From: Thermodesulfovibrionales bacterium | Lineage (GTDB): Bacteria; Nitrospirota; Thermodesulfovibrionia; Thermodesulfovibrionales; Dissulfurispiraceae | Direction: 5' to 3' | Length of the DNA: 64,000 bases | Assembly: GCA_020062545.1 (NCBI GenBank) | Contig: JAGUWD010000029.1 | Location: 15,672 to 79,671 of the forward strand | In this document: positions 1 to 64,000 of the stretch, one piece after another | Position numbering within the stretch: the first letter of the stretch is position 1 | Layout of the letters: each line of letters begins with the position of its first letter | Made by a program: the position numbers and the translations under genes | The notes under the pieces: model-generated | Seen by the model: only the letters and a program-made list of their open reading frames with translations | Database searches by the model: none | What the model was told of the DNA's origin: nothing

Positions 1-1203
1 AGGGAGCAGATAGAATCCGATATAAACATCCTGACCACTATTGCGCGACTCCTCGATAAATATGTACCGGAAAGCAGGTTCTTCAATCCCACCGGCATCG
101 TGGAGGAGTTCTCAAAGACGGTGAGGAAAGAGATGGATTTCGTGGAAGAGGCAAGGAATTGCTGCAGATTCAGAAAAAATTTCGAACATAACCTTGATGT
201 ATATATCCCAAGGATATATGCGGAGTTTGTCACAGACAGAGTGCTTGTAATGGAGATGGTGGAGGGAGTAAGGATTGATAATATAACCGCCATAGAGGAA
301 ATGGGACTTGACCGGAAAAGGCTTGCGAAAACAGGCGTGGATGCGTACTTCAAACAGACACTGGAAGATGGTTTTTTCCATGCAGACCCTCATCCCGGCA
401 ATATTCTTGTCATGCCTACAGGTATGATTGCATTTTTAGATTTCGGCATTGTTGGAAGGGTCTCCGAGGAGCTCAAAGAGACCATGGCAGATACATTCCT
501 TGCGCTTATCCACAGGGATTTTGACAGGCTTATAGATAACTATGTGGAGCTTGGCATTGTCCCCGAGCATGTTGATATAGATGCTTTCAGAAAGGATTTC
601 AAGACGGACCTCAGGGATTTACTGGAGCCACTCTATGGACTTACGCTGCAAGAAATAAACTTTGCGCAGTACCTCGATACCATCACCCACCTTGCGATTA
701 AACATAATCTGAAAATACCTTCTGACCTTTTGTTGATCAACAAGGCTATGCTAATTCTTGAAAACATCGGGTTGCAGCTCGACCCCAACTTCGATTTTAT
801 TGCCGCAGCAGAACCATACGCTTCACGGATTATCAAAAAGAGGATAAGCCCCTCGCGGCTTTACGATAAGGCACGGAAGAATGTCATGGAGATAGGCGAT
901 TTTGCATTCCTCTTTCCGAGGCAGATGAAGCAGATAATAAAAAAGGCACTGAAGGACGATGTTCAGATAAAGATGTTTCATGTAAACCTTCCTGAATTCA
1001 TAAAAGACATGGACAGGTCGAGCAACAGGATCGCCTTTGCCCTGATCGTGAGTGCCATGCTTATAAGTTCTGCAATAATGCATGCGACAAAGGTTCCTCC
1101 AACCATATTCGGCATTTCCCTTTTTGGTATTTCCGCCTTTGGCCTTGCATTTCTCCTGGGTATCTGGCTCATCATCTCCATAATTCGTTCAGGAAGGCTG
1201 TAA
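1..1203 (+). CDS. ubiB: UbiB/ABC1-family atypical kinase-like protein (5' end cut by window edge)
   Basis: Frame is open from nt 1 (REQIESDINIL...) into listed ORF 100..1203; ABC1 motifs FFHADPHPGNILV and IAFLDFG; two C-terminal TM helices. Confidence 0.8.
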   Translation, partial: REQIESDINILTTIARLLDKYVPESRFFNPTGIVEEFSKTVRKEMDFVEEARNCCRFRKNFEHNLDVYIPRIYAEFVTDRVLVMEMVEGVRIDNITAIEEMGLDRKRLAKTGVDAYFKQTLEDGFFHADPHPGNILVMPTGMIAFLDFGIVGRVSEELKETMADTFLALIHRDFDRLIDNYVELGIVPEHVDIDAFRKDFKTDLRDLLEPLYGLTLQEINFAQYLDTITHLAIKHNLKIPSDLLLINKAMLILENIGLQLDPNFDFIAAAEPYASRIIKKRISPSRLYDKARKNVMEIGDFAFLFPRQMKQIIKKALKDDVQIKMFHVNLPEFIKDMDRSSNRIAFALIVSAMLISSAIMHATKVPPTIFGISLFGISAFGLAFLLGIWLIISIIRSGRL

Positions 1204-1226
1204 AGAAAAATTAACCCGGAAAAAAC

Positions 1227-1255
1227 TTGACAAATTTTTTAAAATAGGATAATAT
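1227..1255 (+). promoter_or_regulatory. sigma-70-like promoter ahead of the Rrf2 gene
   Basis: TTGACA 1227-1232, 17-nt spacer, TAATAT 1250-1255; only about 11 nt before ATG 1267, so a very short leader. Confidence 0.4.
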
Positions 1256-1266
1256 TACTCCAGATT

Positions 1267-1674
1267 ATGGAAATCACACGTGAAACAGACTATGCAATAA
1301 GATGCGTACTCCATCTGTCTGAGTCACCCAATGACGTCATAATGGTGGATGAGATCGCAAAGGCAAAGTCCATACCGAAGAGTTTCCTCTCAAAAATACT
1401 CCAAAAGCTTGCAAAGGCAAATATCGTGAAATCATACAGGGGTGTGAAGGGCGGCTTCCAGATAGCAAAGGCCCCGAGGGAGATAAACCTGCTCAATGTC
1501 ATAGAGGCTATAGAGGGCCCGGTTGCCATGAACAGATGTGCAGTTGACAAGAAGGTTTGCAGTTTGATCTGTAATTGTGTGGTACACCCTATATGGGTTG
1601 ATTTGAGAAAGGACGTTGAAAAGAAGCTGAGAAGAACCGATTTTGCAAAGCTTATAGAATCGCAGAAACGGTAA
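1267..1674 (+). CDS. Rrf2-family (IscR/NsrR-like) transcriptional regulator
   Basis: N-terminal wHTH pattern TDYAIRCVLHLS...SIPKSFLSKILQKL; C-terminal Cys cluster C-x7-C-x3-C-x-C typical of Fe-S-binding Rrf2 proteins. Confidence 0.85.
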   Translation: MEITRETDYAIRCVLHLSESPNDVIMVDEIAKAKSIPKSFLSKILQKLAKANIVKSYRGVKGGFQIAKAPREINLLNVIEAIEGPVAMNRCAVDKKVCSLICNCVVHPIWVDLRKDVEKKLRRTDFAKLIESQKR

Positions 1675-1901
1675 AAAATTTTTTGAACCAAAACAAGATG
1701 TTTCTCATCTTTTTTAATGGCTATATTTAGAACAGATTCTGTTCTGTATTTAAACCATAAGAGGAGGGTTTAAAAAATGGCAGAGGACACATCGTATGAA
1801 TGGAAACCTGTCAAAGTTTCGCTCTCTCCGGGATGTTCTGGGGGGGAATCTTTCGAAAACCGTCAGAAAACATTTCTTTGCGGGGTAAAAGGAGGAGATT
1901 T

Positions 1902-3248
1902 ATGGATGCGTTAACACTCAGCAGGTTGCAGTTTGCGGCCACTGCCGCATTCCACTTTATTTTTGTGCCGTTGACGCTTGGCCTTTCTATTCTTGTGGCG
2001 TATATGGAGAGCCTTTATGTCCGCACCAATGATGAACAGTATCTGAAAATGACGAAGTTCTGGGGCAAGCTCTTTCTTATCAACTTCGCTCTCGGTGTTG
2101 TAACAGGCATTACTATGGAATTCCAGTTTGGCATGAATTGGGCAGAATATTCGAAATATGTGGGCGATATATTTGGTGCACCGCTGGCAATCGAGGCGAC
2201 TGTGGCATTTTTCCTTGAATCCACATTTATAGGGTTGTGGATATTCGGATGGAATAAGGTATCTAAAAAGGTGCATGCATTGTCTATCTGGCTGGTAGCA
2301 ATTGCAACAAATCTTTCTGCATTGTGGATACTCCTTGCAAATGGATGGATGCAGAAACCAGTTGGTTATATATTAAGAAATAACAGGGCAGAAATGGTCG
2401 ACTTCATGGCATTGGTGACAAATCCATATGGATGGCTGAAGTTTTCACATACATTGCTGTCTGGTTATGTCATTGCCGCATTTTTTGTGATGGGTATATC
2501 CGCCTATCATCTGCTCAAGAAAAATAAAATGGATTTCTTTAAGAGGTCTTTTAAAATGGGTGCAACCTTTGCCCTTTTTACTTCCATATTATTGTTCATC
2601 GTCGGCGATTTTCATGCAGCCATGGTTGCAAAGTCGCAGCCAACAAAGTTTGCAGCCATGGAATCTTTGTGGGAAACACAAAAGGCGGTGCCATACAATC
2701 TTTTATTAATACCCGACCCTGCAAATGAGAGAAATGCTGCCGAGGCTGTCGGAATACCAAAGCTTTTGAGCTTTCTGGCATTCCATGACGGCAATGCAGA
2801 GGTAAAAGGTCTTAAAGAGTTCCCGAAGGGAGACAGGCCTCCTGTCATGATAACGTTCCTAAGCTTTAGAGGAATGGCTGCACTTGGCATACTCTTTATG
2901 CTGCTGTCCATTATAAGCTATGTGGTTTCAAAGAGGGACAGGCTTGAGTCCAATACAACCCTGCTCAGGATCATGCTTTATTCCATCCCTTTACCATATA
3001 TAGCAGGCCAGTTAGGCTGGCTTGTAGCAGAAGTCGGCAGGCAGCCATGGATTGTGTATGGTGTTCTAAGGACATCTGATGCAGTTTCTAAAGCTATTAC
3101 TCCATCACAGGTATGGGTATCGCTTATTGGCTTCACACTTTTTTATGGATTGCTCGGTATCATTGATATATACCTACTGGCAAAATACTCTAAAAAGGGT
3201 CCCGATGACGACCTTTCATCAATAATTAAAACGTCGAGGGAGGTGTAA
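1902..3248 (+). CDS. cydA: cytochrome bd ubiquinol oxidase subunit I
   Basis: MDALTLSRLQFAATAAFHFIFVPLTLG and GAPLAIEATVAFFLESTF signatures; RBS aaggagg 6 nt before ATG 1902; the 34 upstream codons of listed ORF 1800.. look non-coding. Confidence 0.93.
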   Translation: MDALTLSRLQFAATAAFHFIFVPLTLGLSILVAYMESLYVRTNDEQYLKMTKFWGKLFLINFALGVVTGITMEFQFGMNWAEYSKYVGDIFGAPLAIEATVAFFLESTFIGLWIFGWNKVSKKVHALSIWLVAIATNLSALWILLANGWMQKPVGYILRNNRAEMVDFMALVTNPYGWLKFSHTLLSGYVIAAFFVMGISAYHLLKKNKMDFFKRSFKMGATFALFTSILLFIVGDFHAAMVAKSQPTKFAAMESLWETQKAVPYNLLLIPDPANERNAAEAVGIPKLLSFLAFHDGNAEVKGLKEFPKGDRPPVMITFLSFRGMAALGILFMLLSIISYVVSKRDRLESNTTLLRIMLYSIPLPYIAGQLGWLVAEVGRQPWIVYGVLRTSDAVSKAITPSQVWVSLIGFTLFYGLLGIIDIYLLAKYSKKGPDDDLSSIIKTSREV

Positions 3249-3249
3249 T

Positions 3250-4278
3250 ATGGAATTCCAGATAATATGGTTTATACTCTGGGGAACACTGTGGGCAGTT
3301 TACTTCATGCTTGATGGTTTTGATTTCGGCGCCGGTATCCTGCATAGCTTTCTTGCAAAAAATGATGCTGAAAAAAGGGTAATCATAAATACTGTCGGGC
3401 CTGTGTGGGATGGAAACGAGGTGTGGCTTATTACTGCTGGAGGAGCCACATTCGCTGCTTTCCCTACAACATATGCCCTGATGTTCAGCTATTTATACTC
3501 GGCCCTGCTGATAATCCTATTTGCATTGATATTCAGGGGAGTTGCCTTTGAATTCAGGGGGAAGGTGGACAGCGACGGCTGGAAAAAGGGATGGGACATA
3601 GCCATATTCCTCGGTAGTTTCGTTCCGGCATTATTATTTGGCGTGGCCTTTGGCAACATCTTTCAGGGATTGCCTATGGATGCAGAGGGATACCACGGGA
3701 CACTGTTTACACTTCTGAATCCTTACGGACTGCTTACAGGCATTCTCTTTGTTTTATTGTTTGTTGTCCATGGCGCCTTGTGGCTCTCTGTGAAAACAGA
3801 CGGTGACATAAGCAAGAGGGCGTCAAGGGTTGCAAATAAAACATGGTATGCGCTTCTGATCGTGGCTGTATTGTTTCTGATCCATACTGCATTTGCCACG
3901 AAACTGTATGCAAACTATCTGCAGAACATGGTGTGGCTTGTTGTACCGGTAATCGCTGTCCTTGCGCTCTTAGGAATAAAACTCTTTGCATCAAAGGGAC
4001 AACACCTGAAGGCATTCTATTCATCATGTCTGACCATTGTCATGATTACCTTCACCGGTGTGATAGGTCTTTATCCAAACCTTATTCCGTCGAGTATTGA
4101 CCCGAAGTACAGCCTGACCATCTTTAATTCTTCATCCAGTATCTATACCCTGAAGATAATGACGGTTGTTGCCCTGTTGTTTGTGCCTGTTGTCATTGCA
4201 TATCAGATATGGGTATACAGGATTTTCAGGCATAAGCTGACAGTGGATGGTGTTATAAAGGATAAGGAGGCATATTAA
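3250..4278 (+). CDS. cydB: cytochrome bd ubiquinol oxidase subunit II
   Basis: Start abuts cydA stop; WFILWGTLWAVYFMLDGFDFGAG.. N-terminus and VWDGNEVWL motif typical of CydB. Confidence 0.92.
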   Translation: MEFQIIWFILWGTLWAVYFMLDGFDFGAGILHSFLAKNDAEKRVIINTVGPVWDGNEVWLITAGGATFAAFPTTYALMFSYLYSALLIILFALIFRGVAFEFRGKVDSDGWKKGWDIAIFLGSFVPALLFGVAFGNIFQGLPMDAEGYHGTLFTLLNPYGLLTGILFVLLFVVHGALWLSVKTDGDISKRASRVANKTWYALLIVAVLFLIHTAFATKLYANYLQNMVWLVVPVIAVLALLGIKLFASKGQHLKAFYSSCLTIVMITFTGVIGLYPNLIPSSIDPKYSLTIFNSSSSIYTLKIMTVVALLFVPVVIAYQIWVYRIFRHKLTVDGVIKDKEAY

Positions 4279-4297
4279 AAGAGATGGAAGTTTTTAA

Positions 4298-4330
4298 TTA
4301 GGGAGGCATACCGTGTCTCCCTAATTTTTT
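4298..4330 (+). terminator. intrinsic terminator after cydB
   Basis: ttagggag / ctccctaa 8-bp stem, 11-nt loop, followed by TTTTTT (4325-4330). Confidence 0.7.
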
Positions 4331-4351
4331 GGGAGTTAAAGCTGTTCTCCT

Positions 4352-4379
4352 TTGATAATTTGTGATATAGTGATAAAAT
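4352..4379 (+). promoter_or_regulatory. sigma-70-like promoter for the bd-like module
   Basis: TTGATA 4352-4357, 16-nt spacer, TAAAAT 4374-4379; RBS aaggagg precedes ATG 4409. Confidence 0.35.
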
Positions 4380-4408
4380 TTATTAACTGTTGAAAAAGGA
4401 GGCTGCCT

Positions 4409-5719
4409 ATGTATCCTATATGGGAAGTGCCGAATTTAAGCGCCGGCATTATACTTGGGATTATCGCAACCTTCCATATCCTGCCCTCCCATCTCTCTGT
4501 AAGTGCCATGTGGTTCAATCTATATGTCGAGACAAAGGCATACAGGGAAAACAGGCCGGAATATCTCGAATTCATTAAAAAATACACTCTGCTCCTGCTC
4601 GTGTTTGCCTATGTCCTTGGTTCCTTGAGCGGCGTCGGAATCTGGTATTCCGCCACAGTAGCTAATCCGAGGGGCCTATCAGGTTTGATACACAACTATG
4701 TATGGGGATGGGCGGCGGAATGGGTCTTTTTCATTGTCGAGGTGATAGGGATATTTGTCTATTATTACACTCTGAACAAGGTGGATATAAAGACCCATCT
4801 GAAAATCGGTTGGATATTTGCAATTGCATCATGGATAACAATGATTATCATTACAGGAATCCTTTCTTTCATGCTTTCCCCTGGCAAATGGCCGCAGACA
4901 GGGAATTTCTTCGATGGCTTTTTTAACCAGACATACTGGTCCCAGCTTTCTGTAAGGACGACTGTAATGTTCGGCATCGGGGCTGGTTATGCCATAGCTG
5001 TTTCAGCGAGGTTAAAGAATGACGATGTGAGAAAATTGATTGTGAAAACAGCATCCAGATGGGGCATTGCCGGTTTATTCCTCGGCGCTTTAGCAGTGCA
5101 GTGGTATCTCAAGACCCTTCCTGAAAACGCACATGGATTGCTCGGTTCCGTTGTTCCAAAAGGACTCAAGACAGGGATGGTGGTTTCTTTTGGTGCAATG
5201 ATATTGTACTTTGTGTACGCCCATATAAAACCCCTTGCCATCAGGATTGTTCCTGCAATTTTAGCGATAGCCGTTCTTTTTGTCGGGATATGGTCTGCCG
5301 AGAGAGTGAGGGAGATTATCAGAAAACCATATGTTATATCCCATTATATGTATTCAAACCAGATAATCGGAAGCGATGTCCGATCAAAGGGTGTTAAAGC
5401 AGAGGCGGATTTGATTAATGAAAGAGGGATTCTTAAGATTGCGCCGTTTGTACCGTCTGGTTTGAGGGACATAAATGAAGGGAATAAGCTTCAGGCAGGG
5501 AAGATGATAGCAATTATTGAGTGTTCGTCATGCCATGTGCTCGATGAAAATGGATTGAGATCCCTGCCCAAGATGATGAAAAGGCTCGGTTTTAAAGATG
5601 CGGAGGTTGTAGAGGGCTTTCTGGATGCACTCGCTGGATTTCCTTACATGCCGCCATTTCATGGGACAGCGGCTGAAAAGAAGGCACTTGCAGCCTATCT
5701 TGTTTCGTTTAATAAATAA
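4409..5719 (+). CDS. CydA-like (bd-like) polytopic membrane protein fused to a C-terminal monohaem cytochrome c domain
   Basis: About 9-10 hydrophobic helices; ATFHILP and AAEWVFFIVEV echo the haem-ligand/Glu region of the adjacent true cydA; C-terminal soluble domain with a single CSSCH and YMPPF. Confidence 0.45.
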   Translation: MYPIWEVPNLSAGIILGIIATFHILPSHLSVSAMWFNLYVETKAYRENRPEYLEFIKKYTLLLLVFAYVLGSLSGVGIWYSATVANPRGLSGLIHNYVWGWAAEWVFFIVEVIGIFVYYYTLNKVDIKTHLKIGWIFAIASWITMIIITGILSFMLSPGKWPQTGNFFDGFFNQTYWSQLSVRTTVMFGIGAGYAIAVSARLKNDDVRKLIVKTASRWGIAGLFLGALAVQWYLKTLPENAHGLLGSVVPKGLKTGMVVSFGAMILYFVYAHIKPLAIRIVPAILAIAVLFVGIWSAERVREIIRKPYVISHYMYSNQIIGSDVRSKGVKAEADLINERGILKIAPFVPSGLRDINEGNKLQAGKMIAIIECSSCHVLDENGLRSLPKMMKRLGFKDAEVVEGFLDALAGFPYMPPFHGTAAEKKALAAYLVSFNK

Positions 5720-5771
5720 TTCAATAGGTAAGAAGCATGGCTGACTTGAGCGGATTGGAGGAGGTTTAAGC

Positions 5772-6983
5772 ATGGATGTAGGGACAATGATAAAAACTTT
5801 GCAGGACCCGATGGGCATCCCCTTTTATCCCATTTTATTTCAGGTGCTCATGATACTTACTTTTTCACTGCACATCATGTTTGTAAATTTTGTTATTGGC
5901 GCATCCTTTTTAACGCTTTATGGATATATAAAAGGATCGACTTACTGGAAAGACCTTTCCAGATCAATGGCGAGGGCTACAACAGCAAGTGCATCAATGG
6001 CCATACTTCTTGGTGTGGCGCCTCTGCTATTTGTTCAGGTTATATATGATGTTTTCTGGTATGCATCGAATATGCTTTCTGCCGCATGGGTGATCGGATT
6101 TATCCTGATATTGATGACTGCATACAGCCTTACATATATCTTTTATCTTAAGAGGGATTCTAAGGGTAATAGCTTTGCTATATTCGGAATCATTGCCTTT
6201 GCCCTTTTCATATTTGCCGGAGTTATTATGCATGCACTCGGTTATCAGCTCCTGCAGCCGGCGAAATGGCTTGATTGGTATGTAAGAGGGGACACAGCGG
6301 ATACATCCGGCGTGTCCCTGCATGCCTTTCAGCTTTCGAGATTTCTCCATTTCATAGTCCCGTCTTTTGCCATGACAGGCATACTCCTCATGTTATATGC
6401 ATGGTATTTTAAAGACAGGAATGATAAAGACAAGGAATATCTGCAGTGGGTTGGAAAGATGGGCGCAAATATGGCCTTTGTCTTTACTGCAATACAGGCT
6501 GCTGCAGGCTTATGGTGGCTTCTCAGTTTGCCGTCTAAGTTCAGGTTTTTCTTGGATCCATTCTTTCTGATTAGCGCAGGGCTTGGGATTGTATTATTGG
6601 TTTACCTTTATTCTGCAAGAAAAGACCCTGTGAGATATGCAGTGCCGGGCATTCTTCTTGCATTTCTGACTATATTGGGGATGTCGTATGCAAGGGAATC
6701 TTTGAGGATGAAGTATCTCGGCCGTTTTGATTATTCCATCTTCAATTATAAGCTGAACTTGGACTATGGAAGCACATTCCTCTTTTTATCCACATTTGCG
6801 GTCGGTCTGGTAATAGCAGGCTACCTCCTTGCTGTTGCATATAAATCGGGCAAAGCTGCAGGTGAATATGTTTCTACGCCATCAATGAACAGGTGGGGAA
6901 AGGTAAGCATAGCACTGCTTTTGATATGGATAGCTATTGTGGCCGGACTCGGCATTGTGATTTCGATAAAAAATTATTTGTAA
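5772..6983 (+). CDS. polytopic membrane protein, possible partner subunit of the bd-like protein
   Basis: 403 aa, 10-11 hydrophobic segments, 52 nt downstream of 4409-5719 on the same strand; no motif recognised. Confidence 0.35.
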   Translation: MDVGTMIKTLQDPMGIPFYPILFQVLMILTFSLHIMFVNFVIGASFLTLYGYIKGSTYWKDLSRSMARATTASASMAILLGVAPLLFVQVIYDVFWYASNMLSAAWVIGFILILMTAYSLTYIFYLKRDSKGNSFAIFGIIAFALFIFAGVIMHALGYQLLQPAKWLDWYVRGDTADTSGVSLHAFQLSRFLHFIVPSFAMTGILLMLYAWYFKDRNDKDKEYLQWVGKMGANMAFVFTAIQAAAGLWWLLSLPSKFRFFLDPFFLISAGLGIVLLVYLYSARKDPVRYAVPGILLAFLTILGMSYARESLRMKYLGRFDYSIFNYKLNLDYGSTFLFLSTFAVGLVIAGYLLAVAYKSGKAAGEYVSTPSMNRWGKVSIALLLIWIAIVAGLGIVISIKNYL

Positions 6984-6987
6984 CTCA

Positions 6988-7022
6988 ATAAGGCGGAATG
7001 TCTTTTTGACATTCCACCTTAT
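6988..7022. terminator. bidirectional hairpin between convergent genes
   Basis: ataaggcggaatgtc / gacattccaccttat, 15-bp stem with one mismatch, loop tttttt-like; lies between stop 6983 (+) and stop 7026 (-). Confidence 0.55.
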
Positions 7023-7025
7023 TAA

Positions 7026-8183
7026 TTATTTCTTTCTTGCTGCTTCTTTGATTATTTCCTGTCCGATGACGTTTCTCTGTATCTGGTTTGTGCCTTCGTA
7101 TATCTGGAGTATCTTTGCGTCCCTCATCATCTTCTCAACAGGATATTCCTTCATGTATCCGGAACCGCCCATGACCTGAACAGCGTTAGTGGTGACCCTC
7201 ATCCCTACATCTGTTCCGAAGGTCTTTGCCATTGCAGAGGGCTTTGATATGTCCTTTGCGCCGCTGTCAATGTACCTTGCAACAGAATAGATGAGAGACC
7301 GCGCAGCCTCTATCTCGATAGCCATATCTGCAAGCATGTGCTGTACTGCCTGAAAACTTATAATCGGATGGCCGAACTGCTGCCTCTGCCGTGCAAATTT
7401 TACAGCCTCTTCAAATGCGCCCTGAGCAACGCCCAATCCCTGAGCGCCGACTCCTGTCCTTGAAGAGTCAAGGGTCTTCATTGCGACTATGAATCCCATG
7501 CCTTCTCTTCCGAGAATGTTTTCTTTTGGAATCCTGCAGTTGTCGAATATCAATTCCCTTGTGGATGATGCCCTTATGCCCATTTTGTTTTCTTTCTTTC
7601 CGAATGTGAAGCCTGGAGTTCCTTTTTCAACAACGAATGCGGATGCGCCCCTCGGCCCCTTTGATTTGTCTGTTATAGCGATTATAGTGTATATCTCTGC
7701 CTCTCCGCCGTTGGTAATCCACTGTTTTGTACCGTTTAAGACATATTCATTCCCTTCGAGTTTTGCGGTTGTCTGTATCCCTCCAGCATCGCTTCCGGCA
7801 TTTGCCTCTGTAAGGCCAAATGCAACCAGTCTTTTGCCTGCTGCAATGTCAGGCAGATATTTCTTTTTCTGCTCGTCGGTGCCGAAAAACAGTATTGGAT
7901 AGGTACCGAGGGCATTTGCCGCATATGTTGTAGATACGCCTACACAAGCCCTTGAAAGCTCTTCAACGGCTAAACAGAGTTCGAGACAGCCCTTGCCAAG
8001 GCCTCCGTACTCCTCTGGTATGAAAAGACCCATCATGTCTGACTGGGCAAGTGTCTTTATTATCTCCCATGGGTATTCATTTTTTTCATCAAGCTCTGCC
8101 CTTGCAGGCACTACCTTTTCCTCTGCGATCTGACGCGCAAGGTCTCGTATCATCTGCTGTTCTTCAGTTAAAAAATAGTCCAT
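7026..8183 (-). CDS. acyl-CoA dehydrogenase (short/medium-chain type)
   Basis: 385 aa; GLTEANAGSDAGG, QWITNGG, IYEGTNQIQR motifs of the ACAD family. Confidence 0.9.
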   Translation of the reverse strand: MDYFLTEEQQMIRDLARQIAEEKVVPARAELDEKNEYPWEIIKTLAQSDMMGLFIPEEYGGLGKGCLELCLAVEELSRACVGVSTTYAANALGTYPILFFGTDEQKKKYLPDIAAGKRLVAFGLTEANAGSDAGGIQTTAKLEGNEYVLNGTKQWITNGGEAEIYTIIAITDKSKGPRGASAFVVEKGTPGFTFGKKENKMGIRASSTRELIFDNCRIPKENILGREGMGFIVAMKTLDSSRTGVGAQGLGVAQGAFEEAVKFARQRQQFGHPIISFQAVQHMLADMAIEIEAARSLIYSVARYIDSGAKDISKPSAMAKTFGTDVGMRVTTNAVQVMGGSGYMKEYPVEKMMRDAKILQIYEGTNQIQRNVIGQEIIKEAARKK

Positions 8184-8201
8184 AGAAACCCTCCCATTTA
8201 T

Positions 8202-9545
8202 TTATCCGCTAATGTCGATTTCTTCTATCAAGAGGCTTGAAGCGCCTATATTACCATAAAATCGCAGATCATCGCCAACCATGACCACCTTTTTAAACAG
8301 GTCGAGGATATTGCCTGAAATCACCGCCTCTTTTACAGGATGCTTTATCTCTCCATTTTCTATCCATAATCCTGATGCACCTACAGAGAATTCCCCTGAA
8401 ATGGGGTTTGCAGTGTGCATGCCCATTGTTTCGATAACATAGATGCCTCTGTTAATATCTTTTACGAGATTTTCGAATCTTTTTGTATATTCCGCTGACG
8501 TTGGTTCTGAGTAGAGATTTGTGGGGCCTACCGTAGGAAGGCCTGTGAAGCCGCCTCGAACTGCATTTCCCGTGGATGCAATACCATCTTTCTTTGCTGT
8601 GTAAGTGTTATATAAATAGCCGTTTAAAATCCCTTTTCCGATTAATATCTTGTGAGATGTGGGGACGCCTTCGTCATCAACCGGTTTGCTGCCGAGTTTT
8701 CCATCGAGCAATCCGCTGTCTATAATATTGAGCCTGTCACTTATTACCACATCGCCTTTTTTGCCTGCAAGCATTGACTTCTTTTTTTGCACCGATTCGG
8801 ATGAAAGGGCTGACGAAAGTATGCCCAGAAATTCTGTGGAGACCGAATTGTCCAGAAGGACAAAGCCCTTAATAGAATTTATCTTCCGTGCCCCGAGGAG
8901 CTGTGCTGCCCTGCGTGCCGCAGTCCTGCCAACTTCCTCGAAAGATACATCCTTTAAAAACCTGCTTCCCTGATAATCCCATCCAAGCTGGCTTTCACTG
9001 CCTTCCTCTGCTATTGCCATTAATTGAGCCGAACATCCTGTGGATTGATAATGCGCATTTATGCCGTAAGAATTTACGATATAGGTATTGTTTGTGCTGA
9101 AGCTCCCTGACGCCTTCCTGATTTTCTTTATGCGATTGTCCCCATTAAACGCGGAACTTTCGATAAGGAGTGTACGATTTATGGCATCGCTTTCTGATAA
9201 TGAGGCTATGTCATTGTCAAAAATCAAAGGCTGGCTGATTGCTGAGGGCTGAAGGGCTGAAGGCAATTCAAGATAATCGTCAGGCTCGGAATACTTTGAT
9301 GCCTCTATTGCATTTTCTGCAACGGTATTCATTTCATCAGGGTTTGTGGAATAAGAAAACCCGAGGCGGTTATCCTTTATGACCCTGATGCAATATCCCA
9401 TGGTAATGGATGACTCGAGGGTATCTATCTTCTGCTCTTTGACCTCAATGCCGAGGCTCTTTGACGTTTTTACATAAACCTCTGCCTTATCAGCGCCCTT
9501 GCTTAAGGCAATTTCCATAAGTTTTAAAGCAAACTCTGTATTCAT
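8202..9545 (-). CDS. pmbA: TldD/PmbA-family metalloprotease
   Basis: 447 aa; family-typical C-terminal ...GMHTANPISGEFSVGASGLWIENGEI... Confidence 0.8.
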   Translation of the reverse strand: MNTEFALKLMEIALSKGADKAEVYVKTSKSLGIEVKEQKIDTLESSITMGYCIRVIKDNRLGFSYSTNPDEMNTVAENAIEASKYSEPDDYLELPSALQPSAISQPLIFDNDIASLSESDAINRTLLIESSAFNGDNRIKKIRKASGSFSTNNTYIVNSYGINAHYQSTGCSAQLMAIAEEGSESQLGWDYQGSRFLKDVSFEEVGRTAARRAAQLLGARKINSIKGFVLLDNSVSTEFLGILSSALSSESVQKKKSMLAGKKGDVVISDRLNIIDSGLLDGKLGSKPVDDEGVPTSHKILIGKGILNGYLYNTYTAKKDGIASTGNAVRGGFTGLPTVGPTNLYSEPTSAEYTKRFENLVKDINRGIYVIETMGMHTANPISGEFSVGASGLWIENGEIKHPVKEAVISGNILDLFKKVVMVGDDLRFYGNIGASSLLIEEIDISG

Positions 9546-9548
9546 TCC

Positions 9549-9926
9549 CTATTCCTCATAATATGTCGCAGATGCGGTTTCCGACTCCCATACAGTTACG
9601 GCAGAGACCTTTACATTGCTGTAGTAGTCGGTTAATTTTTTCTTTAAAGACTCAAATATCCATCTGGCTATGTTTTCTGACGATGGATTTTTCTCTGTAA
9701 AAGGGAATATATCGTTAAGGAATTTGTGATCAAGCTGGGCAACGATTTCATTGGTTATTTTCTTGAGGTCGTGGAAATCGATGGCAATATCTATTTCATT
9801 TAATTTGTCAGCGGTCACATATGCCTGCACCTTCCAGTTATGGCCGTGCAGGTTTTCGCATTTACCCTTATAGCCCCTTAATTGATGGGCTGAGGCAAAA
9901 GATGTCTCTATCATCAACTTATACAT
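9549..9926 (-). CDS. queD: 6-carboxy-5,6,7,8-tetrahydropterin synthase
   Basis: 125 aa; FSASHQL-type start (FASAHQLRGYKGKCENLHGHNW) of the PTPS/QueD family. Confidence 0.85.
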   Translation of the reverse strand: MYKLMIETSFASAHQLRGYKGKCENLHGHNWKVQAYVTADKLNEIDIAIDFHDLKKITNEIVAQLDHKFLNDIFPFTEKNPSSENIARWIFESLKKKLTDYYSNVKVSAVTVWESETASATYYEE

Positions 9927-9940
9927 AAAACCTCCAGTTT

Positions 9941-10011
9941 AGCTTATGGCTCATAGCTCATTGCTCATAGGTCATAACTTATTTTTTGCTATCAGCCATC
10001 AGCTATGAGCT
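9941..10011. repeat. heptamer-array palindrome (hairpin)
   Basis: tatggct catagct cattgct cataggt cataact then inverted gctatca gccatca gctatga; gctcatagct (9949-9958) pairs perfectly with agctatgagc (10001-10010). Confidence 0.8.
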
Positions 10012-10014
10012 AAA

Positions 10015-10536
10015 TTACCTTTCTTTCTTGAATATCGCTATGTAAGGAAGATTCCTGTATTTATTGTCATAATCGAGTCCGTAGCCTACTACAAACTGGT
10101 TGGGAATCTCAAAGCCTGTATAATCAATAGGAACATCTACCGAGCGGCGCTCTTTTTTGTCCAGGAGTATGCATATCTTAAGGCTTGCAGGGCCTTTTGA
10201 GAGGATCCTTTCTCTTATATAATTGAGTGATACGCCTGTATCGATGATGTCGTCTATCAGGAGAACATGCTTCCCTGCAATATCTTCCTTTACGTCATAA
10301 TGTATCTTCACCTCTCCTGTGGATGTGCTTTTTAAATAGCTCGATGCTACAATGAAATCCACTGTAACCGGAATCTTGAGTGCCCGTACGATGTCTGCAA
10401 AAAACATGAATGAGCCTTTTAAAATCCCTACTGCGAGTATTTCTTTGCCAACGTAATCCCGTGATATTCTATCTGCCAGTTCGGTAACCTTTTCGTGGAT
10501 CTGTTCGGTCGTTAAAAACGGCTTTCCTATGATCAT
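10015..10536 (-). CDS. hpt: hypoxanthine phosphoribosyltransferase
   Basis: 173 aa; PRPP-binding VLLIDDIIDTGVSL; family-typical length and C-terminus. Confidence 0.9.
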   Translation of the reverse strand: MIIGKPFLTTEQIHEKVTELADRISRDYVGKEILAVGILKGSFMFFADIVRALKIPVTVDFIVASSYLKSTSTGEVKIHYDVKEDIAGKHVLLIDDIIDTGVSLNYIRERILSKGPASLKICILLDKKERRSVDVPIDYTGFEIPNQFVVGYGLDYDNKYRNLPYIAIFKKER

Positions 10537-10664
10537 GGCTTCCTCCGAATATTTAGTGTCAGTGATTAGCTGAAGTATTCTGCTGGCACTAATTATAACC
10601 TATGGCAATAGCGGTTTGCATTATCTATTATAGAGATAATAAAATATTCCGAGGTTACACGCCT

Positions 10665-13403
10665 ATGGTTAAAATCTTTTATACACCGCATGGATACAGA
10701 AATACCACCGAATTCCTGTTTAAAGAGGCATTAAAAAATATCCACGGTCATGATTATTCAAAAATACTCTATTTATCGCCTGCCTCGGTAAAAGTCCATG
10801 AGGCTCAAAGAATATTTCACAGAGCTATAAAAGAAGATTCATCTTGCTACATCCCTCCGGAAATGGCCACCATAATGCAGTACTGCAAAAGAATCTATTC
10901 TGTCTATGGCAACAGGAGAATACTGCATAGGTCATTAATTCCGGTTATCCTCTCAAGGCTTTGCGGCAGAGGGCTCGGCTTTTCATCAATGATTGCCGAC
11001 TTTATAAGTGACATCAAACATCTCTATCCAGATTATGACATGGATGCCATAAAGCATAGCTTCACGGATGTATTTCATGATCTAAACATACCTGAAGCTG
11101 TTGCAGAGACCATAAATGAAGGAATCGAGACATATAAGGATTATCAATCTTTTATAATGGGAAGCGGGCTTATAGATGAAGACGATGTCATGAATCAGGT
11201 TGCAGGCTACAGGCTACAGGCTATGAGTATCAATTACTCGTTACTGATTTTAGACGGATTTTACGATCCAACCCTCTCGGAAAAGAATGTGCTGAAGGAG
11301 CTTATTCAATCCTCGGAACAGACCCTTGTTGCGATACCGTACAGTAATCAGTTCAAAGGGCTGGTGGAAGGGTATGCAAATTTTTTAAAAGATAATTTCG
11401 AAATTGAAGAAACATTTGTTACCGATTCACCCATTCATTCATCTACCCATTCCTTTGCTTACTATGCCTATCCGTGTATGGAAGAAGAGGTGGAAGGCAT
11501 AGCAAGGAATATAAAATCATTATATGTATCGGGCAAGCTCAGGGATTTAAGAGAGGTAATCGTTACATTCCCTGACCTGAGCAAATATGCCTCCATGGTT
11601 GAGAGGGTCTTCCATCGCTATGGTATTCCCTATGATATCTCCAGGAACAAAACACCTGGACGGATGAGACCATTCCTTGACCTCCTGTCCCTTTTAAGGT
11701 CAGTGGCAGATGGCTATCCGAGGCTGAAGTTTTCCCAATTCCTGTCATCCGCATATTTCACCAGGATCCCCGAAGGGACCAAGAAATGGGTAGCGACCCT
11801 TTCCCTCGAGTCAGGGATTGTTTCCGGAAAGGAATCGTGGCTCAACTTTATAGAGGGAGGCTCTGAAAATGTTGATATGAGCCTTATGAAAGAAAAGGAC
11901 ACGATAGAAAAGGATATGGCATGGATTTTCGACAAGCTCCAGCCCCTTGAAGATGTCAGGAGAGGAGCGGGTATTGAGGCCTATGTTTATTTGATTCGGG
12001 ATATTCTGAATGAATTTGGTTTTCTGGCATCCACCCTTGATTCGGAGACGAGGGATCTGCGCAGGACAACCATAGAATTGCTGAAACAGATGTCTTTTTT
12101 GGGCACATTACATCCTCATCCGATTACCCTGAATGAATTCATAGATGTGTTCAACCATCTCCTTAATTCAACGCATATAGAAACAGAAGGCACAGGTGTG
12201 AGGGTAATGGATTTTTCTGAAATGCATGGCATGTCGCCGGAGTATATCTTTTTTGGAGGATTGACCGATGGAGATATGCCACGGAGGATGGGTCTGGACT
12301 ATCTGCTGCCTGACAGTGTTAAAAAAAGGCTCGGATTTTTGCATCTCGACAGGTACATAGAGACACAGCGTTTTTCTTTTCACAATGTCATAAAATCGTG
12401 CAGGAACCTGCATCTTTCCTATCCGTTGATGGAAGGTGATGACATGTTCCTTCCCTCGTCATTTTTATATCCTGGCGAGGAATTAAGGGAGAGGATTCCC
12501 GGTATCTTTTCCAGAGAGGAATACCTTATAAGACAAGGCTGCAAGCCGTTTTCTAACTATATTTCTGAAGTAGGGATGATTCCTTCTTCCCTAAATGCCT
12601 CATCTTTTTTACGCGTCACAGATATAGATGCATACAGGATGTGTCCGAGAAAATTTTTCATAGAGAGGATACTGAACCTCGAGCCCATGAATGTAAAGGA
12701 ATACGAGCTTGAGGCAGCCACAATTGGTACCATAATACACAGGATAATGGAGAAAATAATAAAGGAGCCGGTTAAAGGCATCGAAGACCTTAGGGACAGG
12801 GCGGAATCCGTAATAGACGAATCCATGAAAGACAGGAGGATCGATGCGTACTGGAAGAGGATAATAAAGGATACATTCATGGAGATACTTCCTGATATCT
12901 ACGAAAAAGAGCTTGAGATAAGGAAGGACGGATATGTTTCGACAGAGGTTGAAAGGACAATGGTCGGTGAACCGATAAAGGGAATAAGATTGAAGGGTAA
13001 GGTGGACAGGTTCGACAGGATTGGTGACGCAGTGCAGATAATAGATTATAAAACAGGAACGCCTGGCCTTAACTGCAAACAGGTATTGGAGGGGAACGAG
13101 AATCTCCAGTTGTTCCTCTATGCCGCCATGATGAAGAATCAGGGATATACAGTGAGCAGGGTGGGGATATATTCCCTGAAGGATATCGATATTAAATGGT
13201 GTCCGCCAAAGAAGACCAGAAGTCAGAAGTCAGAAGCCGGAAGTCAGAAAAACGACATGGACGATTATATAATCGCGGCGCTGAAGTTTCTTGAGGAAGC
13301 GGTAAATGACATGAGGAAAGGGAATTTCAAGGCGAGGCCGTTGAATGACTATATTTGCTGGAACTGTCATGAGTATGCATTTTGTCCGTATATACAGCAG
13401 TAA
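10665..13403 (+). CDS. addB: AddB-like helicase-nuclease subunit (inactive helicase plus PD-(D/E)XK nuclease with Fe-S staple)
   Basis: C-terminal nuclease motif DRFDRIGDAVQIIDYKTG; Cys in YRMCPRKFF plus CWNCHEYAFCPY matches the 4-Cys iron-staple arrangement; start taken at MVKIFYTPHG. Confidence 0.65.
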   Translation: MVKIFYTPHGYRNTTEFLFKEALKNIHGHDYSKILYLSPASVKVHEAQRIFHRAIKEDSSCYIPPEMATIMQYCKRIYSVYGNRRILHRSLIPVILSRLCGRGLGFSSMIADFISDIKHLYPDYDMDAIKHSFTDVFHDLNIPEAVAETINEGIETYKDYQSFIMGSGLIDEDDVMNQVAGYRLQAMSINYSLLILDGFYDPTLSEKNVLKELIQSSEQTLVAIPYSNQFKGLVEGYANFLKDNFEIEETFVTDSPIHSSTHSFAYYAYPCMEEEVEGIARNIKSLYVSGKLRDLREVIVTFPDLSKYASMVERVFHRYGIPYDISRNKTPGRMRPFLDLLSLLRSVADGYPRLKFSQFLSSAYFTRIPEGTKKWVATLSLESGIVSGKESWLNFIEGGSENVDMSLMKEKDTIEKDMAWIFDKLQPLEDVRRGAGIEAYVYLIRDILNEFGFLASTLDSETRDLRRTTIELLKQMSFLGTLHPHPITLNEFIDVFNHLLNSTHIETEGTGVRVMDFSEMHGMSPEYIFFGGLTDGDMPRRMGLDYLLPDSVKKRLGFLHLDRYIETQRFSFHNVIKSCRNLHLSYPLMEGDDMFLPSSFLYPGEELRERIPGIFSREEYLIRQGCKPFSNYISEVGMIPSSLNASSFLRVTDIDAYRMCPRKFFIERILNLEPMNVKEYELEAATIGTIIHRIMEKIIKEPVKGIEDLRDRAESVIDESMKDRRIDAYWKRIIKDTFMEILPDIYEKELEIRKDGYVSTEVERTMVGEPIKGIRLKGKVDRFDRIGDAVQIIDYKTGTPGLNCKQVLEGNENLQLFLYAAMMKNQGYTVSRVGIYSLKDIDIKWCPPKKTRSQKSEAGSQKNDMDDYIIAALKFLEEAVNDMRKGNFKARPLNDYICWNCHEYAFCPYIQQ

Positions 13404-13418
13404 GGAGGGAAATAGAGG

Positions 13419-14294
13419 ATGAAAGTCAGATTTTTGATCTCAATTGTTTGCATTTTTATTCTTATGTCATGTGCACCTAAAGAAATAGTGCAGCCGCCTG
13501 CAAAGCCTGCAAAAATAGCCTTGGTGCTCGGTGCAGGCGCATCAAAGGGATTTGCCCACATCGGCGTCCTGAAGGTTTTGGAATCCAATAAAATTCCAGT
13601 TCATATGGTAGTGGGAACGAGCGCAGGCAGTTTTGTGGGGAGCATATATGCTTATGGATATAATGCCTTTCAACTTCAGAAGATGGCTATCTCTATAGAA
13701 AAGGGCGATATAGCGGATTTGACTGTTCCTGACAATGGTTTTATTAAGGGCGAGTTACTTGAATCTTATATCAACAGAATACTGAAGAATACACCTATGG
13801 AAAAATTAAGGATACCTTTCTATGCTGTTGCGACAAACATTCAGAACGGGCAGGAAGTTGTCTTCGGCACAGGGAATACAGGCAAGGCGGTCAGAGCAAG
13901 CTGTTCGATCCCTGGCATATTCAGACCCGTAAATATTTCAGGACAGATGTATGTGGACGGCGGTGTTGTAAGTCCTGTGGCAGTGGATGCTGCAAGGAAG
14001 ATGGGTGCGGATGTAATTATCGCTGTTGACATTTCAGCAGATGTCGACAATACACAGCCAGAAAGCACAATAGAGACCATACTGCAGTCCATAAACATCA
14101 TGTATTCGAAAATCGCCAATATCCAGCTTTCAAAGGCAGATGTTGTAATAAAGCCAAAGGTGGGATACATAGGCTCTGCTGATTTTTCAAAAAGGCATGA
14201 GGCTATCCTTGAGGGCGAAAAGGCAGCACTGGAGGCACTGCCTAAGATAAACGCAGTTATCGCAAAACTAAAACAGGAAGGAAGGCTGGATTAG
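13419..14294 (+). CDS. patatin-like phospholipase (RssA-like), secreted or lipoprotein
   Basis: GAGASKG oxyanion motif, GTSAGS nucleophile elbow, DGG Asp motif; signal peptide with LMSC lipobox. Confidence 0.88.
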
Positions 14295-14296
14295 GC

Positions 14297-14713
14297 ATGA
14301 AATCTTATCGTAAAGAACTCTGGTTTAATGTGCCGACTCGCAGGGCATTTATAAATATTACTCCGCAGGTCAATGAATGTCTCAAAGAAAGCGACGTTAA
14401 AGAAGGGCTTGTGCTTGTAAATGCCATGCACATTACCGCATCTGTTTTTATAAATGACGATGAATCGGGACTACATCATGATTTCGATATATGGCTTGAA
14501 AGGCTTGCTCCCCATGAACCGGTAAAAAGCTACCGCCATAATGTTGGAGAGGACAATGCAGATGCGCATCTGAAGCGGCAGATAATGGGCAGGGAAGTCG
14601 TTGTTGCCATTACCGATGGAAAGCTTGATCTGGGCCCATGGGAGCAGATCTTTTATGGAGAGTTCGACGGCAGAAGGAAAAAGAGGGTGTTGGTAAAAAT
14701 TATAGGGGAATAA
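14297..14713 (+). CDS. yjbQ: YjbQ/UPF0047-family protein (secondary thiamine-phosphate synthase)
   Basis: 138 aa; [41 protein letters not shown] motifs. Confidence 0.85.
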
Positions 14714-15334
14714 ATGGAAAAGCCTTCAAGAGTAGAAAAAATTTCAGACAATCTTATAGTTGAGACAGGCATGACAGCATTAGCATTTTTTGCTGCAACG
14801 CCTCTTACTGCTCTCCTTCCTGTTCTGACTAAATCTTTAGCTTACAGCAGATACAAGAAGAGAGTAAAAAAGGCTTTGTCGGAAATAGAGCAAAAACTGA
14901 CCAAACATGAAGAAAAACTTAGGAATCTTTCCGATGCTCAATATAAGATAATCAATGAAATAATATTGACTATTCTTCAGACAACTGAAGATGAGAAGAT
15001 TGCATATCTCCAAAAAGCTGTTTCAAACTGCATTGAGGAAGAAACAGTTTCAGTGTCTTTTGTATCGCAGATTTCAAGGATTTTAAGGGACATATCAGTA
15101 GAGGAATTGAGATTTTTAGTTAAATATCATAAGAGGTCAAGAATCGTTTTTAATGAAAAGACACCGAAAGAGGATGAACTAAGTGTTGAGGTAAATTCGG
15201 ATGAAGGCATCCTAATTTCCGGTTTAATCGCATTAGGCTTATTAGTGCCGGGAGCAGCTACATTTGATGAAGTCGGTCAATATCATTTTTCGCCACTGGT
15301 CGAAAAGGTGTTGAAAGTTATCGGAGTGCCATGA
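14714..15334 (+). CDS. hypothetical protein (weak resemblance to Abi-alpha/DUF4393)
   Basis: Start overlaps the yjbQ stop (TAAATG); one N-terminal hydrophobic helix, coiled-coil, ..FVSQISRILRDISVEELRFL.. segment. Confidence 0.25.
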   Translation: MEKPSRVEKISDNLIVETGMTALAFFAATPLTALLPVLTKSLAYSRYKKRVKKALSEIEQKLTKHEEKLRNLSDAQYKIINEIILTILQTTEDEKIAYLQKAVSNCIEEETVSVSFVSQISRILRDISVEELRFLVKYHKRSRIVFNEKTPKEDELSVEVNSDEGILISGLIALGLLVPGAATFDEVGQYHFSPLVEKVLKVIGVP

Positions 15335-15348
15335 TATGGATTTTTAGT

Positions 15349-15445
15349 GATTTGAAATTTGAGATTCAAAATTTCAGAATTTAAAACTTAAAACTTGAAA
15401 TTTAAGATTTCAAAAAAATCAGAATTTGAGGTTTCAAATTTGAAA
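15349..15445. repeat. ATTTGAA-type heptamer array, partly palindromic
   Basis: atttgaa atttgag attcaaa atttcag aatttaa aacttaa aacttga aatttaa gatttca ... 7-nt period over about 95 nt. Confidence 0.8.
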
Positions 15446-15474
15446 TAAAATATGGAATAACAGAAGGAGACAAT

Positions 15475-15945
15475 ATGACCTACGAGCGTTTTGAAGACTT
15501 GCCTGTGTGGAAAGCGGCAATAGGGCTTGCTGAAAAGATATACGCGCTTACGGAGAGACAACCCTTTAGAAGAAAATACAGCCTCCGCGACCAGATAGAG
15601 AGAGCTGCGCTTTCAGTGTCAAACAATATCGCAGAGGGTTTTGAACGAGGAACTACACAGGAACTCCTGACTTTTCTTTATATTGCGAGAGGTTCTGCCG
15701 GAGAAGTCCGTTCAATGCTCTGTTTTATTGAAAGGCTTCCATCTTTTAAAGATTTGAAATCTGAAATCTCAAATTTGAAATCGGAGGCCGAAGGCATCTC
15801 AAGGCAGCTTAGGGCATGGGCCGAATCCCTTCAGAATAGCGAGGTCAAAGGGCAAAGATATTTGAGCGAAAAGGAACGCAAGATCGTCCAACAGAAAAAG
15901 GATAGGGAAAAGTTTCTTGAAACGCTCAAGAATTATAAGAAATAA
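15475..15945 (+). CDS. four-helix-bundle protein (23S rRNA intervening-sequence protein / Avd-like family)
   Basis: FEDLPVWKAA..LA..IY; SLRDQIERAALSVSNNIAEGFERGT; ARGSAGEVRS family signatures; C-terminal third carries an in-frame heptamer tract (15751-15785). Confidence 0.85.
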   Translation: MTYERFEDLPVWKAAIGLAEKIYALTERQPFRRKYSLRDQIERAALSVSNNIAEGFERGTTQELLTFLYIARGSAGEVRSMLCFIERLPSFKDLKSEISNLKSEAEGISRQLRAWAESLQNSEVKGQRYLSEKERKIVQQKKDREKFLETLKNYKK

Positions 15946-15975
15946 TCTCAAATTTGAAATTTGAAATTTCAAATT
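15945..15975. repeat. ATTTGAA-type heptamer array (right flank of the Avd-like gene)
   Basis: atctcaaatttgaaatttgaaatttcaaatt. Confidence 0.75.
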
Positions 15976-15991
15976 AAAAAACAGCGATAAG

Positions 15992-18901
15992 ATGAACGAG
16001 AATTACCTTGACATATCGAAGAGCATAATGATTTCTTCTCCGGCAGGTTCAGGAAAGACGGAGAAGCTTGCGAGGAGATACATAGAGCTTCTTAAAAGCG
16101 GCTCTGATGTGGAGCGCATCCTGGCTATTACTTTTACAGAAAAGGCCGCTGCCGAGATGAAGGAAAGGATTCTGAACATCCTGAAAAAAGAGGACCCGGA
16201 ACTCTTTGAAAGAGTCAGAGAGAAGATGCCGAGGATGCGCATATCAACCATTCATTCATTTTGTTTAAAGCTTTTAAAAAGATTCTCCCTTGACCTCGAT
16301 ATAGACCCTTCTCTTGAGGTTATGGATGGTTTTAATGCGGATATCCTCTGGAGTGAGGCAGTATATGAATGTCTTCTTGAGGATAATGCCTCCAACGGAG
16401 GACTGTTTTATGAAGTAATAAAAGACAGCGGCATTAAGGGATGGAATAAGCTTTACAGTATACTTGGCGAACTCCACAGTAAAAGACCGACTATAGAGTT
16501 TGCAGTCAACAGTCAGCAGTCAACAGTCAGCAGTCAGGATCAGGAACACTTTGGAAGGATTCTGTCCATATATTCAAAATGCCTGAAAAAATATAAGAGA
16601 AAGAAAATGGAGAAACACTGCCTCGACTACAATGACCTTGAGCTTATGGCATACGAGGCCATTTCGATGAATCCTGAATGGCAGAATGTCCTTTATTCAT
16701 TTGATGAGCATACAGACCATATACTTGTTGACGAGTTTCAGGACACAAGCACGCTCCAGTGGAAGATTATAGACAAGCTCACAGAGGAGTGGCGCTCCGG
16801 GCTGGGTGCAAAAAGAGAGACCGGGGTTAACCCGACCATATTCCTTGTGGGTGATGACAAGCAGTCCATCTATTCCTTCAGGGGAGCCAATGTCAGCATA
16901 TTTAAAAATGCCAGGAAAAAACTCACGGAATGGCTTGGAGACGAGTACCATTTCATAGAGATAAAGGAGAACTATCGCAGCCTGCCTGCCATTGTCAATT
17001 TTGTTAATGCCCTCTTTGAACGGCTGATGCCAAAGGGACTTTATGACGACTACAAGATCGAATACACACCCTTTGAGGCCACAAGAGCAGGGGAAGGGGA
17101 TGTGGAACTTGAACTCCTTGACAGTATCGGCAATACAAAGGAAAACAGAAAGGCAGAGGCATTTGTTATTGCAAAGAAGATAAAGGGTCTGGCAGGGAAA
17201 TATGAAATATACGATACAGGTGGAAAAAGGAAATGCGGTTATGGAGACATGGCGATTCTCTTGAGGAGCAGGACACACCTTTCAATATTTGAGGATGCGC
17301 TGAGGAGGGAGAATATTCCCTTTATTGTCGTTAAAGGCATAGGTTTTTACAACTCCCCTGAGGTGGGTATTCTGAGAGATCTTCTGTTCTTTCTCATCGA
17401 TCCACATGATGACTACAGTCTTTTTAATATCCTCCGATCACCCTTATTCTCCATAGGATATGACACCCTGCTGAAAATTGTTAAAGATGCGGTTATTGAT
17501 GATATGCCTGCCGGTTATTTATTCGAATCGCTTAAGAGATATGCAATAGGGTTATCTGATGCTCTATTACTCAATAATTCTGTCGCTTTACTTGCTAAAT
17601 GGCTCGAAAGGGCGAAGGATACGCCGTATGCAGTGCTGCTCGAAGATATACTTGCAGAGGCAGATGCATGGCACTATTTCCATGAAAAGCAGTGCTATGT
17701 GAATGTGAAGAAATTTATAAGGCTCGTTGAGGAATTCGAATATAACGGGCTTACAGGTCTGGAGATAAGGGAGAAGCTGATCAAGGCATCCAGAAAATCC
17801 GAAGAAGCAAAGGCCAATGTCAACACAGAGGGCATGGATGCTGTGAGGATAATGACCATACATGCATCAAAGGGGCTCCAGTTCCCCATGGTGTTTCTCC
17901 CGTGCCTCGATGAGGACAGCAAGGCAAGAGGTTCCAGCAATGTGGTTATGGATGAATACGAAAACGGCATTGTTATAGCCTATGAGGAAGATTTTAATAT
18001 CAGAAAAAAGACGCCTCTTTTTCAGAGACATAAGGAAAGGCTTCAGGACGAAGAAAAGAGACTGTTTTATGTGGCAGTGACGAGGGCAATGGATTATCTC
18101 TGCATGTCGGGGGTATGGCCAGATTCCGGAACAAAATCCCCTTCAGGGAAACTGGCGTATATTGCGGATTCCTTTAACCTCATCGATATAGATTCCACAG
18201 CAGGACTGCCATTTAAGATTAATAAAATAGCCAGTAGCCAGTTGTCAGTAGCCAGTAGCCAATTGTCAGTAGCCAGTAGCCAGGTATCGGTAGCCAGTTA
18301 TCAGTCTAACGAGCCTGTATTTATCGAGCCGCTCGATTACAAGCATTCACCTGTATGGCTTGATGTCACCGAAGAGATAAATGAGGTAAGGAAAAAACAT
18401 GGCGATGACTGGGTTGTCCTGGGCAGGGCATTTCACAGGATGTTCGAGGGTATTTCAAAGGGACATATTACAATGGATAATCTAAAAAATAAGACAACGG
18501 ATATACTTAAAAATGAAGTGCTGTCCGATGCGGATGCGGATAACATGAAAAATGCTATCCTACTCGATTTTAAAAAACTTGATGAGTCCGGCCATTTGAA
18601 GGACATTATACTTCCCCGGGAAGATTCATATGCCGAGCTTCCATTTGTTCTGGACATGGGGAGCAGGATTTACAAAGGAAGGATTGACAGGCTGATTATA
18701 AAAGAGGGGCAAGGGGACAAGATTGCATATATTTATGATTATAAGACATACCCGATTTCAGAAGAAGAAATACCTGAGTTGATGGAGAGATATTTTTTCC
18801 AGATGGACATCTACAAAAAGGCTGTGGAGAGGCTCTTTTCTGTGAAGGCAAGGAGCTATATCTTTTTCACGCATGAGCCGAGGCTCGTTGAAATGGTATA
18901 A
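15992..18901 (+). CDS. addA: AddA/PcrA-like UvrD-family helicase with C-terminal PD-(D/E)XK nuclease
   Basis: Walker A SSPAGSGKTEKL, motif II ILVDEFQDTS, VGDDKQSIYSFRGA, TIHASKGLQFP, C-terminal GRIDRL...IYDYKT nuclease motif. Confidence 0.8.
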   Translation: MNENYLDISKSIMISSPAGSGKTEKLARRYIELLKSGSDVERILAITFTEKAAAEMKERILNILKKEDPELFERVREKMPRMRISTIHSFCLKLLKRFSLDLDIDPSLEVMDGFNADILWSEAVYECLLEDNASNGGLFYEVIKDSGIKGWNKLYSILGELHSKRPTIEFAVNSQQSTVSSQDQEHFGRILSIYSKCLKKYKRKKMEKHCLDYNDLELMAYEAISMNPEWQNVLYSFDEHTDHILVDEFQDTSTLQWKIIDKLTEEWRSGLGAKRETGVNPTIFLVGDDKQSIYSFRGANVSIFKNARKKLTEWLGDEYHFIEIKENYRSLPAIVNFVNALFERLMPKGLYDDYKIEYTPFEATRAGEGDVELELLDSIGNTKENRKAEAFVIAKKIKGLAGKYEIYDTGGKRKCGYGDMAILLRSRTHLSIFEDALRRENIPFIVVKGIGFYNSPEVGILRDLLFFLIDPHDDYSLFNILRSPLFSIGYDTLLKIVKDAVIDDMPAGYLFESLKRYAIGLSDALLLNNSVALLAKWLERAKDTPYAVLLEDILAEADAWHYFHEKQCYVNVKKFIRLVEEFEYNGLTGLEIREKLIKASRKSEEAKANVNTEGMDAVRIMTIHASKGLQFPMVFLPCLDEDSKARGSSNVVMDEYENGIVIAYEEDFNIRKKTPLFQRHKERLQDEEKRLFYVAVTRAMDYLCMSGVWPDSGTKSPSGKLAYIADSFNLIDIDSTAGLPFKINKIASSQLSVASSQLSVASSQVSVASYQSNEPVFIEPLDYKHSPVWLDVTEEINEVRKKHGDDWVVLGRAFHRMFEGISKGHITMDNLKNKTTDILKNEVLSDADADNMKNAILLDFKKLDESGHLKDIILPREDSYAELPFVLDMGSRIYKGRIDRLIIKEGQGDKIAYIYDYKTYPISEEEIPELMERYFFQMDIYKKAVERLFSVKARSYIFFTHEPRLVEMV

Positions 18902-18973
18902 TTAGTAAAAATAGTCAAAAGGGGATTTCATAAGGGGGACAAAGTTTCTCTTATATCCCAAAGGGAGGATATT

Positions 18974-19741
18974 ATGTTTGGACCGCAGTTTATGTCATTT
19001 CTGTTTATAGTATTCCTTGTAATCTATTTTCTCTCCAGTGCGATTAAGATTTTAAAGGAATACGAGAGGGGCGTTGTGTTCAGGCTTGGAAGGATTATCC
19101 CGGTAAAAGGTCCCGGACTTGTAATTATATGGCCTATCATTGATAAACTGGTCAAGGTAAGTCTGAGGACGGTCACCATGGATGTGCCTTCTCAGGATAT
19201 TATTACAAAGGACAATATTACTGTTAAGGTCAATGCCGTTGTTTACTTCAGACCGTTAGACCCTGTAAAGGCAATTACAGAGGTTGAGGATTTTTATTAC
19301 GCCACTTCGCAGATAGCACAGACCACGCTCAGGAGTATTTTAGGACAGAGCCAGCTTGACGACCTTCTTACAAAGAGGGATGAGCTTAATGCAGAGCTTC
19401 AGAAGGTGATCGACACGCAGACAGAGCCGTGGGGTGTTAAGGTTACAGCGGTTGAGGTTAAAAATGTTGACCTGCCAACCGAGATGCTCAGGGCAATAGC
19501 AAAACAGGCAGAGGCAGAGAGGGAGAGAAGGGCCAAGATAATACATGCCGAAGGTGAATTCCAGGCATCACAGAAATTGGCAGACGCAGCGAAGATTATC
19601 TCATCAGAGCCTGCAACCCTTCAGCTCAGATACCTTCAGACCTTGACAGAGATTGCAACCGAGAAGAACTCAACAATAATCTTCCCTATTCCTATAGACT
19701 TGATAAAGACATTTCTTGATAAGACTGGGGCAGGAAAATAA
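18974..19741 (+). CDS. SPFH/band-7 (stomatin-like) membrane protein
   Basis: N-terminal [14 protein letters not shown], ..[25 protein letters not shown]. Confidence 0.9.
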
Positions 19742-19781
19742 GTAGAGGTAAGAGGATATTAGAGTAATAAACAAAAACAAC

Positions 19782-20489
19782 ATATGGATTAAACCCCTGA
19801 TACTCATAATTATTGTCGGCGGGCTGACAATAATTTTCTATAAGACGGGTTTAATCCATTTTTTCCTTAACAGGGAGAGACTGCTTGGCTTTCTGGATTC
19901 CCTCGGGCCTGCTGCATTCATTGGATTTATATTTCTTCAGGTTGCACAGGTCGTTGCGGCGCCAATACCTGGTGAGGTTACTGGACTTTTAGGAGGCTTT
20001 CTTTATGGTCCTTTTCTTGGGGTTATACTATCCACTACAGGATTGACCATTGGCTCCTACATAGCCTTTGCCCTTGCGCGGACATTCGGAAGACCGTTTG
20101 TTGACAGGTTTGTAGACAAAGCCATAATGAATAGATTTGATTATCTCCTTCACCATAAAGGGGCATTCCTCGTTTTTCTGCTGTTTTTAATTCCCGGATT
20201 TCCAAAGGATTATTTATGTTATATACTTGGACTGGGGCATCTTTCTACAATGGAATTCCTTGTGATAGGAGGCACTGGAAGACTTTTCGGCACCATCCTG
20301 CTTACACTGGGAGGAGATTATATAAGACATCATCAGTACGGCAGGTTTTCCATTCTTGTGGGAATTGCGCTGATAGTTGTTTTCATTGCCATGGCATACA
20401 GGGATAAGCTTGAAAGATTGTTCAGGATATGGCATATTATGGACTATAAAAGAAGGAAGGCGAAAAGATCAGACAAAAAGAACTCATAA
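19782..20489 (+). CDS. DedA/TVP38-TMEM64-family membrane protein; start codon uncertain (no ATG/GTG/TTG upstream of the first helix)
   Basis: FLQVAQVVAAPIPGEVTGLLGGFLYG core; frame is open from 19752 and encodes the expected first TM helix (IWIKPLILIIIVGGLTIIFY); the listed ORF starts only at internal TTG 20043. Confidence 0.6.
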   Translation: MWIKPLILIIIVGGLTIIFYKTGLIHFFLNRERLLGFLDSLGPAAFIGFIFLQVAQVVAAPIPGEVTGLLGGFLYGPFLGVILSTTGLTIGSYIAFALARTFGRPFVDRFVDKAIMNRFDYLLHHKGAFLVFLLFLIPGFPKDYLCYILGLGHLSTMEFLVIGGTGRLFGTILLTLGGDYIRHHQYGRFSILVGIALIVVFIAMAYRDKLERLFRIWHIMDYKRRKAKRSDKKNS

Positions 20490-22021
20490 GGTTTCTCATT
20501 GCGTTTATTTTCTTTTTTGCAATTCCCTCAAGTGCATGGGCATTCGTCCCTCACGCCTATCCCGGAATCTACATACACCAGATGGGACATGTGTATTTCT
20601 TCGTCTCCTGCATATTCATTATATGGATTATAGTGCATCATAATTTACACAAGTCGAAGGGCTGGAGATACATACTCCTTGCCGAACTGTTTTTCGCTTT
20701 ATGGAATTTGGATACATTTATAGGACACATTACCGAATTCTGGATCGAAAAAACACAGATAATAGGAAGCAGAGAAGGCTGGGATTATTTTTTCAGAGAT
20801 GTAACAATTGAAGGCAAGGAATATATCTATTACATAACACGATACGAGTTCTTTTTGATATTTCCTGCGATTCTCTTTCTTTATTTGGGGCTTAGAGAAC
20901 ATCTGAAAGAGGAAAAGCCTGTGGTTTCAGTTTCTGCACTTTTGCCATTATTCCCTATTTTATTCTCCGAAGTAGTGGGTGCATTTGTGATGGTTTTTCT
21001 TTCTGTAATGAGCCTGATTACTGCTTTAAGTCTTTACAGAAGGGATAAAGGCAATGTGCTGTGGAGTTATTTGCTGTGGCTTTCTACATCATATGTCATT
21101 TTTTCCATATCGAGGTCATTGGGCCATATTCTTAAACCTGCTTTAGTAGCTACAGGGTATGAGCATGTCTGGAAATCTATAGACCCGTACAGCGGAAGCT
21201 TCATTACCTTTACCTTTGCCGTTATAGGCACTGTCAGCCTCTTCTTTTTCAGGGCATACTCGTCTTATCTTAAAATGCTGGATGACAAAAAAAGGATTGA
21301 GGCTGTTAATGCAGACTTGACCGAGTTGAATCAGGAACTGGAGACCATGGTGGCTGAAAGGACAATGAGTCTGATGGCACTGACCGTTGCTGACAGGGTG
21401 AGGAATCCTGCTGCTGTGATCGGCTGGACATGCAAGCGGATACTCGAGAAGGAAAAGGTTCCTGAAAAACTGGGTGAAAATCTCAAGGACGTCATTGATG
21501 AGTCTGAAAAACTGGAGTCTATTGTTAAAGATTTCGAGGCACTATTAAAAAGCAAACAGTCGATGTTCAGACATGAGGATATTAATGAGATCGTAAAAGG
21601 CGTTGTATCAATCGTTGAAAAAGAGGCGGACGAAAAAAACATAAAGCTTTCTGTAAATCTTGCAGATCATCCCCTTAAGATAAATACACAGAAAAACTTA
21701 TTGAGGGCAGCGATCTTCCACATTATAAGAAACGCCATTGAAGCAACGCCCGAGGGAGGCATAATAACGGTTACAACCTCCGGGAACAACGAATATGTGA
21801 CGCTTGCTATTTCCGATACCGGTGCCGGCATTCCAGAGGAAGATATCGGGAGGATATTCGACCCGTTCTTTAGCACAAAGCTGTTCAGGTTCGGGATGGG
21901 GCTGCCATTAGTAAAGCAGATAATTTCAGAACATCTCGGCGAAATAGAGGTTGAAAGCGGGCACGGAAAGGGCACAACATTTAAATTAAGCTTTCCAGTG
22001 AGATGGATAGAAAAGAAGTAA
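20486..22021 (+). CDS. membrane histidine-kinase-like protein with intact ATPase domain but Asp in the phospho-acceptor position
   Basis: N, G1, F, G2 boxes present (IIRNAIEA, DTGAGI, FDPFFSTK, GMGLPLV); H-box region reads TVADRVRNPAAVIG; possible signal-like extension RFLIAFIFFFAIPSSAWA upstream of ATG 20582 (stop is firm, start is not). Confidence 0.6.
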   Translation: MRFLIAFIFFFAIPSSAWAFVPHAYPGIYIHQMGHVYFFVSCIFIIWIIVHHNLHKSKGWRYILLAELFFALWNLDTFIGHITEFWIEKTQIIGSREGWDYFFRDVTIEGKEYIYYITRYEFFLIFPAILFLYLGLREHLKEEKPVVSVSALLPLFPILFSEVVGAFVMVFLSVMSLITALSLYRRDKGNVLWSYLLWLSTSYVIFSISRSLGHILKPALVATGYEHVWKSIDPYSGSFITFTFAVIGTVSLFFFRAYSSYLKMLDDKKRIEAVNADLTELNQELETMVAERTMSLMALTVADRVRNPAAVIGWTCKRILEKEKVPEKLGENLKDVIDESEKLESIVKDFEALLKSKQSMFRHEDINEIVKGVVSIVEKEADEKNIKLSVNLADHPLKINTQKNLLRAAIFHIIRNAIEATPEGGIITVTTSGNNEYVTLAISDTGAGIPEEDIGRIFDPFFSTKLFRFGMGLPLVKQIISEHLGEIEVESGHGKGTTFKLSFPVRWIEKK

Positions 22022-22027
22022 GAATTT

Positions 22028-23008
22028 TCACCACTTGATAAGGGCCGATGCCCATGTAAGTCCGCCTCCGAATGCCTCAAGCAATACATAATCCCCCTCT
22101 CTGATCCTTCCTATACGTACTGCTTCGTCGAGGGCAATGGGAATTGACGCTGCAGATGTATTGCCGTATCTGTCAAGATTGACAACGACCTTATCCATTG
22201 ACAGTCCGAGTCTGTTTGCCGTTGCCTGAATTATCCTGAGATTTGCCTGATGGGGTATGAGTGTTGAAATCTGCGAAGGTTTCAGGTTGTTCTTCTTTAA
22301 TGTATCAACTACAAGACTTTCAAGGGTTCTGACTGCCACTTTAAATGTTTCGTTACCCTTCATCTTTAAAAAATGTAGCCTTTTGTTAATAGTTTCCTTT
22401 GTGGGAGGGTTTTTTGAGCCGCCGCCTGGAAGGTTTAAGAGTTCCCACAGGCTGCCGTCGGAATGCATCTCTGTGAAAACGATGCCGTTTTCTCCATTTG
22501 CAGCCTCAAGGATGACTGCTCCTGCGCCGTCTCCGAAGAGGACACAGGTTGTCCTGTCTTCCCAATCCGTGAATTTTGACAGGGTTTCTGCACCTACGAG
22601 CAGAATTCTTTTGTACATGCCTGATCTGATAAAACTGTCGGCAACCGATAAGCCATAGATAAAACCGGAGCATGCAGCATTAATGTCAAAGGCAGCAGCC
22701 TTTTTTGCATCTAAAAGATTCTGAAGCAGACATGCGGTGGACGGAACAGGCATATCCCCTGTTACTGTTGCAACTACGATAAGGTCTATATCCTTTGCCT
22801 TAAGGCCGGCCTGTTTGAGTGCTGCTTTTGAAGCCTCATAGGCTAAGTCGGATGTTGACTGTTTTTCGCCGGCTATCCTTCTTTCCTTGATGCCTGTTCT
22901 TTCCGTAATCCATTCATCGGATGTATCCATCATTTTTTCGAGGTCGAAGTTCGTAAGTTTCCTTTCAGGCGCATAAGAGCCTGTGGCAATAATCTTAGCT
23001 CTTAACAT
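22028..23008 (-). CDS. fabH: 3-oxoacyl-ACP synthase III
   Basis: AACSGF active-site Cys, HQAN, GNTSAAS motifs; start taken at MLRAKIIATG. Confidence 0.92.
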   Translation of the reverse strand: MLRAKIIATGSYAPERKLTNFDLEKMMDTSDEWITERTGIKERRIAGEKQSTSDLAYEASKAALKQAGLKAKDIDLIVVATVTGDMPVPSTACLLQNLLDAKKAAAFDINAACSGFIYGLSVADSFIRSGMYKRILLVGAETLSKFTDWEDRTTCVLFGDGAGAVILEAANGENGIVFTEMHSDGSLWELLNLPGGGSKNPPTKETINKRLHFLKMKGNETFKVAVRTLESLVVDTLKKNNLKPSQISTLIPHQANLRIIQATANRLGLSMDKVVVNLDRYGNTSAASIPIALDEAVRIGRIREGDYVLLEAFGGGLTWASALIKW

Positions 23009-24080
23009 ACGATATATCCTTTGAGGGACTTTGTCCCTCAAACTCCCTGTTAGAATGAAGGTCATCTTTTGTCTGAGTTCTAAATGGGCAATGCTCCTTT
23101 AGGGCATTTGCAATGATTTCGTGCACCTTTTTCTTTGCCATCTCTCCTGCGACGCGTATGGCATTCTTTATAGCCCTTGCAGAAGAACGGCCGTGGCTTA
23201 TGATGCATGTCCCACTTATGCCGAGGAGTGGTGCTCCGCCATATTCGGAGTAGTCTGTCCTTTTTTTGAAGTTCTTTATGGCCGGCTTTATCATGATATA
23301 GCCGAGTTTGCCGGTAGTTACATTGGCAATTTCGTGTTTCAGCATCTTCATGATAGTTTCGGCAAGTCCCTCGCTTACCTTTAAAACGATATTCCCTATG
23401 AAGCCGTCGCAGACTATTACATCCGCATTTCCTGAAAAGATGTCTTTTCCTTCTATGTTGCCTGTAAAATTCAGGTCGGCATTTTTTAAAAGCTTGAATG
23501 CCTCTTTTGTCAGCTCGTTTCCTTTAGTGTCTTCCTCTCCGATGCTTAACATGGCGATTCTCGGAGACGGTATATCAAAGATGGCCTTATAATAGGCATT
23601 TCCCATATGGGCAAATTCGAGGAGGTTTTCGGGTTTGCAGTCGACATTTGCCCCTGCATCGATGAGGAGAAAGTATCCTGTTAGTGAGGGCATCATGGTT
23701 GCTATTGCAGGCCTGTCCACATTGGACAGTTTGCCGAGGACAAACAGGGCTGTTGCCATTGCAACACCTGAATGTCCGGCGCTCACTGCAGCGTCTGCTT
23801 CTCCGCTTTTTACCAGATCTACTGCCTTTCGAATGGATGAGTCCTTTTTCCTTCTGAGAGCAGTAGTAGGCGATTCATGCATCTCAACAACCTCTGATGC
23901 ATGATAGATGGATATTCTCTCTGAGGGGTAGCGCCAGTTCTTGAGAGATTCGGTTATTTTCTGCCTGTCTCCTGTAAGTATGACATGGATGTCGTCATAC
24001 TCGCTTACTGCCTCCAATGCCCCTGCTACTGTTACATCAGGGGCAAAGTCCCCTCCCATTGCATCGAGGGCAATCCTCAT
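22995..24080 (-). CDS. plsX: phosphate acyltransferase
   Basis: MRIALDAMGGDFAP N-terminus; conserved fabH-plsX-rpmF synteny. Confidence 0.92.
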   Translation of the reverse strand: MRIALDAMGGDFAPDVTVAGALEAVSEYDDIHVILTGDRQKITESLKNWRYPSERISIYHASEVVEMHESPTTALRRKKDSSIRKAVDLVKSGEADAAVSAGHSGVAMATALFVLGKLSNVDRPAIATMMPSLTGYFLLIDAGANVDCKPENLLEFAHMGNAYYKAIFDIPSPRIAMLSIGEEDTKGNELTKEAFKLLKNADLNFTGNIEGKDIFSGNADVIVCDGFIGNIVLKVSEGLAETIMKMLKHEIANVTTGKLGYIMIKPAIKNFKKRTDYSEYGGAPLLGISGTCIISHGRSSARAIKNAIRVAGEMAKKKVHEIIANALKEHCPFRTQTKDDLHSNREFEGQSPSKDISYVKS

Positions 24081-24265
24081 AATTCTTTGGAAACTACCTC
24101 AAGGACTTTTTTGCCATTGTAAGAGCCGCAATGAGTGCATGCCCTGTGCGGAGGCTTTAACTCCTTGCAGTCGGGGCATTCCACGAGGTTGGGAAGCTGT
24201 CCCTTCCAGTTGGCCCTCCTTTTGTCCCTTCTTGACCTTGAATGGCGATGCGTTGGATTAGCCAT
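24077..24265 (-). CDS. rpmF: 50S ribosomal protein L32
   Basis: MANPTHRHSRSRRDKRR...CPDC...CTHCG zinc-ribbon L32. Confidence 0.93.
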   Translation of the reverse strand: MANPTHRHSRSRRDKRRANWKGQLPNLVECPDCKELKPPHRACTHCGSYNGKKVLEVVSKEL

Positions 24266-24327
24266 TGTTTACTCCTTTCAGGGCATAAGGGGGACTCCGT
24301 TCCCCTCATGATATCCCTTTTTATGTT

Positions 24328-24840
24328 TTATTTTTTTTTCCCTAATAGCTGCTTTAATACTGCCAGTCTCGAGTCTATCTCTGATATGGCACAGTTACAC
24401 TGCGTTATATTCAAATCAACACCGCATTTGGGACATAATCCCTTGCAACCCTCGGAACAGAGCGGTTTCATGGGTATATTCAGCACCAACTGCTCCCTTA
24501 ATAAGTCGTCTGTATCAAAGGTATCATTTCTATAAAACCCGGTGTCAAGTTCATCACCCTTTAGCTCGTAGTGTTCTTCTTTATTAATCTCGGAGGCAGG
24601 GTGATAGACAACATCTATCTTGGAATCTATGTCCATTTCAAATAACTTCAAGCATCTGCTGCACTGAAGCTCAACAGTGCCTTTTGCTGCTCCTGTTATG
24701 ATAACCTCTGACCCCTTTTTGTCAATCCTCAAAGATGCCTTTACAGGCGATACTATTGTAATAGATTCGTCAGAGGAAATCTTCTCTGTTAATTCAAGCT
24801 CTAATCCCTCTTCAGGGATTTCTGAAATTATTACTTTCAT
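24328..24840 (-). CDS. yceD: YceD/DUF177 protein
   Basis: 170 aa acidic protein with C-terminal CKGLCPKCG..CNC, immediately upstream of rpmF as usual. Confidence 0.8.
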   Translation of the reverse strand: MKVIISEIPEEGLELELTEKISSDESITIVSPVKASLRIDKKGSEVIITGAAKGTVELQCSRCLKLFEMDIDSKIDVVYHPASEINKEEHYELKGDELDTGFYRNDTFDTDDLLREQLVLNIPMKPLCSEGCKGLCPKCGVDLNITQCNCAISEIDSRLAVLKQLLGKKK

Positions 24841-25023
24841 AGATCAAAAGGGGAAAAGTCCGCAAAAATAGTCTTAAGTTAGTTACTATAACGATTAAGT
24901 CAAAATTTTGTCAACCTAATCTGGGCGATTTTGTAAGGCAGGGAGTCCACCTTTGGCGGAGTTTTAGGGTCAATGAATTGGCCTGTGATAAAGTGTTAAA
25001 ATGTAACAGAAAGGGGTCTGATA

Positions 25024-26592
25024 ATGCTTGATTATCTTATAAAAAATGGAATGGTCTTTGACGGCAGCGGTTCGGAGCCTGTTAAGACAAATGTCGGCAT
25101 AAGCGGAGACAGGGTAACTTACTCAGGCAATGAGGAAATCCCTGCAAGAGAAGCGATTGATGCGAAAGGACTTATTGTTACTCCTGGATTCATCGATACG
25201 CATGCCCACTCCGAATTCAGCATCCTTGCAGACGGAAGGGCAGAGGGAAAGATTTCTCAAGGGGTCACTACAGAGATAAATGGCAATTGCGGACTTTCGG
25301 CTGCACCCCTTTATGGAGAAGCCTTTGAACACAGGGAAGCTGATCTGAAAGAACTCGGAATAAAAGAGAGATGGTCGACTTTTAAAGAATATTTCAATAT
25401 CCTGAGAAATAAAGGCATTGCAATAAATTTTGCGACATTATGCGGACATGGAAACATACGGGCATCGGTAATGGGTTATAAAGATATAATGCCTGATGAA
25501 AATGCCATGAATGAAATGAAGCGGCTTTTATTGGAGGCCGTAGAGCAGGGAGCAAAAGGCATCTCAACAGGATTGATTTATCCTCCAGGGGTTTATTCAA
25601 CTACTGAAGAATTGATTGAATTATGCTCATCAATTATCACTTACCACGTATCACCCATCTACGCCTCGCACATGAGAAGCGAAGGCGATGAACTTATCGA
25701 GGCTATTGAGGAGGTTATCAGGATAGGAAAGAAAGCAGGAGTGAATGTCCATATCTCGCACATAAAGACTGCCGGTGAAAGGAATTGGTGGAAGATTAAT
25801 AATGCCATCGAATTGGTTGAAAGGGCGAGAAATGAAGGTGTGAATTTAACCTGCGATAGATACCCTTACACTGCAGCCAGTACGGATCTCGATACAATCC
25901 TGCCTTCATGGGTATATGATGGAGGAGTGGATGAAGAATTGAGGAGGCTTAGAGACCCTGATGCCTTAAAAAGAATCAAGACTGAAATTGGATCGAAGGA
26001 TGAAAATTACTGGAAAGGGGTTTGCATCTCATCCGTTGCAAAATCTGAAAACAAATGGATGGAAGGGGAGAGTATTTTTGATATTGCATCGAAATTGGGA
26101 AAACGGCCTGAAGATGTCCTTTTCGAAATCCTTATCGATGAGAAGGCGAGGGTTGGTGCAATATTCTTTTCCATGAGCGAGGATAATTTAAAGAAATTTC
26201 TGTCTCTTCCCTACACAATGATAGGCTCTGACAGTTCTGTCAGATCTTTTTCGGGCCCGACATTCACAGGAAAACCTCATCCGAGGGCATTCGGGACCTT
26301 TCCGAGGTTCATAGCAAAATATGTGAAGAATGAAGGATTGATGCCTCTTTCAGAAGCTATAAAAAAGATGACATATCTTTCTGCCTTAACCTTTGGCTTG
26401 AAAGAGCGCGGCCTTATAAAAGAGGGCTTTTATGCAGATATTACAGTATTTGACTACAATAAGATTATCGACAGGGCAACATTCAAAGAGCCTTATAAGA
26501 AGTCCGAAGGCATTGCATATGTTTTTGTTAATGGTAAGCTGGCAGTCAAAGAAGGGAAATTTACAGGAGGCCTTTCAGGAAGGATTATATAG
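25024..26592 (+). CDS. N-acyl-D-amino-acid deacylase (D-aminoacylase) family amidohydrolase
   Basis: GFIDTHAHSEF metal site, HISHIK, family-typical C-terminal beta-sandwich (DITVFD...). Confidence 0.8.
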   Translation: MLDYLIKNGMVFDGSGSEPVKTNVGISGDRVTYSGNEEIPAREAIDAKGLIVTPGFIDTHAHSEFSILADGRAEGKISQGVTTEINGNCGLSAAPLYGEAFEHREADLKELGIKERWSTFKEYFNILRNKGIAINFATLCGHGNIRASVMGYKDIMPDENAMNEMKRLLLEAVEQGAKGISTGLIYPPGVYSTTEELIELCSSIITYHVSPIYASHMRSEGDELIEAIEEVIRIGKKAGVNVHISHIKTAGERNWWKINNAIELVERARNEGVNLTCDRYPYTAASTDLDTILPSWVYDGGVDEELRRLRDPDALKRIKTEIGSKDENYWKGVCISSVAKSENKWMEGESIFDIASKLGKRPEDVLFEILIDEKARVGAIFFSMSEDNLKKFLSLPYTMIGSDSSVRSFSGPTFTGKPHPRAFGTFPRFIAKYVKNEGLMPLSEAIKKMTYLSALTFGLKERGLIKEGFYADITVFDYNKIIDRATFKEPYKKSEGIAYVFVNGKLAVKEGKFTGGLSGRII

Positions 26593-27276
26593 ATGAAGCC
26601 GATTATTGGCATAACTGCTGACATGGATGACAATATTTATAAGCTTAAGCAGGATTATGTGTCTGCTGTTGAGAAAAGCGACGGCCTGCCTTTAATTTTA
26701 GCGCCAACTGAAGATGTTAGCCGGATTGCAGATTTAATAGATGGCCTATTATTGCCAGGAGGCGATGACCTGTTGCCAGAATATTACGGCGAGTCTGTGC
26801 CTTTAGGAAAATTGAAATTCGTAAAAAAAGAGAGAAGTGATTTCGAGATTGCTACTTTAAAAGAGATAGCAAGGCGACAGAAACCTGTTCTTGCCATATG
26901 CTATGGCATGCAGCTTGTGAATGTCGCATTCGGAGGAAGCCTCTATCATGATATAGAGATGCAGGTAAAAGGCGCTATCAATCATAAAGAAGGCCAGCAC
27001 AAAATAAAGATTGATGGGACATTCTTTTCTATTTTTAACATTCCGCAATTCGCAATCTCCAATCCGCAATTCATCAATTCCTCCCACCATCAGGCAATTA
27101 AAAGACTCGCAGATGGTTTTGAGACATTTGCAGTATCCGAGGACGGGATAATAGAGGGATTCTATAAAAAGGATTACCAGTTTTTTATTTGTGTTCAGTG
27201 GCATCCGGAACGCATATTTTATGATAAACTTTCATTAGGGATATTCGAGACATTTATAAAACATGCAAAGGGCTGA
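26593..27276 (+). CDS. gamma-glutamyl-GABA hydrolase-like class-I glutamine amidotransferase (peptidase C26)
   Basis: ICYGMQL nucleophile Cys, HHQ, VQWHPE; contains an in-frame heptamer tract at about 27036-27080. Confidence 0.8.
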   Translation: MKPIIGITADMDDNIYKLKQDYVSAVEKSDGLPLILAPTEDVSRIADLIDGLLLPGGDDLLPEYYGESVPLGKLKFVKKERSDFEIATLKEIARRQKPVLAICYGMQLVNVAFGGSLYHDIEMQVKGAINHKEGQHKIKIDGTFFSIFNIPQFAISNPQFINSSHHQAIKRLADGFETFAVSEDGIIEGFYKKDYQFFICVQWHPERIFYDKLSLGIFETFIKHAKG

Positions 27277-27285
27277 TGGAGTGTT

Positions 27286-28332
27286 ATGGCAGTTAACAGA
27301 TTTTATTTTATAACATTGACATTTCTTGTATTAGTACTGGGCTACTTGAGCTACCAGATACTCAAGCCATTTTTGTCTCCAATAGCATGGGCTATTGTCC
27401 TTTCACTGGTGTTCTACCCTGTTTATGCCTTTTTACTCAAATATATAAAATTGCGAACTGTGGCATCTTTTATTACCCTCGGCATAATACTGATTATTAT
27501 TCTGGGGCCGTTTTCTTATCTATCCTTTTTGCTTGTGAAGGAACTGAAACACATATCGGATTATGTGGAAGGAGGAAGACTTGAAACCCTGCAAAGAGCA
27601 CTGGAACACCCAACCGTCAGGGCACTGGCGGATAGAATTTCATCGCTGTTTAATATCACGGAAGCCGAGATGGATAAGGCCATTGTGGACGGCATTTCAA
27701 AACTGGGAAAGGATTTGGTAGGCAGGATTACAAAGGGAATGGGCGATGTTGTGACTGTTGCGCTGAATTTTATCTTCATGGCCTTTGCAATATTTTTTCT
27801 TCTTAAAGACGGCACTGAATTTTTAAAAAGGATCCGTGATTACATGCCCTTTTCTGAGGAACAGAAGGACAGACTGACCACACAGATCAGGGACATCATA
27901 ATATCGACGGTTTATGGCGGCGTTGTGGTTGCCATTATCCAGGGAATTATAGCAGGGCTCGCCTTTTATATTCTCGGCATTACCTCGCCGGTTGTCTGGG
28001 GATTGGCAACTTCCATCGCATCATTCATCCCTCTTATCGGCGCATTTGCCGTATGGGGGCCTGCCACTGTATATCTGTTTCTTCAGGGCGCAGTATTGAA
28101 GGGTGTTGCCCTTGCAATTGTTGGCGTTTTTGGAATAAGTTTAATCGACAATATCTTAAAGCCCATCATAATCGGCGGCAGGACAAAGATGCCGATCCTT
28201 GCCATATTTTTCAGCGTATTGGGCGGAATCAAGCTTTTCGGTTTGATCGGGCTTGTAATGGGGCCGTTGGTGCTGGCGATTTTTGTGTCGGTTGTAGAGA
28301 TATTCAGGAACATAGAAACACAATCACAATAG
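27286..28332 (+). CDS. AI-2E family transporter (PerM/UPF0118)
   Basis: 348 aa, 8 TM pattern, ..IPLIGAFAVWGPA.. and ..ILKPIIIG.. motifs. Confidence 0.8.
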   Translation: MAVNRFYFITLTFLVLVLGYLSYQILKPFLSPIAWAIVLSLVFYPVYAFLLKYIKLRTVASFITLGIILIIILGPFSYLSFLLVKELKHISDYVEGGRLETLQRALEHPTVRALADRISSLFNITEAEMDKAIVDGISKLGKDLVGRITKGMGDVVTVALNFIFMAFAIFFLLKDGTEFLKRIRDYMPFSEEQKDRLTTQIRDIIISTVYGGVVVAIIQGIIAGLAFYILGITSPVVWGLATSIASFIPLIGAFAVWGPATVYLFLQGAVLKGVALAIVGVFGISLIDNILKPIIIGGRTKMPILAIFFSVLGGIKLFGLIGLVMGPLVLAIFVSVVEIFRNIETQSQ

Positions 28333-28339
28333 GGGATTT

Positions 28340-28366
28340 CATAAGGGGGACTATGTCCCCCTTATG
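28340..28366. repeat. 12-bp-arm palindrome containing a motif shared with 18921-18940
   Basis: cataagggggac tat gtcccccttatg; the 20-mer ggggatttcataagggggac (28332-28351) recurs at 18921-18940. Confidence 0.7.
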
Positions 28367-28385
28367 CCCCAAGTAGGAGGATACC

Positions 28386-29501
28386 ATGCTTGACAGGACA
28401 GAATTAAGAGAAATCGCATCAATGGAGGGCGGTTATTTTGTGAGTCTTTATCTCAATGTAGACCCTATGTTTAATCCAAAGGGCGACTATATGGTGCATT
28501 TCAAAAACATGATGAAGAATACCGTAGATTCGCTGGACAGGGCTGTGTATAAAGCAGTTAAGGATGATCTTGAAAAGGTGGACAACTATGTCATTTCAAA
28601 CAAGAGGATATTCAGGAAGGGGCTGGCTCTTATCAGTTCTACAGCCAAATCATTCTGGAAGGAATATAACATCAACGTCCCTGTAAAGAACGAACTCATC
28701 GTTGATAAAACACCATATACAAAGCCTTTGATGGATATTCTCGATAATTATCAGAGGTATGCAGTTCTGCTCGTTGATAAGGAATCTGCAAGGATATTCG
28801 CTGTCCATCTTGGAGAAATTGTTGAATACGGAGAAGTCCATACGCCTGCTGTCCCTGGAAAACATAAAAAGGGAGGATGGTTTGCCCTTTCCCAGAACCA
28901 TTATGAAAGGCATATAGACTTCCATATCGGCATGCACCTCAAGGATGTTGTGGAAAAGGTGGACTCATTCCTGAGTGGTGAATACATCGGAAGGCTTATC
29001 ATCGGCGGGTCTGACGAGGCTGTTTCCATGGTAAAGGGAATGCTCCATAAAACAGTTCTGGATAAAGTTATAGGCACGGCCAGGGTTGAGATGTTTGCAA
29101 AGAGCGATGAAGTGCTGAGAAGGGTCGAGCCAATTGTTTCTGCATATGAGAAGAAGAAAGAGGAAGAGACTGTGGAAAGCCTTATTGCAAAAGCCCTGAA
29201 GAATGAAAATGCCGTGCTCGGATTGGACGATGTGATTAGTGCACTTCAGGAGCAGAGGGTAATGAAGCTCGTTTTTGTAAAGGATTATAAGGCGAATGGA
29301 TACAACTGTAGCACATGCGGTTATTTGAGTGTGCAGAAGATCGATTCCTGCCCATTCTGCAAAGGGAAGATGGATGCTGTGGATTATATGGTGGATTTAG
29401 CAGGGCAAAAGGCAGTCCAGCAGAGTGCACTCATTGAGGTCGTCTCGGAAAGCAAGAAGCTGCTTGATGCAGGAGGAATAGGGGCATTTCTGAGATTCTA
29501 A
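28386..29501 (+). CDS. bacterial eRF1-like (baeRF / Vms1-Ankzf1-like) protein with C-terminal zinc ribbon
   Basis: GKHKKGGWFALSQNHYERH aligns by eye with the eRF1 GRGGQSALRFARLR loop; C-terminal CSTCG...CPFCKG. Confidence 0.45.
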   Translation: MLDRTELREIASMEGGYFVSLYLNVDPMFNPKGDYMVHFKNMMKNTVDSLDRAVYKAVKDDLEKVDNYVISNKRIFRKGLALISSTAKSFWKEYNINVPVKNELIVDKTPYTKPLMDILDNYQRYAVLLVDKESARIFAVHLGEIVEYGEVHTPAVPGKHKKGGWFALSQNHYERHIDFHIGMHLKDVVEKVDSFLSGEYIGRLIIGGSDEAVSMVKGMLHKTVLDKVIGTARVEMFAKSDEVLRRVEPIVSAYEKKKEEETVESLIAKALKNENAVLGLDDVISALQEQRVMKLVFVKDYKANGYNCSTCGYLSVQKIDSCPFCKGKMDAVDYMVDLAGQKAVQQSALIEVVSESKKLLDAGGIGAFLRF

Positions 29502-29502
29502 G

Positions 29503-29690
29503 ATGGGGAAGCGAGGCTTAAAAAAGAGGGCGGAGAGTTTAAGTTTGCAAATTCTAAGGCATGAGAATAAAATAAAGCATGAAAGGGCAAAACAGCTTCC
29601 GGATGAGGGCAAGATTCATCATTACGGGAGGCTGAGATTAAGGCGTTTAAAGATAATCTTTCGAGAGTATTAAAGAGGCTGGAAAAATGA
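29503..29690 (+). pseudogene. small basic coiled-coil ORF apparently split by a -1 frameshift in a G run
   Basis: ATG 29503 frame ends at 29673; the alternative frame from about 29628 reads EAEIKAFKDNLSRVLKRLEK and stops in an ATGA overlap with the next ORF (29687). Confidence 0.3.
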
Positions 29691-29914
29691 AAACATTGGC
29701 GTGCAAAAAAGTTAAAGTCAACAAAACATTATTGGCTCTTCTGAATGAATATCAGGAAGAGTGCCTTAATGCGGTAAAACTCATCGAGGGACTGAAACTC
29801 GAAGCGCTGACAGAAGAACAGATCGAAGACATGCTCGGCGAACTCTCGGCATCTATCACGCATCTAAAAGTCCATTCCGAGCAGTTGGAAAGATTGATAG
29901 AGGAGAAGCTTTAA
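29687..29914 (+). CDS. hypothetical small helical protein
   Basis: 75-aa ORF, no motif recognised. Confidence 0.35.
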   Translation: MKTLACKKVKVNKTLLALLNEYQEECLNAVKLIEGLKLEALTEEQIEDMLGELSASITHLKVHSEQLERLIEEKL

Positions 29915-29940
29915 GTTTTAAACTCAAATCACAGCCAGAG

Positions 29941-30025
29941 GCGGCATATCCGCATTGCGTCTATACCGCCAAATTGGAAGTATAGACGCAATAGTTGCGG
30001 ATGTAAATGAGATAGTGCTCATTTC
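29941..30025 (+). repeat. 85-bp two-hairpin repeat, copy 1
   Basis: Shares an identical 44-bp core (29960-30003) with copy 2; stem ccgca-ttgcgtctatac / gtatagacgcaa-tag-tgcgg with bulged bases, then aaatgag/ctcattt. Confidence 0.85.
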
Positions 30026-30110
30026 AGGCAAGAGTAAATACTAAAAATAACCTCTATTGCTGGCTTTAATTTGTTATAATTTATCATAACTCTTAAGGCG
30101 GGAGGTGCAA

Positions 30111-30305
30111 ATGAGTAAAAAGGAATTACTTTTAACCGAGATTGAACAAGTTCCAGAGCCTTTTCTTGATGAGGTATTGGATTTTGTTCATTTCTTAAAA
30201 ACAAAAATAATAAAGGAAAGATTAGACACTGCTATTGCAAGTGAATCCTCTCTCAAAAAAGATTGGCTAAAGCCGGAAGAGGATGAGGCATGGCAAAGTT
30301 TATAA
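30111..30305 (+). CDS. DUF2281-like antitoxin
   Basis: MSKKELLLTEIEQVPEPFLDEVLDFVHFLK; overlaps the toxin gene by 16 nt. Confidence 0.6.
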   Translation: MSKKELLLTEIEQVPEPFLDEVLDFVHFLKTKIIKERLDTAIASESSLKKDWLKPEEDEAWQSL

Positions 30306-30622
30306 AAGGCGATGTCGTTGTTGTTCCTTTCCCTTTCTCTGACCTGACGCAATCCAAAAGACGACCTGCTTTAGTTGTTTCTAAATTAGAGGGTGACGAC
30401 ATTATTCTTTGCCAGATAACCAGTCAAACAGTTAAAGACAACTATGCAATCTTACTCGATGATAAAAACTTTGAAACTGGAAGTCTAAAGCAGCCGAGTA
30501 ATATAAGACCTAACCGCATATTTACAGCAGACAGCAATATTGTCCTGTATAAAGTGGGTAATATTAAAACCGATAAACTTAACGAGATTATTGAAAAGAT
30601 AGTTGAAATTGTTCGAGGCTAA
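30290..30622 (+). CDS. mazF: MazF/PemK-family endoribonuclease toxin
   Basis: KGDVVVVPFPFSDLTQSKRRPALVV N-terminus typical of the PemK/MazF fold. Confidence 0.8.
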   Translation: MAKFIKGDVVVVPFPFSDLTQSKRRPALVVSKLEGDDIILCQITSQTVKDNYAILLDDKNFETGSLKQPSNIRPNRIFTADSNIVLYKVGNIKTDKLNEIIEKIVEIVRG

Positions 30623-30661
30623 AAGCAGTATTTTTTATATGCCTGCAACGGACGGCTAAAT

Positions 30662-30746
30662 GTGGCATATCCATTATGTCTATACCGCCAAATTGGAAGT
30701 ATAGACGCAATAGTTGCGGATGGGAATGAGTTAGCCGCTCACTTTG
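30662..30746 (+). repeat. 85-bp two-hairpin repeat, copy 2 (flanked by GGCTAAA ... GTTAGCC)
   Basis: 44-bp core 30679-30722 identical to copy 1; GGCTAAA 30654-30660 and its near-complement GTTAGCC 30730-30736 bracket it. Confidence 0.85.
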
Positions 30747-30750
30747 AACT

Positions 30751-31224
30751 ATGGGGTGTCTAATGGATTGGACAGCATTCGGAGCAATATCAACAGCTGT
30801 GAGCGCAGTTATTATGTTGGTCGCTGGTATTTTGGGTGTATGGCAGTTGATTGAAATGAAGCGTGCCAGCCAAATATCTGCTTTTGTAAGTATTGATGAG
30901 TTTCTTCAAGAGGAGCGCGTGCGGGAAGCTCGGAGGATTCTGCTATCTTTGAAAAGCAAAAACTTTGAGGAGTGGACACCGGAAGAAGTTCACGTGGCTG
31001 AATTGGTTTGCAGCCGATTTGATATTGTTGGAATTATGATAGATAACAGGCTCATTAAGGAAAAGCTTGTTGTGCCAGAATGGCGGCGTTCAATTATTGT
31101 GTCTTGAGAGGCTGCTCAACCGATGGTTAAAAAGTACCAAGCTGAACGAGGTCAAGACTTTTGGAATAACTTTAAAAGCCTATATGAGCGGGCAATAAAG
31201 ATTAAAGTTCAAAGCAGCGGCTAA
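30751..31224 (+). pseudogene. DUF4760-like membrane-anchored protein interrupted by an in-frame TGA (31105-31107)
   Basis: Listed ORF ends ...RRSIIVS*; the same frame continues EAAQPMVKKYQAERGQDFWNNFKSLYERAIKIKVQSSG to TAA 31222-31224. Confidence 0.4.
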
Positions 31225-31290
31225 CAGCGGCACAAACGGAAAACCTCACAAACCTATGGCTTCGTTTATGCCGCAAACGATAGTTGCAAT
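31219..31290 (+). repeat. hairpin element beginning GGCTAAC and ending ATAGTTGC
   Basis: gcggcacaaacgga / ttcgtttatgccgc 12/14-bp stem; the 3' ATAGTTGC is shared with the two 85-bp repeats. Confidence 0.6.
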
Positions 31291-31307
31291 TATGGGCATT
31301 GGAGAAA

Positions 31308-32018
31308 ATGAATTTTTCTGATGTTGTTATCATATTATGGGTTTTTAGTTTTTTCTCCTTTTCTGAAGGAATCTTAAGACAGTCAAAAAGATGGCAAAGA
31401 ATTCTGAATTTGTTTGAAACAGGAGTAGTTACAGTAGTTACATGGCGAGCAAATTCTGATATAAAAGGGGAGATTAAGGTTCTCACAAAATTTTTTGGTT
31501 ATATGGGTTTTGCTACTTTTATCTTCTTTGTTTTTAGTTTATGGCTAAAGTCTGGGTCTTTACAAAGTGTTTTTGGGATTGTCTTTTTGTTTAGTTTTTT
31601 CTCTTGGTTTTCATTTAAATGGACATTTGAGCATTTAAAACAATTGAAGGATTATTATCCTATGTTTTTGCTTCTTACCTTAGCGCCATGGCTATTATTT
31701 TTATTTGATTTGATAGAACCAAGAGCACATTTTCTTGAAATATTTAAGCCAATTTTTGAAATGTCTGGAATCGCATGGGGTTCACCTTTTAAAATTGCTA
31801 CCATTGTCTCATTAATATTTCTCGGATTTTTCTTACTAAACTATTTTTTTACATGGATAATATTTGCGCCATTTCCTATATTTATTCTTGCGTGCCTATG
31901 GATAAGTTCAAGAATTGCTAATTATTTAAGATCTAAGTTTAATAGAGAAGTAGTAATGGACATATCTATATTTATTCAGTTAATGGCACCTATTTATTTA
32001 TATTTTGCTGGCCGTTAA
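31308..32018 (+). CDS. hypothetical polytopic membrane protein (AT-rich)
   Basis: 6-7 hydrophobic segments; no motif recognised; start uncertain (TTG 31284 or ATG 31308). Confidence 0.4.
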   Translation: MNFSDVVIILWVFSFFSFSEGILRQSKRWQRILNLFETGVVTVVTWRANSDIKGEIKVLTKFFGYMGFATFIFFVFSLWLKSGSLQSVFGIVFLFSFFSWFSFKWTFEHLKQLKDYYPMFLLLTLAPWLLFLFDLIEPRAHFLEIFKPIFEMSGIAWGSPFKIATIVSLIFLGFFLLNYFFTWIIFAPFPIFILACLWISSRIANYLRSKFNREVVMDISIFIQLMAPIYLYFAGR

Positions 32019-32027
32019 TAAGGTTAG

Positions 32028-33668
32028 ATGATTAAAGTAGAAAGACGTCTGCAACTAACACGTCGCAAAAGACTGATGCCAAAACTCTTCTGGCTTCTTT
32101 TGCATCAAGAACGGAATATTATCTTATTCTTCTGCAGTACTTTAATAATTTTTCTCCTTTCCTGCTCATCCTCAGACCGCCTTGAGGGGTATGTCTATTA
32201 CAGGTTGAATGCAAATCCCACTACCCTTGACCCTGCTTTGATTACGGATGTCTCAAGTGCATCGATTGCAGCAAAGCTTTTTAACGGGCTTGTAAGATTA
32301 AATGATAGTCTCGAAATAGTGCCCGACATAGCAGAAAGGTGGGAAATATCAAAGGATGGCTTGAGATACAGATTTCATCTCAAAAAAGGAGTAAGATTTT
32401 TAAATGACCGTGAAGTTGAGGCTCAGGATTTTAAATACTCATTTGAGAGGATTTTAGACCCGAAGACAAAATCTCCAAATACATGGGTTTTTGATAAGGT
32501 TGAAGGTGCAAGGGAATTTCAGAAAGGCGATGCGAAAGAAGTTAAAGGCTTTAAGGTTATTGATAAGCATACATTTGAGATTAAACTCAGAAAGCCATTT
32601 TCACCGTTTTTAAGCATGCTCACTATGACGCCTGCCTATGTAATTCCAGAGGGAGATGTGAAAAAGTGGGGAAATGATTTTGCGAGCCATCCTTCAGGCA
32701 CGGGGCCTTTTGTTTTAAAGAGATGGCTTCCCAACAGGGAAGTGGTGCTTGAAAGAAACGGAAATTATTTTGATAAAAAGGCAAAGGTCAAGGGAATTGT
32801 GTATAAAATTATTCCTGAAGACCTGACCACCATTACTGAATTTGAGCTTGGAAACATAGATGTGATTTCCCTTCCTGCATCTGCTTATTCGAAATTCAAA
32901 AATGATAGAAAATGGAATAAATATATAATGTCCCTTGAAGGGCTTAATACCTATTATTTAGGCATGAATTCATCAAGGCCTCCCTTTAATAATCCGGATC
33001 TCAGAAAGGCAGTTTCTTATGCAATAGACAGGAGAAAAATTCTCGAAACATTTTATGAGGGAAGGGGAAGGCTTGCAGCAGGCCCTGTTCCTGATTTATT
33101 AAGAAAATGGGATGTAAAAGCAGGTATTAATTATGAGCCCCAGGAGGCTAAGGAAATAATTAGAAGAGAAGGCATGTCAGGGATAAATGTGAATATGTAT
33201 GTTACTGCTGATCAGGATGTTATAGACCTTGCAGAGATAATACAATCGTACCTTTCAGAGGTTGGTATAAATATGAGTATAAAGCAACTTGAATGGAGTG
33301 CCTACAAAGATGCAGTGAACAAAGGAGAACCGGACATGTTCTGGCTTAGCTGGTGGGCTGATTATCCTGACCCTGAAAACTTTCTTTTTCCGCTGTTCCA
33401 TTCATCAAATCTCGGGCCAGCAGGAAACAGGACGAGATATGTAAACAAAGAGGTGGACACCCTGATAGAGAAAGGACAGAATTCTCTTAACGAGAATGAG
33501 AGAAATAATTTCTATAAAAAGGCGGAAGATATCATCATTCGAGACATGCCATGGGTATCATTCTGGCATAGGACAGACTTTCTCATAAAACAGCCGTGGA
33601 TAAAGGGTTATGAGGTTTATCCAATTTACACGATGGACAAGGGCACAGAGGTAGCGATAGAAAGGTAG
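32028..33668 (+). CDS. ABC transporter substrate-binding lipoprotein, family 5 (peptide/nickel type)
   Basis: LLSC lipobox; LNANPTTLDPA, ..ITFHLRKGV-like RFHLKKGVRF, WWADYPDPENFL motifs; start may be ATG 32076. Confidence 0.85.
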   Translation: MIKVERRLQLTRRKRLMPKLFWLLLHQERNIILFFCSTLIIFLLSCSSSDRLEGYVYYRLNANPTTLDPALITDVSSASIAAKLFNGLVRLNDSLEIVPDIAERWEISKDGLRYRFHLKKGVRFLNDREVEAQDFKYSFERILDPKTKSPNTWVFDKVEGAREFQKGDAKEVKGFKVIDKHTFEIKLRKPFSPFLSMLTMTPAYVIPEGDVKKWGNDFASHPSGTGPFVLKRWLPNREVVLERNGNYFDKKAKVKGIVYKIIPEDLTTITEFELGNIDVISLPASAYSKFKNDRKWNKYIMSLEGLNTYYLGMNSSRPPFNNPDLRKAVSYAIDRRKILETFYEGRGRLAAGPVPDLLRKWDVKAGINYEPQEAKEIIRREGMSGINVNMYVTADQDVIDLAEIIQSYLSEVGINMSIKQLEWSAYKDAVNKGEPDMFWLSWWADYPDPENFLFPLFHSSNLGPAGNRTRYVNKEVDTLIEKGQNSLNENERNNFYKKAEDIIIRDMPWVSFWHRTDFLIKQPWIKGYEVYPIYTMDKGTEVAIER

Positions 33669-33693
33669 TCTGAAAATAGTGTAAAATTTGCCG

Positions 33694-34626
33694 ATGGCTG
33701 CTTATGTCCTGAAAAGGCTTCTTCTCTTAATCCCTCTTTTGTTCGGGATAACACTCCTTGCATTTTTTCTTCTCAATGCCCTCCCGGGCGACCCTGTATT
33801 GAGTCTTGTGGGAGAGCGTGCAAGCCCTGAGGTAATCGAAAACATAAGAAAAGAAATAGGTGTGGATAAAGGTTTTATAGGGCAGTACATGGGTTATCTC
33901 AAGCTCTTATTGCATGGAGATTTCGGAAGGTCTTACTACACAAACAGGGATGTGTTGAAGGATATTATCATGAAATTTCCGAATACAATGAGGCTCGCAT
34001 TTGCTGCCATGCTCATTGCAGTCCCATTGGGTATTGTTGCAGGCTTTATATCTGCTTACAAGCGGGACAGATTTATAGACAGGCTTATCAATGTGGTCTC
34101 AATTACAGGCCTGAGCATCCCCATATTCTGGAGTGCAATAATCATAATGCTCTTTTTGAGCCTCAAGTTAAAGTTATTTCCTCCGTCAGGCACGGGAGAT
34201 ATAAGGTTTTTGTTCCTGCCTGCCTTTGTGTTGTCAATTCCTGCTATGGCAACGCTATCGAGGGTTACGAGGACAACAATCCTGGACATACTGAAAATGC
34301 CCTATATAAATACTGCAAGGGCAAAGGGATTACCATCGATTAAGATAAGCATTGTCCATGTCTTAAAAAATGCCATCATTCCCATTGTCACCATTATCGG
34401 CCTCGACTTCGGCAGTTATCTGAACGGTGCTGTTGTTACAGAGACAATATTCGGATGGGACGGAATAGGAAGATTTACAATGGAGGGAATAATGAAGAGG
34501 GACTATCCTGTGATAATGGGATGCATAATTTTCGGGACAGCGGTCTTTGTACTTGTCAACCTGATCACAGATATACTTTATCACTATCTTGATCCGAGGA
34601 TAAGGCTTCATGCCAAAGAAAAGTAA
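33694..34626 (+). CDS. ABC transporter permease (DppB/OppB type)
   Basis: MAAYVLKRLL..LPGDP N-terminus, EAA-like loop ..YINTARAKGL.. Confidence 0.88.
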   Translation: MAAYVLKRLLLLIPLLFGITLLAFFLLNALPGDPVLSLVGERASPEVIENIRKEIGVDKGFIGQYMGYLKLLLHGDFGRSYYTNRDVLKDIIMKFPNTMRLAFAAMLIAVPLGIVAGFISAYKRDRFIDRLINVVSITGLSIPIFWSAIIIMLFLSLKLKLFPPSGTGDIRFLFLPAFVLSIPAMATLSRVTRTTILDILKMPYINTARAKGLPSIKISIVHVLKNAIIPIVTIIGLDFGSYLNGAVVTETIFGWDGIGRFTMEGIMKRDYPVIMGCIIFGTAVFVLVNLITDILYHYLDPRIRLHAKEK

Positions 34627-35428
34627 GATATCATTGAAATTATTGTTGCCGGTTCTTGTGATTGCTCTATTATTTGCTGTCTCTGTATTATCTCCCCTTC
34701 TCCCTATCTACGATCCCGATAAAATAGACCTCGATTCCATAAAAAGACCTCCGTGCATGGATCATCCATTCGGCACCGATAGCAAAGGCAGAGATATATT
34801 TGCAAGGGTTGTCCATGGAGGCAAGGTATCCATAGGCGTTGCAATTGTTGCCGCATTCGTGTCTGCCTTTATTGGTTTCGGTATTGGTATTGCTTCCGGA
34901 TATTTTGGAGGCAGGCTCGATACTGTGCTCATGTCTGTGGTCGATTTTATCCTTTCTTTTCCGTCACTCCTCCTTGCCATTGCCATATCTGTGATACTGC
35001 CGCCAGGCATATACACGGTAATGATCGCTATATCGACTGTGGGCTGGACATCATTTGCAAGGCTTATAAGAGGACACGTGTTGACCATTAAAGACATGCC
35101 TTTTGTTGACGCTGCGAGGGCTATGGGATGCAGCAATTTGAGAATAGTCGTTTTGCATATTGCTCCTCTGTGTATTCCTCTAAGTCTTGTGATGATGGGG
35201 ATCAAATTGGGAGGGTTTATTCTTACAGAAGCAACATTGAGCTTTCTTGGGCTTGGGGCACAGCCTCCAACTCCAACATGGGGCTCTATGATAAGCGCCA
35301 ACAGGGCATATATTCTTACTGCGCCATGGATGGTGCTTTTCCCCGGACTTGCAATATCAATAACTGCGTTTTGTTTTAATATGCTTGGAGAATCGTTAAA
35401 GGAAAGGTATGAATTTAAGGATAATTAA
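34610..35428 (+). CDS. ABC transporter permease (DppC/OppC type)
   Basis: HPFGTDSKGRDIFARVVHG, FVDAARAMG motifs; overlaps the upstream permease. Confidence 0.88.
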   Translation: MPKKSKISLKLLLPVLVIALLFAVSVLSPLLPIYDPDKIDLDSIKRPPCMDHPFGTDSKGRDIFARVVHGGKVSIGVAIVAAFVSAFIGFGIGIASGYFGGRLDTVLMSVVDFILSFPSLLLAIAISVILPPGIYTVMIAISTVGWTSFARLIRGHVLTIKDMPFVDAARAMGCSNLRIVVLHIAPLCIPLSLVMMGIKLGGFILTEATLSFLGLGAQPPTPTWGSMISANRAYILTAPWMVLFPGLAISITAFCFNMLGESLKERYEFKDN

Positions 35429-35455
35429 CTATTTGCTGTGAACCGTGAACTGTTT

Positions 35456-35857
35456 TTATCTTTCTCTTAGCTTCTCTTCTTCTTCCTGCTCTGTCTTGCA
35501 TTCTATGCACATAGTGGTTACCGGCCTTGCTTCGAGTCTCTTGATGTTTATCTCCTCGCCGCATATCTCGCATATGCCGTATGTGCCGCTGTCGATTTTC
35601 TCTATAGACTCATCTATTTTTTTAAGGAGCTGTCTTTCCCTTCCCTTAAGCCTCAGCATGAAATTCCTGTCGATCTCTGCCGATGCCTGATCCCCCATCT
35701 CAGGGAATAAGGTCTCATCAGGCAAGGAATTTAATGCAACCCCTGCCTCCGAAAGAAGGGCCTCTTTTTGCCTGATCAATTTTTTCTTAATCTCCTGAAT
35801 CTTCTCTTTCCTCAAAGAGAGGTTTTTATCTGTCTTTGTTTTATTTTTATCTTTCAT
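35456..35857 (-). CDS. dksA: DksA/TraR-family C4 zinc-finger protein
   Basis: YGICEICGEEI...CIECK C4 finger, coiled-coil N-terminus; start taken at MKDKNK. Confidence 0.8.
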   Translation of the reverse strand: MKDKNKTKTDKNLSLRKEKIQEIKKKLIRQKEALLSEAGVALNSLPDETLFPEMGDQASAEIDRNFMLRLKGRERQLLKKIDESIEKIDSGTYGICEICGEEINIKRLEARPVTTMCIECKTEQEEEEKLRER

Positions 35858-35962
35858 GTTTCTGTGCCTCTTAATTGAGATTTTTGATTGGTTGTTCGAA
35901 TACGATAACAGAAAATACAGGGCATAGTCAAACCACCGAATTGACAACACGCAGATAAAAAC

Positions 35963-35991
35963 TTGACAAAAGAGCAACTAATAATTAAAAT
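35963..35991 (+). promoter_or_regulatory. sigma-70-like promoter at the head of the cytochrome island
   Basis: TTGACA 35963-35968, 17-nt spacer, TAAAAT 35986-35991; RBS aggagggg before ATG 36037. Confidence 0.4.
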
Positions 35992-36036
35992 TTGACCAAA
36001 AATAATTTACAAAAAATTTACTTCAGGAGGGGCACC

Positions 36037-37416
36037 ATGGGGGACACAGAAGTCAGGAGGAGTGGAAGTCTTGCATTGGTCTTATTTTTATTAATCTCTG
36101 CTTTAATCTTTTCCATTTATCTATCAGAAAGTCACTCTATTGTAAACGCCCAGACCAAAGAGTCGTGCGTTACGGACAGGTGCCACAGCAAGATGGGAAA
36201 GGAGAAGTTTGTGCATGGCCCCGCAGCAGTGGGTGACTGTATGGCCTGCCATACAGGAGATGCAGCCAGACACAAATCATCGCCTTCCAGTTATAAATTC
36301 GCACCAATTAAGAATGTAGGAGAACAATGTTATAAATGTCATGACAGGGTAGATACAAAGAAAGAAGTTCACAAACCGGTCAAAGAAGGCAATTGCTCAA
36401 AATGCCACGATCCTCACCAATCTCCTTATAAATACCAGCTGCGTGGAGACGGACAGAACCTTTGCTTCATGTGCCATGACAAAAAGATTGCTGCCGGCAA
36501 ATTTGTCCATGGACCTGTTGCTGTTGGTGGATGCTCCATGTGCCACAACCCGCACCAGACAGATTTCCCCAAGATGCTGAATGCATCGGGAAATGATGTT
36601 TGCTTTATATGCCATACAGATAAGGCGGATGCATTCAAAGGAAAGAAGTTTAGCCATAAGCCTGTCCGGGAAAAGTGTACTAACTGTCACAGCCCTCATG
36701 CCGGCGACTATAAATACAATTTCAAGGCGGATGGCTCAAAGGACTTATGTCTGGGATGTCACAAGGATAAAAAAGAATGGATTGCCAATGTTAAAGTTAA
36801 ACACGGTGGTCTTGAAACAGACAAGAAATGTCTTGCATGTCATGACCCGCATGTCTCTGATTATGTGAAACAACTGGTAAAAGAACCCATGGATGTATGT
36901 ATGATGTGCCATGACAAGCCCCTTCAGGCCCCTGATAAAAAACTTCTCGATATGAAGACATATTTGGCTCAAAATAAAGACTGGCATGGTCCTATAAAGC
37001 AGAAGGATTGTTCGGCATGCCACAATACCCATGGTTCTGATAATTTCAGGATTCTCAGAAAATATTTTCCCCCTTTGTTTTATGCGCCATTTGACCCTAA
37101 AAATTACGAGCTATGCTTTAATTGTCACGAGAAGACGCTTGTACTTGATGCAAAAACTACAACACTGACAGGGTTCAGGAACGGTGACCAGAATCTCCAC
37201 TTTGTGCATGTCAATAAGGCGATTAAGGGACGTACATGCAGGGCGTGCCATGATGCACACTCAACCAATAATCCGAAACACATAAGGGATGCTGTGCCTT
37301 TCGGTGCATGGGGATTACCCGTGGGATTTCAGAAGACTGCAAACGGAGGCTCATGCCTGCCCGGGTGCCATCAGAAGTTCGAATACAACAGGATAAACCC
37401 GGTTAAAAACAGGTAA
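36037..37416 (+). CDS. multihaem cytochrome c, 13 CXXCH plus one CX4CH and one CX3CH
   Basis: Counted by eye: CMACH CYKCH CSKCH CFMCH CSMCH CFICH CTNCH CLGCH CLACH CMMCH CSACH CFNCH CRACH, plus CVTDRCH and CLPGCH; N-terminal TM/signal anchor. Confidence 0.9.
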   Translation: MGDTEVRRSGSLALVLFLLISALIFSIYLSESHSIVNAQTKESCVTDRCHSKMGKEKFVHGPAAVGDCMACHTGDAARHKSSPSSYKFAPIKNVGEQCYKCHDRVDTKKEVHKPVKEGNCSKCHDPHQSPYKYQLRGDGQNLCFMCHDKKIAAGKFVHGPVAVGGCSMCHNPHQTDFPKMLNASGNDVCFICHTDKADAFKGKKFSHKPVREKCTNCHSPHAGDYKYNFKADGSKDLCLGCHKDKKEWIANVKVKHGGLETDKKCLACHDPHVSDYVKQLVKEPMDVCMMCHDKPLQAPDKKLLDMKTYLAQNKDWHGPIKQKDCSACHNTHGSDNFRILRKYFPPLFYAPFDPKNYELCFNCHEKTLVLDAKTTTLTGFRNGDQNLHFVHVNKAIKGRTCRACHDAHSTNNPKHIRDAVPFGAWGLPVGFQKTANGGSCLPGCHQKFEYNRINPVKNR

Positions 37417-37421
37417 AGGCA

Positions 37422-37976
37422 ATGAAAAGACAGGAAAAAGAAGAGGTTAAGGTAGAGAAAGGCAAATTAAAGGAAAATATATTTCTGTTTCTCATTATAT
37501 TTTTCTTCTTTACCTTTACCTCTACCTTTACTTATGCCCAGGATAGGGAAAAGGCCGTCTCCCTCTATAAGGAGTCTGTCAAGTTTTTTGAAGACGGCAA
37601 TATAGATAAGGCAATAGAGACCATCAAAGAAGCGATTAATGCAGACCCGAATTACCCTGAAGCCTACGACCATTTAGGGTATATGTTTTTAAAAAAGGGG
37701 CAGCTTGACGAGGCGATCAATGCCTTTAACTCGGCACTGAAAATAAATCCGAGGATGCGGACTTCCAAAACAGGGATAGGCAGTGCGCTTATGAAAAAAG
37801 GGGATCTGAAAGGCGCTGAGTCTATCCTCAAAGAGGCATTGATACTCAATCCCTATCCTTCAATGACACATTATGTACTGGGACTTGTTTATGAAAAACT
37901 CGGTGACTATGAAAAGGCCATAATGCATTACAAGGAAGGCATAAAGACCTATAAGGTGAGGATAGGGAAGGAATGA
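37422..37976 (+). CDS. secreted TPR-repeat protein
   Basis: Signal peptide ...FTFTSTFTYAQ; three to four TPR units (A..Y...L..NP.. pattern). Confidence 0.75.
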   Translation: MKRQEKEEVKVEKGKLKENIFLFLIIFFFFTFTSTFTYAQDREKAVSLYKESVKFFEDGNIDKAIETIKEAINADPNYPEAYDHLGYMFLKKGQLDEAINAFNSALKINPRMRTSKTGIGSALMKKGDLKGAESILKEALILNPYPSMTHYVLGLVYEKLGDYEKAIMHYKEGIKTYKVRIGKE

Positions 37977-39082
37977 AGGCATCTTTTGAAAGAGAGAGAA
38001 TACTGATTGTACAGGCAATAGTATTTATTGCCTTAATTGCGGGCTCTTTTGTTTATACTGCTACTGCACAGGCATTGCTCCAGATAGGGGCTCAAGCTCC
38101 TGAATTTACGCTCAAGGATATAGATGGCAAGGACATAAGCCTTTCACAATATTCACAGAAAAAGGCGGTTGTGGTTCTGTTCTGGTCAACATGGAGCGCC
38201 AAGTCCCCCAATGCCCTTAAAAGATTTGAAGATTTTTATAAAAAATACAAAGACAGGGGAATACAGGTAATCGCAATCAACGCTGATAACCAGACGATTT
38301 CGAGCGAAGACATGGAAAAGATAAAAAAACTTGGTAAAGAACTTGATATTACATTTCCAATGCTTCTGGATAAGGGATTAAAAACGTTTCACGAGTATAG
38401 TGTTATAGCGCTCCCATCCACGATAATCTTATCCGAGGGAAAGATAACATATGAGCTGCCAGGATTGCCGCTTGTAGGCGCGGAGGACATGTTCGATTAT
38501 CTTCTTGTGCTGGCAGGCGAGCAGCCTAAGAAGAAGATGGAGCCCAGATACAAGCCACGGCATGATGCAATAGCAGATACAAACCTTGCAAGGGGATTTG
38601 TAAAGAGAAAAAAATACGATATGGCATATCCTCTGTTTAAGAAGGCGATAGAGAAAGATCCGAAGTATATGCTTCCTTATGTGGAGCTTGCAAGGCTCTA
38701 TGAGACGGAAGGGAAGAATCCGGAGGCTGAAGAGACCTTTAAGAACGCACTTAATGCAGAACCTGAAAATGTGGCGGTCATGAGTGAATTCGGTTATTTT
38801 CTTACAAAGCTCGGCAGGACAAAGGAAGCCATTGAAATCCTTGACAGGGCCGTGAAGAAAAATTCTTATACACCGGCTTATTATTATCATGCCTATGCCC
38901 TTGCAAAAAACGGACAGATTAAGGATTCTCTCGGTGCTTTTGAGGGTGCCCTCTCAATGAACCCATATGACCCAAAGCTATACTCTCTGAGGGGAGAAGT
39001 TTATGAGAACAGCAAGATGCTGAAAGAAGCGGCATCTGATTACAAAAAGGCTCTCGAACTTATTTTGAAGATAAAAGAATAG
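37973..39082 (+). CDS. thioredoxin-fold (TlpA/ResA-like) domain lacking both active-site Cys, fused to TPR repeats (paralogue 1)
   Basis: APEFTLKDIDGKDISLSQY..KAVVVLFWSTWSAKSP: the WCxxC position reads WSAKS; C-terminal TPR units. Confidence 0.75.
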   Translation: MKASFERERILIVQAIVFIALIAGSFVYTATAQALLQIGAQAPEFTLKDIDGKDISLSQYSQKKAVVVLFWSTWSAKSPNALKRFEDFYKKYKDRGIQVIAINADNQTISSEDMEKIKKLGKELDITFPMLLDKGLKTFHEYSVIALPSTIILSEGKITYELPGLPLVGAEDMFDYLLVLAGEQPKKKMEPRYKPRHDAIADTNLARGFVKRKKYDMAYPLFKKAIEKDPKYMLPYVELARLYETEGKNPEAEETFKNALNAEPENVAVMSEFGYFLTKLGRTKEAIEILDRAVKKNSYTPAYYYHAYALAKNGQIKDSLGAFEGALSMNPYDPKLYSLRGEVYENSKMLKEAASDYKKALELILKIKE

Positions 39083-39086
39083 AAAA

Positions 39087-40193
39087 GTGGAAGCCAAGAA
39101 AAAGGCAACGGCAAAGATTCTCCCCCTGCTGTTGCTACTTTTTTCAGTTTTTTACCTTGTTACTCTACCTGTTTCTGCACTGGCATTGCTCCAGACAGGG
39201 GCACAGGCCCCTGAGTTCGCGCTCAAGGATATAGATGGCAGGGATGTGAGTCTTTCACAATATTCGCAGAAAAAGGCGGTTATAGTTCTGTTCTGGTCCA
39301 CATGGAGCGCCAATTCTCCAAAGGCTGTGAAAAGATTCGAAGAGTTTCACAGAAAGTACAGGGACAGGGGGATACAGGTAATTGGAATAAATGCGGACAA
39401 CCAGACTATTTCTAAAGAAGATGTGGAAAATATAAAAAAATTTCTTAAGGAGATGGATGTCACTTTCCCTGTTATTTTAGACAAGGGATTGAAGACATTC
39501 CATGACTACGGGGTTATTGCACTGCCGTCTACTGTAGTTATATCTGAAGGCAAGATAACCTATGAGATGCCCGGACTTCCACTTGTAGGCACAGAGGATA
39601 TGTTTGATTATCTCTTTGTGCTGGCAGGCGAGACGCCTAAAAAGAAGATCGAACCCCGATATGTACCTCATCACGATGCAGTTGCTAATGCGAATCTTGC
39701 CATGAGATTTGTGAATAAAAAGATGTACGAGATGGCGTACCCTCTTTTCAGAAAGGCGATAGAAAAGGACCCGAAGTATATGCTTCCGTATGTGGAGATG
39801 GCTAAGCTTTATAATGTTGAGGGGAAACTTGTAGAGGCAGAGGAGACTTTAAGGAAGGCGCTGTCTGTAGAGCCTGACAATGTGGTCGTGACAGGCGAGC
39901 TTGGGTATATCCTGTCAAAAGCAGGTAAAATCAAAGATGCAATGTATATCCTTGAAAGGATTGTTAAGTTGAATTCACATGCGCCCATCTATTATTATTA
40001 TGCCTATGTACTTGCAAAAAATGGGCAGATGAAGGAATCGATGAATGCCTTTGACAAGGCGATTGCTCTTAATCCTTACGAGCCGATGATTTATTTATTG
40101 AGAGCCGAAGTTTATGAGAACAGCATGATGCTGAAAGAGGCGGCATCTGATTACAGGAAGGCTATCAAACTTATTTTAAAGATAAGAGAATAG
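39087..40193 (+). CDS. thioredoxin-fold domain lacking both active-site Cys, fused to TPR repeats (paralogue 2)
   Basis: Roughly 70 percent identical by eye to 37973-39082; the active-site position reads WSANS. Confidence 0.75.
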   Translation: MEAKKKATAKILPLLLLLFSVFYLVTLPVSALALLQTGAQAPEFALKDIDGRDVSLSQYSQKKAVIVLFWSTWSANSPKAVKRFEEFHRKYRDRGIQVIGINADNQTISKEDVENIKKFLKEMDVTFPVILDKGLKTFHDYGVIALPSTVVISEGKITYEMPGLPLVGTEDMFDYLFVLAGETPKKKIEPRYVPHHDAVANANLAMRFVNKKMYEMAYPLFRKAIEKDPKYMLPYVEMAKLYNVEGKLVEAEETLRKALSVEPDNVVVTGELGYILSKAGKIKDAMYILERIVKLNSHAPIYYYYAYVLAKNGQMKESMNAFDKAIALNPYEPMIYLLRAEVYENSMMLKEAASDYRKAIKLILKIRE

Positions 40194-40239
40194 AATTGTT
40201 CGCCAAATAAAATAAAAAGCCTAAGATAAAGGGGAGAGT

Positions 40240-41232
40240 GTGAAGAAACTTGCTGTAACTATAGTATCCGGTCTTTTTCTTGCTCTTATTGCTGCAACCT
40301 TTGCGCTCGGCAATTCCGGGAGATTTTCCATAATCATGCCTGTTGATTACAGTATGGTCGAAGGGGAACTCATCCCCATTGTTGTAAGATTGAGCAATAA
40401 TGTAGATGCGATTACCATCATCAGAAATAATGACGAGATTTTCAAGGGGACTGATGTCAAGGGGAAAGAGTATTTGTGCAAAACAGTGAAATTAAATTTT
40501 GGTCCCAATGAAATAACTATAAATGCCTTTGAAGGCGGTAGGGTTATTGAATCAAAAAGGGTTGCTGTTTTTTACAGGTCAGACTTATCAAGGGAATACA
40601 GGATTAGTCCTCCAGAATTCCAGAAAAAGCCGTTTCACATGGAAAATAATGAAAAACCATGTCTTTCATGCCATGAGATGAAGATTTCAGAAAAGGATAT
40701 AAAACCACAGAGGCCAGTTGATTCCATGTGTTACCCATGCCATAAAAAGATAACAGGATACGGTTATGTCCACGGCCCTGCTGCTACATGGAATTGCCTG
40801 TCCTGCCATGACAGAAATGCAAAGCCGGTTAAATACATCACGCAGAAGCCTGACAGGGACTTATGTTTTGTATGTCATAAGGAAAAGAAAGAGGAGTGGA
40901 TGCCTAAGAAGTACTGGCACGGTCCGACAGCAACAGGGAAATGCACTATCTGCCATAACCCCCATGCCACAAACAATATCTCATGGCTCAAAAAACCATC
41001 GTGGGATTTGTGTATCACATGCCATGAAGACAGAGCCTCCGGCCGGCATGTAGTTGCCGGATTTGTTTTTGGGTCTTCACATCCTACAAAAGGCAGGCCC
41101 GACCCCCTGCGCCCTGGAAAGGAGCTTTCTTGCGCAAGCTGTCATAATCCCCATGCCGCTAATTCAAGGGCTTTATTTGCCAATGATTTGATCAGCCCGG
41201 GTAGTCTGTGCCAGATGTGTCATAAGAAATAG
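40240..41232 (+). CDS. octahaem cytochrome c with about 130-aa non-haem N-terminal domain
   Basis: CLSCH CYPCH CLSCH CFVCH CTICH CITCH CASCH CQMCH; signal peptide. Confidence 0.9.
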   Translation: MKKLAVTIVSGLFLALIAATFALGNSGRFSIIMPVDYSMVEGELIPIVVRLSNNVDAITIIRNNDEIFKGTDVKGKEYLCKTVKLNFGPNEITINAFEGGRVIESKRVAVFYRSDLSREYRISPPEFQKKPFHMENNEKPCLSCHEMKISEKDIKPQRPVDSMCYPCHKKITGYGYVHGPAATWNCLSCHDRNAKPVKYITQKPDRDLCFVCHKEKKEEWMPKKYWHGPTATGKCTICHNPHATNNISWLKKPSWDLCITCHEDRASGRHVVAGFVFGSSHPTKGRPDPLRPGKELSCASCHNPHAANSRALFANDLISPGSLCQMCHKK

Positions 41233-42768
41233 ATGATGAAGCTATTCAAAAGTGTAAGGTTTAGACTGCTGATATTATCGCTCCTTGCTGTATTCGTCAT
41301 TACATCCATGGTAGTCCTGTCGGATGTGCTTGATACAAACGAGAGACTTATTGCAGCCCAGAAGGAAAAGTCCGTACTGCTGTCCGATACCATAAAACAG
41401 AGCATAATGCTTCTCATGCTCGAAAATAGATGGAAGGAGCTCCAGGTACTGATAGAAGATTTATCAAAAAACAATCCTGAATTAAAAGAAGTGAGGATAT
41501 TCCATCCGGTTTCGGGCCGTATTATTATATCCAACGAAACCGAGGATATAGGGAAGAGGATATATGAAAAGGACTGGAACAGATTTATAAAGCAGGAGGA
41601 GTCGCCTTTTGTGATAAAAAAACATGGCAGTATGTTTGCCACCCGCGTGTTACCGATTAAGAACATGCCACCCTGCTATAGGTGTCATCCACCCGAACAG
41701 AAAACACTGGGGGTCCTCGATGTTGAGATATCCCTTGCAGTTGCCCATGAATCCATAAAGGCATCGACATATAAACATATCACAGGACTTGTCGTCGGAT
41801 TTGTTGTAATAAGTATGATATTTCTTATCGGCGGAGAAAGACTTATTAACACTCCTCTGAGGGAATTAATAAATGTGATGAAAAAGGTGGAGTCAGGGGA
41901 TCTGTCGATCAGGATTAAAGAGATGAGAAATGACGAGTTCGGTTATCTATCTGGTGCATTCAATCATATGATTGATACCCTTGAGTCTGCAAAGAAGGAA
42001 ATAGAGAGATGCCACATGCAGCAGATGGAAAGGGCATCGAAGCTTGCATCCCTCGGAGAGATTATCTCCGGAATAGCCCATGAGATAAAGAACCCGCTGG
42101 CCGGCATAAGCTGTGCTATCCAGGTGTTTAATTCCGAACTAAGCGACGACGACAGCAGGAAGCCCGTTATTACCGAGGTTTTAAATCAGGTAAACAGGCT
42201 CGACAGAATAGTGAAGGACCTTTTGAGCTATGCAAAACCCAAGCCCCCCATGTTTGTGCCTTCGCGGATAAGCGAGATTTTAGAGAAGACCCTTTTCTTT
42301 GTGTATCCCGAGGCAAAAAAACAGAACATAGTTATCGACAATCAAGTCAGCAGCGAAATCCCTGAAATACTCATGGATCCCGACCAGGTACAGCAGGTGT
42401 TCCTGAATATAACCATAAATGCTATTCACGCAATGCCTAATGGCGGCATATTGACTATATCAGTATCAAAGAAAGACAGACAGGAAGTGCAGGATGAGAT
42501 AAAAAGGCTTGTACAGGATGATAAGTTTATAGCTGTTAATTTTCATGATACAGGCAAAGGCATATTACCGGAGGACTTAACTTACATATTCGAGCCGTTT
42601 TTTACAAAAAAGACCAAAGGCACAGGTCTTGGATTGTCTATAAGCCGTAAGATTATTCAGGAGCACGGCGGCGATATTACAGTGCGAAGCGAAGTTGGTA
42701 AGGGAAGCTTATTTACTGTATACTTACCGATAAAAAGTTCACAGCCTACGGTTCACGGTTCACAGTAA
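41233..42768 (+). CDS. sensor histidine kinase with a periplasmic CXXCH (haem c) domain, HAMP, HisKA, HATPase
   Basis: Two TM helices flank a roughly 150-aa loop containing PPCYRCHPPEQ; HAMP; H-box GIAHEIKNPLAGI; GTGLGLSISRKI. Confidence 0.88.
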   Translation: MMKLFKSVRFRLLILSLLAVFVITSMVVLSDVLDTNERLIAAQKEKSVLLSDTIKQSIMLLMLENRWKELQVLIEDLSKNNPELKEVRIFHPVSGRIIISNETEDIGKRIYEKDWNRFIKQEESPFVIKKHGSMFATRVLPIKNMPPCYRCHPPEQKTLGVLDVEISLAVAHESIKASTYKHITGLVVGFVVISMIFLIGGERLINTPLRELINVMKKVESGDLSIRIKEMRNDEFGYLSGAFNHMIDTLESAKKEIERCHMQQMERASKLASLGEIISGIAHEIKNPLAGISCAIQVFNSELSDDDSRKPVITEVLNQVNRLDRIVKDLLSYAKPKPPMFVPSRISEILEKTLFFVYPEAKKQNIVIDNQVSSEIPEILMDPDQVQQVFLNITINAIHAMPNGGILTISVSKKDRQEVQDEIKRLVQDDKFIAVNFHDTGKGILPEDLTYIFEPFFTKKTKGTGLGLSISRKIIQEHGGDITVRSEVGKGSLFTVYLPIKSSQPTVHGSQ

Positions 42769-42845
42769 AAAATTATTTACTATTCACAGTGAACTGGCGA
42801 GGGTGACCTAATTTTGCCGTGAACAGTGAACAGTGAACGGTGAAC
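42737..42845. repeat. GTTCAC/GTGAAC heptamer-array palindrome between kinase and regulator genes
   Basis: Left arm ttcacag cctacgg ttcacgg ttcacag (overlaps the kinase C-terminus SSQPTVHGSQ*), central ttcacagtgaa, right arm ccgtgaa cagtgaa cagtgaa cggtgaa. Confidence 0.85.
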
Positions 42846-42861
42846 TATTTAAGGAGGCTAC

Positions 42862-44247
42862 TTGGTTCACGCAAAGATTCTTGTTGTAGATGATGAAAGG
42901 TTTATAACATGGTCTCTTAAGCAACACCTTGAGAAAGAGGGCTATGAAGTCTTCACTGCCGAATCGGGTGAAGAGGGGCTTGAGGTATTCAGGACAGAGC
43001 TGCCTGACATTATCCTCCTTGATATTCATCTCCCTGGAATAAGCGGTCTTGAAACCCTTGAAGCCATAAGGAAAATCAACAAGGAAGTCATTGTGGTTAT
43101 CATAACTGCCCATGGAGATATAGAGACAGCAGTTTCTGCTATAAAGTTAGGCGCATACGATTTTGTTGAAAAACCATTCGATCTGAACAGGATATCCGTT
43201 CTTATCAAAAAGGCGCTGGAAACGATAACCCTGAAAAGGGAAGTTACCTATCTAAGGGAAGAGCAATATGATAAGTATAGCTTTAACAACATAATAGGAC
43301 AATCCAAGTCCATGAAAGAGGTCATAGCCCTCGCAAAGAAAGTTGCAGAGAGCGATGCCAATATCATACTCATTCAGGGTGAGAGCGGTACAGGCAAGAA
43401 CCTCATAGCACGGGCCATCCATTACCACAGCGCAAGGGCATCCGAGCCCTTTGTCGAGGTTACGTCAACAGCCATCCCGGAGACGCTGATAGAGAGCGAG
43501 TTGTTTGGCTTCGAAAAGGGTGCATTCACAGATGCAAAGGCATCTAAAAAGGGGCTCTTCGAGCTTGCCAGCGGCGGCACGCTCTATCTCGATGAAATAG
43601 GAGATATCAAGCCTGCCACACAGGCAAAATTATTGAGGGTTATTGAGGATAAGACATTCAAGAGGGTAGGCGGGCTTAAGGATATAGTCGTGAATGTGAG
43701 GATTATCGCTGCCACAAATAAGAATCTCGAGAGTGCGGTTAAAGATGGCAGTTTCAGGGCTGATCTTTATTACAGGCTTAAGGTTATTCCCATATTCATA
43801 CCGCCGCTGAGGGAGAGGAAAGAGGATATAATCCCTCTCGCCATGCATTATATCAGGCTTTTCAACAGGGAGTTCAAAAAGAATGTAAAAGGCATATCTC
43901 CGGAGGCCGAAAAACTGCTTGTGAATTATCCGTGGTACGGCAACACGAGGGAGCTTAAGAATGTGATAGAGAGGATATGCATCCTTGAAGATACCGATGT
44001 CATATACCCGGAGCACATACCTTCGGAAATTGTCGATTATGTGGGTACTGCGGAGGTTTCTCCTGCAGAAGAGGAAAAGGCATCATTCAATATCCCTCCC
44101 GAGGGGCTTTCCCTCAAGAATGTGGAAAAGGATTTGATCGTAAAGGCCCTCCAGATGGTTAACGGCAACCAGACAAGGGCCGCAAGACTGCTTGGCATAT
44201 CGAGGGATGCGCTCAGGTATAAGATGCAGAAGTTCGGACTATTATAG
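42862..44247 (+). CDS. sigma-54-dependent response regulator (NtrC family: REC, AAA+, Fis-type HTH)
   Basis: ILVVDDE..D; GESGTGKN Walker A; GAFTDA (GAFTGA loop variant); C-terminal NQTRAARLLGISRDALRYKM; TTG start with RBS aaggagg. Confidence 0.92.
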   Translation: MVHAKILVVDDERFITWSLKQHLEKEGYEVFTAESGEEGLEVFRTELPDIILLDIHLPGISGLETLEAIRKINKEVIVVIITAHGDIETAVSAIKLGAYDFVEKPFDLNRISVLIKKALETITLKREVTYLREEQYDKYSFNNIIGQSKSMKEVIALAKKVAESDANIILIQGESGTGKNLIARAIHYHSARASEPFVEVTSTAIPETLIESELFGFEKGAFTDAKASKKGLFELASGGTLYLDEIGDIKPATQAKLLRVIEDKTFKRVGGLKDIVVNVRIIAATNKNLESAVKDGSFRADLYYRLKVIPIFIPPLRERKEDIIPLAMHYIRLFNREFKKNVKGISPEAEKLLVNYPWYGNTRELKNVIERICILEDTDVIYPEHIPSEIVDYVGTAEVSPAEEEKASFNIPPEGLSLKNVEKDLIVKALQMVNGNQTRAARLLGISRDALRYKMQKFGLL

Positions 44248-44595
44248 TTACTTCTTGTGGCACTGATTGCACAGAATTATTGTATCTAATCTTAACATCA
44301 TGGGGTCTTTTGAGTGCTGGTCATGGCATGTAATGCATGTGAGCTTCCCTTCTTTTGTCAGAGGAAGGTTTTTTGGTACGGGATATTTAGGGATTATATC
44401 GACTATATGTTCTCCTGCTTCTACCCTCTCCCGATGACAGGTGATGCACAGTTCGGTAAGAGGTTTTTTTACAGGCCCTCCGTTATGAGATATATGACAT
44501 GCTGTGCACTCTTTTGTCTGGAGTGCAGAAGTCTGATGAGATACCATCAGTGGTATAAAAATTGATAAAACAAAAATGTAAATAGTATGTTTCAT
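44248..44595 (-). CDS. small periplasmic tetrahaem cytochrome c
   Basis: CTACH CITCH CITCH CNQCH; signal peptide; its stop abuts the regulator stop. Confidence 0.85.
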   Translation of the reverse strand: MKHTIYIFVLSIFIPLMVSHQTSALQTKECTACHISHNGGPVKKPLTELCITCHRERVEAGEHIVDIIPKYPVPKNLPLTKEGKLTCITCHDQHSKDPMMLRLDTIILCNQCHKK

Positions 44596-44613
44596 AAGAT
44601 ATATAGACAAAAA

Positions 44614-45696
44614 ATGTTATTTACAAAAATCTTACCACAAAAAAAAGAACAGGTAAAGGTAAAGGGGAAAAAAATATTTTTTAACTGTCTATTATTGCTC
44701 TTTACCTCTACCTTTACCTTTACCTGTCTCTCTTGTGCTCCTAAAACAGAGCAAGTCGAATTATTCTGGCCGCAGCCGCCTGATGAGCCGAGGATTAAGT
44801 GGGTTGGATGGATAAGGGGAGAGAAGGATGTCGTTGGAGAAACAGGCAAGGAATGGCTGATGAGGTCAGTGGTTGGCGAGGGAACAGATGTTCTCCTTGC
44901 ACGGCCATACAGTGTCTTTGCTTCAAAAGGCAGGGTTTATGTGGCAGACACTGGGGGCTCGAAGATAGCAGTATACGATACGGTTAACAAAAAGGCGTAC
45001 TATATAGGTAAAAAGGCAGGTATCGGTGGTCTTAGTAAGCCAATCGGTGTGGTTGTTGATGGGGAAGGCAATATATACGTAACCGACTCATCACAGGACA
45101 GGGTAATAGTTTACAACCAGAACGGCGATTACAAATATACCCTTAATAAGAAAGGGCAATTTAAGCAGCCAACCGGAATAGCTATCAATGAATCCCTCGG
45201 TAGGATATATGTAGTTGATACACACAGACACAATGTAACTGCAATGAATAAAAATGGCGATATGCTTTTTGAATTCGGCAAAAGGGGAAGTAACGAGGGT
45301 GAATTTAATTATCCCAACAGTATTTATGTTGACAGGCGCGGATTGGTTTATGTCAGCGATACCCTGAACTTCAGAGTGCAGATATTCGATCCCGATGGAA
45401 AGTTTATCAGGCAGATAGGCTCCATAGGCGATACCCCCGGAAGACTTGCAAGGCCGAAAGGTGTAGCTGTAGACTCTGACGGAAATACATATATCGTGGA
45501 TGCTGCCTTTAATAATGTCCAGATATTCGACAGGGAAGGCACCTTACTGCTCTTCTTCAGCTCTATGGGCATAGGGCCGGGCAAATTATGGCTTCCGTCA
45601 GGAATCTTTATAGACGAAAAAGACACGATCTATATAGCAGACCAATTAAACAGACGGATAGATATATTCCAATACCTTCGCCATTTCCCTCACTAA
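44614..45696 (+). CDS. NHL-repeat six-bladed beta-propeller lipoprotein (paralogue 1)
   Basis: LSC lipobox; repeated ..P.G(I/V)A(V/I)D..G.IYV(A/T)D..N.R(V/I)Q(I/V)F.. blades; start may be ATG 44587. Confidence 0.85.
   Translation: MLFTKILPQKKEQVKVKGKKIFFNCLLLLFTSTFTFTCLSCAPKTEQVELFWPQPPDEPRIKWVGWIRGEKDVVGETGKEWLMRSVVGEGTDVLLARPYSVFASKGRVYVADTGGSKIAVYDTVNKKAYYIGKKAGIGGLSKPIGVVVDGEGNIYVTDSSQDRVIVYNQNGDYKYTLNKKGQFKQPTGIAINESLGRIYVVDTHRHNVTAMNKNGDMLFEFGKRGSNEGEFNYPNSIYVDRRGLVYVSDTLNFRVQIFDPDGKFIRQIGSIGDTPGRLARPKGVAVDSDGNTYIVDAAFNNVQIFDREGTLLLFFSSMGIGPGKLWLPSGIFIDEKDTIYIADQLNRRIDIFQYLRHFPH
44650..44726 (+). repeat. GGTAAA/TTTACC hexamer palindrome inside the NHL1 signal-peptide coding region
   Basis: caggtaaaggtaaagg (44650-44665) is the perfect inverted complement of cctttacctttacctg (44711-44726). 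Confidence 0.85.
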
Positions 45697-45720
45697 CTGT
45701 GTGATATTACGCACCTATAT

Positions 45721-45779
45721 AGCTCGTAGCTCATGGCTCATTGTTCATAGCTCACTGTTCGCGGCTTACAGTTTGCAGC
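45721..45779. repeat. heptamer array (left arm)
   Basis: agctcgt agctcat ggctcat tgttcat agctcac tgttcgc ggcttac agtttgc. Confidence 0.8.
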
Positions 45780-45798
45780 ATAAATAGTGTTTTAAGAT

Positions 45799-45879
45799 GT
45801 CATTGCGAGGCGTTAGCCCGAGGCAATCTCAAAAATATCTGAAAAAACAAATAGATTGATTCGTTTTGCTCGCAATGAC
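45799..45879. mobile_element. 81-bp gene-less derivative of the GIY-YIG cassette (MITE-like inverted-repeat pair)
   Basis: gtcattgcgaggcgttagcccgaggcaatctc ... agattgattcgttttgctcgcaatgac; same termini (GTCATTGCGAG ... CAATCT) as the repeats flanking the GIY-YIG gene at 59221-59565. Confidence 0.7.
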
Positions 45880-45889
45880 AATTAATCAA

Positions 45890-45919
45890 GCCGTGAACTG
45901 TGAACCGTGAACAGTAAAC
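45890..45919. repeat. GTGAAC heptamer array (right arm)
   Basis: gccgtga actgtga accgtga acagtaa. Confidence 0.8.
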
Positions 45920-45928
45920 TTTTTCATC

Positions 45929-45944
45929 TGGCATGGGCTTTGCT
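45929..45944 (+). promoter_or_regulatory. sigma-54 (-24/-12) promoter
   Basis: TGGCAT-gggct-TTGCT, matching TGGCAC-N5-TTGCW; about 95 nt before ATG 46041. Confidence 0.7.
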
Positions 45945-46040
45945 TATAAATTGTCAAGAAGTTTGAAATAAATTTATAGGGGTGGAGATATTATGAAAAA
46001 CTTAACAATCTTTAAAACCAAAAAACGGGAGGTGAGTAAG

Positions 46041-46736
46041 ATGAAAGGAAAAATCTTAGTAGTAATGGTAGTAGCAATCGCACTTTTAGGTGCAGGTGTA
46101 GCATTGGCAGGCATTTCAGCCACAAAGCATAACCTGTCAGCAAGTGGTCCTGGCACAGTAAAGGCAAACGCAGGACAGCAGAACGATGAAATCTGTGTGT
46201 ACTGCCATACCCCGCACTTTGCCAACACAGGTTTTACAGGAGCACCGCTCTGGAATAAGGCAACTCCATCGGCCACTTATACTATGTATGGAACAACCAT
46301 AGCAGGTTCAACACCTGATGCGACACCGAACGGCATTACAAAGGCATGTCTTTCCTGCCATGATGGCGTAAGTGCACTCAACTCAATAGTCAACCAGGCA
46401 GGCTCAGGTGGAGTTACCGCTGGTGGATATAATGTGGCATTTGGTGCAACAGCAGCAGGAACAGCATTCACAATGCCCGCTGGCGCAACCAATATTGGAA
46501 CAAATTTAGCTGACGACCATCCAGTATCGATTACTTATACTGCTGGCAATGCAAGCCTTAAGGCAACATCAACGACACTTACAGGCTGGACAGGCGCTAC
46601 AACAATAGCAAATTTGCTCAGAAATGGAAAGGTTGAGTGTTCGAGCTGCCATGATCCGCACACAAGCACAAATGGCTTGTTCTTGAGGGTATCCAACTCT
46701 GGAAGCGCACTTTGCCTTGGCTGTCACGGGAAATAA
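46041..46736 (+). CDS. secreted tetrahaem cytochrome c, Thr/Gly/Ala-rich (small-cytochrome family member 1)
   Basis: CVYCH CLSCH CSSCH CLGCH; signal peptide ..GVALAG; RBS gggagg before ATG 46041. Confidence 0.88.
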   Translation: MKGKILVVMVVAIALLGAGVALAGISATKHNLSASGPGTVKANAGQQNDEICVYCHTPHFANTGFTGAPLWNKATPSATYTMYGTTIAGSTPDATPNGITKACLSCHDGVSALNSIVNQAGSGGVTAGGYNVAFGATAAGTAFTMPAGATNIGTNLADDHPVSITYTAGNASLKATSTTLTGWTGATTIANLLRNGKVECSSCHDPHTSTNGLFLRVSNSGSALCLGCHGK

Positions 46737-46750
46737 TGCGATTTCTTCAA

Positions 46751-46781
46751 AAAAAGGGGAGATATTCTCCCCTTTTTTTTT
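46751..46781. terminator. intrinsic terminator
   Basis: ggggaga tat tctcccc stem-loop flanked by an A-run and TTTTTTTTT. Confidence 0.8.
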
Positions 46782-46820
46782 GAGTTCTGAGTTTGCCATA
46801 TATATGGTAAGATTAAAAAA

Positions 46821-46878
46821 AGTTCACATTTTATAGTTCACAGCAGAAGACTTTTTTCCAAACAGTGAACAGTGAACT
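46821..46878. repeat. GTTCAC/GTGAAC heptamer palindrome
   Basis: agttcacattttatagttcacag ... acagtgaacagtgaact. Confidence 0.7.
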
Positions 46879-46886
46879 ATTCTGCT

Positions 46887-47069
46887 ATGGAAAAGACCAC
46901 AATATACTTGGATAAAGACATAAAGATGCATCTGCTCGAAATGGTTGCCGATATAAGCAAAAGACAGGGCAAGAGGGCTGCCATGTCTGATATAATACGC
47001 GATGCATTAAGAGAATACTTTGAAAGACAGGAACAGGAAAAGGTAAAGGAGGATGATAGGTATGAGTAA
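46887..47069 (+). CDS. ribbon-helix-helix (CopG/antitoxin-like) protein with no adjacent toxin
   Basis: MEKTTIYLDKDIKMHLLEMVA...DIIRDALREYF RHH pattern. Confidence 0.6.
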   Translation: MEKTTIYLDKDIKMHLLEMVADISKRQGKRAAMSDIIRDALREYFERQEQEKVKEDDRYE

Positions 47070-48156
47070 ACAGAAACAGATAAAGGTAAAGATGAAAAAA
47101 CTTTTAGAAAGATTTACCTTTTTACTGTTTTTCTTTGCCTTTACCTTAGCCTGTTTCTCCTGTGCTCCGCCTGCAGTTAAGGAAGTCAAGCTTATCTGGC
47201 CATCACCCCCTGAGGAACCGAAATTGGCATATGTGAACAGCTATAAAGGAGAAAGCGATTTTAAAAAGAAAGGTTTTTTTGAAGCTGTTCTGGGTGAGAC
47301 AATGTTCAGCACCGACCTCCAGAAGCCTTATGGCGTTACTGCTTATGGAGACAAGATGTATGTTACGGATACGCAGAGTGCGGTTGTATTTGTTTTTGAC
47401 CTGAAGGAGCAGAAAGTAACCTTTATGGGACATAAGGATATGGGCAAACTTGCCCTTCCAGCAGGCGTTGCTGTTTCATCTGACGGCATCATCTTTGTGT
47501 CAGATGCAAAACAGAAGAGGGTATTCGGTTATGATGCAAACGGCAATTTAAAGATAGCCCTCGGGAAAAAGGATGAATTTAAAAATCCCGGCGGTATTGC
47601 CATAAACAATGATATTGGAAGGCTATATGTAGTTGACAGTTACGGACACATGGTTCATGTTTACTCCACGAAGGGTGATCCACTTTTTACCTTTGGCAAA
47701 AGAGGGGACGGGGATGGGGAGTTCAATTATCCGTCCAATGTAGCTATCGAGAGAAAGACAGGCAATATCTATATAGTGGATACACAGAACTTCAGGGTAC
47801 AGGTTTTTGATAAGGACGGAAAATTTATAAAGAGATTCGGGCAGATCGGCGATGTGCCCGGCACTTTTACAAGGCCTAAAGGCATCGGCATTGACAGCGA
47901 AGGCCATATTTATGTGGCTGACGCTGCATTTGACAACCTCCAGATATTCGATGACAAGGGGCAGATACTTCTTTTCATTGGAGGCCCCGGACATGAGCCT
48001 GGATATTTCTGGCTTCCTGCAGGCGTGTATGTGGATGAAAAGGACAGGGTATATATCGTAGATTCTTTTAACCATAGAGTTCAGGTGCTCCAGTATCTGA
48101 GCGAAAAGTGGAAGAAGGAAAATCCTGAAAAATACAAAGAATACTTAATGAAATAA
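47062..48156 (+). CDS. NHL-repeat beta-propeller lipoprotein (paralogue 2)
   Basis: FSC lipobox; same blade pattern and WP.PPEEPK motif as paralogues 1 and 3; overlaps the RHH stop by 8 nt. Confidence 0.85.
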   Translation: MSKQKQIKVKMKKLLERFTFLLFFFAFTLACFSCAPPAVKEVKLIWPSPPEEPKLAYVNSYKGESDFKKKGFFEAVLGETMFSTDLQKPYGVTAYGDKMYVTDTQSAVVFVFDLKEQKVTFMGHKDMGKLALPAGVAVSSDGIIFVSDAKQKRVFGYDANGNLKIALGKKDEFKNPGGIAINNDIGRLYVVDSYGHMVHVYSTKGDPLFTFGKRGDGDGEFNYPSNVAIERKTGNIYIVDTQNFRVQVFDKDGKFIKRFGQIGDVPGTFTRPKGIGIDSEGHIYVADAAFDNLQIFDDKGQILLFIGGPGHEPGYFWLPAGVYVDEKDRVYIVDSFNHRVQVLQYLSEKWKKENPEKYKEYLMK

Positions 48157-48161
48157 GACAG

Positions 48162-49106
48162 ATGAAAATCTTAATTTTAGTTTTAACCTTGACCTTAACC
48201 TCAACCTATTCTTTTGCCTCTGATTTGAAGGAGAGTAAGGTTGTAGCAACTGTGAACGGCTCTGCAATTACCCGCGCCGATCTGGACATGGAGGTAAACA
48301 GGCTGTTGCCACAGGAGCTTTATCACCGTAGCGTTACGCCGAAAAAACAGGCAGAGGTAGAGAAGAAGGCCATTGAGAATCTCATCAATGCAGAGCTTTT
48401 AAATGCAGAGGCAAAAAGGCAGGGACTAAAGATCGATAATTTGGAGTTCAAAAAAAGAATTGATGCTGTTAAGGCGTCTTATCAGACCAAAAAGGCATTT
48501 GAGGACGCGCTGAAAAAGAGCGGCTTGACTGCCTCTGTTTTTGAGGAAAAGGTCAGGGAAGGCATGATGGTGGAAAAGCTTATCGAGAAGGAAGTGAAGG
48601 TCTCGCTTACAGATAAAGACCTTGAGGACTATTACAAAAAGCATACGGAGAAATTTAAAGAACCAGAGGCAGTGAGACTCGGGTATGTATATATAAAGAT
48701 AAACCCATCGGAGCCGGATGGAAAGAAAAAGGCAAAGGAGAGGGCAAAAGAGGCATATTCCAAGATCAGGTCCGGAGCGGACTTTGCCCAAATTGCACAG
48801 ATGTATTCCAATGATATGAGCAGGATTAAGGGTGGAGACGTGGGATTTGTCCACAGAGGCACAATGCCACATGACATCGAAAAGGCGGCTTTTTCTTTGA
48901 AAGCAGGACAGGTGAGCGAAATCCTCGAGACCGATATCGGATACCATATAATCAAGGTCGAGGAAAAGAGGGCATCAAGGCATGTCCAGTTCAAGGAGAT
49001 AAAAGACAAGCTCAGAAAAGAGCTTACAGAATCCATGCAAAAAGAGAGACTGGAAGGTCTTATAAAAAGACTAAGAGAAAATGCAAAGATACAATATATA
49101 CAATAA
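48162..49106 (+). CDS. SurA/PrsA-like parvulin-type peptidyl-prolyl isomerase
   Basis: Signal peptide; SurA-N-like helical part; parvulin core GGDVGFV..G.....E.AAFSLKAGQVSEILETDIGYHIIKVEE. Confidence 0.85.
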   Translation: MKILILVLTLTLTSTYSFASDLKESKVVATVNGSAITRADLDMEVNRLLPQELYHRSVTPKKQAEVEKKAIENLINAELLNAEAKRQGLKIDNLEFKKRIDAVKASYQTKKAFEDALKKSGLTASVFEEKVREGMMVEKLIEKEVKVSLTDKDLEDYYKKHTEKFKEPEAVRLGYVYIKINPSEPDGKKKAKERAKEAYSKIRSGADFAQIAQMYSNDMSRIKGGDVGFVHRGTMPHDIEKAAFSLKAGQVSEILETDIGYHIIKVEEKRASRHVQFKEIKDKLRKELTESMQKERLEGLIKRLRENAKIQYIQ

Positions 49107-49142
49107 AGACAGGTTGGGGCTGGTGAAGAGGAAAAAAGATGG

Positions 49143-50882
49143 GTGGAAAGGGGGTCCCCAAAAAGTCGCAGACTTTTTGGGGTAATGGTGTTGTTGAGGG
49201 GGATATGGATTTATGCCCTGGCAGGCACTACTATATATATGATTAGCCTTGTGTTTCCTTTGATAACATTTGCACAGAAAACCGGCGGTCTTTCCGGACT
49301 TATCCAACTAACGTACCAGAAGGACAGGAATAAAGACATCGGCGCTGAGTCCGAGAAAAACACATTTACTCAAGAGTATAAATTACAGTATCAGGGACAT
49401 GTTTACAGTCCGAGGCTTTTGATGTATAACATTGGGGGAACTTTCAGGAAAGAGGATTCTGATACAGAAGAGTCCCGTGCTGGAAATACATCTACAAAAA
49501 CAAAGAGCAAGGATTACAATCTCAAGCTGGACTTTATTCAGGGGACAAAATATCCTTTTACCATATTTAAAGAAAAAATAGAATTGCCCACATGGACGAT
49601 TCAACCCGAGCAGACATTTCAGACAAAGCAAACCTCTGACAGATATGGGCTTTTCGGCAATGCATTTCTTGGCAAGGGTATAAACATGAGGTATGACATT
49701 CGTAAGGACAATACGAGGACGACCGGACAAACCGAAGGAACTGACCAGAGGAACAGGAGTTTTCTGTTTGGAATTGACAGCAGGAAGGAAGACAAATTTA
49801 TAGATACTTCATATAATTACCAGCATAATTTTGAAAAAAGTAAAAACCAATTTGAGGCAATTAACGATGCTAAGGTCTCCTGGGGATTAAGGGGCAAAAC
49901 CACAAACTTCAATATGGATATGAGTTACAACGACAACAGTTTTACTGAGTTTACGACTACCACGGCTAATATGAACCTGAACTATATGCCGTCAACGGAT
50001 TTTAATTCTAATTTCAGTCTTTATGGCAACAAAATAGAGCAAAAAGAAAATAGAGGATATTTTACAACACTTTTTGAAAACACAACATACAGAATTAGCC
50101 CTTATCTTACAACAAACCAGAACCTCATGTTGTATAAAAGCACCGGGGATTTTGGAAACGATGCTACGGAATCGCTGACTCTCGGCCTCGTATTCACTAA
50201 ACAGGCGCCTCAGGGTATCACCTATTCTGCTGATACTTCCGTAAACGGGACCGCACAGCAGTCAAGTACAACAAAAGACAGGAATTCCACATTCTACTCT
50301 TTAGGTGCGCGTGTGTCGAAGTTTTTCGAAAAGATAAGCTCAGAGGTTAATGCAGGCGGTTCCTATTATTACTACAATTCATCCCTTGGTGGAAGAACTA
50401 CGAGATATGCATTTAACGGAGGCTTTATAAGCCGCTTTATAAAAAACATGACACTCCAGAGCCTCCTCAATTTTACCGAGGAAGACACCATTGGCGATGA
50501 AATAGAAGGTGCATCGTCAGAGTCGAAGACGAAGCGTCTTATCTCTGACAATTCCATAGGCTACTTTCTGCAACTCGGCTTTAGAGGCAGTCTTGATGCA
50601 AAGGTTGGTGCTATCTTTGAAAAAGGCACCACTCCGAGGACATTTAGATATGGCACCTTAACCTTCAGATATGCCATGAGGAGGGATCTGTCGGCAAATG
50701 CAGGATTGAACTTTTACAAGGAAAATATTAATAACACACGGACAATTACAGGCTTTCTGGGTGTAGAATATAAATTAAGGGGTATTACAATGAATCTTAG
50801 AAATGAACTATGGAAAGAGAAAGGGACTACAGGGACTAAAACCAGGTCTTCAACATTTTTGCAGGCATCAAGACCGTTTTAA
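49143..50882 (+). CDS. outer-membrane beta-barrel (porin-like) protein
   Basis: Signal peptide ..LITFAQ; long run of alternating-polarity strands rich in Y/N/T/G; C-terminal ...FLQASRPF (terminal Phe); start position uncertain. Confidence 0.65.
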   Translation: MERGSPKSRRLFGVMVLLRGIWIYALAGTTIYMISLVFPLITFAQKTGGLSGLIQLTYQKDRNKDIGAESEKNTFTQEYKLQYQGHVYSPRLLMYNIGGTFRKEDSDTEESRAGNTSTKTKSKDYNLKLDFIQGTKYPFTIFKEKIELPTWTIQPEQTFQTKQTSDRYGLFGNAFLGKGINMRYDIRKDNTRTTGQTEGTDQRNRSFLFGIDSRKEDKFIDTSYNYQHNFEKSKNQFEAINDAKVSWGLRGKTTNFNMDMSYNDNSFTEFTTTTANMNLNYMPSTDFNSNFSLYGNKIEQKENRGYFTTLFENTTYRISPYLTTNQNLMLYKSTGDFGNDATESLTLGLVFTKQAPQGITYSADTSVNGTAQQSSTTKDRNSTFYSLGARVSKFFEKISSEVNAGGSYYYYNSSLGGRTTRYAFNGGFISRFIKNMTLQSLLNFTEEDTIGDEIEGASSESKTKRLISDNSIGYFLQLGFRGSLDAKVGAIFEKGTTPRTFRYGTLTFRYAMRRDLSANAGLNFYKENINNTRTITGFLGVEYKLRGITMNLRNELWKEKGTTGTKTRSSTFLQASRPF

Positions 50883-50885
50883 AGG

Positions 50886-50970
50886 GTGTTCACAGTTGAC
50901 AGTTTATTGTTCACTGTTAAAACATAAATGCTAAATGCATTGAGAAATCCTATCCGTGAACAGTGAACAC
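50886..50970. repeat. GTTCAC/GTGAAC heptamer palindrome
   Basis: gtgttcacagttgacagtttattgttcactgtt ... ccgtgaacagtgaacac. Confidence 0.75.
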
Positions 50971-50998
50971 AAAAATAATCGACGGGGAGCTATAAAAG

Positions 50999-52072
50999 AT
51001 GATGAGAAAAACAGTAATTGCAATAATAACATTGGTTTTGGTCATAACTACCTTAACCTATTCTTTTGCCATGGGACCAAAGATTGAAAAGAAAAAGGAG
51101 CACATAGTATGGCCGCCGCCGCCATGGGAGCCGAGGATAGAATTTCTGTACACCATTACAACACCAGATGACTTTGATATTAAAAAGGGCTTTTTCCGTC
51201 GCTTGTGGGAGTTTGTCGCCGGTGAGTCGAGGGAGGGTGTTGTAAAGCCATTTGGAGTCTTTGCAGATGACAGCGGCAGGGTATATGTTACAGATACTGC
51301 TGATCAGTCGGTGCATGTATTTGACCCAAAAGACAATAATTATTTTGTTGTCGAGGGAATAAACAAGAAGTCCCGCCTCACCTCACCCATCAGCGTGGCA
51401 ACAGACGCTGAAAGGAATATCTATGTGTCTGATTCGGTTATAAGAAGGGTGTACGTTTTTAATGAAAAAGGAAAATTTATCAGGGAGATAGGCTCAGGCA
51501 ATGCTATGCAGAGACCTACAGGTATTGCCATAGATAAGGCATCGGGAATCCTCTATGTCGTCGATACCCTTGCCAGCAAAATCTTTGTTTATAGCCTTGA
51601 CGGCAAACATATAAAGACCATTGGAGAGTACGGGGGTGGTAATGGCCAGTTCAATCGTCCAACCTTTATTGCAATCGGAAAGGATGGGAACCTGTACATC
51701 ACGGACACAATGAACGTGAGGGTGCAGATAATTGATAAAAACGGGAAATTTATCGGGAAGTTCGGTAAAAGAGGCGATGGAACAGGCGATCTGGCAAATC
51801 CGAGAGGAATTGCTCTCGACAGCGAAGGGCACATTTATATTACAGATACCATCCTTGAGGCAGTACAGATATTCGATAAGTCAGGACGGCTTCTCCTCGT
51901 ATTCGGCAGAAGAGGGACGAACAGCGGCGAATTTGCCTTGCCGGCAGGTATAAGCATTTCAAATGATGATAAAATATATGTAGCAGATTCTTATAACATG
52001 AGAATACAGGTATTCAGGTATCTAAAAACAGGCAGAGGTATAGGTAAAGGTGAGGATGGAAAAAGCAAATAA
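50999..52072 (+). CDS. NHL-repeat beta-propeller protein (paralogue 3)
   Basis: Signal peptide ..TLTYSFAMG; WPPPPWEPRI motif; six NHL-like blades. Confidence 0.85.
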   Translation: MMRKTVIAIITLVLVITTLTYSFAMGPKIEKKKEHIVWPPPPWEPRIEFLYTITTPDDFDIKKGFFRRLWEFVAGESREGVVKPFGVFADDSGRVYVTDTADQSVHVFDPKDNNYFVVEGINKKSRLTSPISVATDAERNIYVSDSVIRRVYVFNEKGKFIREIGSGNAMQRPTGIAIDKASGILYVVDTLASKIFVYSLDGKHIKTIGEYGGGNGQFNRPTFIAIGKDGNLYITDTMNVRVQIIDKNGKFIGKFGKRGDGTGDLANPRGIALDSEGHIYITDTILEAVQIFDKSGRLLLVFGRRGTNSGEFALPAGISISNDDKIYVADSYNMRIQVFRYLKTGRGIGKGEDGKSK

Positions 52073-52110
52073 AAAACAAGTATTTAGTTCTTTACCACTA
52101 CCTTTACCGG
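52031..52110. repeat. GGTAAA/TTTACC hexamer palindrome spanning the NHL3 stop codon
   Basis: ggcagaggtataggtaaaggtgagg (encodes the GRGIGKGED tail) ... ctttaccactacctttaccgg. Confidence 0.75.
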
Positions 52111-52126
52111 TTTACTGTCTTAATTG

Positions 52127-52142
52127 TGGCACTAAATTTGCT
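52127..52142 (+). promoter_or_regulatory. sigma-54 (-24/-12) promoter
   Basis: TGGCAC-taaat-TTGCT, an exact match to the consensus; about 60 nt before ATG 52201. Confidence 0.75.
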
Positions 52143-52200
52143 TAATAACTTTTAGAGAAATGTGTTGAAAGAGACCGTTCAATAACTGAAGGGGGTTTAG

Positions 52201-54294
52201 ATGTCATTGCGAGGAGCAGCAGCGACGAAGCAATCTCAGAAGACTAAAAATATCTTCTTGATTTTATTGGCTATCTTTACCTTTGCCTTTGCCTGTTTTT
52301 CTTATGCTGGTATTGTAAATACAAAACATAATATGTCTATTACCGGTTCTGGCGGTATAAAGGCAACTACAGAGACAGAGATATGCGTGTTTTGCCACAT
52401 ACCACATAATGCACAGCCGGGCAGGCCTTTATGGAACCATGACATGCCGGGCTCGGCATATACCATGTATACAAGCGAATACCTGCACAGGGCAGGCTAT
52501 ACTGTTCCAACAGGGCTTGGAACAACCACAGGCACTCCCGGAATGCTTTCAAGGCAGTGTCTGAGCTGCCATGACGGCACGGTTGCTGTAGGGGCTGTTT
52601 ATATGGTCAGAGGGACGATCTTAGGAACAAGCCTTATTGCAATGTCCGGTGTTGCCGCAGGTGGAGAAATACCTACTGCTGCACCAGGTTATATAGGCAC
52701 AGACCTCAGGGCGCATCATCCTGTCGGCATCGAGTATAACCCGGCAATTAATATTGCCTTTGGTTCTGGCTCAAGGACTATAGAGCTCATAACGAACCCC
52801 ACATCAACGGCCATGAAGCTTTACAGGATAAGCGCGAAGGACTATGTTGAATGTTCATCGTGCCATGACCCGCATCTGGAGAATACTAAATTTTTAAGGG
52901 ATACCAGCGGCGCAACATTTGCAGCAAAGATAAGCAATACATGCACTGCATGCCATAATAAAACAGGGTGGTCGGGAAGTGTTCACCAGACTAATGCAAC
53001 AGCATATTCTGATGCAAGCGTGAGCACAACTTTTGGTGCCGGGACAATATCATCCCTTGTCTGCATGAACTGCCACAGGACGCATAAAGGCCTCGGCACT
53101 CCGTATTTATTAAGACAGGCTGAAGAGACAACGTGTTTTCAGGGTGCATCGAGCTCTGTTAATGAGACTGCCTGCCACGGCTCAAGTTCTTCGGCAACTA
53201 CAAACAGGATTCAGACAGTTATAACGAGGACATATAAACATCCAACAACAACAATATCAGGTAAACATACCGACCTCGATGTTCTTTATCCCACAGGAGG
53301 TACTCCTGCCGGAAGCCTCGGACTCGACTGGTCGAATGCAAAACATGCTGAATGCGTTGACTGCCACAATCCGCATAAGGCAAAGAATACTCCAGCACGT
53401 GTGGGAACAACCGCATGGTATCCAACGACTATTGACAATACATCCAATCAAACAGATAAATCAGGGGCGCTTACAGGTGTAACTGGCGTGCAACCAGGTA
53501 CTGCCTCTATTTGGACAGTTCCTACAACTTTTACAACTCTGGAGTCTTCGACATACGAATATCAGATATGCTTTAAATGCCATTCATACTGGGCATTGAG
53601 GGACAATGACGGCATTACTACTTACACAACAGCATCAGGCGTAACAGTAACGGATCAGGCAATGGAATTCAATCCTAACAACAAGTCTGCCCATCCTGTT
53701 GTCGTTACATTGAATAACCAGACCGGTTCTTATTCACCAAAACCATTGGCATCTTCCCAGATGTCTTCTCCTTGGGCAACCAATTTGGGCAATCAGACAA
53801 TGTACTGCTCTGACTGTCATGGTGCTGACAATGAAACATCGGGAGACCCAAAAGGACCTCATGGGTCAAATGTGAAATATATGCTTAAAGGTACAGGGAA
53901 ATACTGGCCTACAAAGAGCGATGGCACTACATTGTGGAGATTGAATTCTACCGATGCCCAAAACAGCCAGCTTTTTTGTAGAAATTGTCATCCTGTCTGG
54001 AATACTAATAGTGTTCACTCAAAGGGCGACCATAATAGTAAAAGTTACACCATAGGCGGACAAAGTGGCACAGGCATCCCATGCGTCGGATGTCATATAG
54101 TAATTCCTCACGGTTCAAAGAGGTCGAGGTTGATAGGTTATGCCTCGGATATTTCTCCATACGATTATAATAACAATACTAGCCAGATAACTCAGTTTAA
54201 AAAGGCATCAGGCCCGTCTTTTTATTCAAAGACTAACTGCCAGGCCGGTTGCGCTGGCGACCACAGTAACTCTGTATCAGGTGCCGATCCATAG
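52201..54294 (+). CDS. decahaem cytochrome c (small-cytochrome-like N-terminal module plus a roughly 450-aa extension)
   Basis: CVFCH CLSCH CSSCH CTACH CMNCH CVDCH CFKCH CSDCH CRNCH CVGCH; signal peptide ..FACFSYAG; RBS gggggt; the first 12 codons lie in a solo cassette repeat. Confidence 0.88.
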   Translation: MSLRGAAATKQSQKTKNIFLILLAIFTFAFACFSYAGIVNTKHNMSITGSGGIKATTETEICVFCHIPHNAQPGRPLWNHDMPGSAYTMYTSEYLHRAGYTVPTGLGTTTGTPGMLSRQCLSCHDGTVAVGAVYMVRGTILGTSLIAMSGVAAGGEIPTAAPGYIGTDLRAHHPVGIEYNPAINIAFGSGSRTIELITNPTSTAMKLYRISAKDYVECSSCHDPHLENTKFLRDTSGATFAAKISNTCTACHNKTGWSGSVHQTNATAYSDASVSTTFGAGTISSLVCMNCHRTHKGLGTPYLLRQAEETTCFQGASSSVNETACHGSSSSATTNRIQTVITRTYKHPTTTISGKHTDLDVLYPTGGTPAGSLGLDWSNAKHAECVDCHNPHKAKNTPARVGTTAWYPTTIDNTSNQTDKSGALTGVTGVQPGTASIWTVPTTFTTLESSTYEYQICFKCHSYWALRDNDGITTYTTASGVTVTDQAMEFNPNNKSAHPVVVTLNNQTGSYSPKPLASSQMSSPWATNLGNQTMYCSDCHGADNETSGDPKGPHGSNVKYMLKGTGKYWPTKSDGTTLWRLNSTDAQNSQLFCRNCHPVWNTNSVHSKGDHNSKSYTIGGQSGTGIPCVGCHIVIPHGSKRSRLIGYASDISPYDYNNNTSQITQFKKASGPSFYSKTNCQAGCAGDHSNSVSGADP

Positions 54295-54340
54295 AGAGTA
54301 AAAAGAGGACCGACTGCTTTTTGATTGATTTGCCCTCCAT

Positions 54341-54367
54341 AAGTGCTGTATACTGTATACAGCACTT
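54341..54367. promoter_or_regulatory. perfect 13-bp-arm palindrome, probable VapB operator
   Basis: aagtgctgtatac t gtatacagcactt, 20 nt upstream of the vapB ATG. Confidence 0.55.
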
Positions 54368-54386
54368 AAAAACAGGAGGTTTTAAA

Positions 54387-54665
54387 ATGTCTGTTGCAGA
54401 GAAAAGAACGCAGGTCTATTTTCCAATGGAACTGTATAAGAAGGTAGAAAAAAAGGCTAAAAAGGAATCCAGGTCTTCTGCCGCGATTATCAGGGAGGCT
54501 GTTGCACAGTATCTTGAGAAGGAGGAAGAAAAAGAAATTGACTGGGAGAATGATCCGATATTTAAACTGGCGGGAATTATGAAAAGCGGCGTTGGGGATC
54601 TCTCTGTGAATCATGATTATTACCTGTATGGAATGAAAAAGAAGAAAGTTGTTAAAAAGCAGTGA
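54387..54665 (+). CDS. vapB: RHH-type VapB antitoxin
   Basis: MSVAEKRTQVYFPMELYKKVEKKAK..SAAIIREAVAQYL; overlaps vapC by 4 nt. Confidence 0.75.
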   Translation: MSVAEKRTQVYFPMELYKKVEKKAKKESRSSAAIIREAVAQYLEKEEEKEIDWENDPIFKLAGIMKSGVGDLSVNHDYYLYGMKKKKVVKKQ

Positions 54666-55075
54666 ACAGAGTTTTTGTTGACACGAGCGCTTTTATAGCG
54701 GTATTTGATAAAGATGATGATTTGCATTCTGAAGCGCTAAGACTATTTGATGAGATTAAAAATAAAAAAATCCAGATGGTTGTTACCGACTATATTCTGA
54801 GCGAGTCAATTACAACCGCTATGGCGAGGGCAGGGCATAGAATAGCTGTTACAGTAGGAGAGTTTATTCTTGGCAGTCATGTGGTTGAACTTATCTGGCT
54901 TGATAAGACGATCAAGCTCAAGGCATGGGAATTTTTTAAGAAATATTCTGATAAAAGTTATTCCTTTACCGACTGTACAAGCTTTGTAGTGATGAAAGAA
55001 ATAAAGGTAAATCACTTTTTTGCCTTTGACGAGGATTTTACTAAAGCAGGATTTGTTGATTTCTCAAATAAATAA
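54662..55075 (+). CDS. vapC: PIN-domain toxin VapC
   Basis: VFVDTSAFIAVFDKDD..H, ..TD.I..E.., FTDCTSF.. acidic PIN residues. Confidence 0.85.
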   Translation: MNRVFVDTSAFIAVFDKDDDLHSEALRLFDEIKNKKIQMVVTDYILSESITTAMARAGHRIAVTVGEFILGSHVVELIWLDKTIKLKAWEFFKKYSDKSYSFTDCTSFVVMKEIKVNHFFAFDEDFTKAGFVDFSNK

Positions 55076-55120
55076 ACTCTGCTGTTTTACAGCATAAATC
55101 TTTATTTTTTAGGAGGTTCT

Positions 55121-55723
55121 ATGTTTTTTCTCAGAATGTTTTTTGTAGTTGCTGCATGTCTTCTTTTGCCTCTGAGCGCTTTTGCCTTTGGAGGCCATGA
55201 CGGCCTGGTCTGCTCTGGCTGTCATTCAATTCACACTGCAAAGGATACCATAATCTTTGCAGTGCCTCAGAACAAGGTGGATGTCAATCCAAAGACAAAA
55301 CAGCCTTATGCAACAATAACAGCTCTCTGTCTTGGATGCCATCAAACACCTGAAAAGGGCGGCATGGGCATTAAGCCGATAGCGGCTCACATGAGCCATC
55401 CATACGGACTTAGCAGCGTAAACTCTAAGGTAGCACGTGTTCCAGAAGAATCGTTGAGGGATGGAAAATTCGAGTGTATTGGCTGCCATGACCCGCACCC
55501 ATCAAATCCGAATTACAGGTATCTCAGGTATGATGCAGGAGCTAATGGCTCAAAGATGGAGAATTTCTGTGCAGCATGTCATCCTATGAAGGCAGATCCA
55601 AAGGCAGCAAGTGCAAAACCGCATGGATTTAACAGTATGGATGAGAGGCTTTTTGGAGCATCAGGTTCATATGCGCCAGCATCGCCTGCAGAAACTCCTG
55701 CACCAAAGCCCAAGAAGAAATAA
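55121..55723 (+). CDS. secreted tetrahaem cytochrome c with a Pro/Ala/Lys-rich tail
   Basis: CSGCH CLGCH CIGCH CAACH; signal peptide ..LSAFA; mature N-terminus FGGHDGLVCSGCHSIH; tail APASPAETPAPKPKKK. Confidence 0.85.
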   Translation: MFFLRMFFVVAACLLLPLSAFAFGGHDGLVCSGCHSIHTAKDTIIFAVPQNKVDVNPKTKQPYATITALCLGCHQTPEKGGMGIKPIAAHMSHPYGLSSVNSKVARVPEESLRDGKFECIGCHDPHPSNPNYRYLRYDAGANGSKMENFCAACHPMKADPKAASAKPHGFNSMDERLFGASGSYAPASPAETPAPKPKKK

Positions 55724-55746
55724 ATAGAGTTGGATCGTGATTAAAA

Positions 55747-55776
55747 GGGCTGGCATATAGTGCCAGCTCTTTCTTA
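55747..55776 (+). terminator. intrinsic terminator-like hairpin
   Basis: gctggca tatag tgccagc followed by tctttctt. Confidence 0.5.
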
Positions 55777-55787
55777 TAATATGAGAG

Positions 55788-57053
55788 ATGTCTGAAGAAC
55801 AGAGGAATGTCCTTTTTGAGAGGATCAACAAATTCGTTTGGTCAGATGGAGCAAACGATGATTTTAATTCGCTATGCCTCGATGCCTTTGAATATCAGTA
55901 TAACGCAAGCGAGGCTTACAGAAAGTATTGCCTGAACAAAGGCGCAAAACCGCAAGATATTTCGTCATGGCTTGATATTCCTGCTTTCCCGTCCGATGCA
56001 TTTAAAAAAGATGTTATAGTATCCTTTCCTATCGAAAAAGCGGTAATGGAGAATCTCACAAGCGGCACGACATGCCCTGAGTTGAGAGGTAGTGTTTTCA
56101 GGGATGAATACGGCAGGAAACTCGCCCTCGATTGCAATAGAAAGGTTATGGGTGATTATATCTTCCCGGAAGGATATCGGATGCCCATCCTTATCCTTGC
56201 GCCTCCTCCTGAAATGGCTCCGACAATGGGGATGGCAATAGGCATGGCAGAGACAATCAAGCATTTTGGCGCTGAAGGGAGCGATTTTTTTATAACAAAA
56301 AGGGGACTTAAAATAAAGGAGCTTATTAAGACCATGCGCGATTTTGAATACAAAGGCAAACCCATTGCCATTATAGGTTCTACATCGGCATTTGTTTTTA
56401 TTTTTAATTCGTGCAGAGAAAACGGCATAAGATTTTCTTTGCCCAGAGGCAGCCGAATTGTGGACGGCGGAGGATACAGGGGAAAGTTTGGAGAATGCAC
56501 ACGTGAAATGTATTATAAGCAGTGTTTTGAAATACTCGGCATTTCCGAAGAATATTGCGTGAATGTCCTGGGAATGGCCGAATGCACAACCAATTTTGTG
56601 GATTCTTCGCTGAGGGATGCCTTAAACGGCATAAAGCGCAAAAGGTACAAGCCGAACCATAAGTGGGCGAGGGTTGTTGCTTTTGATATGGAGACATGTT
56701 CGAGGCCTTTGCCGCAGGGCGAACTCGGATTGCTAAGGCATTACGACCTTGCAAATCTTCCCACGGTCATTGCCGTTCAGACCGACAATCTCGGCTATAA
56801 TACGGGGGATGGGTTTGAAATCATAGGCAGGGCGAAGGTTGTTAACGGAAAGGTGTCGATGATACCTTCTGATAAGCCAGTAGGGCCTATGGGCGAAAAA
56901 AAGATATTTTCTTTCTTAGATGCTTACATGAAATTTTCTATAAAACGCCAGATATCAAAGATTAAGAAAGACGAATCATTCTGCCCGTGCGGAGAGATTA
57001 TCGACGACATGATTGTCGGCAAGACGAATAAGATAGAGGATCGATCCTGTTAA
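55788..57053 (+). CDS. LuxE-like acyl-protein synthetase / adenylate-forming enzyme
   Basis: N-terminal ..F..L.L..F.YQY..S.AYRKYC...G........IPAFPSDAFK resembles the LuxE family; assignment by eye only. Confidence 0.45.
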   Translation: MSEEQRNVLFERINKFVWSDGANDDFNSLCLDAFEYQYNASEAYRKYCLNKGAKPQDISSWLDIPAFPSDAFKKDVIVSFPIEKAVMENLTSGTTCPELRGSVFRDEYGRKLALDCNRKVMGDYIFPEGYRMPILILAPPPEMAPTMGMAIGMAETIKHFGAEGSDFFITKRGLKIKELIKTMRDFEYKGKPIAIIGSTSAFVFIFNSCRENGIRFSLPRGSRIVDGGGYRGKFGECTREMYYKQCFEILGISEEYCVNVLGMAECTTNFVDSSLRDALNGIKRKRYKPNHKWARVVAFDMETCSRPLPQGELGLLRHYDLANLPTVIAVQTDNLGYNTGDGFEIIGRAKVVNGKVSMIPSDKPVGPMGEKKIFSFLDAYMKFSIKRQISKIKKDESFCPCGEIIDDMIVGKTNKIEDRSC

Positions 57054-57070
57054 AAAAGTTTTTTAAAACC

Positions 57071-58396
57071 ATAACAAAACCCAAATTTATCATATCCCTT
57101 ATAATCCTGACCCTCATTGCCACTTTTATAGGTGTGATAGTTCCACAGGTCAGTGATAAGAGTCCTTCTTATTTCAATGGATGGGAGCTCAAGTCGCCAA
57201 AGACATTTTATATCGTAAATCTACTCCAGCTTAACAGGGTTTACACATCCGTATGGTTTTTATTGCTTGTGTTTATTATCATGCTGTCTCTTGGATATTC
57301 ATTATATTCGCAGGTCAGGAGAAATCTGAAAAGAAGGGACTTCGTTCCATTATCGAGCCATTGGCCGGCTGCAGCCGATTGGGATTCTATAGATACCAAA
57401 ACCGTGATCGAACAGGAAAGCCTTATAAGATTTATGAGAGGACGGAGATATTTCCTGAAAAACGGGAGAGACGACGTTCTTGTATTCACAAAGAATTCTA
57501 TTAATAGATGGGGAGGCGTGATATTCCACTCCGGGTTGTTCTTGATAATTATTGCTGCGCTCGTTGGTCTTGCCTTTCAGGAGAGGGGATTTGTTCAGAT
57601 AATGGAAGGCGAGGTGTTTTCAGGAATGCACGATGATTTTCTTGTTAAGGATTTGGGTGTCTTTCAAGAGAGATTCGATGCGGGGTTTAAAACCCAGTTA
57701 TATAAGTTCTATCATGAATACTGGGAAACCGACCAGATAAAGGATATTTCGAGTTCTGTGAATATTATCGATAAGGATGGAAAGACTAAAGAGAAGACAA
57801 TAAATGTAAATAGTCCTCTCAAGTACAACGGTATAAATATTTACCAGTCCTTTGATTACGGCTATGCCCTCACATTTGCTTTGAAAAGACCTGATGGAAG
57901 CGAGACCGTTACCCATTTCCTCCTCGACCGTCCTGACAGAAAGACAAAGCCATTTGTGGGCAAAACCGACTTTCCTCAGACACCGTATATTTTTAGAATG
58001 AAATTTTATCCCGACATATCCATGAATTCTTTTCATTTGGGGAAACCAATTTTGTATCTGCAGGTGTTAAAAGGCATGAACAATCCGGTTTTTGAAGGGC
58101 TTGTTATTCCTGGAAATGTGATGAATATAGAAGACAATATCGTGCGATTCGTTAACATATCACACTGGAGCGGGCTCATTTATGTGAAAGGCGTTGATAT
58201 GACTATTGCATATATCGGCTTTTTTATAAGCTGCATAGGGGCATCGATAATATTCCTTTTGCCGCATAAGGAGATGTTTATCTCACAGAAGGGTTCTGTG
58301 TTATCATTATATGGAAGGACCAGCAGATACAAACCGCTTTTTGAAGAAGAAATGGAAGCAATTAAAAAGGAGATAAAAGAGAGATATGAACAGTGA
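57071..58396 (+). CDS. resB: System II cytochrome c biogenesis protein ResB/Ccs1; start uncertain (no canonical start before the first TM helix)
   Basis: KPKFIISLIILTLIATFIGVIVPQ is the family-typical first helix but lies upstream of the first canonical start (GTG 57134), in frame directly after the LuxE-like TAA; large periplasmic domain, C-terminal TM. Confidence 0.7.
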   Translation: MTKPKFIISLIILTLIATFIGVIVPQVSDKSPSYFNGWELKSPKTFYIVNLLQLNRVYTSVWFLLLVFIIMLSLGYSLYSQVRRNLKRRDFVPLSSHWPAAADWDSIDTKTVIEQESLIRFMRGRRYFLKNGRDDVLVFTKNSINRWGGVIFHSGLFLIIIAALVGLAFQERGFVQIMEGEVFSGMHDDFLVKDLGVFQERFDAGFKTQLYKFYHEYWETDQIKDISSSVNIIDKDGKTKEKTINVNSPLKYNGINIYQSFDYGYALTFALKRPDGSETVTHFLLDRPDRKTKPFVGKTDFPQTPYIFRMKFYPDISMNSFHLGKPILYLQVLKGMNNPVFEGLVIPGNVMNIEDNIVRFVNISHWSGLIYVKGVDMTIAYIGFFISCIGASIIFLLPHKEMFISQKGSVLSLYGRTSRYKPLFEEEMEAIKKEIKERYEQ

Positions 58397-59210
58397 ATTG
58401 CAGATAATCTTCAACTGGATAGCCATAGGATTTTATATTGTCTCGACGGTCTTCTTTGCCTACAGTGTATCATTCCAGAAGGAAAAGACATTGAAACCAG
58501 CAATATTATTGGCTTTGATCGGACTCATTCCCCATGCAATCGCTATTGCTATCAGATGGAAAATCACGGGGCATGGGCCGTATATGGCAAAGTATGAGGT
58601 TTTATCATCCAATGCATGGATAACCGTTTTATTGTTCATTATCGTTGCATGGAAAATACCGAGACTCAGACCTGCAGGCGTTATCGTAATGCCTCTGAGT
58701 TTTTTGATGATGGCCTTCGGGTTGTTTATGAGCCCCGAGATCAGGAGACTTCCGCCGTCTCTAAGGAGCATATGGCTTATAATCCATGTCACATTTAACA
58801 AGCTCGCAGCAGGTGCGATAATTATCGCCCTCGGAACATCGGTGCTTTATCTGCTTAAAGAGAAGCGGCACGACAGGGATTTTTATAAAAAACTTCCTTC
58901 CCTCGATGTCCTTGATGCCTACAGTTACAAGTTTATAGGCTTTGGGTTTATCTTCTGGAGCATAACAATAGCTGCAGGCGCTATATGGGCAAACGAGGCA
59001 TGGGGAAGATACTGGGGATGGGATCCTATAGAGACATGGTCGCTCATAACATGGCTTTTATACGGTTTATACCTTCATGCCCGATATTTCTTGAAATGGC
59101 AAGGAAGAAAGGCTGCATGGCTGATGGTAGTGTGCTTTGCGTTTTCGGTATTAACGATATTCATTATACCGTTTGTGGTTGAGTCGCTGCACTCGGAGTA
59201 CTTCAGGTAA
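58386..59210 (+). CDS. ccsA: System II cytochrome c biogenesis protein CcsA/ResC
   Basis: Trp-rich haem-handling motif WANEAWGRYWGWDPIETW; 8 TM pattern; overlaps the resB stop. Confidence 0.9.
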   Translation: MNSELQIIFNWIAIGFYIVSTVFFAYSVSFQKEKTLKPAILLALIGLIPHAIAIAIRWKITGHGPYMAKYEVLSSNAWITVLLFIIVAWKIPRLRPAGVIVMPLSFLMMAFGLFMSPEIRRLPPSLRSIWLIIHVTFNKLAAGAIIIALGTSVLYLLKEKRHDRDFYKKLPSLDVLDAYSYKFIGFGFIFWSITIAAGAIWANEAWGRYWGWDPIETWSLITWLLYGLYLHARYFLKWQGRKAAWLMVVCFAFSVLTIFIIPFVVESLHSEYFR

Positions 59211-59220
59211 AGAGGGTATT

Positions 59221-59565
59221 GTCATTGCGAGGCGTAGCCGAAGCAATCTTTATGGAAAAGTACTACTACATTTATATAATGACTAACAAAAATAATAAAG
59301 TTCTTTATACAGGTGTCACAAGCGACCTAAAACGAAGAGTTTATGAACATAAAGAGAAGTTGATTGAGGGATTTACAAAGAGATATAACATTACTAAGCT
59401 GATTTACTACGAAATTTATAGAGATGCCGAAAAAGCAATTTTAAGAGAAAAACAAATAAAAGGTGGTTCAAGAGCTAAAAAGGAAATGTTGGTTAATGGT
59501 TTTAATCCTGAATGGAGGGACCTGTATACTGAATTATGAGATTGCTTCGCTTTGCTCGCAATGAC
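59221..59565 (+). mobile_element. GIY-YIG gene cassette bounded by about 28-bp hairpin-forming inverted repeats
   Basis: Left gtcattgcgaggcgtagccgaagcaatct (59221-59249); right agattgcttcgctttgctcgcaatgac (59539-59565); related copies at 45799-45879 and 52203-52235. Confidence 0.65.
59252..59539 (+). CDS. GIY-YIG nuclease-family protein (UPF0213/YhbQ-like)
   Basis: YYYIYIMTNKNNKVLYTGVTSDLKRRVYEHK...REKQIKG. Confidence 0.85.
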   Translation: MEKYYYIYIMTNKNNKVLYTGVTSDLKRRVYEHKEKLIEGFTKRYNITKLIYYEIYRDAEKAILREKQIKGGSRAKKEMLVNGFNPEWRDLYTEL

Positions 59566-60039
59566 AGAAAATTTTGGTTTTGTATTTTTGTCTTTTTCCT
59601 GCTCTCAGCTTGCGCTCAGATAGAAAACTCGCAGGACAGGATGCTGGTCAAGGATACGATTATGAGTTACAACAGGCTGCTTATCGAGGCTGCAAAAACC
59701 GGCGATACCGAGCCATTGAAGGACTTATTGATTCAGAAGGAGGGGGAGAAGCTTAATCACTGGATAGCTTCGTGGCATGACTCCAACGTGTATATGGACG
59801 GCAGGCTTGAGAGTATCAAATTTAAAAATATCAACATATCCGGAAATGCTGCAAATGTTATAACATCAGAGGACTGGGTATACGAGTACAAAAATCTTGA
59901 GACCAGACAATCGGTATTGCCTGCTTCAAGAATTCATTACGAGATGGAATATATATTGCAAAGAGCTAATAAAGATAAAAAGTGGGTTATAAAAGAGATA
60001 AACATAAAGGCAGAGAAGGAAGACAAAGGCAATAAATGA
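59536..60039 (+). CDS. hypothetical lipoprotein
   Basis: LLSAC lipobox; start codon and first 10 codons (MRLLRFARND) lie inside the right cassette repeat. Confidence 0.5.
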   Translation: MRLLRFARNDRKFWFCIFVFFLLSACAQIENSQDRMLVKDTIMSYNRLLIEAAKTGDTEPLKDLLIQKEGEKLNHWIASWHDSNVYMDGRLESIKFKNINISGNAANVITSEDWVYEYKNLETRQSVLPASRIHYEMEYILQRANKDKKWVIKEINIKAEKEDKGNK

Positions 60040-61505
60040 AAAAGGTAATGCTTATAACACCGCCTTACCACTCAGGTGTAGTCGAATCGGCAGGTACATG
60101 GCTGAATCTCGGCTTTGTTTATATTGCAGGAAGCCTGAGAAATGCAGGCTATGATGTGGAGATATACGATGCAATGTCCTATTTCCATGATTATGCGGAG
60201 ATTACAAAGAGGATAGAGGCATCCAAGCCCGATGTGGTCGCAACGACGGCAATTACAGCAACCATTAACGACTGCATAGAAATATGCAAGCTGTCAAAAA
60301 GGATCAATCCAGAGGTTATTACCATTCTTGGAAATGTCCATCCCACATTTATGTGGGAGGAGATACTGAAGGATCACCATCATTATGTTGATTATATTGT
60401 AAGGGGCGAGGGTGAGATAACGCTCCCTGAGCTCCTGAACTGCCATTTTTTAAAAGGTGATTTATCAAAGGTAAAGGGTATTGTATTGTGGTCTGACGGC
60501 AGGGCAATTGCCACACCTGCAAGAGAATACATCACAGACCTTGATTCCATAGAAGGTGCATGGGACCTTGTTGATTGGGGTATCTACACGTATCGTCCTA
60601 CGCCTGATTCTGTGCTTGCAATAGTAAATTCCTCAAGGGGATGCAACCAATATTGTAGCTTCTGTTCGCAACAGCTTTTCTGGAGCCGCAAGTGGAGGGC
60701 GAAATCGCCTGAGAAATTCGTTTCAGAACTTGAGCATATCCATACGAAATACGGCGTCAACGCAGCAATGATTGCTGACGAGACACCAACTTATGACAGG
60801 CAGAGATGGGAAAGGATATTGGATTTACTCATCGAAAGGTCTATGGACATAGAACTGTTCATGGAAACGAGGGTAAAGGACATTATAAGGGACAAGGATA
60901 TTCTGTGGAGATACAGGGAAGCTGGGATAGTCCATATCTATGTTGGTGTTGAATCCACGAGCCGGGAGACCCTGAAAAAGTTCGAAAAGGATGTAAGCAT
61001 TGAAGAATCGAAACTCGCAATTGAACTAATAAACGAACACAATATAATCTCAGAGACATCCTTTGTTCTTGGAATGCCTGACGAGACAAAGGAATCCATC
61101 AGTACGACCCTCGATCTTGCAAAACACTATAATCCAGATATGGCTTTTTTCCTCGCAATAGCACCGTGGCCGTATGCGAATATATATAAAGAGCTTGAGC
61201 CTTATGTAGCCACGAAAGATTACAGCAAATATAACCTCATAGAGCCTGTTGTAAAACCTGCAAATATGACGATAGATGAGTTGAGGGACGAGCTTAACAG
61301 TACCACGAGACTTTTCTATATGGATAAGTTTTCGAAGCTTAAGAGCATGTCATCCTTTAAGAGGGACTATATGATAGCTGTAATGAAGCTCCTTATGGAG
61401 CATTCGTATCTCGGTTCCCAGATTAAGTCCATACATGACTCCATGCCAGAGGAGATGAAAAGGTTTATCAGAGACTTTGCAGAGCATTTCTCGCCCATTC
61501 CTTAA
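60036..61505 (+). CDS. B12-binding-domain radical SAM enzyme (class B)
   Basis: N-terminal Rossmann-like B12 domain (VMLITPPY..); CNQYCSFC = CX3CX2C cluster motif. Confidence 0.85.
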   Translation: MKKVMLITPPYHSGVVESAGTWLNLGFVYIAGSLRNAGYDVEIYDAMSYFHDYAEITKRIEASKPDVVATTAITATINDCIEICKLSKRINPEVITILGNVHPTFMWEEILKDHHHYVDYIVRGEGEITLPELLNCHFLKGDLSKVKGIVLWSDGRAIATPAREYITDLDSIEGAWDLVDWGIYTYRPTPDSVLAIVNSSRGCNQYCSFCSQQLFWSRKWRAKSPEKFVSELEHIHTKYGVNAAMIADETPTYDRQRWERILDLLIERSMDIELFMETRVKDIIRDKDILWRYREAGIVHIYVGVESTSRETLKKFEKDVSIEESKLAIELINEHNIISETSFVLGMPDETKESISTTLDLAKHYNPDMAFFLAIAPWPYANIYKELEPYVATKDYSKYNLIEPVVKPANMTIDELRDELNSTTRLFYMDKFSKLKSMSSFKRDYMIAVMKLLMEHSYLGSQIKSIHDSMPEEMKRFIRDFAEHFSPIP

Positions 61506-61618
61506 GTAATTTTGTGTAAAATCCCACTATAAAGATAGGTAAAGGTAAAGCAAAATAAAGATACCTGGTTCCCTGTTTTTACAGCTTTTTCTTTACTTTT
61601 TCCTTTGTCTGTCTGTTC

Positions 61619-61634
61619 TGGAACGACTCTTGCT
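61619..61634 (+). promoter_or_regulatory. sigma-54 (-24/-12) promoter
   Basis: TGGAAC-gactc-TTGCT; about 78 nt before ATG 61712. Confidence 0.6.
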
Positions 61635-61654
61635 ATAGGAATACGGCTATAAGA

Positions 61655-61683
61655 ACAGCTTCTTTGAAGCTGTATCTTTTTTT
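61655..61683 (+). terminator. terminator-like hairpin inside the 5' leader (possible attenuator)
   Basis: acagcttc ttt gaagctgt perfect 8-bp stem, then atcttttttt. Confidence 0.4.
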
Positions 61684-61711
61684 ATAATTTATTTTTTTTG
61701 TATCATTATCC

Positions 61712-62386
61712 ATGAAGCATAGCTCTAAGATAACTTCTTTACTTGTATGGGTGGTAAGCCTGTTTCTATCCTATGTAGTGGCTTATGCCGCAGGCGTTTC
61801 TGGCACAAAGCACGACCTCACCACACCAACGACAACAGACCCCTGCATATTCTGCCATACATGGCGTAACCCGGCCCCAGGCATTAGTCCGGCATGGAAC
61901 AGGAATATCTCAAACCTCAGTGCTTTTGTAATGTACTCGAGTCCTACAATGAAGACCTCTACAGGTATACAGCCCGGTTCATATTCCCTTGCCTGTCTGA
62001 CCTGCCATGATGATGCAGGAGCATCGAGCGCTGTTAATTACACAGATACTCACACGTTGAGGACAGACGTGAACTCAAGTTCCCCTTCGGTATCTAATTG
62101 CAATAAGTGTCATACAGGAGGAGGCGGGACATCAGGTCTCAATCCACATTTTACAATAGGCCCTGATTTAAGGGATGACCATCCAGTCTCTATGCCTTAT
62201 CCCACCAGCCTGCCTGAGTTTTTTAACCTCCCTCCTGACTTCTCTGCTGGATGGACAGATGTGAAACTGTATAGCGGCAAGGTCGAATGCGGCTCATGCC
62301 ATGACCCTCATGATGCAACCAGGGGAATGTTCCTGAGAAAATCAAATACAGGGAGTACGTTGTGCACAACCTGCCATAGAAAATGA
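61712..62386 (+). CDS. secreted pentahaem cytochrome c (small-cytochrome family member 2)
   Basis: CIFCH CLTCH CNKCH CGSCH CTTCH; signal peptide ..VAYAAG. Confidence 0.88.
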   Translation: MKHSSKITSLLVWVVSLFLSYVVAYAAGVSGTKHDLTTPTTTDPCIFCHTWRNPAPGISPAWNRNISNLSAFVMYSSPTMKTSTGIQPGSYSLACLTCHDDAGASSAVNYTDTHTLRTDVNSSSPSVSNCNKCHTGGGGTSGLNPHFTIGPDLRDDHPVSMPYPTSLPEFFNLPPDFSAGWTDVKLYSGKVECGSCHDPHDATRGMFLRKSNTGSTLCTTCHRK

Positions 62387-62433
62387 TTTCTGCTAAATTT
62401 CCCCCACCGTGTGAGTAAAATCCCGCAGTAAAA

Positions 62434-62525
62434 ATAGGTAAAGGTAAAGGTAAAGGTAAAGAAAAGTAATATTTTTGCCTAATTTTGCTTGTTTTTACTC
62501 TACCTCTACCTTTTCCTTCACCTGT
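62434..62525. repeat. GGTAAA/TTTACC hexamer palindrome
   Basis: ataggtaaaggtaaaggtaaaggtaaag ... tttttactctacctctaccttttccttcacctg. Confidence 0.8.
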
Positions 62526-62532
62526 AGTTAAT

Positions 62533-62548
62533 GGGAATGATTTTTGCT
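62533..62548 (+). promoter_or_regulatory. sigma-54-like (-24/-12) promoter
   Basis: gGGAAT-gattt-TTGCT with correct GG-N10-GC spacing; about 36 nt before ATG 62584. Confidence 0.5.
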
Positions 62549-62583
62549 TATTCCAATAATCAGGATTGTGGAGGAGAGATGCA

Positions 62584-63279
62584 ATGGTGGTCAAAGGGAA
62601 AACAGTAATTTTATTTTCCATATTCTTACTTTTGCTCACAATAGCGATGGCTGCATATGGCGCAACCGTTGTCGGCTCTAAACATGATCTCAGCACTACA
62701 ACAACGCCTGAGCCATGTGCATTCTGCCACACGCCTCATTTTGCAAACGCTGCCAGCACCGCTGCTCCGCTATGGAACAGGAATATTACGAATATAAATG
62801 CCTTTACGATGTACACAAGCCCTACGATGAATACCTCTGTCCCTTCGCATCCGAACCCTATTTCCATATCATGTTTAACCTGTCATGATGATGCAGGTGC
62901 ATCCAGTGCGGTGAACAGCACAGATATGCACGATCTCAGAAATGGCCCCGGATCGGGATCGGTTCCTGATACTACATCATATCCTAACTGTAATAAATGC
63001 CATACATGGGGTGGTGGTGGAGGAGGAACATCCATATATTTCCCGATAGGTCCTAATTTGAGCGATGACCATCCGATCTCCATGACATATCCAACTGCAG
63101 CCCAGGATGCGGCTTTTAATATACCGCCTGACCTTCAGAATGGATGGAGTGATGTGAAGTTATTCAGTGGTAAAGTAGAATGCGCATCCTGCCACGACCC
63201 ACATGACCCTACGAGGGGGTCTTTTCTCAGAAAATCAAATTCAGGAAGTGCTTTGTGTTTAACATGTCATATAAAATGA
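62584..63279 (+). CDS. secreted pentahaem cytochrome c (small-cytochrome family member 3)
   Basis: CAFCH CLTCH CNKCH CASCH CLTCH; signal peptide ..AMAAYG; RBS ggaggag before ATG 62584. Confidence 0.88.
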   Translation: MVVKGKTVILFSIFLLLLTIAMAAYGATVVGSKHDLSTTTTPEPCAFCHTPHFANAASTAAPLWNRNITNINAFTMYTSPTMNTSVPSHPNPISISCLTCHDDAGASSAVNSTDMHDLRNGPGSGSVPDTTSYPNCNKCHTWGGGGGGTSIYFPIGPNLSDDHPISMTYPTAAQDAAFNIPPDLQNGWSDVKLFSGKVECASCHDPHDPTRGSFLRKSNSGSALCLTCHIK

Positions 63280-63287
63280 GGAAGGAC

Positions 63288-63656
63288 ATGAAAATATTGG
63301 TCGTAGACGATGAAGAGCTCATATGCTGGTCTCTGAAAAGGACCTTCGAAAAGCATGCTGGCCATTCGGTTTGCTGTGTCTATACAGGGAACGAAGCCAT
63401 TCAAAAGATCATGGAAAACCAGTACGATGTTGTAATTACCGATCTCAAGCTCCCTGATGTAAGCGGACATGAGCTTGTGAGAAAGATCAAGGAACTGGGC
63501 ATAGATACGCCTGTGATTGTCATTTCTTCTTATCTCTCCGAAGATATGTTAAATGATGTGATGAAACAGGGCGTTGTAAGGTGCATAAACAAACCATTCC
63601 AGATAGAGGACATCCTCAACGATGTGGAGCATATAACAGCTGCACTTAAGAGTTGA
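63288..63656 (+). CDS. single-domain response regulator (CheY-like receiver)
   Basis: MKILVVDDEE...DVVITDLKLPD...INKPF; an alternative ATG at 63276 overlaps the cytochrome stop. Confidence 0.85.
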   Translation: MKILVVDDEELICWSLKRTFEKHAGHSVCCVYTGNEAIQKIMENQYDVVITDLKLPDVSGHELVRKIKELGIDTPVIVISSYLSEDMLNDVMKQGVVRCINKPFQIEDILNDVEHITAALKS

Positions 63657-63716
63657 CCTAAATCCGTAAAGAAACATTCATACTGATTATGGACTTGATA
63701 GACTACTGGCATTACC

Positions 63717-64000
63717 TTACGAAACAATTGTGCCGTCTTTTATCTGTATGATCCTTTTTGTATAGGCGGCTATATTCTGGTCATGGGTTACTATTACTAC
63801 TGTTTTCCCGAGCTTATTCATCTCTGTGAGCAGGTTCATTATTTCTGCAGCGGTTTTACTGTCAAGCTGTCCCGTAGGCTCATCGCATAAAAGGAGTTCC
63901 GGGTTATTCACCAATGCCCTTGCAATGGCAACGCGCTGTTGCTGTCCTCCCGAGAGCTGATTCGGCCTGAATTTCGCCCTTTCTTCCAGCCTGACAAGCC
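63717..64000 (-). CDS. ABC transporter ATP-binding protein (LolD/MacB/FtsE-like), N-terminal part beyond the window
   Basis: Reverse frame reads ..[32 protein letters not shown].. (signature plus Walker B) and stays open to nt 64000. Confidence 0.85.

Follow-up and report, generated by a model that had tools for sequence, protein, structure and literature searches.

We asked whether a region of approximately 28 kb, located in a 64,000-nt stretch of DNA (the window) from a Thermodesulfovibrionales bacterium (Nitrospirota), encodes a new surface system for small cytochromes, as the original prediction had proposed, or a known one. Judged by homology and gene order, this region contains, in full, a gene cluster that has already been named twice, as the "uet" cluster and as the "omcE" cluster, and the description "uncharacterised" finds no support. 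The first name, in full uetABCDEFGHIJ-ccsAB-nrfG, refers to Ca. Tenderia electrophaga, Tenderiales and some Gallionella (10.1101/2022.05.06.490989; PMC9900912). The second refers to the omcE nanowire cluster of Geobacter and Desulfuromonas (Wang et al. 2022, PDB 7tfs; Petersen et al. 2025, 10.1101/2025.10.22.684050, PDB 9yuq). According to the literature, OmcE homologues occur in Nitrospirota, and the minimal composition of an omcE cluster has been defined. The identification of uet and omcE as one and the same system is a point new to this analysis. The gene order matches uet, some parts are shared with omcE and the genes co-occur to differing extents among 80 loci; the region is therefore a further example of a known, widespread cluster rather than a new system. 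The term "island" can be kept as a description but not as a sign of recent transfer, since the G+C content is flat across the window.

The features are collected in the table. The eight multihaem genes contain exactly 53 CXXCH motifs, 4 to 13 per gene, as had been predicted, and the sensor kinase carries one more. The predicted signal peptides agree with an N-terminal hydrophobic segment, judged by a crude hydropathy check alone, in every cytochrome, NHL protein, PPIase, barrel and TPR protein. Also borne out were the SurA-like PPIase followed by a 579-aa ORF, the two Cys-less thioredoxin-fold/TPR proteins and, by Pfam, the haem-c sensor kinase with its NtrC-type activator, ResB/CcsA, LuxE and a B12-radical SAM (B12-rSAM) enzyme.

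Table. Features of the cluster, with positions in the window.
Feature	Position	Strand	Basis or remark
Whole island (~28 kb)	35963-63656
cyt13, 474 aa, 13 CXXCH + one CX3CH + one CX4CH	35992..37416	+	Paired_CXXCH_1 2e-69
Exported TPR protein, 184 aa, no Cys	37422..37976	+	Pfam TPR families
Cys-less AhpC/TSA (thioredoxin-fold) + TPR protein 1	37973..39082	+	AhpC-TSA 7e-25
Cys-less AhpC/TSA + TPR protein 2, paralogue of protein 1	39087..40193	+	Pfam, zero Cys
cyt8, octahaem paired-CXXCH, 330 aa, 8 CXXCH	40240..41232	+	Pfam, motif count
Sensor histidine kinase, HAMP-HisKA-HATPase, one CXXCH	41233..42768	+	Pfam, motif count
NtrC-type sigma-54 activator, REC + AAA+ + Fis HTH	42862..44247	+	Sigma54_activat 5.5e-68
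Small tetrahaem c3-like cytochrome, 115 aa, 4 CXXCH, eighth multihaem gene	44248..44595	-
NHL propeller 1 (NHL1), probable lipoprotein	44587..45696	+	Pfam; Cys past h-region
-24/-12 promoter TGGCATGGGCTTTGCT	45929..45944	+	49 bp upstream of OmcE-like gene at 45993
OmcE/UetA-type tetrahaem cytochrome, 247 aa (mature ~208 aa), 4 CXXCH	45993..46736	+	candidate filament subunit
NHL propeller 2 (NHL2), probable lipoprotein	47053..48156	+	Pfam; Cys past h-region
SurA-N + parvulin peptidyl-prolyl isomerase (PPIase), UetB-like	48162..49106	+	Pfam
Predicted outer-membrane beta-barrel, 579 aa, UetC family, ends ..SRPF	49143..50882	+	AF2 + hhalign
NHL propeller 3 (NHL3), UetI-like, no Cys	50999..52072	+	Pfam
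-24/-12 promoter TGGCACTAAATTTGCT	52127..52142	+	59 bp upstream of UetJ-like gene
UetJ-type cytochrome, 697 aa, 10 CXXCH + CX12CH	52201..54294	+	OmcE-like N-domain
Tetrahaem cytochrome, 200 aa, 4 CXXCH	55121..55723	+	C-terminal half OmcE-like
ResB (CcsB) + CcsA, System II cytochrome c maturation pair	57134..59210	+	Pfam
-24/-12 promoter TGGAACGACTCTTGCT	61619..61634	+	78 bp upstream of pentahaem paralogue 1
Pentahaem OmcE-like paralogue 1, 224 aa, 5 CXXCH	61712..62386	+	7tfs E=3.5e-18
Weak -24/-12 match, 7/11 consensus	62533-62548		before pentahaem paralogue 2
Pentahaem OmcE-like paralogue 2, 5 CXXCH	62566..63279	+	motif count
Stand-alone receiver-domain response regulator, last island gene	63255..63656	+

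The genes run NHL–OmcE–PPIase–barrel–NHL–UetJ–ResB/CcsA, as in the uet cluster of Ca. Tenderia. The same order is found in Dissulfurispira thermophila, in Nitrosophilus alvini, in the uet-type Thiohalomonadaceae locus (L010) against which homology to uet was measured, and in many phyla. Among 80 genome loci with an OmcE-family anchor, drawn from more than 15 phyla, NHL proteins are present in 77, the barrel in 59, cyt8-like proteins in 52 and cyt13-like proteins in 44, followed by the sigma-54 regulator (19), CcsA (18), the PPIase (17), ResB (14) and the redoxin-TPR protein (13). Synteny of the core, comprising OmcE, NHL, barrel, UetJ and the paired-CXXCH cytochromes, extends over more than 15 phyla, and the PPIase, the kinase with the sigma-54 regulator, ResB/CcsA and the redoxin-TPR proteins are accessories that recur in the same pattern. 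Homology and synteny establish both the parts list and the conservation of the cluster.

These counts bear on the possibility that the 28 kb is a chance neighbourhood of unrelated modules rather than one system. LuxE is found in none of the 80 loci and is missing even in D. thermophila, the B12-rSAM enzyme occurs in two and the NTF2 lipoprotein in one, the GIY-YIG gene and the RHH-PIN pair likewise fail to accompany the cluster elsewhere, and repeat elements and small mobile-looking genes break up the region. We class LuxE, the B12-rSAM enzyme, GIY-YIG and the toxin-antitoxin pair as bystanders, and it is for bystander genes only that this explanation holds; the synteny, which the accessories share, already rules it out for the core, and for the region as a whole we consider it very unlikely. 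The predicted surface module for small cytochromes is upheld by homology, through the OmcE homologues, the large barrel and the co-occurrence across phyla, but some of the parts listed for it do not travel along.

By sequence, the small cytochromes are OmcE homologues. The product of 45993-46736 aligns over its full length with the G. sulfurreducens OmcE filament (7tfs, E=1.5e-27) and with D. soudanensis OmcE (9yuq, E=4e-26), and it matches UetA of L010 with E=1.7e-45. Its four CXXCH motifs and all four distal histidines are conserved, so that all eight haem-ligand histidines are kept. The mature protein has exactly eight histidines for four haems, with none spare; a monomeric bis-His tetrahaem cytochrome likewise needs eight. 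OmcE is a proven filament former, trans-histidine ligation is seen in OmcE and OmcS, and likeness to OmcE makes this product a candidate for polymerisation. The tetrahaem protein of 55121..55723 lacks the N-terminal TKH histidine and ends in a Pro/Ala/Lys tail; its gene is conserved in D. thermophila, with relatives in only 4 of the 80 loci. The two pentahaem paralogues match the '5-haem OmcE-like' class of Petersen et al. (10.1101/2025.10.22.684050), and paralogue 1 has 10 histidines for five haems, with 'TWR' in place of the distal His 'TPH'. For paralogue 2, public assemblies give a start at 62584 and a length of 231 aa.

The "10-haem" protein is a UetJ-type, probably undecahaem, cytochrome. 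Its OmcE-like N-domain (residues 20-254) is followed by an extension of ~440 aa, and it matches both 7tfs (E=8.6e-26; E=1.7e-56 with the family profile) and UetJ of L010 (E=2.4e-47). Since a CX12CH site (C312..C325-H326) accompanies the 10 CXXCH motifs, the protein probably binds 11 haems. Across the family the Cys/Cys-His of this site is invariant and the spacer variable, and 44 comparable 10-11 haem fusions occur across the loci. The AF2 model has a pLDDT of 46. A second new point is the proposal of UetJ as a candidate for the base or tip of a filament. As for the NHL propellers, three paralogues (38-46% mutual identity) are indeed present, but only NHL1 and NHL2 can be the lipoproteins that were predicted, with a cysteine just past the h-region; NHL3 has no cysteine and therefore cannot be one. 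The NHL1 subfamily usually lies just upstream of small OmcE genes, and NHL1 matches the NHL gene in the omcE cluster of Geobacter argillaceus (E=3.7e-58). NHL3 matches UetI of L010 (E=5.5e-72), and 25 of the 41 members of its subfamily are directly upstream of a UetJ-type gene. The NHL subfamilies pair with specific cytochrome types, gene context being the guide to their role.

The 579-aa ORF, whose true start is probably M33, is predicted to be a large outer-membrane barrel of the UetC family. Pfam and NCBIfam searches gave no match for it. The AF2 model shows 28 beta strands (pLDDT 82.7), and hhalign relates it to UetC-type barrels (98.9%, E=1.2e-17), whereas the match to Geobacter omcE-cluster barrels is weak (85.6%, N-terminal 200 residues only). 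For UetC, 28 strands and a pore of ~5 nm were predicted independently (10.1101/2022.05.06.490989). Each locus with a barrel has one match, which in 58 cases lies at most 3 kb from an OmcE-family gene. Where present, the PPIase gene is always directly upstream of the barrel gene; its product matches UetB of L010 (E=1.3e-26) and, from gene context, may be a functional analogue of OscH. This isomerase chaperone belongs to the osc (omcS-companion) cluster of G. sulfurreducens, the OmcS counterpart, which has been the subject of genetic work (Shen et al. 2025, Cell Chem Biol, per PMC13194489). From the roles described in PMC13194489, the functional logic is alike, with OscH, channel-like OscEFG, beta-propeller OscD and a polymerising cytochrome. 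The subunit there is, however, hexahaem OmcS, which shows no detectable sequence relation to the cluster cytochromes, only motif-level matches.

The best PDB fold match of the barrel is MtrB of the Shewanella MtrCAB complex (6r2q_B, E=1.7e-10), at ~9% identity, a TM of 0.48 and 28 strands versus 26. This match favours a static porin-cytochrome conduit without polymerisation, in which the UetJ-like protein, cyt13 or cyt8 would sit inside the barrel, as MtrA does in MtrB, the OmcE-like and UetJ-like proteins would be monomeric surface cytochromes, and the PPIase and NHL proteins would assist assembly only. Such was the original Uet model, whose authors prefer a porin-cytochrome conduit over a secretion channel (10.1101/2022.05.06.490989), and it was also proposed for an Acidobacteriota 'porin-scaffold-cytochrome' cluster. 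It gains from the resemblance of cyt13 and cyt8 to the DmsE/MtrA family, under the cut-off (for cyt13, 127 bits versus 192 for TIGR03508), and from the fact that polymerisation is here argued from homology. Nevertheless, that homology extends over the full length of two solved filaments with every haem ligand kept and no histidine to spare, filament-forming Desulfuromonadia have the same barrel-plus-propeller context, and several OmcE-family paralogues with their own promoters are more readily understood as structural subunits than as parts of a fixed 1:1:1 complex. We therefore regard the static conduit as possible but rather unlikely. MtrCAB further differs in that no MtrC/OmcA homologue is found here, and the PPIase, NHL and OmcE-family parts are additional.

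In the periplasm, cyt13 is likely an MtrA/DmsE-like paired-CXXCH electron carrier and cyt8 likely a carrier as well; they match the 10-haem (E=1.4e-51) and 8-haem (E=4e-50) genes of the G. argillaceus omcE cluster. The c3-like gene is conserved in D. thermophila, also on the minus strand (L001 4598-5027). The 184-aa TPR protein gives a weak CcmH/CycH TPR match (37.6 bits, below the cut-off of 42) and, like AhpC/TSA + TPR protein 1, has relatives in 13 of the 80 loci; gene context leads us to propose for the latter a helper role, for apocytochromes or as a holdase, rather than redox catalysis. ResB/CcsA adjoin the clusters in L002, L003, L005, L010 and L082 and, in published descriptions, uet and omcE clusters alike. 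Multihaem cytochromes in such number, together with a System II pair of their own, could also belong to a periplasmic respiratory or detoxifying multihaem reductase (nitrite, hydroxylamine, sulfite or tetrathionate type) without an extracellular role, and one source annotates the relative P0333 as 'nitrite reductase cytochrome c552 subunit'. This reading is already disfavoured and in our view hardly credible: none of the cluster cytochromes reaches the cut-off of a catalytic family, nor the curated ones for NrfA, NrfH, NrfB, HmcA or TmcA, with motif-level matches only, the motif count found no CXXCK among the cluster genes, and the dedicated 28-strand barrel and the OmcE homology indicate the cell surface.

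The cluster has its own candidate regulators. The kinase CXXCH, at residue 148, lies in the periplasmic domain between TM1 and HAMP, and haem-bearing orthologues adjoin the clusters in L001, L047 and L055. Of four predicted -24/-12 promoters, three are good (9-10 of 11 consensus positions) and the fourth is weak. Such motifs are no more frequent in the window than chance would give (6 against 3.8 expected), but the good sites stand only ahead of OmcE-family genes, 49-78 bp upstream, and two are conserved in D. thermophila, TGGCATGGGCTTTGCT as TGGCATAAGGTTTGCA and TGGCACTAAATTTGCT as an identical 16-mer. In the source contigs, convergent ABC/RND genes come after the receiver-domain gene.

Compared with uet, the counterparts of UetA, UetB, UetC, UetH/I, UetJ and CcsA/CcsB agree in order and strand. 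In contrast, the trihaem c7 proteins (UetD/E/G) and the cupredoxin UetF are missing here, with MtrA-like 8- and 13-haem cytochromes in their place, as in Geobacter; an additional NHL gene lies ahead of the tetrahaem gene; in UetJ one CXXCH is replaced by CX12CH; and a haem kinase, a sigma-54 activator and two pentahaem paralogues are the cluster's own. Moreover, the role put forward for uet is electron uptake by an aerobic electroautotroph, whereas the host here is an anaerobic Nitrospirota. It is related to a sulfur disproportionator, a physiology that gives no direct reason for expecting nanowires. The region and the omcE clusters have in common an OmcE homologue that retains every haem ligand, lipoproteins with a beta-propeller, a large barrel whose gene comes directly after omcE, two multihaem cytochromes of the paired-CXXCH kind and adjoining resB/ccsA. 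Neither the PPIase nor the UetJ-type fusion is present in the Desulfuromonadia clusters, whose barrels are larger (740-806 aa) and only weakly similar to this one. Many of these clusters carry glycosylation genes, and filaments, here predicted from homology, are proven there.

We think it fairly probable that the region is the form taken in Thermodesulfovibrionales by a widespread cluster for extracellular electron transfer and acts as follows, although the choice of secretion channel or electron conduit, filament or monomer, and direction of flow is inferred. The periplasmic haem-c kinase and its NtrC-type partner would switch on the sigma-54 promoters before the OmcE-family genes, ResB/CcsA would attach haem, and the TPR protein, together with the Cys-less redoxin-TPR proteins, may keep hold of apocytochromes. 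Electrons would cross the periplasm through cyt13, cyt8 and the small c3. The SurA-like PPIase would escort cytochrome or barrel clients, and the 28-strand barrel would be both outer-membrane passage and anchor. The OmcE/UetA-type subunit would be exported through or at the barrel and polymerise in the OmcE mode, a histidine of one subunit ligating the haem of the next. Through its OmcE-like N-domain, the UetJ-type protein could join the same haem chain as base, tip or barrel-embedded segment, with one NHL propeller per OmcE-family cytochrome as scaffold or chaperone and the two pentahaem paralogues as alternative or branch subunits. Electrons may be exported to minerals or partners, or taken up. 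If this reading is true, the cluster would provide an outer-membrane barrel and OmcE-related haem proteins that pass electrons between cell and environment.

This analysis established the parts of the island, their homologies, their synteny and the placement of its promoters, and identified it as a module of a known and widespread kind, the uet/omcE type. The observation behind the original prediction is real and its functional reading was well aimed, but the system is not uncharacterised as had been supposed. All genes between 35992 and 63656 lie on one strand, except one small minus-strand gene. Translation and motif counting exactly reproduced the 53 CXXCH motifs previously counted by eye over eight multihaem genes: the seven plus-strand genes carry 13, 8, 4, 10, 4, 5 and 5, the minus-strand ORF carries 4, and the sensor kinase has one extra CXXCH beyond the 53. 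Pfam searches assigned three NHL propellers, a SurA-N/parvulin PPIase, one TPR protein, two cysteine-free AhpC/TSA+TPR (redoxin-TPR) proteins, a HAMP/HisKA kinase, a sigma-54 activator, a receiver domain, LuxE, ResB, CcsA, a B12-radical SAM enzyme, an RHH-PIN pair and a GIY-YIG gene. A hydropathy check found a hydrophobic N-terminal segment in every exported candidate. The three NHL proteins had been taken for lipoproteins; NHL1 and NHL2 do have a cysteine after the h-region, whereas NHL3 is cysteine-free and thus not a lipoprotein. The right border of the island is real, with convergent ABC/RND genes coming next in the source contigs. A compositional island was ruled out, as G+C is flat across the window, without anomaly.

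Features of the island and relatives of its proteins among the 80 genome loci compared
Feature	Coordinates	Loci with relatives (of 80)
cyt13, paired-CXXCH cytochrome	35992-37416	44
cyt8, paired-CXXCH cytochrome	40240-41232	52
Minus-strand tetrahaem ORF	44248-44595	
NHL1	44587-45696	
247-aa OmcE/UetA-type tetrahaem	45993-46736	
60-aa RHH/CopG-like ORF	46887-47069	
NHL2	47053-48156	
PPIase	48162-49106	17
Barrel, 579-aa ORF	49143-50882	
NHL3	50999-52072	
NHL propellers, together		77
UetJ-like, 697 aa	52201-54294	
CX12CH of UetJ-like protein	53134-53178	
RHH-PIN toxin-antitoxin pair	54321-55075	
LuxE-like acyl-protein synthetase, with NTF2-like lipoprotein and B12-radical SAM enzyme (count for LuxE)	55788-57053; 59536-61505	0
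GIY-YIG gene	59219-59539	
First pentahaem OmcE paralogue	61712-62386	
Second pentahaem OmcE paralogue	62566-63279	
Sigma-54 regulator		19
CcsA		18
Kinase		17
ResB		14
Redoxin-TPR		13
B12-radical SAM		2
GTCATTGCGAG repeat copies	45799-45879; 52203-52213; 59221-59231; 59555-59565	

Besides its 13 CXXCH, cyt13 contains a CX4CH (residue 59) and a CX3CH (residue 455), and may therefore carry up to 15 haems. The 60-aa RHH/CopG-like ORF 5' of NHL2 overlaps the annotated NHL2 start, and Dissulfurispira thermophila has a 61-aa gene at this position; NHL2 probably begins at the ATG at 47062 instead.

The 247-aa protein matched the OmcE filament of Desulfuromonas soudanensis (9yuq) with E=4e-26, and both pentahaem proteins, as well as residues 20-254 of the 697-aa protein, also matched OmcE. 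Alignment of the 247-aa protein with both solved OmcE proteins showed that the four CXXCH and four distal histidines are kept, and its mature form has exactly 8 histidines for 4 haems. In OmcE and OmcS, a neighbouring subunit supplies the histidine ligand of one haem. A role of the 247-aa protein as an extracellular filament subunit with inter-subunit histidine-haem ligation would be compatible with this ratio, and we infer that the OmcE-like subunit polymerises. The first pentahaem paralogue lacks the conserved distal histidine of 'CHTPH', which reads CHTWR, yet it has exactly 10 histidines for 5 haems, implying a rearranged ligand set. In line with the expectation that these cytochromes are not well-known periplasmic enzymes, none passed the curated score threshold of any catalytic family (NrfA, HAO/octahaem, MccA), and CXXCK is absent from the translated cytochromes. 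PDB matches to NrfA covered short stretches, with E-values between 1e-3 and 1e-4.

The 579-aa ORF, previously suggested to encode an outer-membrane barrel, was modelled with AlphaFold2 as a signal-like helix followed by 28 antiparallel strands (pLDDT 82.7, 21-sequence alignment). The PDB fold closest to this model was that of MtrB, with TonB-dependent transporters, LptD and the FimD usher next, which supports a predicted outer-membrane barrel. The family is modest in size: 259 proteins reached E<=1e-3 when 1.84 billion representatives were searched with a profile. As pairwise BLAST found no link to uet-type (E=0.63) or Geobacter (E=0.015) barrels, the kinship is visible by profiles only: hhalign gave a probability of 98.9% with E=1.2e-17 over the full length against gammaproteobacterial UetC-type barrels, and a weaker 85.6%, limited to the N-terminal 200 residues, against Geobacter-type barrels; the iterated HMM reached G. 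argillaceus with E=3e-12. The barrel could serve as a channel, an anchor or a conduit.

Synteny was compared across 80 genome loci fetched with the OmcE-family alignment, including Geobacter, Geothrix, Acidobacteriota, Gemmatimonadota, Planctomycetota, Ignavibacteria, Bacteroidota, Chlorobi, Elusimicrobia, Gammaproteobacteria, Nitrospirota and others. The G. sulfurreducens locus falls outside this set, and Geobacter sp. H2geo and G. argillaceus were used as stand-ins. The barrel HMM, after three iterations, had exactly one match in each of 59 loci; 58 of these 59 have an OmcE-family gene no more than 3 kb away and 57 are on the same strand. Relatives of the other window proteins were counted by phmmer (E<1e-5) and are listed in the table. 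The co-occurrence in related genomes that had been anticipated is evident for the barrel and the NHL propellers, and the gene order is kept in D. thermophila. The recurrent order is NHL, OmcE (4 haems), PPIase (in some cases), barrel, NHL and a 10/11-haem OmcE-fusion, also in cultured Nitrosophilus alvini; the Geobacter-type locus reads ResB-CcsA-10haem-8haem-NHL-OmcE-barrel. NHL3-type propellers have the fusion gene directly downstream in 25/41 cases, and NHL1/2-type propellers lie upstream of small OmcE genes in 44/97. The combination of barrel, NHL propellers and UetJ-type OmcE-fusion cytochrome recurs in more than 15 phyla. Contig JBHHWA010000004.1 (L063), binned as a Thermoplasmata archaeon but probably a mis-binned bacterial contig, also has the whole cluster in its bacterial form, with kinase, sigma-54 regulator, NHL, OmcE, outer-membrane barrel, a further NHL and the 11-haem fusion.

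The uet cluster of Ca. Tenderia electrophaga comprises the tetrahaem UetA, the PPIase UetB, the barrel UetC with 28 predicted strands, the trihaem c7 proteins UetD/E/G, the cupredoxin UetF, the NHL proteins UetH/I and the undecahaem UetJ, with CcsA/CcsB and a TPR gene downstream (10.1101/2022.05.06.490989); it also occurs in some Gallionella (PMC9900912). Compared with a Thiohalomonadaceae locus that represents the uet archetype, with three trihaem genes (L010), the island has a counterpart of UetA (the 247-aa protein, E=1.7e-45), a PPIase directly 5' of the barrel (UetB, E=1.3e-26), a 28-strand barrel as UetC counterpart, NHL3 directly 5' of the UetJ-like gene (UetI, E=5.5e-72), and the UetJ-like gene itself (UetJ, E=2.4e-47), with 10 CXXCH and a CX12CH at the sixth family motif. 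Trihaem c7 UetD/E/G and cupredoxin UetF, which L010 has, were found neither between the barrel and NHL3 nor in the Pfam inventory. ResB/CcsA lie 2.8 kb downstream; the TPR proteins lie upstream and score below the CcmH/CycH TPR cut-off.

The minimal omcE cluster consists of two multihaem cytochromes, two beta-propeller lipoproteins, OmcE and a large barrel, and adjoins resB/ccsB; OmcE homologues occur in five phyla, including Nitrospirota, and a class of 5-haem OmcE-like proteins is known (Petersen, 10.1101/2025.10.22.684050). The island likewise has an OmcE homologue with its haem motifs and distal histidines conserved, a large barrel by the OmcE gene with moderate homology to Geobacter-type barrels, the propeller lipoproteins NHL1 and NHL2, and cyt13 and cyt8 as further multihaem cytochromes, with ResB/CcsA, the resB/ccsB counterpart, alongside. 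Matches to the G. argillaceus locus had E-values of 3.7e-58 (NHL1), 1.4e-51 (cyt13), 4e-50 (cyt8) and 2.7e-47 (CcsA). The uet paper makes no mention of OmcE and the OmcE preprint none of Uet, and no link between the two was found in the literature searched. According to a 2026 preprint, peat Acidobacteriota express a 'porin-scaffold-cytochrome' cluster that includes an OmcE-like cytochrome.

Other named systems are more distant. In osc, the OmcS counterpart, folding has been assigned to OscH, secretion to OscE-G and morphology to OscD (as cited in PMC13194489); unlike osc, the window has no OmcS-family hexahaem, and the UetJ profile matches OmcS at motif level only (i-Evalues 0.17-0.73). The island also differs from MtrCAB: cyt13 and cyt8 are DmsE/MtrA-like yet below cut-off (cyt13 scored 127 bits against the DmsE family, cut-off 192), the barrel resembles MtrB in fold only, and nothing above noise matched an MtrC/OmcA surface decahaem among the island proteins. 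Identity with PCC3, which has a conserved 5-TM inner-membrane haem-b-like protein and repetitive cytochromes with 21-34 haems (He et al. 2017), was rejected, both being missing among the island ORFs.

The loci contain 44 OmcE-domain ORFs of 540-890 aa with 10-11 CXXCH. The UetJ family profile matches OmcE over its first 214 positions (E=1.7e-56), and beyond these at motif level only; matches to OcwA, MtrA and OmcS were rejected as domain homology, being short haem-motif strings (i-Evalues 0.06-55). Most family members have a sixth CXXCH. In a Nitrospirota/Chlorobi subgroup, both cysteines and the histidine of this motif are retained with a longer spacer: CX12CH in the UetJ-like protein of the window (residues 312-326) and in D. 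thermophila, and CX7CH, CX4CH and CX16CH in loci L047, L049 and L061, respectively. Given this retention, the UetJ-like protein is probably still undecahaem, and the CX12CH is, from its sequence, a possible non-canonical haem site. Non-canonical haem sites can require a dedicated lyase. The AlphaFold2 model of this protein was unusable (mean pLDDT 46, 26-sequence alignment). In Persephonella hydrogeniphila, a UetJ-like gene of full length (698 aa) follows the ribosomal-protein/rpoA operon on its own, without barrel, NHL or OmcE neighbours, so the UetJ-type fusion does not always belong to the cluster.

With regard to regulation, four -24/-12 promoters had been proposed. Three sigma-54 type motifs were found at OmcE-family genes, 49 bp 5' of the OmcE gene, 59 bp 5' of the UetJ-like gene and 78 bp 5' of the first pentahaem gene, but the fourth, ahead of the second pentahaem gene, is weak. 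As -24/-12 motif enrichment is not significant over the whole window, these motifs carry weight by position and conservation only; those of the OmcE and UetJ-like genes are kept in D. thermophila, one as an identical 16-mer. Other Nitrospirota, and Acidobacteriota, likewise have haem-bearing kinases with sigma-54 activators beside the cluster.

An 11-nt core, GTCATTGCGAG, occurs in 5 copies against 0.77 expected. One inverted pair brackets the GIY-YIG gene, a second lies just 5' of the OmcE-like gene's sigma-54 promoter, and an unpaired copy overlaps the UetJ-like gene at its ATG. Three unusual N-termini, 'MSLRGAAATKQS', 'MSLRGVAEAIF' and 'MRLLRFARNDRK', are translated repeat, which casts doubt on the annotated starts of ORFs 52201, 59219 and 59536. 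The element has the look of a small mobile repeat associated with GIY-YIG.

A Thermodesulfovibrionales MAG encodes a protein with 100% identity to the 579-aa ORF, and one with 87% identity is encoded by D. thermophila, whose chromosome has the gene order of the window minus LuxE and the small toxin-antitoxin-like genes. The LuxE-like gene has no counterpart in the 80 related loci either. The RHH-PIN pair lies between the UetJ-like gene and a 200-aa cytochrome gene; at the same and a neighbouring position D. thermophila has other toxin-antitoxin-like pairs, DUF4258/DUF2283 and RHH/PIN (15594-16054 and 16857-17545 of its locus), and the site looks like a hot spot for insertions. Only the closest relatives share the NTF2-like lipoprotein and the B12-radical SAM enzyme that lie near ResB/CcsA.

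The NHL propellers, the PPIase and the redoxin-TPR proteins are putative partners of the cytochromes, and any direction of electron flow would likewise be an inference. It is conceivable, although we consider it rather unlikely, that the uet 'conduit' and the omcE 'nanowire' are one ancient system, with UetJ as a second filament component and a separate NHL subfamily for each cytochrome type. The UetJ form would then be the full, non-Desulfuromonadia version of the system. The OmcE-fold N-domain of UetJ would co-assemble with the OmcE/UetA polymer through trans-histidine haem ligation, and UetJ would be either the filament base, threaded in the 28-strand barrel, or a reactive tip. Petersen et al. 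ask what initiates, terminates or tips OmcE filaments (10.1101/2025.10.22.684050), and UetJ as base or tip would, if true, answer this question. Cathode-oxidising Tenderia and some iron oxidisers would then take up electrons via OmcE-type nanowires.

New here are the proposed uet-omcE equivalence, a candidate filament base or tip in UetJ with its OmcE-like domain, the pairing of NHL subfamilies and an expanded haem motif, and the comparison joins two literatures without mutual citation in the literature searched. The shared travel of the barrel, the NHL propellers and the UetJ-type cytochrome narrows the list of candidate parts for the secretion, anchoring and capping of cytochrome filaments, an unsolved problem. 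A complete OmcE/Uet-type module is placed in Thermodesulfovibrionales. Given that D. thermophila, a cultured relative with a closed genome, carries a near-identical copy, nanowire formation is testable outside Desulfuromonadia, in a thermophile.

Follow-up and report, generated by a model that had tools for sequence, protein, structure and literature searches.

Why do several unrelated exported proteins of one bacterial gene island carry signal peptides written in the same DNA repeat? The island encodes cytochromes and NHL-propeller proteins in a member of the Nitrospirota, and we analyzed it within a stretch of 64,000 nucleotides (the window). A preliminary description had proposed that an inverted repeat of GGTAAA and TTTACC units acts as a portable signal-peptide-plus-hairpin module. 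Its descriptive part was borne out: the quoted arm coordinates and translations are all correct, and a single DNA repeat does encode, in unrelated proteins, both the Lys-rich n-region (from its 5′ arm) and the Phe/Thr core (from its 3′ arm).

The window contains six hairpin pairs with the layout AACAGG(TAAAGG)n–loop–(CCTTTA)nCCTGT, spread over 37.4–62.5 kb. Each arm is a direct array of two to five hexamer units and is itself no palindrome. The arms are 19–88 nt apart, and the total length of the element is approximately 80–130 nt. Complementarity runs past the hexamers into the CAGG/CCTG ends and an inner A-run/T-run. The window has 20 occurrences of the 8-mer GGTAAAGG, with 1.52 expected, and none of 100 shuffles reached that number. 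Two-unit arms were seen 17 + 13 times, with approximately 3.4 + 2.3 expected. RNA folding gave z-scores between −3.2 and −5.1 for five pairs; the sixth, at 61535, scored −1.7. In three of the six inverted pairs, those at TPR, NHL1, and NHL2, the arms are translated as the n-region (VK/GK) and h-region (FT) of the signal peptide.

All copies described here are on the plus strand. At the TPR gene, the outer 5′ arm ACAGGTAAAGG (37409–37419) contains the TAA stop codon (37414–37416) of the upstream multihaem cytochrome and includes a Shine–Dalgarno (SD)-like AAGG, 3 nt 5′ of the TPR ATG (37422). The inner 5′ arm (37443–37466) is read as the n-region EVKVEKGK and the 3′ arm, made of CTTTAC/CTCTAC units (37506–37532), as the h-region FFTFTSTFT. 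The 5′ arm of NHL1, ACAGGTAAAGGTAAAGG (44649–44665), is translated as QVKVKG and lies approximately 12 nt from a σ54-like motif of a divergent small cytochrome gene (44248–44595, minus strand). Its 3′ arm (44700–44727) reads FTSTFTFTC, of which the segment 44711–44727, CCTTTACCTTTACCTGT (TFTFTC), complements the 5′ arm at 17 of 17 positions with a separation of 45 nt. NHL2 has two nested pairs (47029–47049/47138–47158 and 47079–47094/47111–47122). The outer 5′ arm (47029–47049) encodes EQEKVKE at the C-terminus of a small RHH-like ORF (46887–47069) and also provides the NHL2 SD region; the inner 5′ arm (47079–47094) is translated as IKVKM and the 3′ arm CTTTGCCTTTACCTTAGCCTGTTTCT (47133–47158) as FAFTLACF. 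The n-region/core layout previously described for these three genes is thus confirmed.

In the PPIase signal peptide, a 3′-type array of the TTAACC/TTGACC variant (48183–48206, LTLTLTST) stands without a 5′ partner. PPIase orthologues retain a 5′ arm, GGTAAAGGTAAAG, in the gap that separates the stop codon of NHL2 from the ATG of PPIase; a 12-nt indel leaves the window without it. The NHL3 signal peptide contains ACCTTAACCTATTCTTTTGCC (51050–51070) and has a 16-mer in common with the PPIase signal peptide (48203–48218). As had been noticed, this segment, AACCTATTCTTTTGCC, is shared by the two genes, and it occurs at 48203 (PPIase) and 51055 (NHL3) only. At the end of NHL3, the 5′ arm (52029–52056) encodes the K/G-rich C-terminal tail GRGIGKGE. 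The 3′ arm (52090–52110) is non-coding and ends 17 nt 5′ of the σ54 promoter TGGCACTAAATTTGCT of the decahaem gene (52127–52142; 11 of 11 consensus matches). The decahaem signal peptide contains a further 3′-type array (TTTACC/TTTGCC; 52273–52296, IFTFAFAC) with no partner in its own transcript. Its DNA is similar to the NHL2 segment (28 of 34 positions identical), but the earlier wording "nearly identical" was too strong. An element with a weak stem (61535–61611) follows a radical-SAM gene and precedes a σ54-like promoter (61619–61634) of the cytochrome gene at 61712. The last element, (GGTAAA)4 … CTCTACCTCTACCTTTTCCTTCACCTG (62434–62525), is upstream of the cytochrome gene at 62584 and is nearly unchanged in the relative L126. 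Copies that are non-coding or at gene ends had been reported at 52031–52110, 61535–61609, and 62434–62525, and all three were found again. Overall, the copies at TPR, NHL1, NHL2, PPIase, decahaem, and the NHL3 tail are coding; those at 52090–52110, 61535, and 62434 and one in the relative L102 are non-coding.

In relatives of the island, the element is found at the same junctions between genes, with varying unit number, unit sequence, and reading frame. The upstream stop lies within or just before the 5′ arm, with the ATG directly after, at TPR, NHL2, PPIase (three relatives), and the L124 decahaem gene. Across orthologues the 3′ arm is read in all three frames: FT, LP (L124 PPIase), and YL (L124 NHL2). 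The NHL1 orthologues are 81–90% identical in protein sequence, yet the unit differs on both arms, being GGTAAA/TTTACC in the window and GGTTAA/TTAACC in L001. Matched changes on both arms are also seen in L102 NHL2 and in the L002 TPR gene (GGAAAG/CTTTCC). In 13 of 13 comparisons, the signal-peptide DNA bearing the element was less conserved (identity 0.51–0.77, with 6–42 gap columns) than the mature parts (0.76–0.95). This is the opposite of the idea that the signal-peptide DNA might be the better-conserved portion. Where signal peptides of the island lack the element, identity is 0.79–0.96, with at most three gap columns. All differences in signal-peptide length between orthologues are multiples of three, and the frame is kept. 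A lipobox, ..SCA(P/A), is conserved in the alignment of the NHL orthologues. In more distant NHL homologues the lipoprotein signal peptides are ordinary, which argues that the element moved into signal peptides that were already there and was not their source.

In L102, the mature-coding sequence of NHL1 is gone, and the hairpin and its 5′ flank remain as non-coding DNA. The leftover arm is 96.6% identical to that of the window, compared with approximately 76–84% for flanking matches. Signal peptides with 3′-type arrays and no 5′ partner occur in the decahaem gene, the window PPIase, and L003, where the lone array has expanded to LTLTLALTLALT. Decahaem orthologues down to approximately 64% identity have kept unpaired arrays over long periods; thus, an array that is already coding can do without the hairpin. 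The sense-strand fold is the better one in 11 of 13 island copies (NHL1 site excluded), a post hoc count in which the orthologues are not independent.

The pattern (GGTARA)n…(TYTACC)n is multicopy in Geobacteraceae, Nitrospirota, Nitrospinota, KSB1, Latescibacterota, and Omnitrophota. An exact pattern scan of other genomes, in which the design of the pattern set the arm spacing to 20–50 nt, gave at least 118 loci, with roughly 17 expected. Among the matches listed, single MAGs of Geobacteraceae, Latescibacterota, KSB1, Nitrospinota, and Nitrospirota hold 5–12 copies. The layout CAGG(TARAGG)n..(CCTYTA)nCCTG is common to all of these copies, the arm ends forming terminal inverted repeats. With genes called by crude ORF heuristics, 89 of the 119 copies listed (approximately 75%) are intergenic, typically 5–30 nt past a stop codon and 10–40 nt ahead of the next start. 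Many copies in other genomes are flanked by A-runs and T-runs. No target-site duplication was detected, the longest shared flank word averaging 3.13 nt in the copies and 3.13 nt in shuffled pairs (n = 118 listed). The wider family shows no bias between sense and antisense folding (30 vs. 26). The variable unit position does not covary between A-T and G-C (AT 68, AC 81, GT 15, GC 9), which argues against strong RNA-level selection outside the island. The likeness of the element across phyla could reflect convergence without common descent.

We consider that the island copies are probably a REP-like junction hairpin that genes read through only at places where almost any protein sequence will do. 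Arrays of the hexamer GGTARA and, inverted, of its complement TYTACC, with CAGG…CCTG at the ends, normally fill a short spacer between genes. In this Nitrospirota island the spacers appear to have collapsed, so that neighboring genes read into the element. The 5′ arm doubles as a stop codon (TAA frame), a Lys-rich C-terminal tail, an SD region, or an n-region (GK/VK frames), and the 3′ arm as a hydrophobic core, in the FT frame here and in LP or YL in relatives. Such an overlap would be possible only because a suitable charge or hydrophobicity is nearly all that tails and signal peptides require. The repeat, rather than the protein, drives the sequence: unit number changes, apparently by slippage, unit sequence changes on both arms together, and the hairpin outlives the loss of coding function. 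The translated arms are best viewed as an oddity in the evolution of the genome rather than a module devoted to export. The nature of the element, its distribution, its reading frames, and its mode of evolution are shown by the data, whereas the role of the hairpin is an inference. It may act at the mRNA level, by occluding the ribosome-binding site or coupling the translation of neighbors; this is favored by the island stem, which closes over the downstream SD and start codon right after the upstream stop. That the element is selfish or neutral is roughly as probable as such a role.

A dedicated signal-peptide module, in which export is coupled to mRNA structure or to the binding of a regulator, could be argued from the use of the element by five unrelated exported proteins of the window, from the VK and FT frames, the sole ones in which signal-peptide arms are read there, and from its retention at the PPIase, NHL2, and decahaem starts in several relatives. 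Of the 34 window genes whose N-terminus has a hydrophobic signal, 7 contain arms within codons 1–70, compared with 0 of 26 others (Fisher 0.016); by hydropathy only, the arm-bearing N-termini score 2.4–3.5 within the first 40 residues. Two of the seven genes (18974 and 45993) have single arm matches at chance level, and the five clear ones belong to the same island. Nearly all genes of the island are exported, and any junction element must therefore meet a signal peptide there. The mostly intergenic position in other genomes, the ordinary signal peptides of distant homologues, and the use of LP and YL frames also speak against the module. In other genomes, exported proteins make up 15% of the genes directly downstream compared with a 25% background, so the supposed enrichment at secreted-protein genes does not appear at the level of the family, an outcome that the preliminary description itself had named as refuting its model. 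The persistence of 3′-type arrays without a 5′ partner also counts against the module, and a coupling of export to mRNA structure is likewise unsupported. We regard the module as distinctly unlikely. Ordinary K/V/F/T codon usage with local microsatellite slippage in signal-peptide codons, and hence no element at all, is scarcely credible. The changes in unit number between orthologues do resemble slippage, and 3′-type arrays can expand alone, as in L003. However, the same inverted design with CAGG/CCTG ends occurs in non-coding DNA of the window and at intergenic sites in other phyla, and orthologues use other reading frames. Codon bias, which the preliminary description had named as a competing explanation, is refuted by these two facts, and it is far exceeded by the 17-nt perfect complementarity and the 8-mer excess.

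The opposite-strand tandem hexamers might instead be binding sites for a protein at the DNA level, with no stem. Candidate binders are the NtrC-type σ54 activator (42862–44247), IHF/HU as proposed for Geobacter, or an RHH protein (conserved ORF 46887–47069). RHH proteins bind tandem 7–8-bp repeats. Three non-coding copies end 8–17 nt 5′ of σ54 or σ54-like promoters of cytochrome genes (52127, 61619, and a weaker one at approximately 62534, read by eye and below the promoter-scan threshold), and the σ54-like motif adjoining the NHL1 copy is perfect in L001. The missing pairing covariation and strand bias would fit binding sites, and Aklujkar et al. interpret similar Geobacter arrays as sites of global regulators. 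However, σ54 motifs are not enriched beside the family in other genomes (2 of 239 flanks), and no hairpin accompanies the orthologous promoters of L126 and L128; the element is thus not a σ54 upstream activating sequence, an inverted repeat that would be conserved along with its −24/−12 promoter. Units also differ between loci of one genome (GGTAAA and GGTTAA in L102) while the arms match within a locus, which fits a stem or concerted evolution better than a single binding protein, and the complementarity extends beyond the hexamers. Binding arrays are, in our judgment, an unlikely explanation.

It is similarly doubtful that the hexamer hairpin is a cross-phylum control element inside operons that has become interlocked with protein export in this lineage. 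SD-like arms (AAGG/GAGG every 6 nt) would pair with anti-SD-like arms (CCUU/CCUC), and the resulting stem would cover the ribosome-binding site from which the downstream secreted protein is translated. Since the closing arm also encodes the core of the signal peptide, the control of initiation and the signal for export would have to evolve together, and slippage of the arms would adjust the two in one step. A related possibility is a hairpin-recognizing single-strand transposase, which would fit the missing target duplication and the TTAC-containing arms and would make the element a generator of new N-termini.

The element resembles the coding palindromes of Rickettsia, the paired tandem repeats of Geobacter, and the leader repeats of opa genes, and is itself a new variant. 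It shares with REP/REPIN sequences and MITEs the character of a short multicopy intergenic hairpin near stop codons, within operons. A REP unit is a 20–40-nt imperfect palindrome headed by a conserved tetranucleotide, and two such units in inverted orientation make up a REPIN; the arms here are tandem hexamers and not palindromes with a GTAG head. The terminal inverted repeats are those of a MITE, but the target-site duplication is missing. Intrinsic terminators have a G+C-rich stem, a 3–8-nt loop, and a U-tract. The loops here measure 19–45 nt, the stems are A+T-rich, and the terminator scan of the window reported none of the six elements.

Geobacter multicopy sequences consist of 3–5 tandem repeats of 7–9 nt, paired on opposite strands at variable spacing; they are mostly intergenic, and some are inserted in genes without a frameshift (Aklujkar et al. 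2009, PMC2700814; 2010, PMC2996986). The paired opposite-strand arrays, the multicopy state, and the mainly intergenic position are alike, and many of the present matches are in Geobacteraceae. The unit differs, being GGTARA here and GTTGCTYN, TCTCCGTS(Y), MTYCTGA, or CCYTC in the described classes, and translation as signal peptides is not described there. The supplementary tables for G. bemidjiensis do not contain the GGTARA motif, nor does the literature searched contain the repeat's 14-mer. Rickettsia palindromic elements form a family that is both intergenic and in frame within genes, contributing a stretch of peptide at sites that the protein can accommodate (Ogata et al. 2000, as summarized in PMC10969869). 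The likeness lies in one repeat family being non-coding as well as in frame in ORFs with a tolerated added peptide; the Rickettsia elements are approximately 150 bp long, have no tandem hexamers, and sit in the bodies of metabolic genes, whereas the present element lies at gene junctions and is read as a signal peptide or C-terminal tail.

In Neisseria opa genes, tandem CTCTT repeats lie in the DNA for the hydrophobic part of the leader, and their number is changed by slipped-strand mispairing (PMC3960869). Short tandem repeats of slippage-variable number in hydrophobic leader DNA are common to both systems, but opa has no inverted partner arm. Its slippage switches the frame on and off because the units are pentamers; hexamers keep the frame and change only the length of the signal peptide, so phase variation of the opa type does not apply. 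Cyanobacterial STRRs are short tandem heptamer repeats in intergenic DNA, and they are not known to code for signal peptides. They share the short intergenic tandem units with the present element and differ in their 7-nt unit. Heptamer arrays are themselves abundant in the window, several as inverted pairs. In-frame heptamer repeats in the linker of a UvrD/AddA-like helicase of the window follow the same principle.

GGTAAA/TTTACC palindromes had been reported in the preliminary description to encode the signal peptides of several unrelated exported proteins. On re-checking the window, all of its coordinates and translations were correct. The window has 20 occurrences of the motif GGTAAAGG, where 1.52 would be expected, and two-unit arms occur 17 times (GGTAAA) and 13 times (TTTACC) against approximately 3.4 and 2.3 expected. 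Six inverted arm pairs are present, all inside 37.4–62.5 kb. They lie at the TPR gene (37409–37532), the NHL1 gene (44649–44727, where 17/17 positions are complementary), the NHL2 gene (two nested pairs, 47029–47158), and the end of NHL3 (52029–52110), and at 61535–61611 and 62434–62525. All the pairs are alike beyond the hexamers, with the consensus AACAGG(TAAAGG)n–loop–(CCTTTA)nCCTGT, and for five of the six, folding is far more favourable than that of shuffled sequence (z −3.2 to −5.1). The signal-peptide regions of the PPIase and the decahaem cytochrome contain unpaired 3′-type arrays; that of the PPIase is a TTAACC variant, and that of the decahaem is identical to the NHL2 segment at 28/34 positions. 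The PPIase and NHL3 also have a 16-mer in common that is absent elsewhere in the window.

A search of the whole window at Rfam gathering thresholds returned no matching family. The elements are not reported by a scan for canonical terminators. Judged on the sequences alone, they lack the RYYYAAC/GTTRRRY cores of integron attC sites, do not fit CsrA or Hfq motifs, and have one spacer only between the arms, which argues against a CRISPR. Codon bias alone is excluded as an explanation by the non-coding copies and by the use of alternative frames.

The gene island around the element encodes multihaem cytochromes, three NHL beta-propellers, a SurA-like PPIase, TPR and AhpC-TPR proteins, ResB/CcsA cytochrome-maturation proteins, a radical-SAM enzyme, and a histidine kinase with a sigma54 activator (the kinase and NtrC-type activator span 41233–44247). 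Homologue names point to Nitrospirota for the island. Multihaem cytochromes are likewise clustered with NHL propellers in Desulfovibrio ferrophilus (PMC5815863). Nearly all products of the island are exported proteins, and the enrichment of the element at the starts of exported-protein genes in the window is due to this make-up.

The element is most likely a property of the gene junction, not of the protein. The 5′ arm, (GGTAAA)n, reads as GK, VK, or a TAA stop; the 3′ arm, (TTTACC)n, reads as FT, LP, or YL, with all three frames open. Genes that terminate in the 5′ arm thus acquire a Lys-rich tail or a stop codon, as in the NHL3 tail GRGIGKGE, the tail EQEKVKE of a ribbon-helix-helix (RHH)-like ORF, and the cytochrome stop at 37414–37416. 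A gene beginning in or after the 5′ arm would acquire a basic n-region and then a hydrophobic core. Tolerance of such overlap would be restricted to tails, linkers, and signal peptides.

We scanned one genome per species for exact matches to the pattern GGTAAAGGTAAAG-N20-50-CTYTACCT and obtained at least 118 loci, against roughly 17 expected by chance. Among the matches listed, single metagenome-assembled genomes (MAGs) of Geobacteraceae, ‘Deltaproteobacteria’, Latescibacterota, KSB1, Nitrospinota, Nitrospirota/Thermodesulfovibrionia, and Omnitrophota carry 4–12 copies each. The layout common to the listed copies is (A-run)CAGG(TARAGG)n-AAAA..TTTT-(CCTYTA)nCCTG(T-run). At co-directional junctions the element fills the spacer, 5–30 nt past the stop and 10–40 nt ahead of the next start. 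By strict criteria, 3 of the further arrays at these loci are paired and 17 are single. No target-site duplications were found at the listed copies. A metagenome contig search with the PPIase protein gave two distant relatives only. In six Geobacteraceae MAGs (L023, L065, L079, L089, L090, and L108), many copies are composite elements, in which a further conserved module, GTGAGCG(A/G)AGCGAACG(A/G)ATAC, is inserted within an arm between two ACCT motifs.

The interpretation offered with the original observation was partly supported, but the portable signal-peptide-plus-hairpin module that it proposes was not. The link to secreted proteins does not extend to other genomes: 89 of 119 copies among the matches listed are intergenic by rough ORF calls, and short matches that arose by chance in unrelated taxa make up most of the 15 ‘interior’ copies, based on heuristic gene calls. 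Genes directly downstream of the listed copies are not enriched for N-terminal hydrophobic signals (16/108 versus a 25% background).

We compared the syntenic islands of six relatives (L001–L003, L102, L124/L126, and L128). In close relatives the element is at the same junctions, yet it differs in nearly every respect. The NHL1 units are GGTAAA/TTTACC in the window and GGTTAA/TTAACC in both arms of L001, whereas L003 has a six-unit CTTAACCTTAGC array and has nearly lost the 5′ arm. The NHL2 copy of L102 consists of GGTTAA/TTAACC units, with G·U on the sense strand as the only type of mismatch; the TPR gene of L002 has GGAAAG/CTTTCC units. Three relatives keep the PPIase 5′ arm, GGTAAAGGTAAAG, which sits precisely in the gap from the NHL2 stop to the PPIase ATG. 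In the window this arm was lost via a 12-nt indel. The frame of the 3′ arm also varies: the window, L102, and L126 use FT, the PPIase of L124 uses LP, and the NHL2 of L124 uses YL. In decahaem orthologues down to approximately 64% identity an (F/L)T(F/L)(T/A) core persists, and their own transcripts lack a partner arm. In L102 the mature-coding sequence of NHL1 is gone, and the hairpin and its 5′ flank are retained as non-coding DNA, with the arm at 96.6% identity to that of the window, against approximately 76–84% for flanking matches.

One check suggested there was whether the signal-peptide DNA is better conserved than the mature parts. The opposite holds where the element is present: element-bearing signal-peptide DNA has an identity of 0.51–0.77 with 6–42 gap columns, compared with 0.76–0.95 for the mature parts of these genes, and the signal part is lower in 13/13 comparisons. 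Element-free signal peptides of the same island have an identity of 0.79–0.96 and at most 3 gap columns. In more distant NHL homologues the lipoprotein signal peptides are of the ordinary kind, so the signal peptides predate the element, which entered them and did not create them.

At the TPR gene, NHL2, the PPIase (in three relatives), and the L124 decahaem, the stem covers the downstream Shine–Dalgarno (SD) sequence and start codon right after the upstream stop. The sense strand folds better in 11/13 island copies, a post hoc count that excludes the NHL1 site and in which copies are not independent. Together these suggest that the hairpin occludes the ribosome-binding site until the upstream gene is translated. 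A selfish or neutral repeat fits equally well with what the wider family shows, namely no strand bias (of 57 junctions between co-directional genes in other genomes, 30 fold better as sense and 26 as antisense) and no pairing covariation at the variable R/Y position of the unit (112 elements). There is also some support for the arms being DNA-level binding sites. Sigma54-type −24/−12 promoters precede four cytochrome genes (45929–45944, 52127–52142, 61619–61634, and approximately 62534–62549). Three non-coding copies end 8–17 nt upstream of the last three, and the NHL1 copy adjoins a sigma54-like motif of the divergent small cytochrome gene. The decahaem promoter at 52127, TGGCACTAAATTTGCT, matches the consensus perfectly; the motif near 62534 is weaker, was read by eye, and is below the scan threshold. 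However, the orthologous promoters in L126 and L128 have no element, and the listed copies show no sigma54 association (2/239 flanks versus a 0.5% background). Within one genome, moreover, the units differ among loci, yet both arms of each locus match.

Geobacter genome papers describe unexplained tandem short-repeat arrays paired on opposite strands at variable distance, proposed there to be sites for global regulators, and repeat families within genes without frameshift (PMC2700814, PMC2996986). The paired arrays have the architecture of our element. The motif is absent from the supplementary repeat tables of G. bemidjiensis, and a literature search with a 14-mer gave no match. The Rickettsia RPE are in-frame coding palindromes like our element. 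The opa CTCTT repeat also encodes a leader peptide, but it is a frame-switching pentamer. The element is a variant of in-frame coding palindromes, Geobacter paired repeats, and leader-peptide coding repeats. As a natural example it is clear-cut: the same bases serve a non-coding hairpin repeat and a protein-coding sequence. It also shows which protein parts can absorb selfish or structural DNA, namely signal peptides, tails, and linkers. It accounts for the odd FTFTFT/LTLTLT/LPLPLP signal peptides and hypervariable N-termini in extracellular-electron-transfer clusters of uncultured Nitrospirota, with consequences for gene-start calling and signal-peptide prediction in metagenomes. The (GGTARA)n hairpins form a repeat family found across Geobacteraceae, Nitrospirota, Nitrospinota, KSB1, Latescibacterota, and Omnitrophota.

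Other repeats are abundant in the window. Heptamer tandem arrays (TAGCTCA, GTTCACR/YGTGAAC, CAGGCTA, CAGAAGT, and others) lie at 9940–10012, 11203, 13217, 15350–15446, 42737–42845, 45719–45760, 45893–45920, 46820–46877, and approximately 50880–50985. Several are inverted pairs with the architecture of the hexamer element, and relatives differ in the heptamer present at a given intergenic site, as L126 does upstream of the decahaem promoter. The UvrD/AddA-like helicase-nuclease ORF (15992–18901) contains in-frame heptamer repeats with a 21-nt period at 16502–16537 and 18228–18305, and one array encodes ASSQLSV three times in the linker between UvrD_C and PD-(D/E)XK. Here too, permissive coding sequence tolerates a repeat. 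A second palindromic repeat, GTCATTGCGAGG...GCAATC / ...CTCGCAATGAC, is present at 45801–45880, 52203–52236, and 59223–59565. One copy encodes in frame the first decahaem residues, MSLRGAAATKQSQ, likewise in P0121, P0123, and L128, and others lie at the ORF starts at 59219 (LSLRGVAEAI) and 59536 (MRLLRFARNDRK). The L126 NHL1 has yet another in-frame repeat, VIPAKAGIQ.

A 29-codon ORF, MEKANKKQVFSSLPLPLPVYCLNCGTKFA (52056–52145), lies inside the NHL3-end hairpin. It has a good SD sequence (GGTGAGG), passes through the 3′ arm in the LP frame, and shares bases with the sigma54 promoter. Although probably no gene, it looks like a signal-peptide-only remnant. In L124 the decahaem sigma54 promoter is absent and the decahaem starts 16 nt past the NHL3 stop. 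The RHH-like ORF (46887–47069), whose tail is encoded by the 5′ arm, has a weak match to RHH_1 (E = 0.002, below the Pfam cut-off) and no toxin partner. In four genomes (the window, L102, L124, and L126) it directly precedes NHL2, whose start it overlaps. An RHH-PIN toxin-antitoxin pair (54384–55075) lies between the decahaem and the next cytochrome gene; this slot is taken in relatives by a DUF4258/DUF2283 or MqsA-like pair (L124 12208–12668; L126 12073–12599). A terminator-like hairpin, ACAGCTTCTTTGAAGCTGT followed by a T-run (61655–61682), separates the sigma54 promoter from the start of the cytochrome gene at 61712, and may be a leader attenuator.

Follow-up and report, generated by a model that had tools for sequence, protein, structure and literature searches.

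An OmcE-family tetrahaem cytochrome and its modular relatives in a cytochrome locus of a Thermodesulfovibrionales bacterium

The cytochrome locus

We analysed a 64,000-nt stretch of DNA (the window) from a Thermodesulfovibrionales bacterium of the phylum Nitrospirota. Positions 35992–59210 of the window form one cytochrome locus. Its first part encodes a cytochrome with 13 CxxCH motifs, a TPR protein, two TlpA-like thioredoxin-TPR proteins and an octahaem cytochrome, followed in the middle by a sensor kinase, an NtrC-type sigma-54 activator, a small tetrahaem cytochrome on the minus strand, an NHL propeller, the OmcE homologue that is the subject of this study and a second NHL propeller. A SurA-like prolyl isomerase, a 579-aa ORF, a third NHL propeller and a 697-aa cytochrome come next, and the locus ends with a short insert, a 200-aa tetrahaem cytochrome, a LuxE-like protein, ResB and CcsB. 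The features of this locus that are referred to below are the following.

35992–37416, + strand: cytochrome with 13 CxxCH and MtrA/DmsE-like doubled-CXXCH repeats, a candidate periplasmic electron feeder
40240–41232, + strand: octahaem cytochrome
41233–44247, + strand: sensor histidine kinase (41233–42768) and NtrC-type sigma-54 activator (42862–44247), candidate regulators of the cluster
44587–45696, + strand: six-bladed beta-propeller with NHL repeats (NHL E 1.4e-31)
46041–46736, + strand: OmcE-family tetrahaem cytochrome of 231 aa, with a signal peptide, four CxxCH and eight His
46756–46780, + strand: hairpin and T-run resembling an intrinsic terminator, 20 nt past the tetrahaem stop codon
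47053–48156, + strand: NHL-repeat beta-propeller, possibly a lipoprotein (NHL E 6e-31)
48162–49106, + strand: SurA-like periplasmic peptidyl-prolyl isomerase/chaperone (Rotamase E 8e-24, SurA_N_3 E 6e-19)
49143–50882, + strand: predicted large outer-membrane beta-barrel of 579 aa, with 28 strands and a C-terminal Phe
50999–52072, + strand: third NHL-repeat beta-propeller, directly 5' of the fused cytochrome, with which it forms a pair conserved across phyla
52201–54294, + strand: multihaem cytochrome of 697 aa with tandem OmcE-like modules (the fused cytochrome), ten CxxCH and one CX11CH
57134–59210, + strand: ResB (57134–58396, E 7.7e-40) and CcsB (58386–59210, E 6.9e-60), system II cytochrome c maturation

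The propeller at 44587–45696 may also be a lipoprotein, because a Cys lies at the end of its signal peptide; whether the propellers are lipoproteins was assessed by visual inspection. The regulator genes of the syntenic Dissulfurispira thermophila locus encode HAMP/HisKA/HATPase_c and Response_reg/Sigma54_activat/HTH_8 domains. The true start of the barrel gene is probably 49185 or 49239. The barrel protein had no match in Pfam or NCBIfam and was 100% identical to a protein of a Thermodesulfovibrionales MAG. Its AF2 model (pLDDT 83.8) contained 28 strands, and the top Foldseek match was MtrB (6R2Q_B, E 4.9e-9).

The published minimal OmcE cluster consists of two multihaem cytochromes, two beta-propeller lipoproteins, OmcE and a large beta-barrel, beside resB/ccsB, and every one of these components is present in the window. 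The outer-membrane barrel, the propellers and the further multihaem cytochromes by which Petersen et al. (2025) characterise such clusters all lie in this locus. The same gene order was found in loci of Sulfurimonas, Nitrospinota, Persephonella and Nitrospirae, and the order was fully conserved in the cultured D. thermophila (AP022873.1).

Other cytochromes of the cluster were considered as relatives of filament cytochromes and rejected. The mature N-terminus of the 200-aa cytochrome at 55121–55723, FGGHDGLVCSGCHSIH, resembles that of OmcS, FHSGGVAECEGCHTMH, but the phmmer E-value was 3.5. The 474-, 330- and 120-aa cytochromes had only a doubled-CXXCH motif of about 30 aa in common with the OmcE family.

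Sequence and predicted structure of the tetrahaem cytochrome

The start codon of the tetrahaem gene was placed at 46041 in preference to an upstream ATG at 45993, because a strong ribosome-binding site, GGGAGGTG, lies just 5' of the former. The terminator-like hairpin beyond the stop codon suggests that the gene is a monocistronic unit. The signal peptide is of the Sec type with predicted cleavage after Ala23, between ALA and GISATKHNLS, and Thr, Gly, Ala and Ser together make up 50% of the mature chain. The CxxCH motifs are located at C52, C103, C200 and C225, and the protein contains exactly eight His by direct count; the codons of H30 and H59 occupy 46128–46130 and 46215–46217, respectively. 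Direct checking of coordinates and motifs bore out the ORFs, the haem counts and the tetrahaem's eight-His count given in the original prediction.

A phmmer search of the tetrahaem against all PDB sequences gave full-length matches to OmcE filaments only, namely G. sulfurreducens OmcE (7TFS; E 2.5e-27, query 6–231 to chain 11–232) and D. soudanensis OmcE (9YUQ; E 4e-26), the latter solved as a bundle (bioRxiv 10.1101/2025.10.22.684050). Identity to these two solved filaments was 36–37%. OmcS did not appear among the PDB matches at E ≤ 10. In the alignment with the two solved subunits, K29-H30, the four CxxCH, W71-N72, Y83, D108, H160-P161, H207 and F214-L215 were invariant, and these invariants include the CH-D, the H-P of DDHP and the CHDPH motif.

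The AF2 model of the tetrahaem, computed haem-free from 99 homologues, had a pLDDT of 85.2 and a pTM of 0.77, with a helix at residues 2–26 and a pLDDT of 81 for residues 21–30 and 93 for residues 31–40. Its predicted fold is of the OmcE kind, mostly coil arranged round what would be a linear haem stack, and a Foldseek search against the PDB returned 7TFS as the sole significant match (E 2e-7, TM 0.57/0.64). Judged by sequence, 46041–46736 is an OmcE homologue. The proposal that the small cytochromes are filament-subunit candidates akin to OmcE is strongly supported by the full-length homology, the fold match and the OmcE-type neighbourhood, and the comparison with solved nanowire cytochromes that had been suggested as a check matched OmcE (7TFS, 9YUQ) over its full length and left OmcS unmatched.

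The same searches bear on the alternative, raised with the original prediction, of soluble shuttles, here taken as periplasmic cytochromes like c3/c7 or NrfB. Small size and a Sec signal peptide would suit such proteins, and Pfam weakly matched the tetrahaem to Cytochrome_C7 (26.9 bits, where the cut-off is 24.8, and no single stretch passed) and to Cytochrom_c3_2. However, these Pfam matches cover generic haem motifs only. Generic haem-motif families were all that Pfam and NCBIfam returned for the OmcE-like proteins, because neither has an OmcE model. The only full-length matches were to OmcE, whereas c3, c7 and NrfB structures gave no significant match to the tetrahaem by sequence (NrfB E 0.57) or by fold, nor did any other solved soluble periplasmic cytochrome, and the genomic context is that of an outer-membrane barrel cluster. 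The homology results essentially exclude a c3/c7-type periplasmic shuttle, and we regard the shuttle alternative as very improbable.

The tetrahaem was 94% identical to a protein of a Nitrospirota MAG and 87% identical to a protein of D. thermophila. A homologue search with the tetrahaem gave 1029 hits, and a scan of species-representative genomes gave at least 558 loci, of which 79, from many phyla, were kept for comparison. At E ≤ 1e-30, the OmcE-like family comprised 2452 clusters among 1.84 billion representatives. The family is therefore very large, and many of the relatives may be monomeric, because OmcE filaments have so far been observed in only three members, all from Desulfuromonadia (10.1101/2025.10.22.684050). 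OmcE homologues with such neighbours have already been reported in Nitrospirota and four other phyla (10.1101/2025.10.22.684050). The filament-subunit idea is accordingly not new; it is effectively published at the family level, and a homology search would give the same. The locus represents a known system, and its tetrahaem adds a member to the OmcE family in a lineage for which homologues are on record; it is not a new kind of protein.

Haem-ligand histidines

The eight His columns of the tetrahaem were 96–100% conserved across 240 relatives, which is far beyond chance. The same eight His were conserved in 121 modules comprising free tetrahaems, pentahaems and modules fused in larger proteins. 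With all eight conserved in each class, the count of eight His for four haems cannot tell which His acts in trans.

In OmcE filaments, one haem is completed by a His of the adjacent subunit (PMC9473688; 10.1101/2025.10.22.684050), and the OmcZ paper describes the inter-subunit coordination pattern as common to OmcS and OmcE (PMC9473688). In OmcS, the neighbouring subunit is described in the literature as supplying the ligand of haem 505. For OmcE, the literature searched went no further than one His from the neighbouring subunit and gave no residue number for the donor. In the OmcS sequence, residue 16 is a His located three residues past the first CxxCH (ECEGCHTMH). This residue, His16, is said to have been identified in 2019, by Wang et al., as the trans ligand of OmcS.

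By analogy with residue 16 of OmcS, and because OmcS and OmcE share their coordination pattern, H59 (in CHTPH) is favoured over H30 (in TKH) as the His that the tetrahaem would donate. We consider H59 quite a likely donor and the N-terminal H30 a rather unlikely one. The N-terminal His is nevertheless almost certainly a haem ligand, in cis or in trans, because it is invariant. The original prediction had taken this residue as very likely an axial ligand and as one that could be donated to the neighbouring subunit. The first part is upheld by its invariance; donation in trans is unproven, and the OmcS analogy points to the His of CxxCH-x-x-His, so the mechanism of N-terminal-His donation may be wrong in detail. 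The N-terminal segment was predicted with high confidence in the model whichever His is the donor. An internal two-haem repeat (free His, CxxCHxPH, CxxCH, twice) was tried as an arbiter and rejected, since several single-trans schemes fit it and H30 versus H59 was left undecided.

Pentahaem paralogues

Two further OmcE-like genes lie outside the cluster described above.

61712–62386, + strand: pentahaem OmcE-like paralogue of 224 aa, with five CxxCH and ten His in the mature part, containing LNPHF and lacking the CHxPH His
62584–63279, + strand: pentahaem OmcE-like paralogue of 231 aa, with five CxxCH, 11 His and a canonical CHTPH

(GGTAAA)n repeats precede each of these two adjacent genes.

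The protein at 62584–63279 matched 7TFS with an E-value of 2.8e-20. Five CxxCH were present in 42 of the 240 relatives compared, and in the pentahaems the extra motif is inserted, together with a conserved distal His, between the haem-2 motif and DDHP. The original prediction had described one layout for the tetrahaem, both pentahaems and the N-terminal part of the 697-aa cytochrome. Its motifs proved real in the alignment, but 61712–62386 departs from it, reading CIFCHTWR without the second His of CxxCH(T/I)PH and PAWN in place of PLWN.

The CHxPH His was present in 96% of the 240 relatives. Full-length relatives that truly lack it belong to the clade of 61712 only (P0121–P0124, P0126 and the truncated P0125); in P0076 and P0144 this His lies one residue away, and P0079 is fragmentary. 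The motif (L)NPHF upstream of DDHP was exclusive to the same clade. This pattern is suggestive of a ligand His swap from CHxPH to NPH, and it is only suggestive because it represents a single evolutionary event.

Petersen et al. (2025, 10.1101/2025.10.22.684050) raise the possibility that OmcE-like proteins carrying a fifth CxxCH constitute a new nanowire family that is partly exposed to solvent. Both paralogues resemble that family in their OmcE-like length, their sequence and the fifth CxxCH. By contrast, two such genes are adjacent here, the genome also has a canonical tetrahaem OmcE cluster, and in one of the paralogues the CHxPH His has given way to an NPH His. The two paralogues may therefore not be equivalent, with 62584–63279 forming a "leaky" five-haem wire and 61712–62386 acting as a self-satisfied monomer, a cap or a heteropolymer partner. 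The loss of the CHxPH His and the gain of NPHF in one and the same clade would fit such a division, as would the adjacency of the two genes, each behind its own repeats. The exchange is nonetheless one event with no independent replicate, and we put this division of roles forward as a tentative possibility. The reading that we retain is that both proteins belong to the "5-haem OmcE-like" variant.

Sigma-54 promoter-like sites

Three sigma-54 promoter-like sites were found.

45929–45944, + strand: −24/−12 promoter-like site TGGCATGGGCTTTGCT, 97 nt 5' of the tetrahaem ATG
52127–52142, + strand: perfect −24/−12 consensus TGGCACTAAATTTGCT, 59 nt 5' of the start of the fused cytochrome
61619–61634, + strand: promoter-like site TGGAACGACTCTTGCT, 78 nt 5' of 61712

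No other site in the 64 kb matches the consensus with one mismatch or fewer, and all three lie 59–97 nt 5' of OmcE-family genes, so that three of the four family genes have such a site. Their number is not above chance (three observed, 2.4 expected), and only the placement is informative. By our own estimate, the chance of all three being so placed is roughly 1e-7, taking about 600 nt of upstream zones among 128,000 strand positions. Expression of the cluster is probably sigma-54 dependent, under the control of its two-component system.

Modular structure of the fused cytochrome

Module 1 of the fused cytochrome (aa 16–254) matched the family profile with an E-value of 1.3e-51, and residues 20–254 matched OmcE 7TFS with an E-value of 8.6e-26. 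The C-terminal part opens with W-x-x-S-x-H, followed by CxxCHxxH. The protein had originally been described as a decahaem cytochrome whose N-terminal part shares the layout of the small cytochromes. The layout does extend over about the first 255 aa, but there is an additional CX11CH at aa 312–326. The protein probably binds 11 haems, because this motif aligns with a CxxCH in homologues.

The OmcE-like module occurred in three forms in 80 related loci: as a free tetrahaem (n = 53, with the window's proteins included), as a free pentahaem (n = 8) and fused (n = 60). The fused form is the N-terminal module of cytochromes of 500–1000 aa with 10–11 CxxCH, usually encoded directly 3' of an NHL propeller. 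A His follows the fourth CxxCH in all fused relatives (60/60), at position +10 in 53 of them, within W-x-x-S-x-H-x-x-S, and CxxCHxxH is the next motif after this junction His in every case (60/60). The +10 spacing equals the 2-aa C-terminal tail of the free subunit plus its 7-aa mature N-terminus up to TKH. The C-domain profile aligned in register with the OmcE profile (hhalign probability 97.8%, E 7.8e-13). A profile–profile comparison was needed for this, as a plain HMM search detected the second OmcE module of the fused cytochrome weakly (i-E 1e-5) and out of register. Because the junction spacing matches the ends of the free subunit and the profiles align in register, we read the fused cytochrome as a tandem array of OmcE-like modules, the junction of which resembles a covalently fixed subunit–subunit junction. 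A tandem-module cytochrome with a filament-like junction is the most interesting lead from this analysis.

These data also bear on a reading in which OmcE homology holds but the small cytochromes form no polymer. They would be monomeric or loosely bound carriers at the surface or in the periplasm, docking on a complex of barrel, NHL propeller and fused undecahaem cytochrome that is the real conduit. The pair of NHL propeller and fused cytochrome is indeed the most widely conserved element, with a C-domain match past the OmcE-like module in 56 of 79 loci and an NHL protein in 69 of 79. Most loci have the OmcE-like module inside a fused cytochrome and not as a free subunit, which speaks against a filament, and several loci with a fused cytochrome contained no free tetrahaem within the sequence examined. 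The 28-strand barrel resembles MtrB, OmcE filaments are known from three members of one class, the Desulfuromonadia, and passages in the papers on D. ferrophilus IS5 (PMC5815863) and on the occ cluster with the undecahaem OccP (10.1101/695007) read similar clusters as outer-membrane cytochrome complexes. However, the tetrahaem has precisely the eight His found in filament-forming OmcEs and no ninth, "stopper" His. A promoter-like site and a terminator-like hairpin of its own flank its gene, an arrangement to be expected for an abundant structural subunit. The inter-module junction of the fused protein, moreover, mimics a head-to-tail junction between subunits, and this is an argument for such a contact geometry being native to the family. 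We consider docking carriers an unlikely explanation and prefer the OmcE-type filament.

Proposed assembly and comparison with known systems

Taken as a whole, the explanation that the product of 46041–46736 is the principal subunit of an extracellular cytochrome filament of the OmcE type is, in our judgement, somewhat likely. The tetrahaem would be exported by the Sec pathway, and the adjacent ResB/CcsB would attach its four bis-His c-type haems. The SurA-like isomerase and the NHL propellers would handle it in the periplasm, and the filament would be assembled at or through the 28-strand MtrB-like barrel. Head-to-tail stacking would join the four-haem chains into a continuous one, with one of the eight His completing a haem of the neighbour. 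Polymerisation is a prediction from 36–37% identity to two solved filaments.

The fused 10+1-haem protein may extend the wire on its membrane-proximal side, or anchor or nucleate it at the barrel; in the inferred direction of electron flow, it would be fed by the 13-haem and eight-haem periplasmic cytochromes. The two pentahaem paralogues would represent the "5-haem OmcE-like" variant, for which others predict one extra solvent-exposed haem, and expression would depend on sigma-54 through the two-component system of the cluster. In a more speculative version, which we regard as doubtful, the 697-aa cytochrome and its relatives are covalent "mini-filaments" of two to three head-to-tail modules that form, with the NHL propeller and the barrel, a membrane base nucleating or terminating OmcE polymerisation. 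OmcE operons have so far yielded no recognised candidate for a tip or stopper (10.1101/2025.10.22.684050). If the mini-filament version is true, the fused cytochrome supplies the missing anchor, initiator or "stopper" of these operons, and its junction sequence reveals residues at the filament interface.

Close relatives of this organism are sulfur disproportionators and not classical metal reducers, and the lineage in which this complete OmcE-type locus lies is noted for sulfur disproportionation, not for metal respiration. What cytochrome filaments do physiologically is itself a matter of dispute (PMC11077965). With its syntenic locus and a protein 87% identical to the tetrahaem, D. thermophila is a tractable organism in which to test OmcE filaments outside the Desulfuromonadia, and their connections. 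The genome contains three forms of the module, an "insulated" tetrahaem, two five-haem variants and a tandem-module undecahaem, and offers a natural comparison that bears on where a wire starts, how it is anchored and whether it may be "leaky", all of them open questions in the 2025 OmcE literature.

The tetrahaem resembles OmcE (Geobacter sulfurreducens GSU0618, 7TFS; Desulfuromonas soudanensis WTL DSOUD_2954, 9YUQ) in its length, in the order of its four CxxCH and in its predominance of coil. The four additional His, in TKH(D/N)LS, CHTPH, DDHP and CHDPH, are common to both, as are the accessory genes for a barrel, beta-propellers, multihaem cytochromes and resB/ccsB. It differs in its 36–37% identity and in its phylum, Nitrospirota (Thermodesulfovibrionales) as opposed to Desulfuromonadia, and the filament here is a predicted one. 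A long Thr/Gly/Ala-rich loop (aa ~108–155) takes the place of the loops of Geobacter OmcE. The cluster contains a SurA-like isomerase and a third NHL propeller, and no glycosyltransferase block is evident beside it, in contrast to OmcE clusters.

OmcS (6EF8) has, like the tetrahaem, a His near the mature N-terminus and then CxxCH-x-x-H, and OmcS and OmcE share a haem-chain geometry with one trans His per interface (PMC9473688). OmcS has six haems and 407 aa, however, and no sequence homology to the tetrahaem is detectable.

A large MtrB-like barrel beside deca- or undecahaem cytochromes is also a feature of MtrCAB and other porin–cytochrome conduits. The present barrel differs from MtrB, which has 26 strands, in its 28 predicted strands, 9% identity and absence of a family match, and the cytochromes are of the OmcE type and not of the MtrA/MtrC type.

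Literature on peat MAGs describes "OmcE-like" multihaem cytochromes with porins. As described in passages of the respective papers, the occ cluster of "Ca. Dechloromonas occultata" (10.1101/695007) comprises several multihaem cytochromes, the undecahaem OccP and 6-NHL proteins, and D. ferrophilus IS5 (PMC5815863) has outer-membrane cytochrome clusters with NHL proteins; both are similar to the present cluster. The modules are not called OmcE-like or filament-related in those passages (10.1101/695007, PMC5815863). The homology of these clusters to the present one is deduced from taxonomy and architecture. Among the loci compared, the betaproteobacterial L053, L056, L061, L066 and L069 have the same gene order as the window: NHL, OmcE-like cytochrome and PPIase, and further on NHL and a large cytochrome with an OmcE module.

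Haem sites of the OmcE-like cytochromes

The 697-aa large cytochrome of tandem OmcE-like modules (52201-54294), first counted as a decahaem, contains the CX11CH sequence CFQGASSSVNETACH (window 53134-53178, aa 312-326). Because this sequence sits where the C-domain consensus of the homologues has a CxxCH, the protein is, judging from sequence, probably an undecahaem in which one haem site has a long loop.

Among related loci of other genomes that carry the OmcE-like module (L008-L078), the commonest relative in Bacteroidota, Planctomycetota, Calditrichota, Gammaproteobacteria, and others has 11 CxxCH motifs in about 560-600 aa, comprising an OmcE-like module and a C-domain of ~355 aa. It is encoded directly downstream of an NHL propeller, often with a free OmcE-like tetrahaem gene within a few kb. 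Two examples are:
L009 9980-11690, 11-CxxCH relative
L014 10001-11690, 11-CxxCH relative

The adjacent pentahaem paralogues differ at one conserved ligand position: 62584-63279 has CHTPH and lacks NPH, whereas 61712-62386 has CHTWR together with LNPHF, a combination found, among the relatives compared, only in its own small clade.

Other genes of the cytochrome locus

The following genes also lie in the locus:
37973-39082, fusion of TPR repeats with a thioredoxin-like domain (AhpC/TSA, Redoxin)
39087-40193, tandem paralogue of the preceding gene, with the same fusion
54321-55075, small two-gene insert separating the large cytochrome gene from that of the 200-aa cytochrome
55121-55723, tetrahaem cytochrome of 200 aa with 10 His

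The 200-aa cytochrome has a predicted mature N-terminus, FGGHDGLVCSGCHSIH, resembling FHSGGVAECEGCHTMH of OmcS, and a Pro/Ala/Lys-rich C-terminal tail, APASPAETPAPKPKKK; its sequence similarity to OmcS was not significant (E 3.5). Since it shares, in a compact form, the order His / CxxCHxxH / CxxCH / HP / CxxCHDPH / CxxCH, it may serve as a small cap or adaptor. The cultured relative D. thermophila has a gene of equal length at the matching position.

By eye, the insert at 54321-55075 resembles an antitoxin/PIN-toxin pair. At this site D. thermophila has other small genes (DUF4258/DUF2283), and there an RHH/PIN pair follows the 200-aa cytochrome gene; these differences suggest a variable insertion point within an otherwise syntenic cluster. 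The thioredoxin-TPR paralogues, which are adjoined by a separate TPR protein gene, probably help apocytochromes to mature by acting as thiol-reducing and chaperone factors; one full copy and fragments are apparently present in D. thermophila.

Hexamer repeats and upstream motifs

The hexamer repeat (GGTAAA)n is dispersed through the window, where GGTAAAGGTAAAG with at most one mismatch occurred 17 times against 0.08 expected. Repeats were located at:
21202-21220
37508-37526
44652-44724
47036-47145
52037-52049
52275-52287
61538-61550
62437-62461

Copies lie at the 5' ends of genes in the cytochrome locus that encode secreted proteins; often, a minus copy comes after the plus copy. In the TPR gene and in two of the NHL-repeat propeller genes (NHL_a and NHL_b), the two arms code for parts of the signal peptide, its K-rich n-region (KVKGK) and its h-region (FTFTxTF), and in computed folding they formed long hairpins at the RNA level (z -4.5 to -5.1). 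The repeat could represent enhancer sites of the NtrC-type sigma-54 activator, start-region mRNA structures, or a small mobile repeat.

Short tandem motifs at 45893-45920 and 45721-45770 lie ahead of the sigma-54-like promoter that precedes the tetrahaem OmcE homologue gene (46041-46736). They consist of GTGAACTGTGAACCGTGAACAGTAAAC and repeated (T)AGCTCA units, and may be activator-binding sites.
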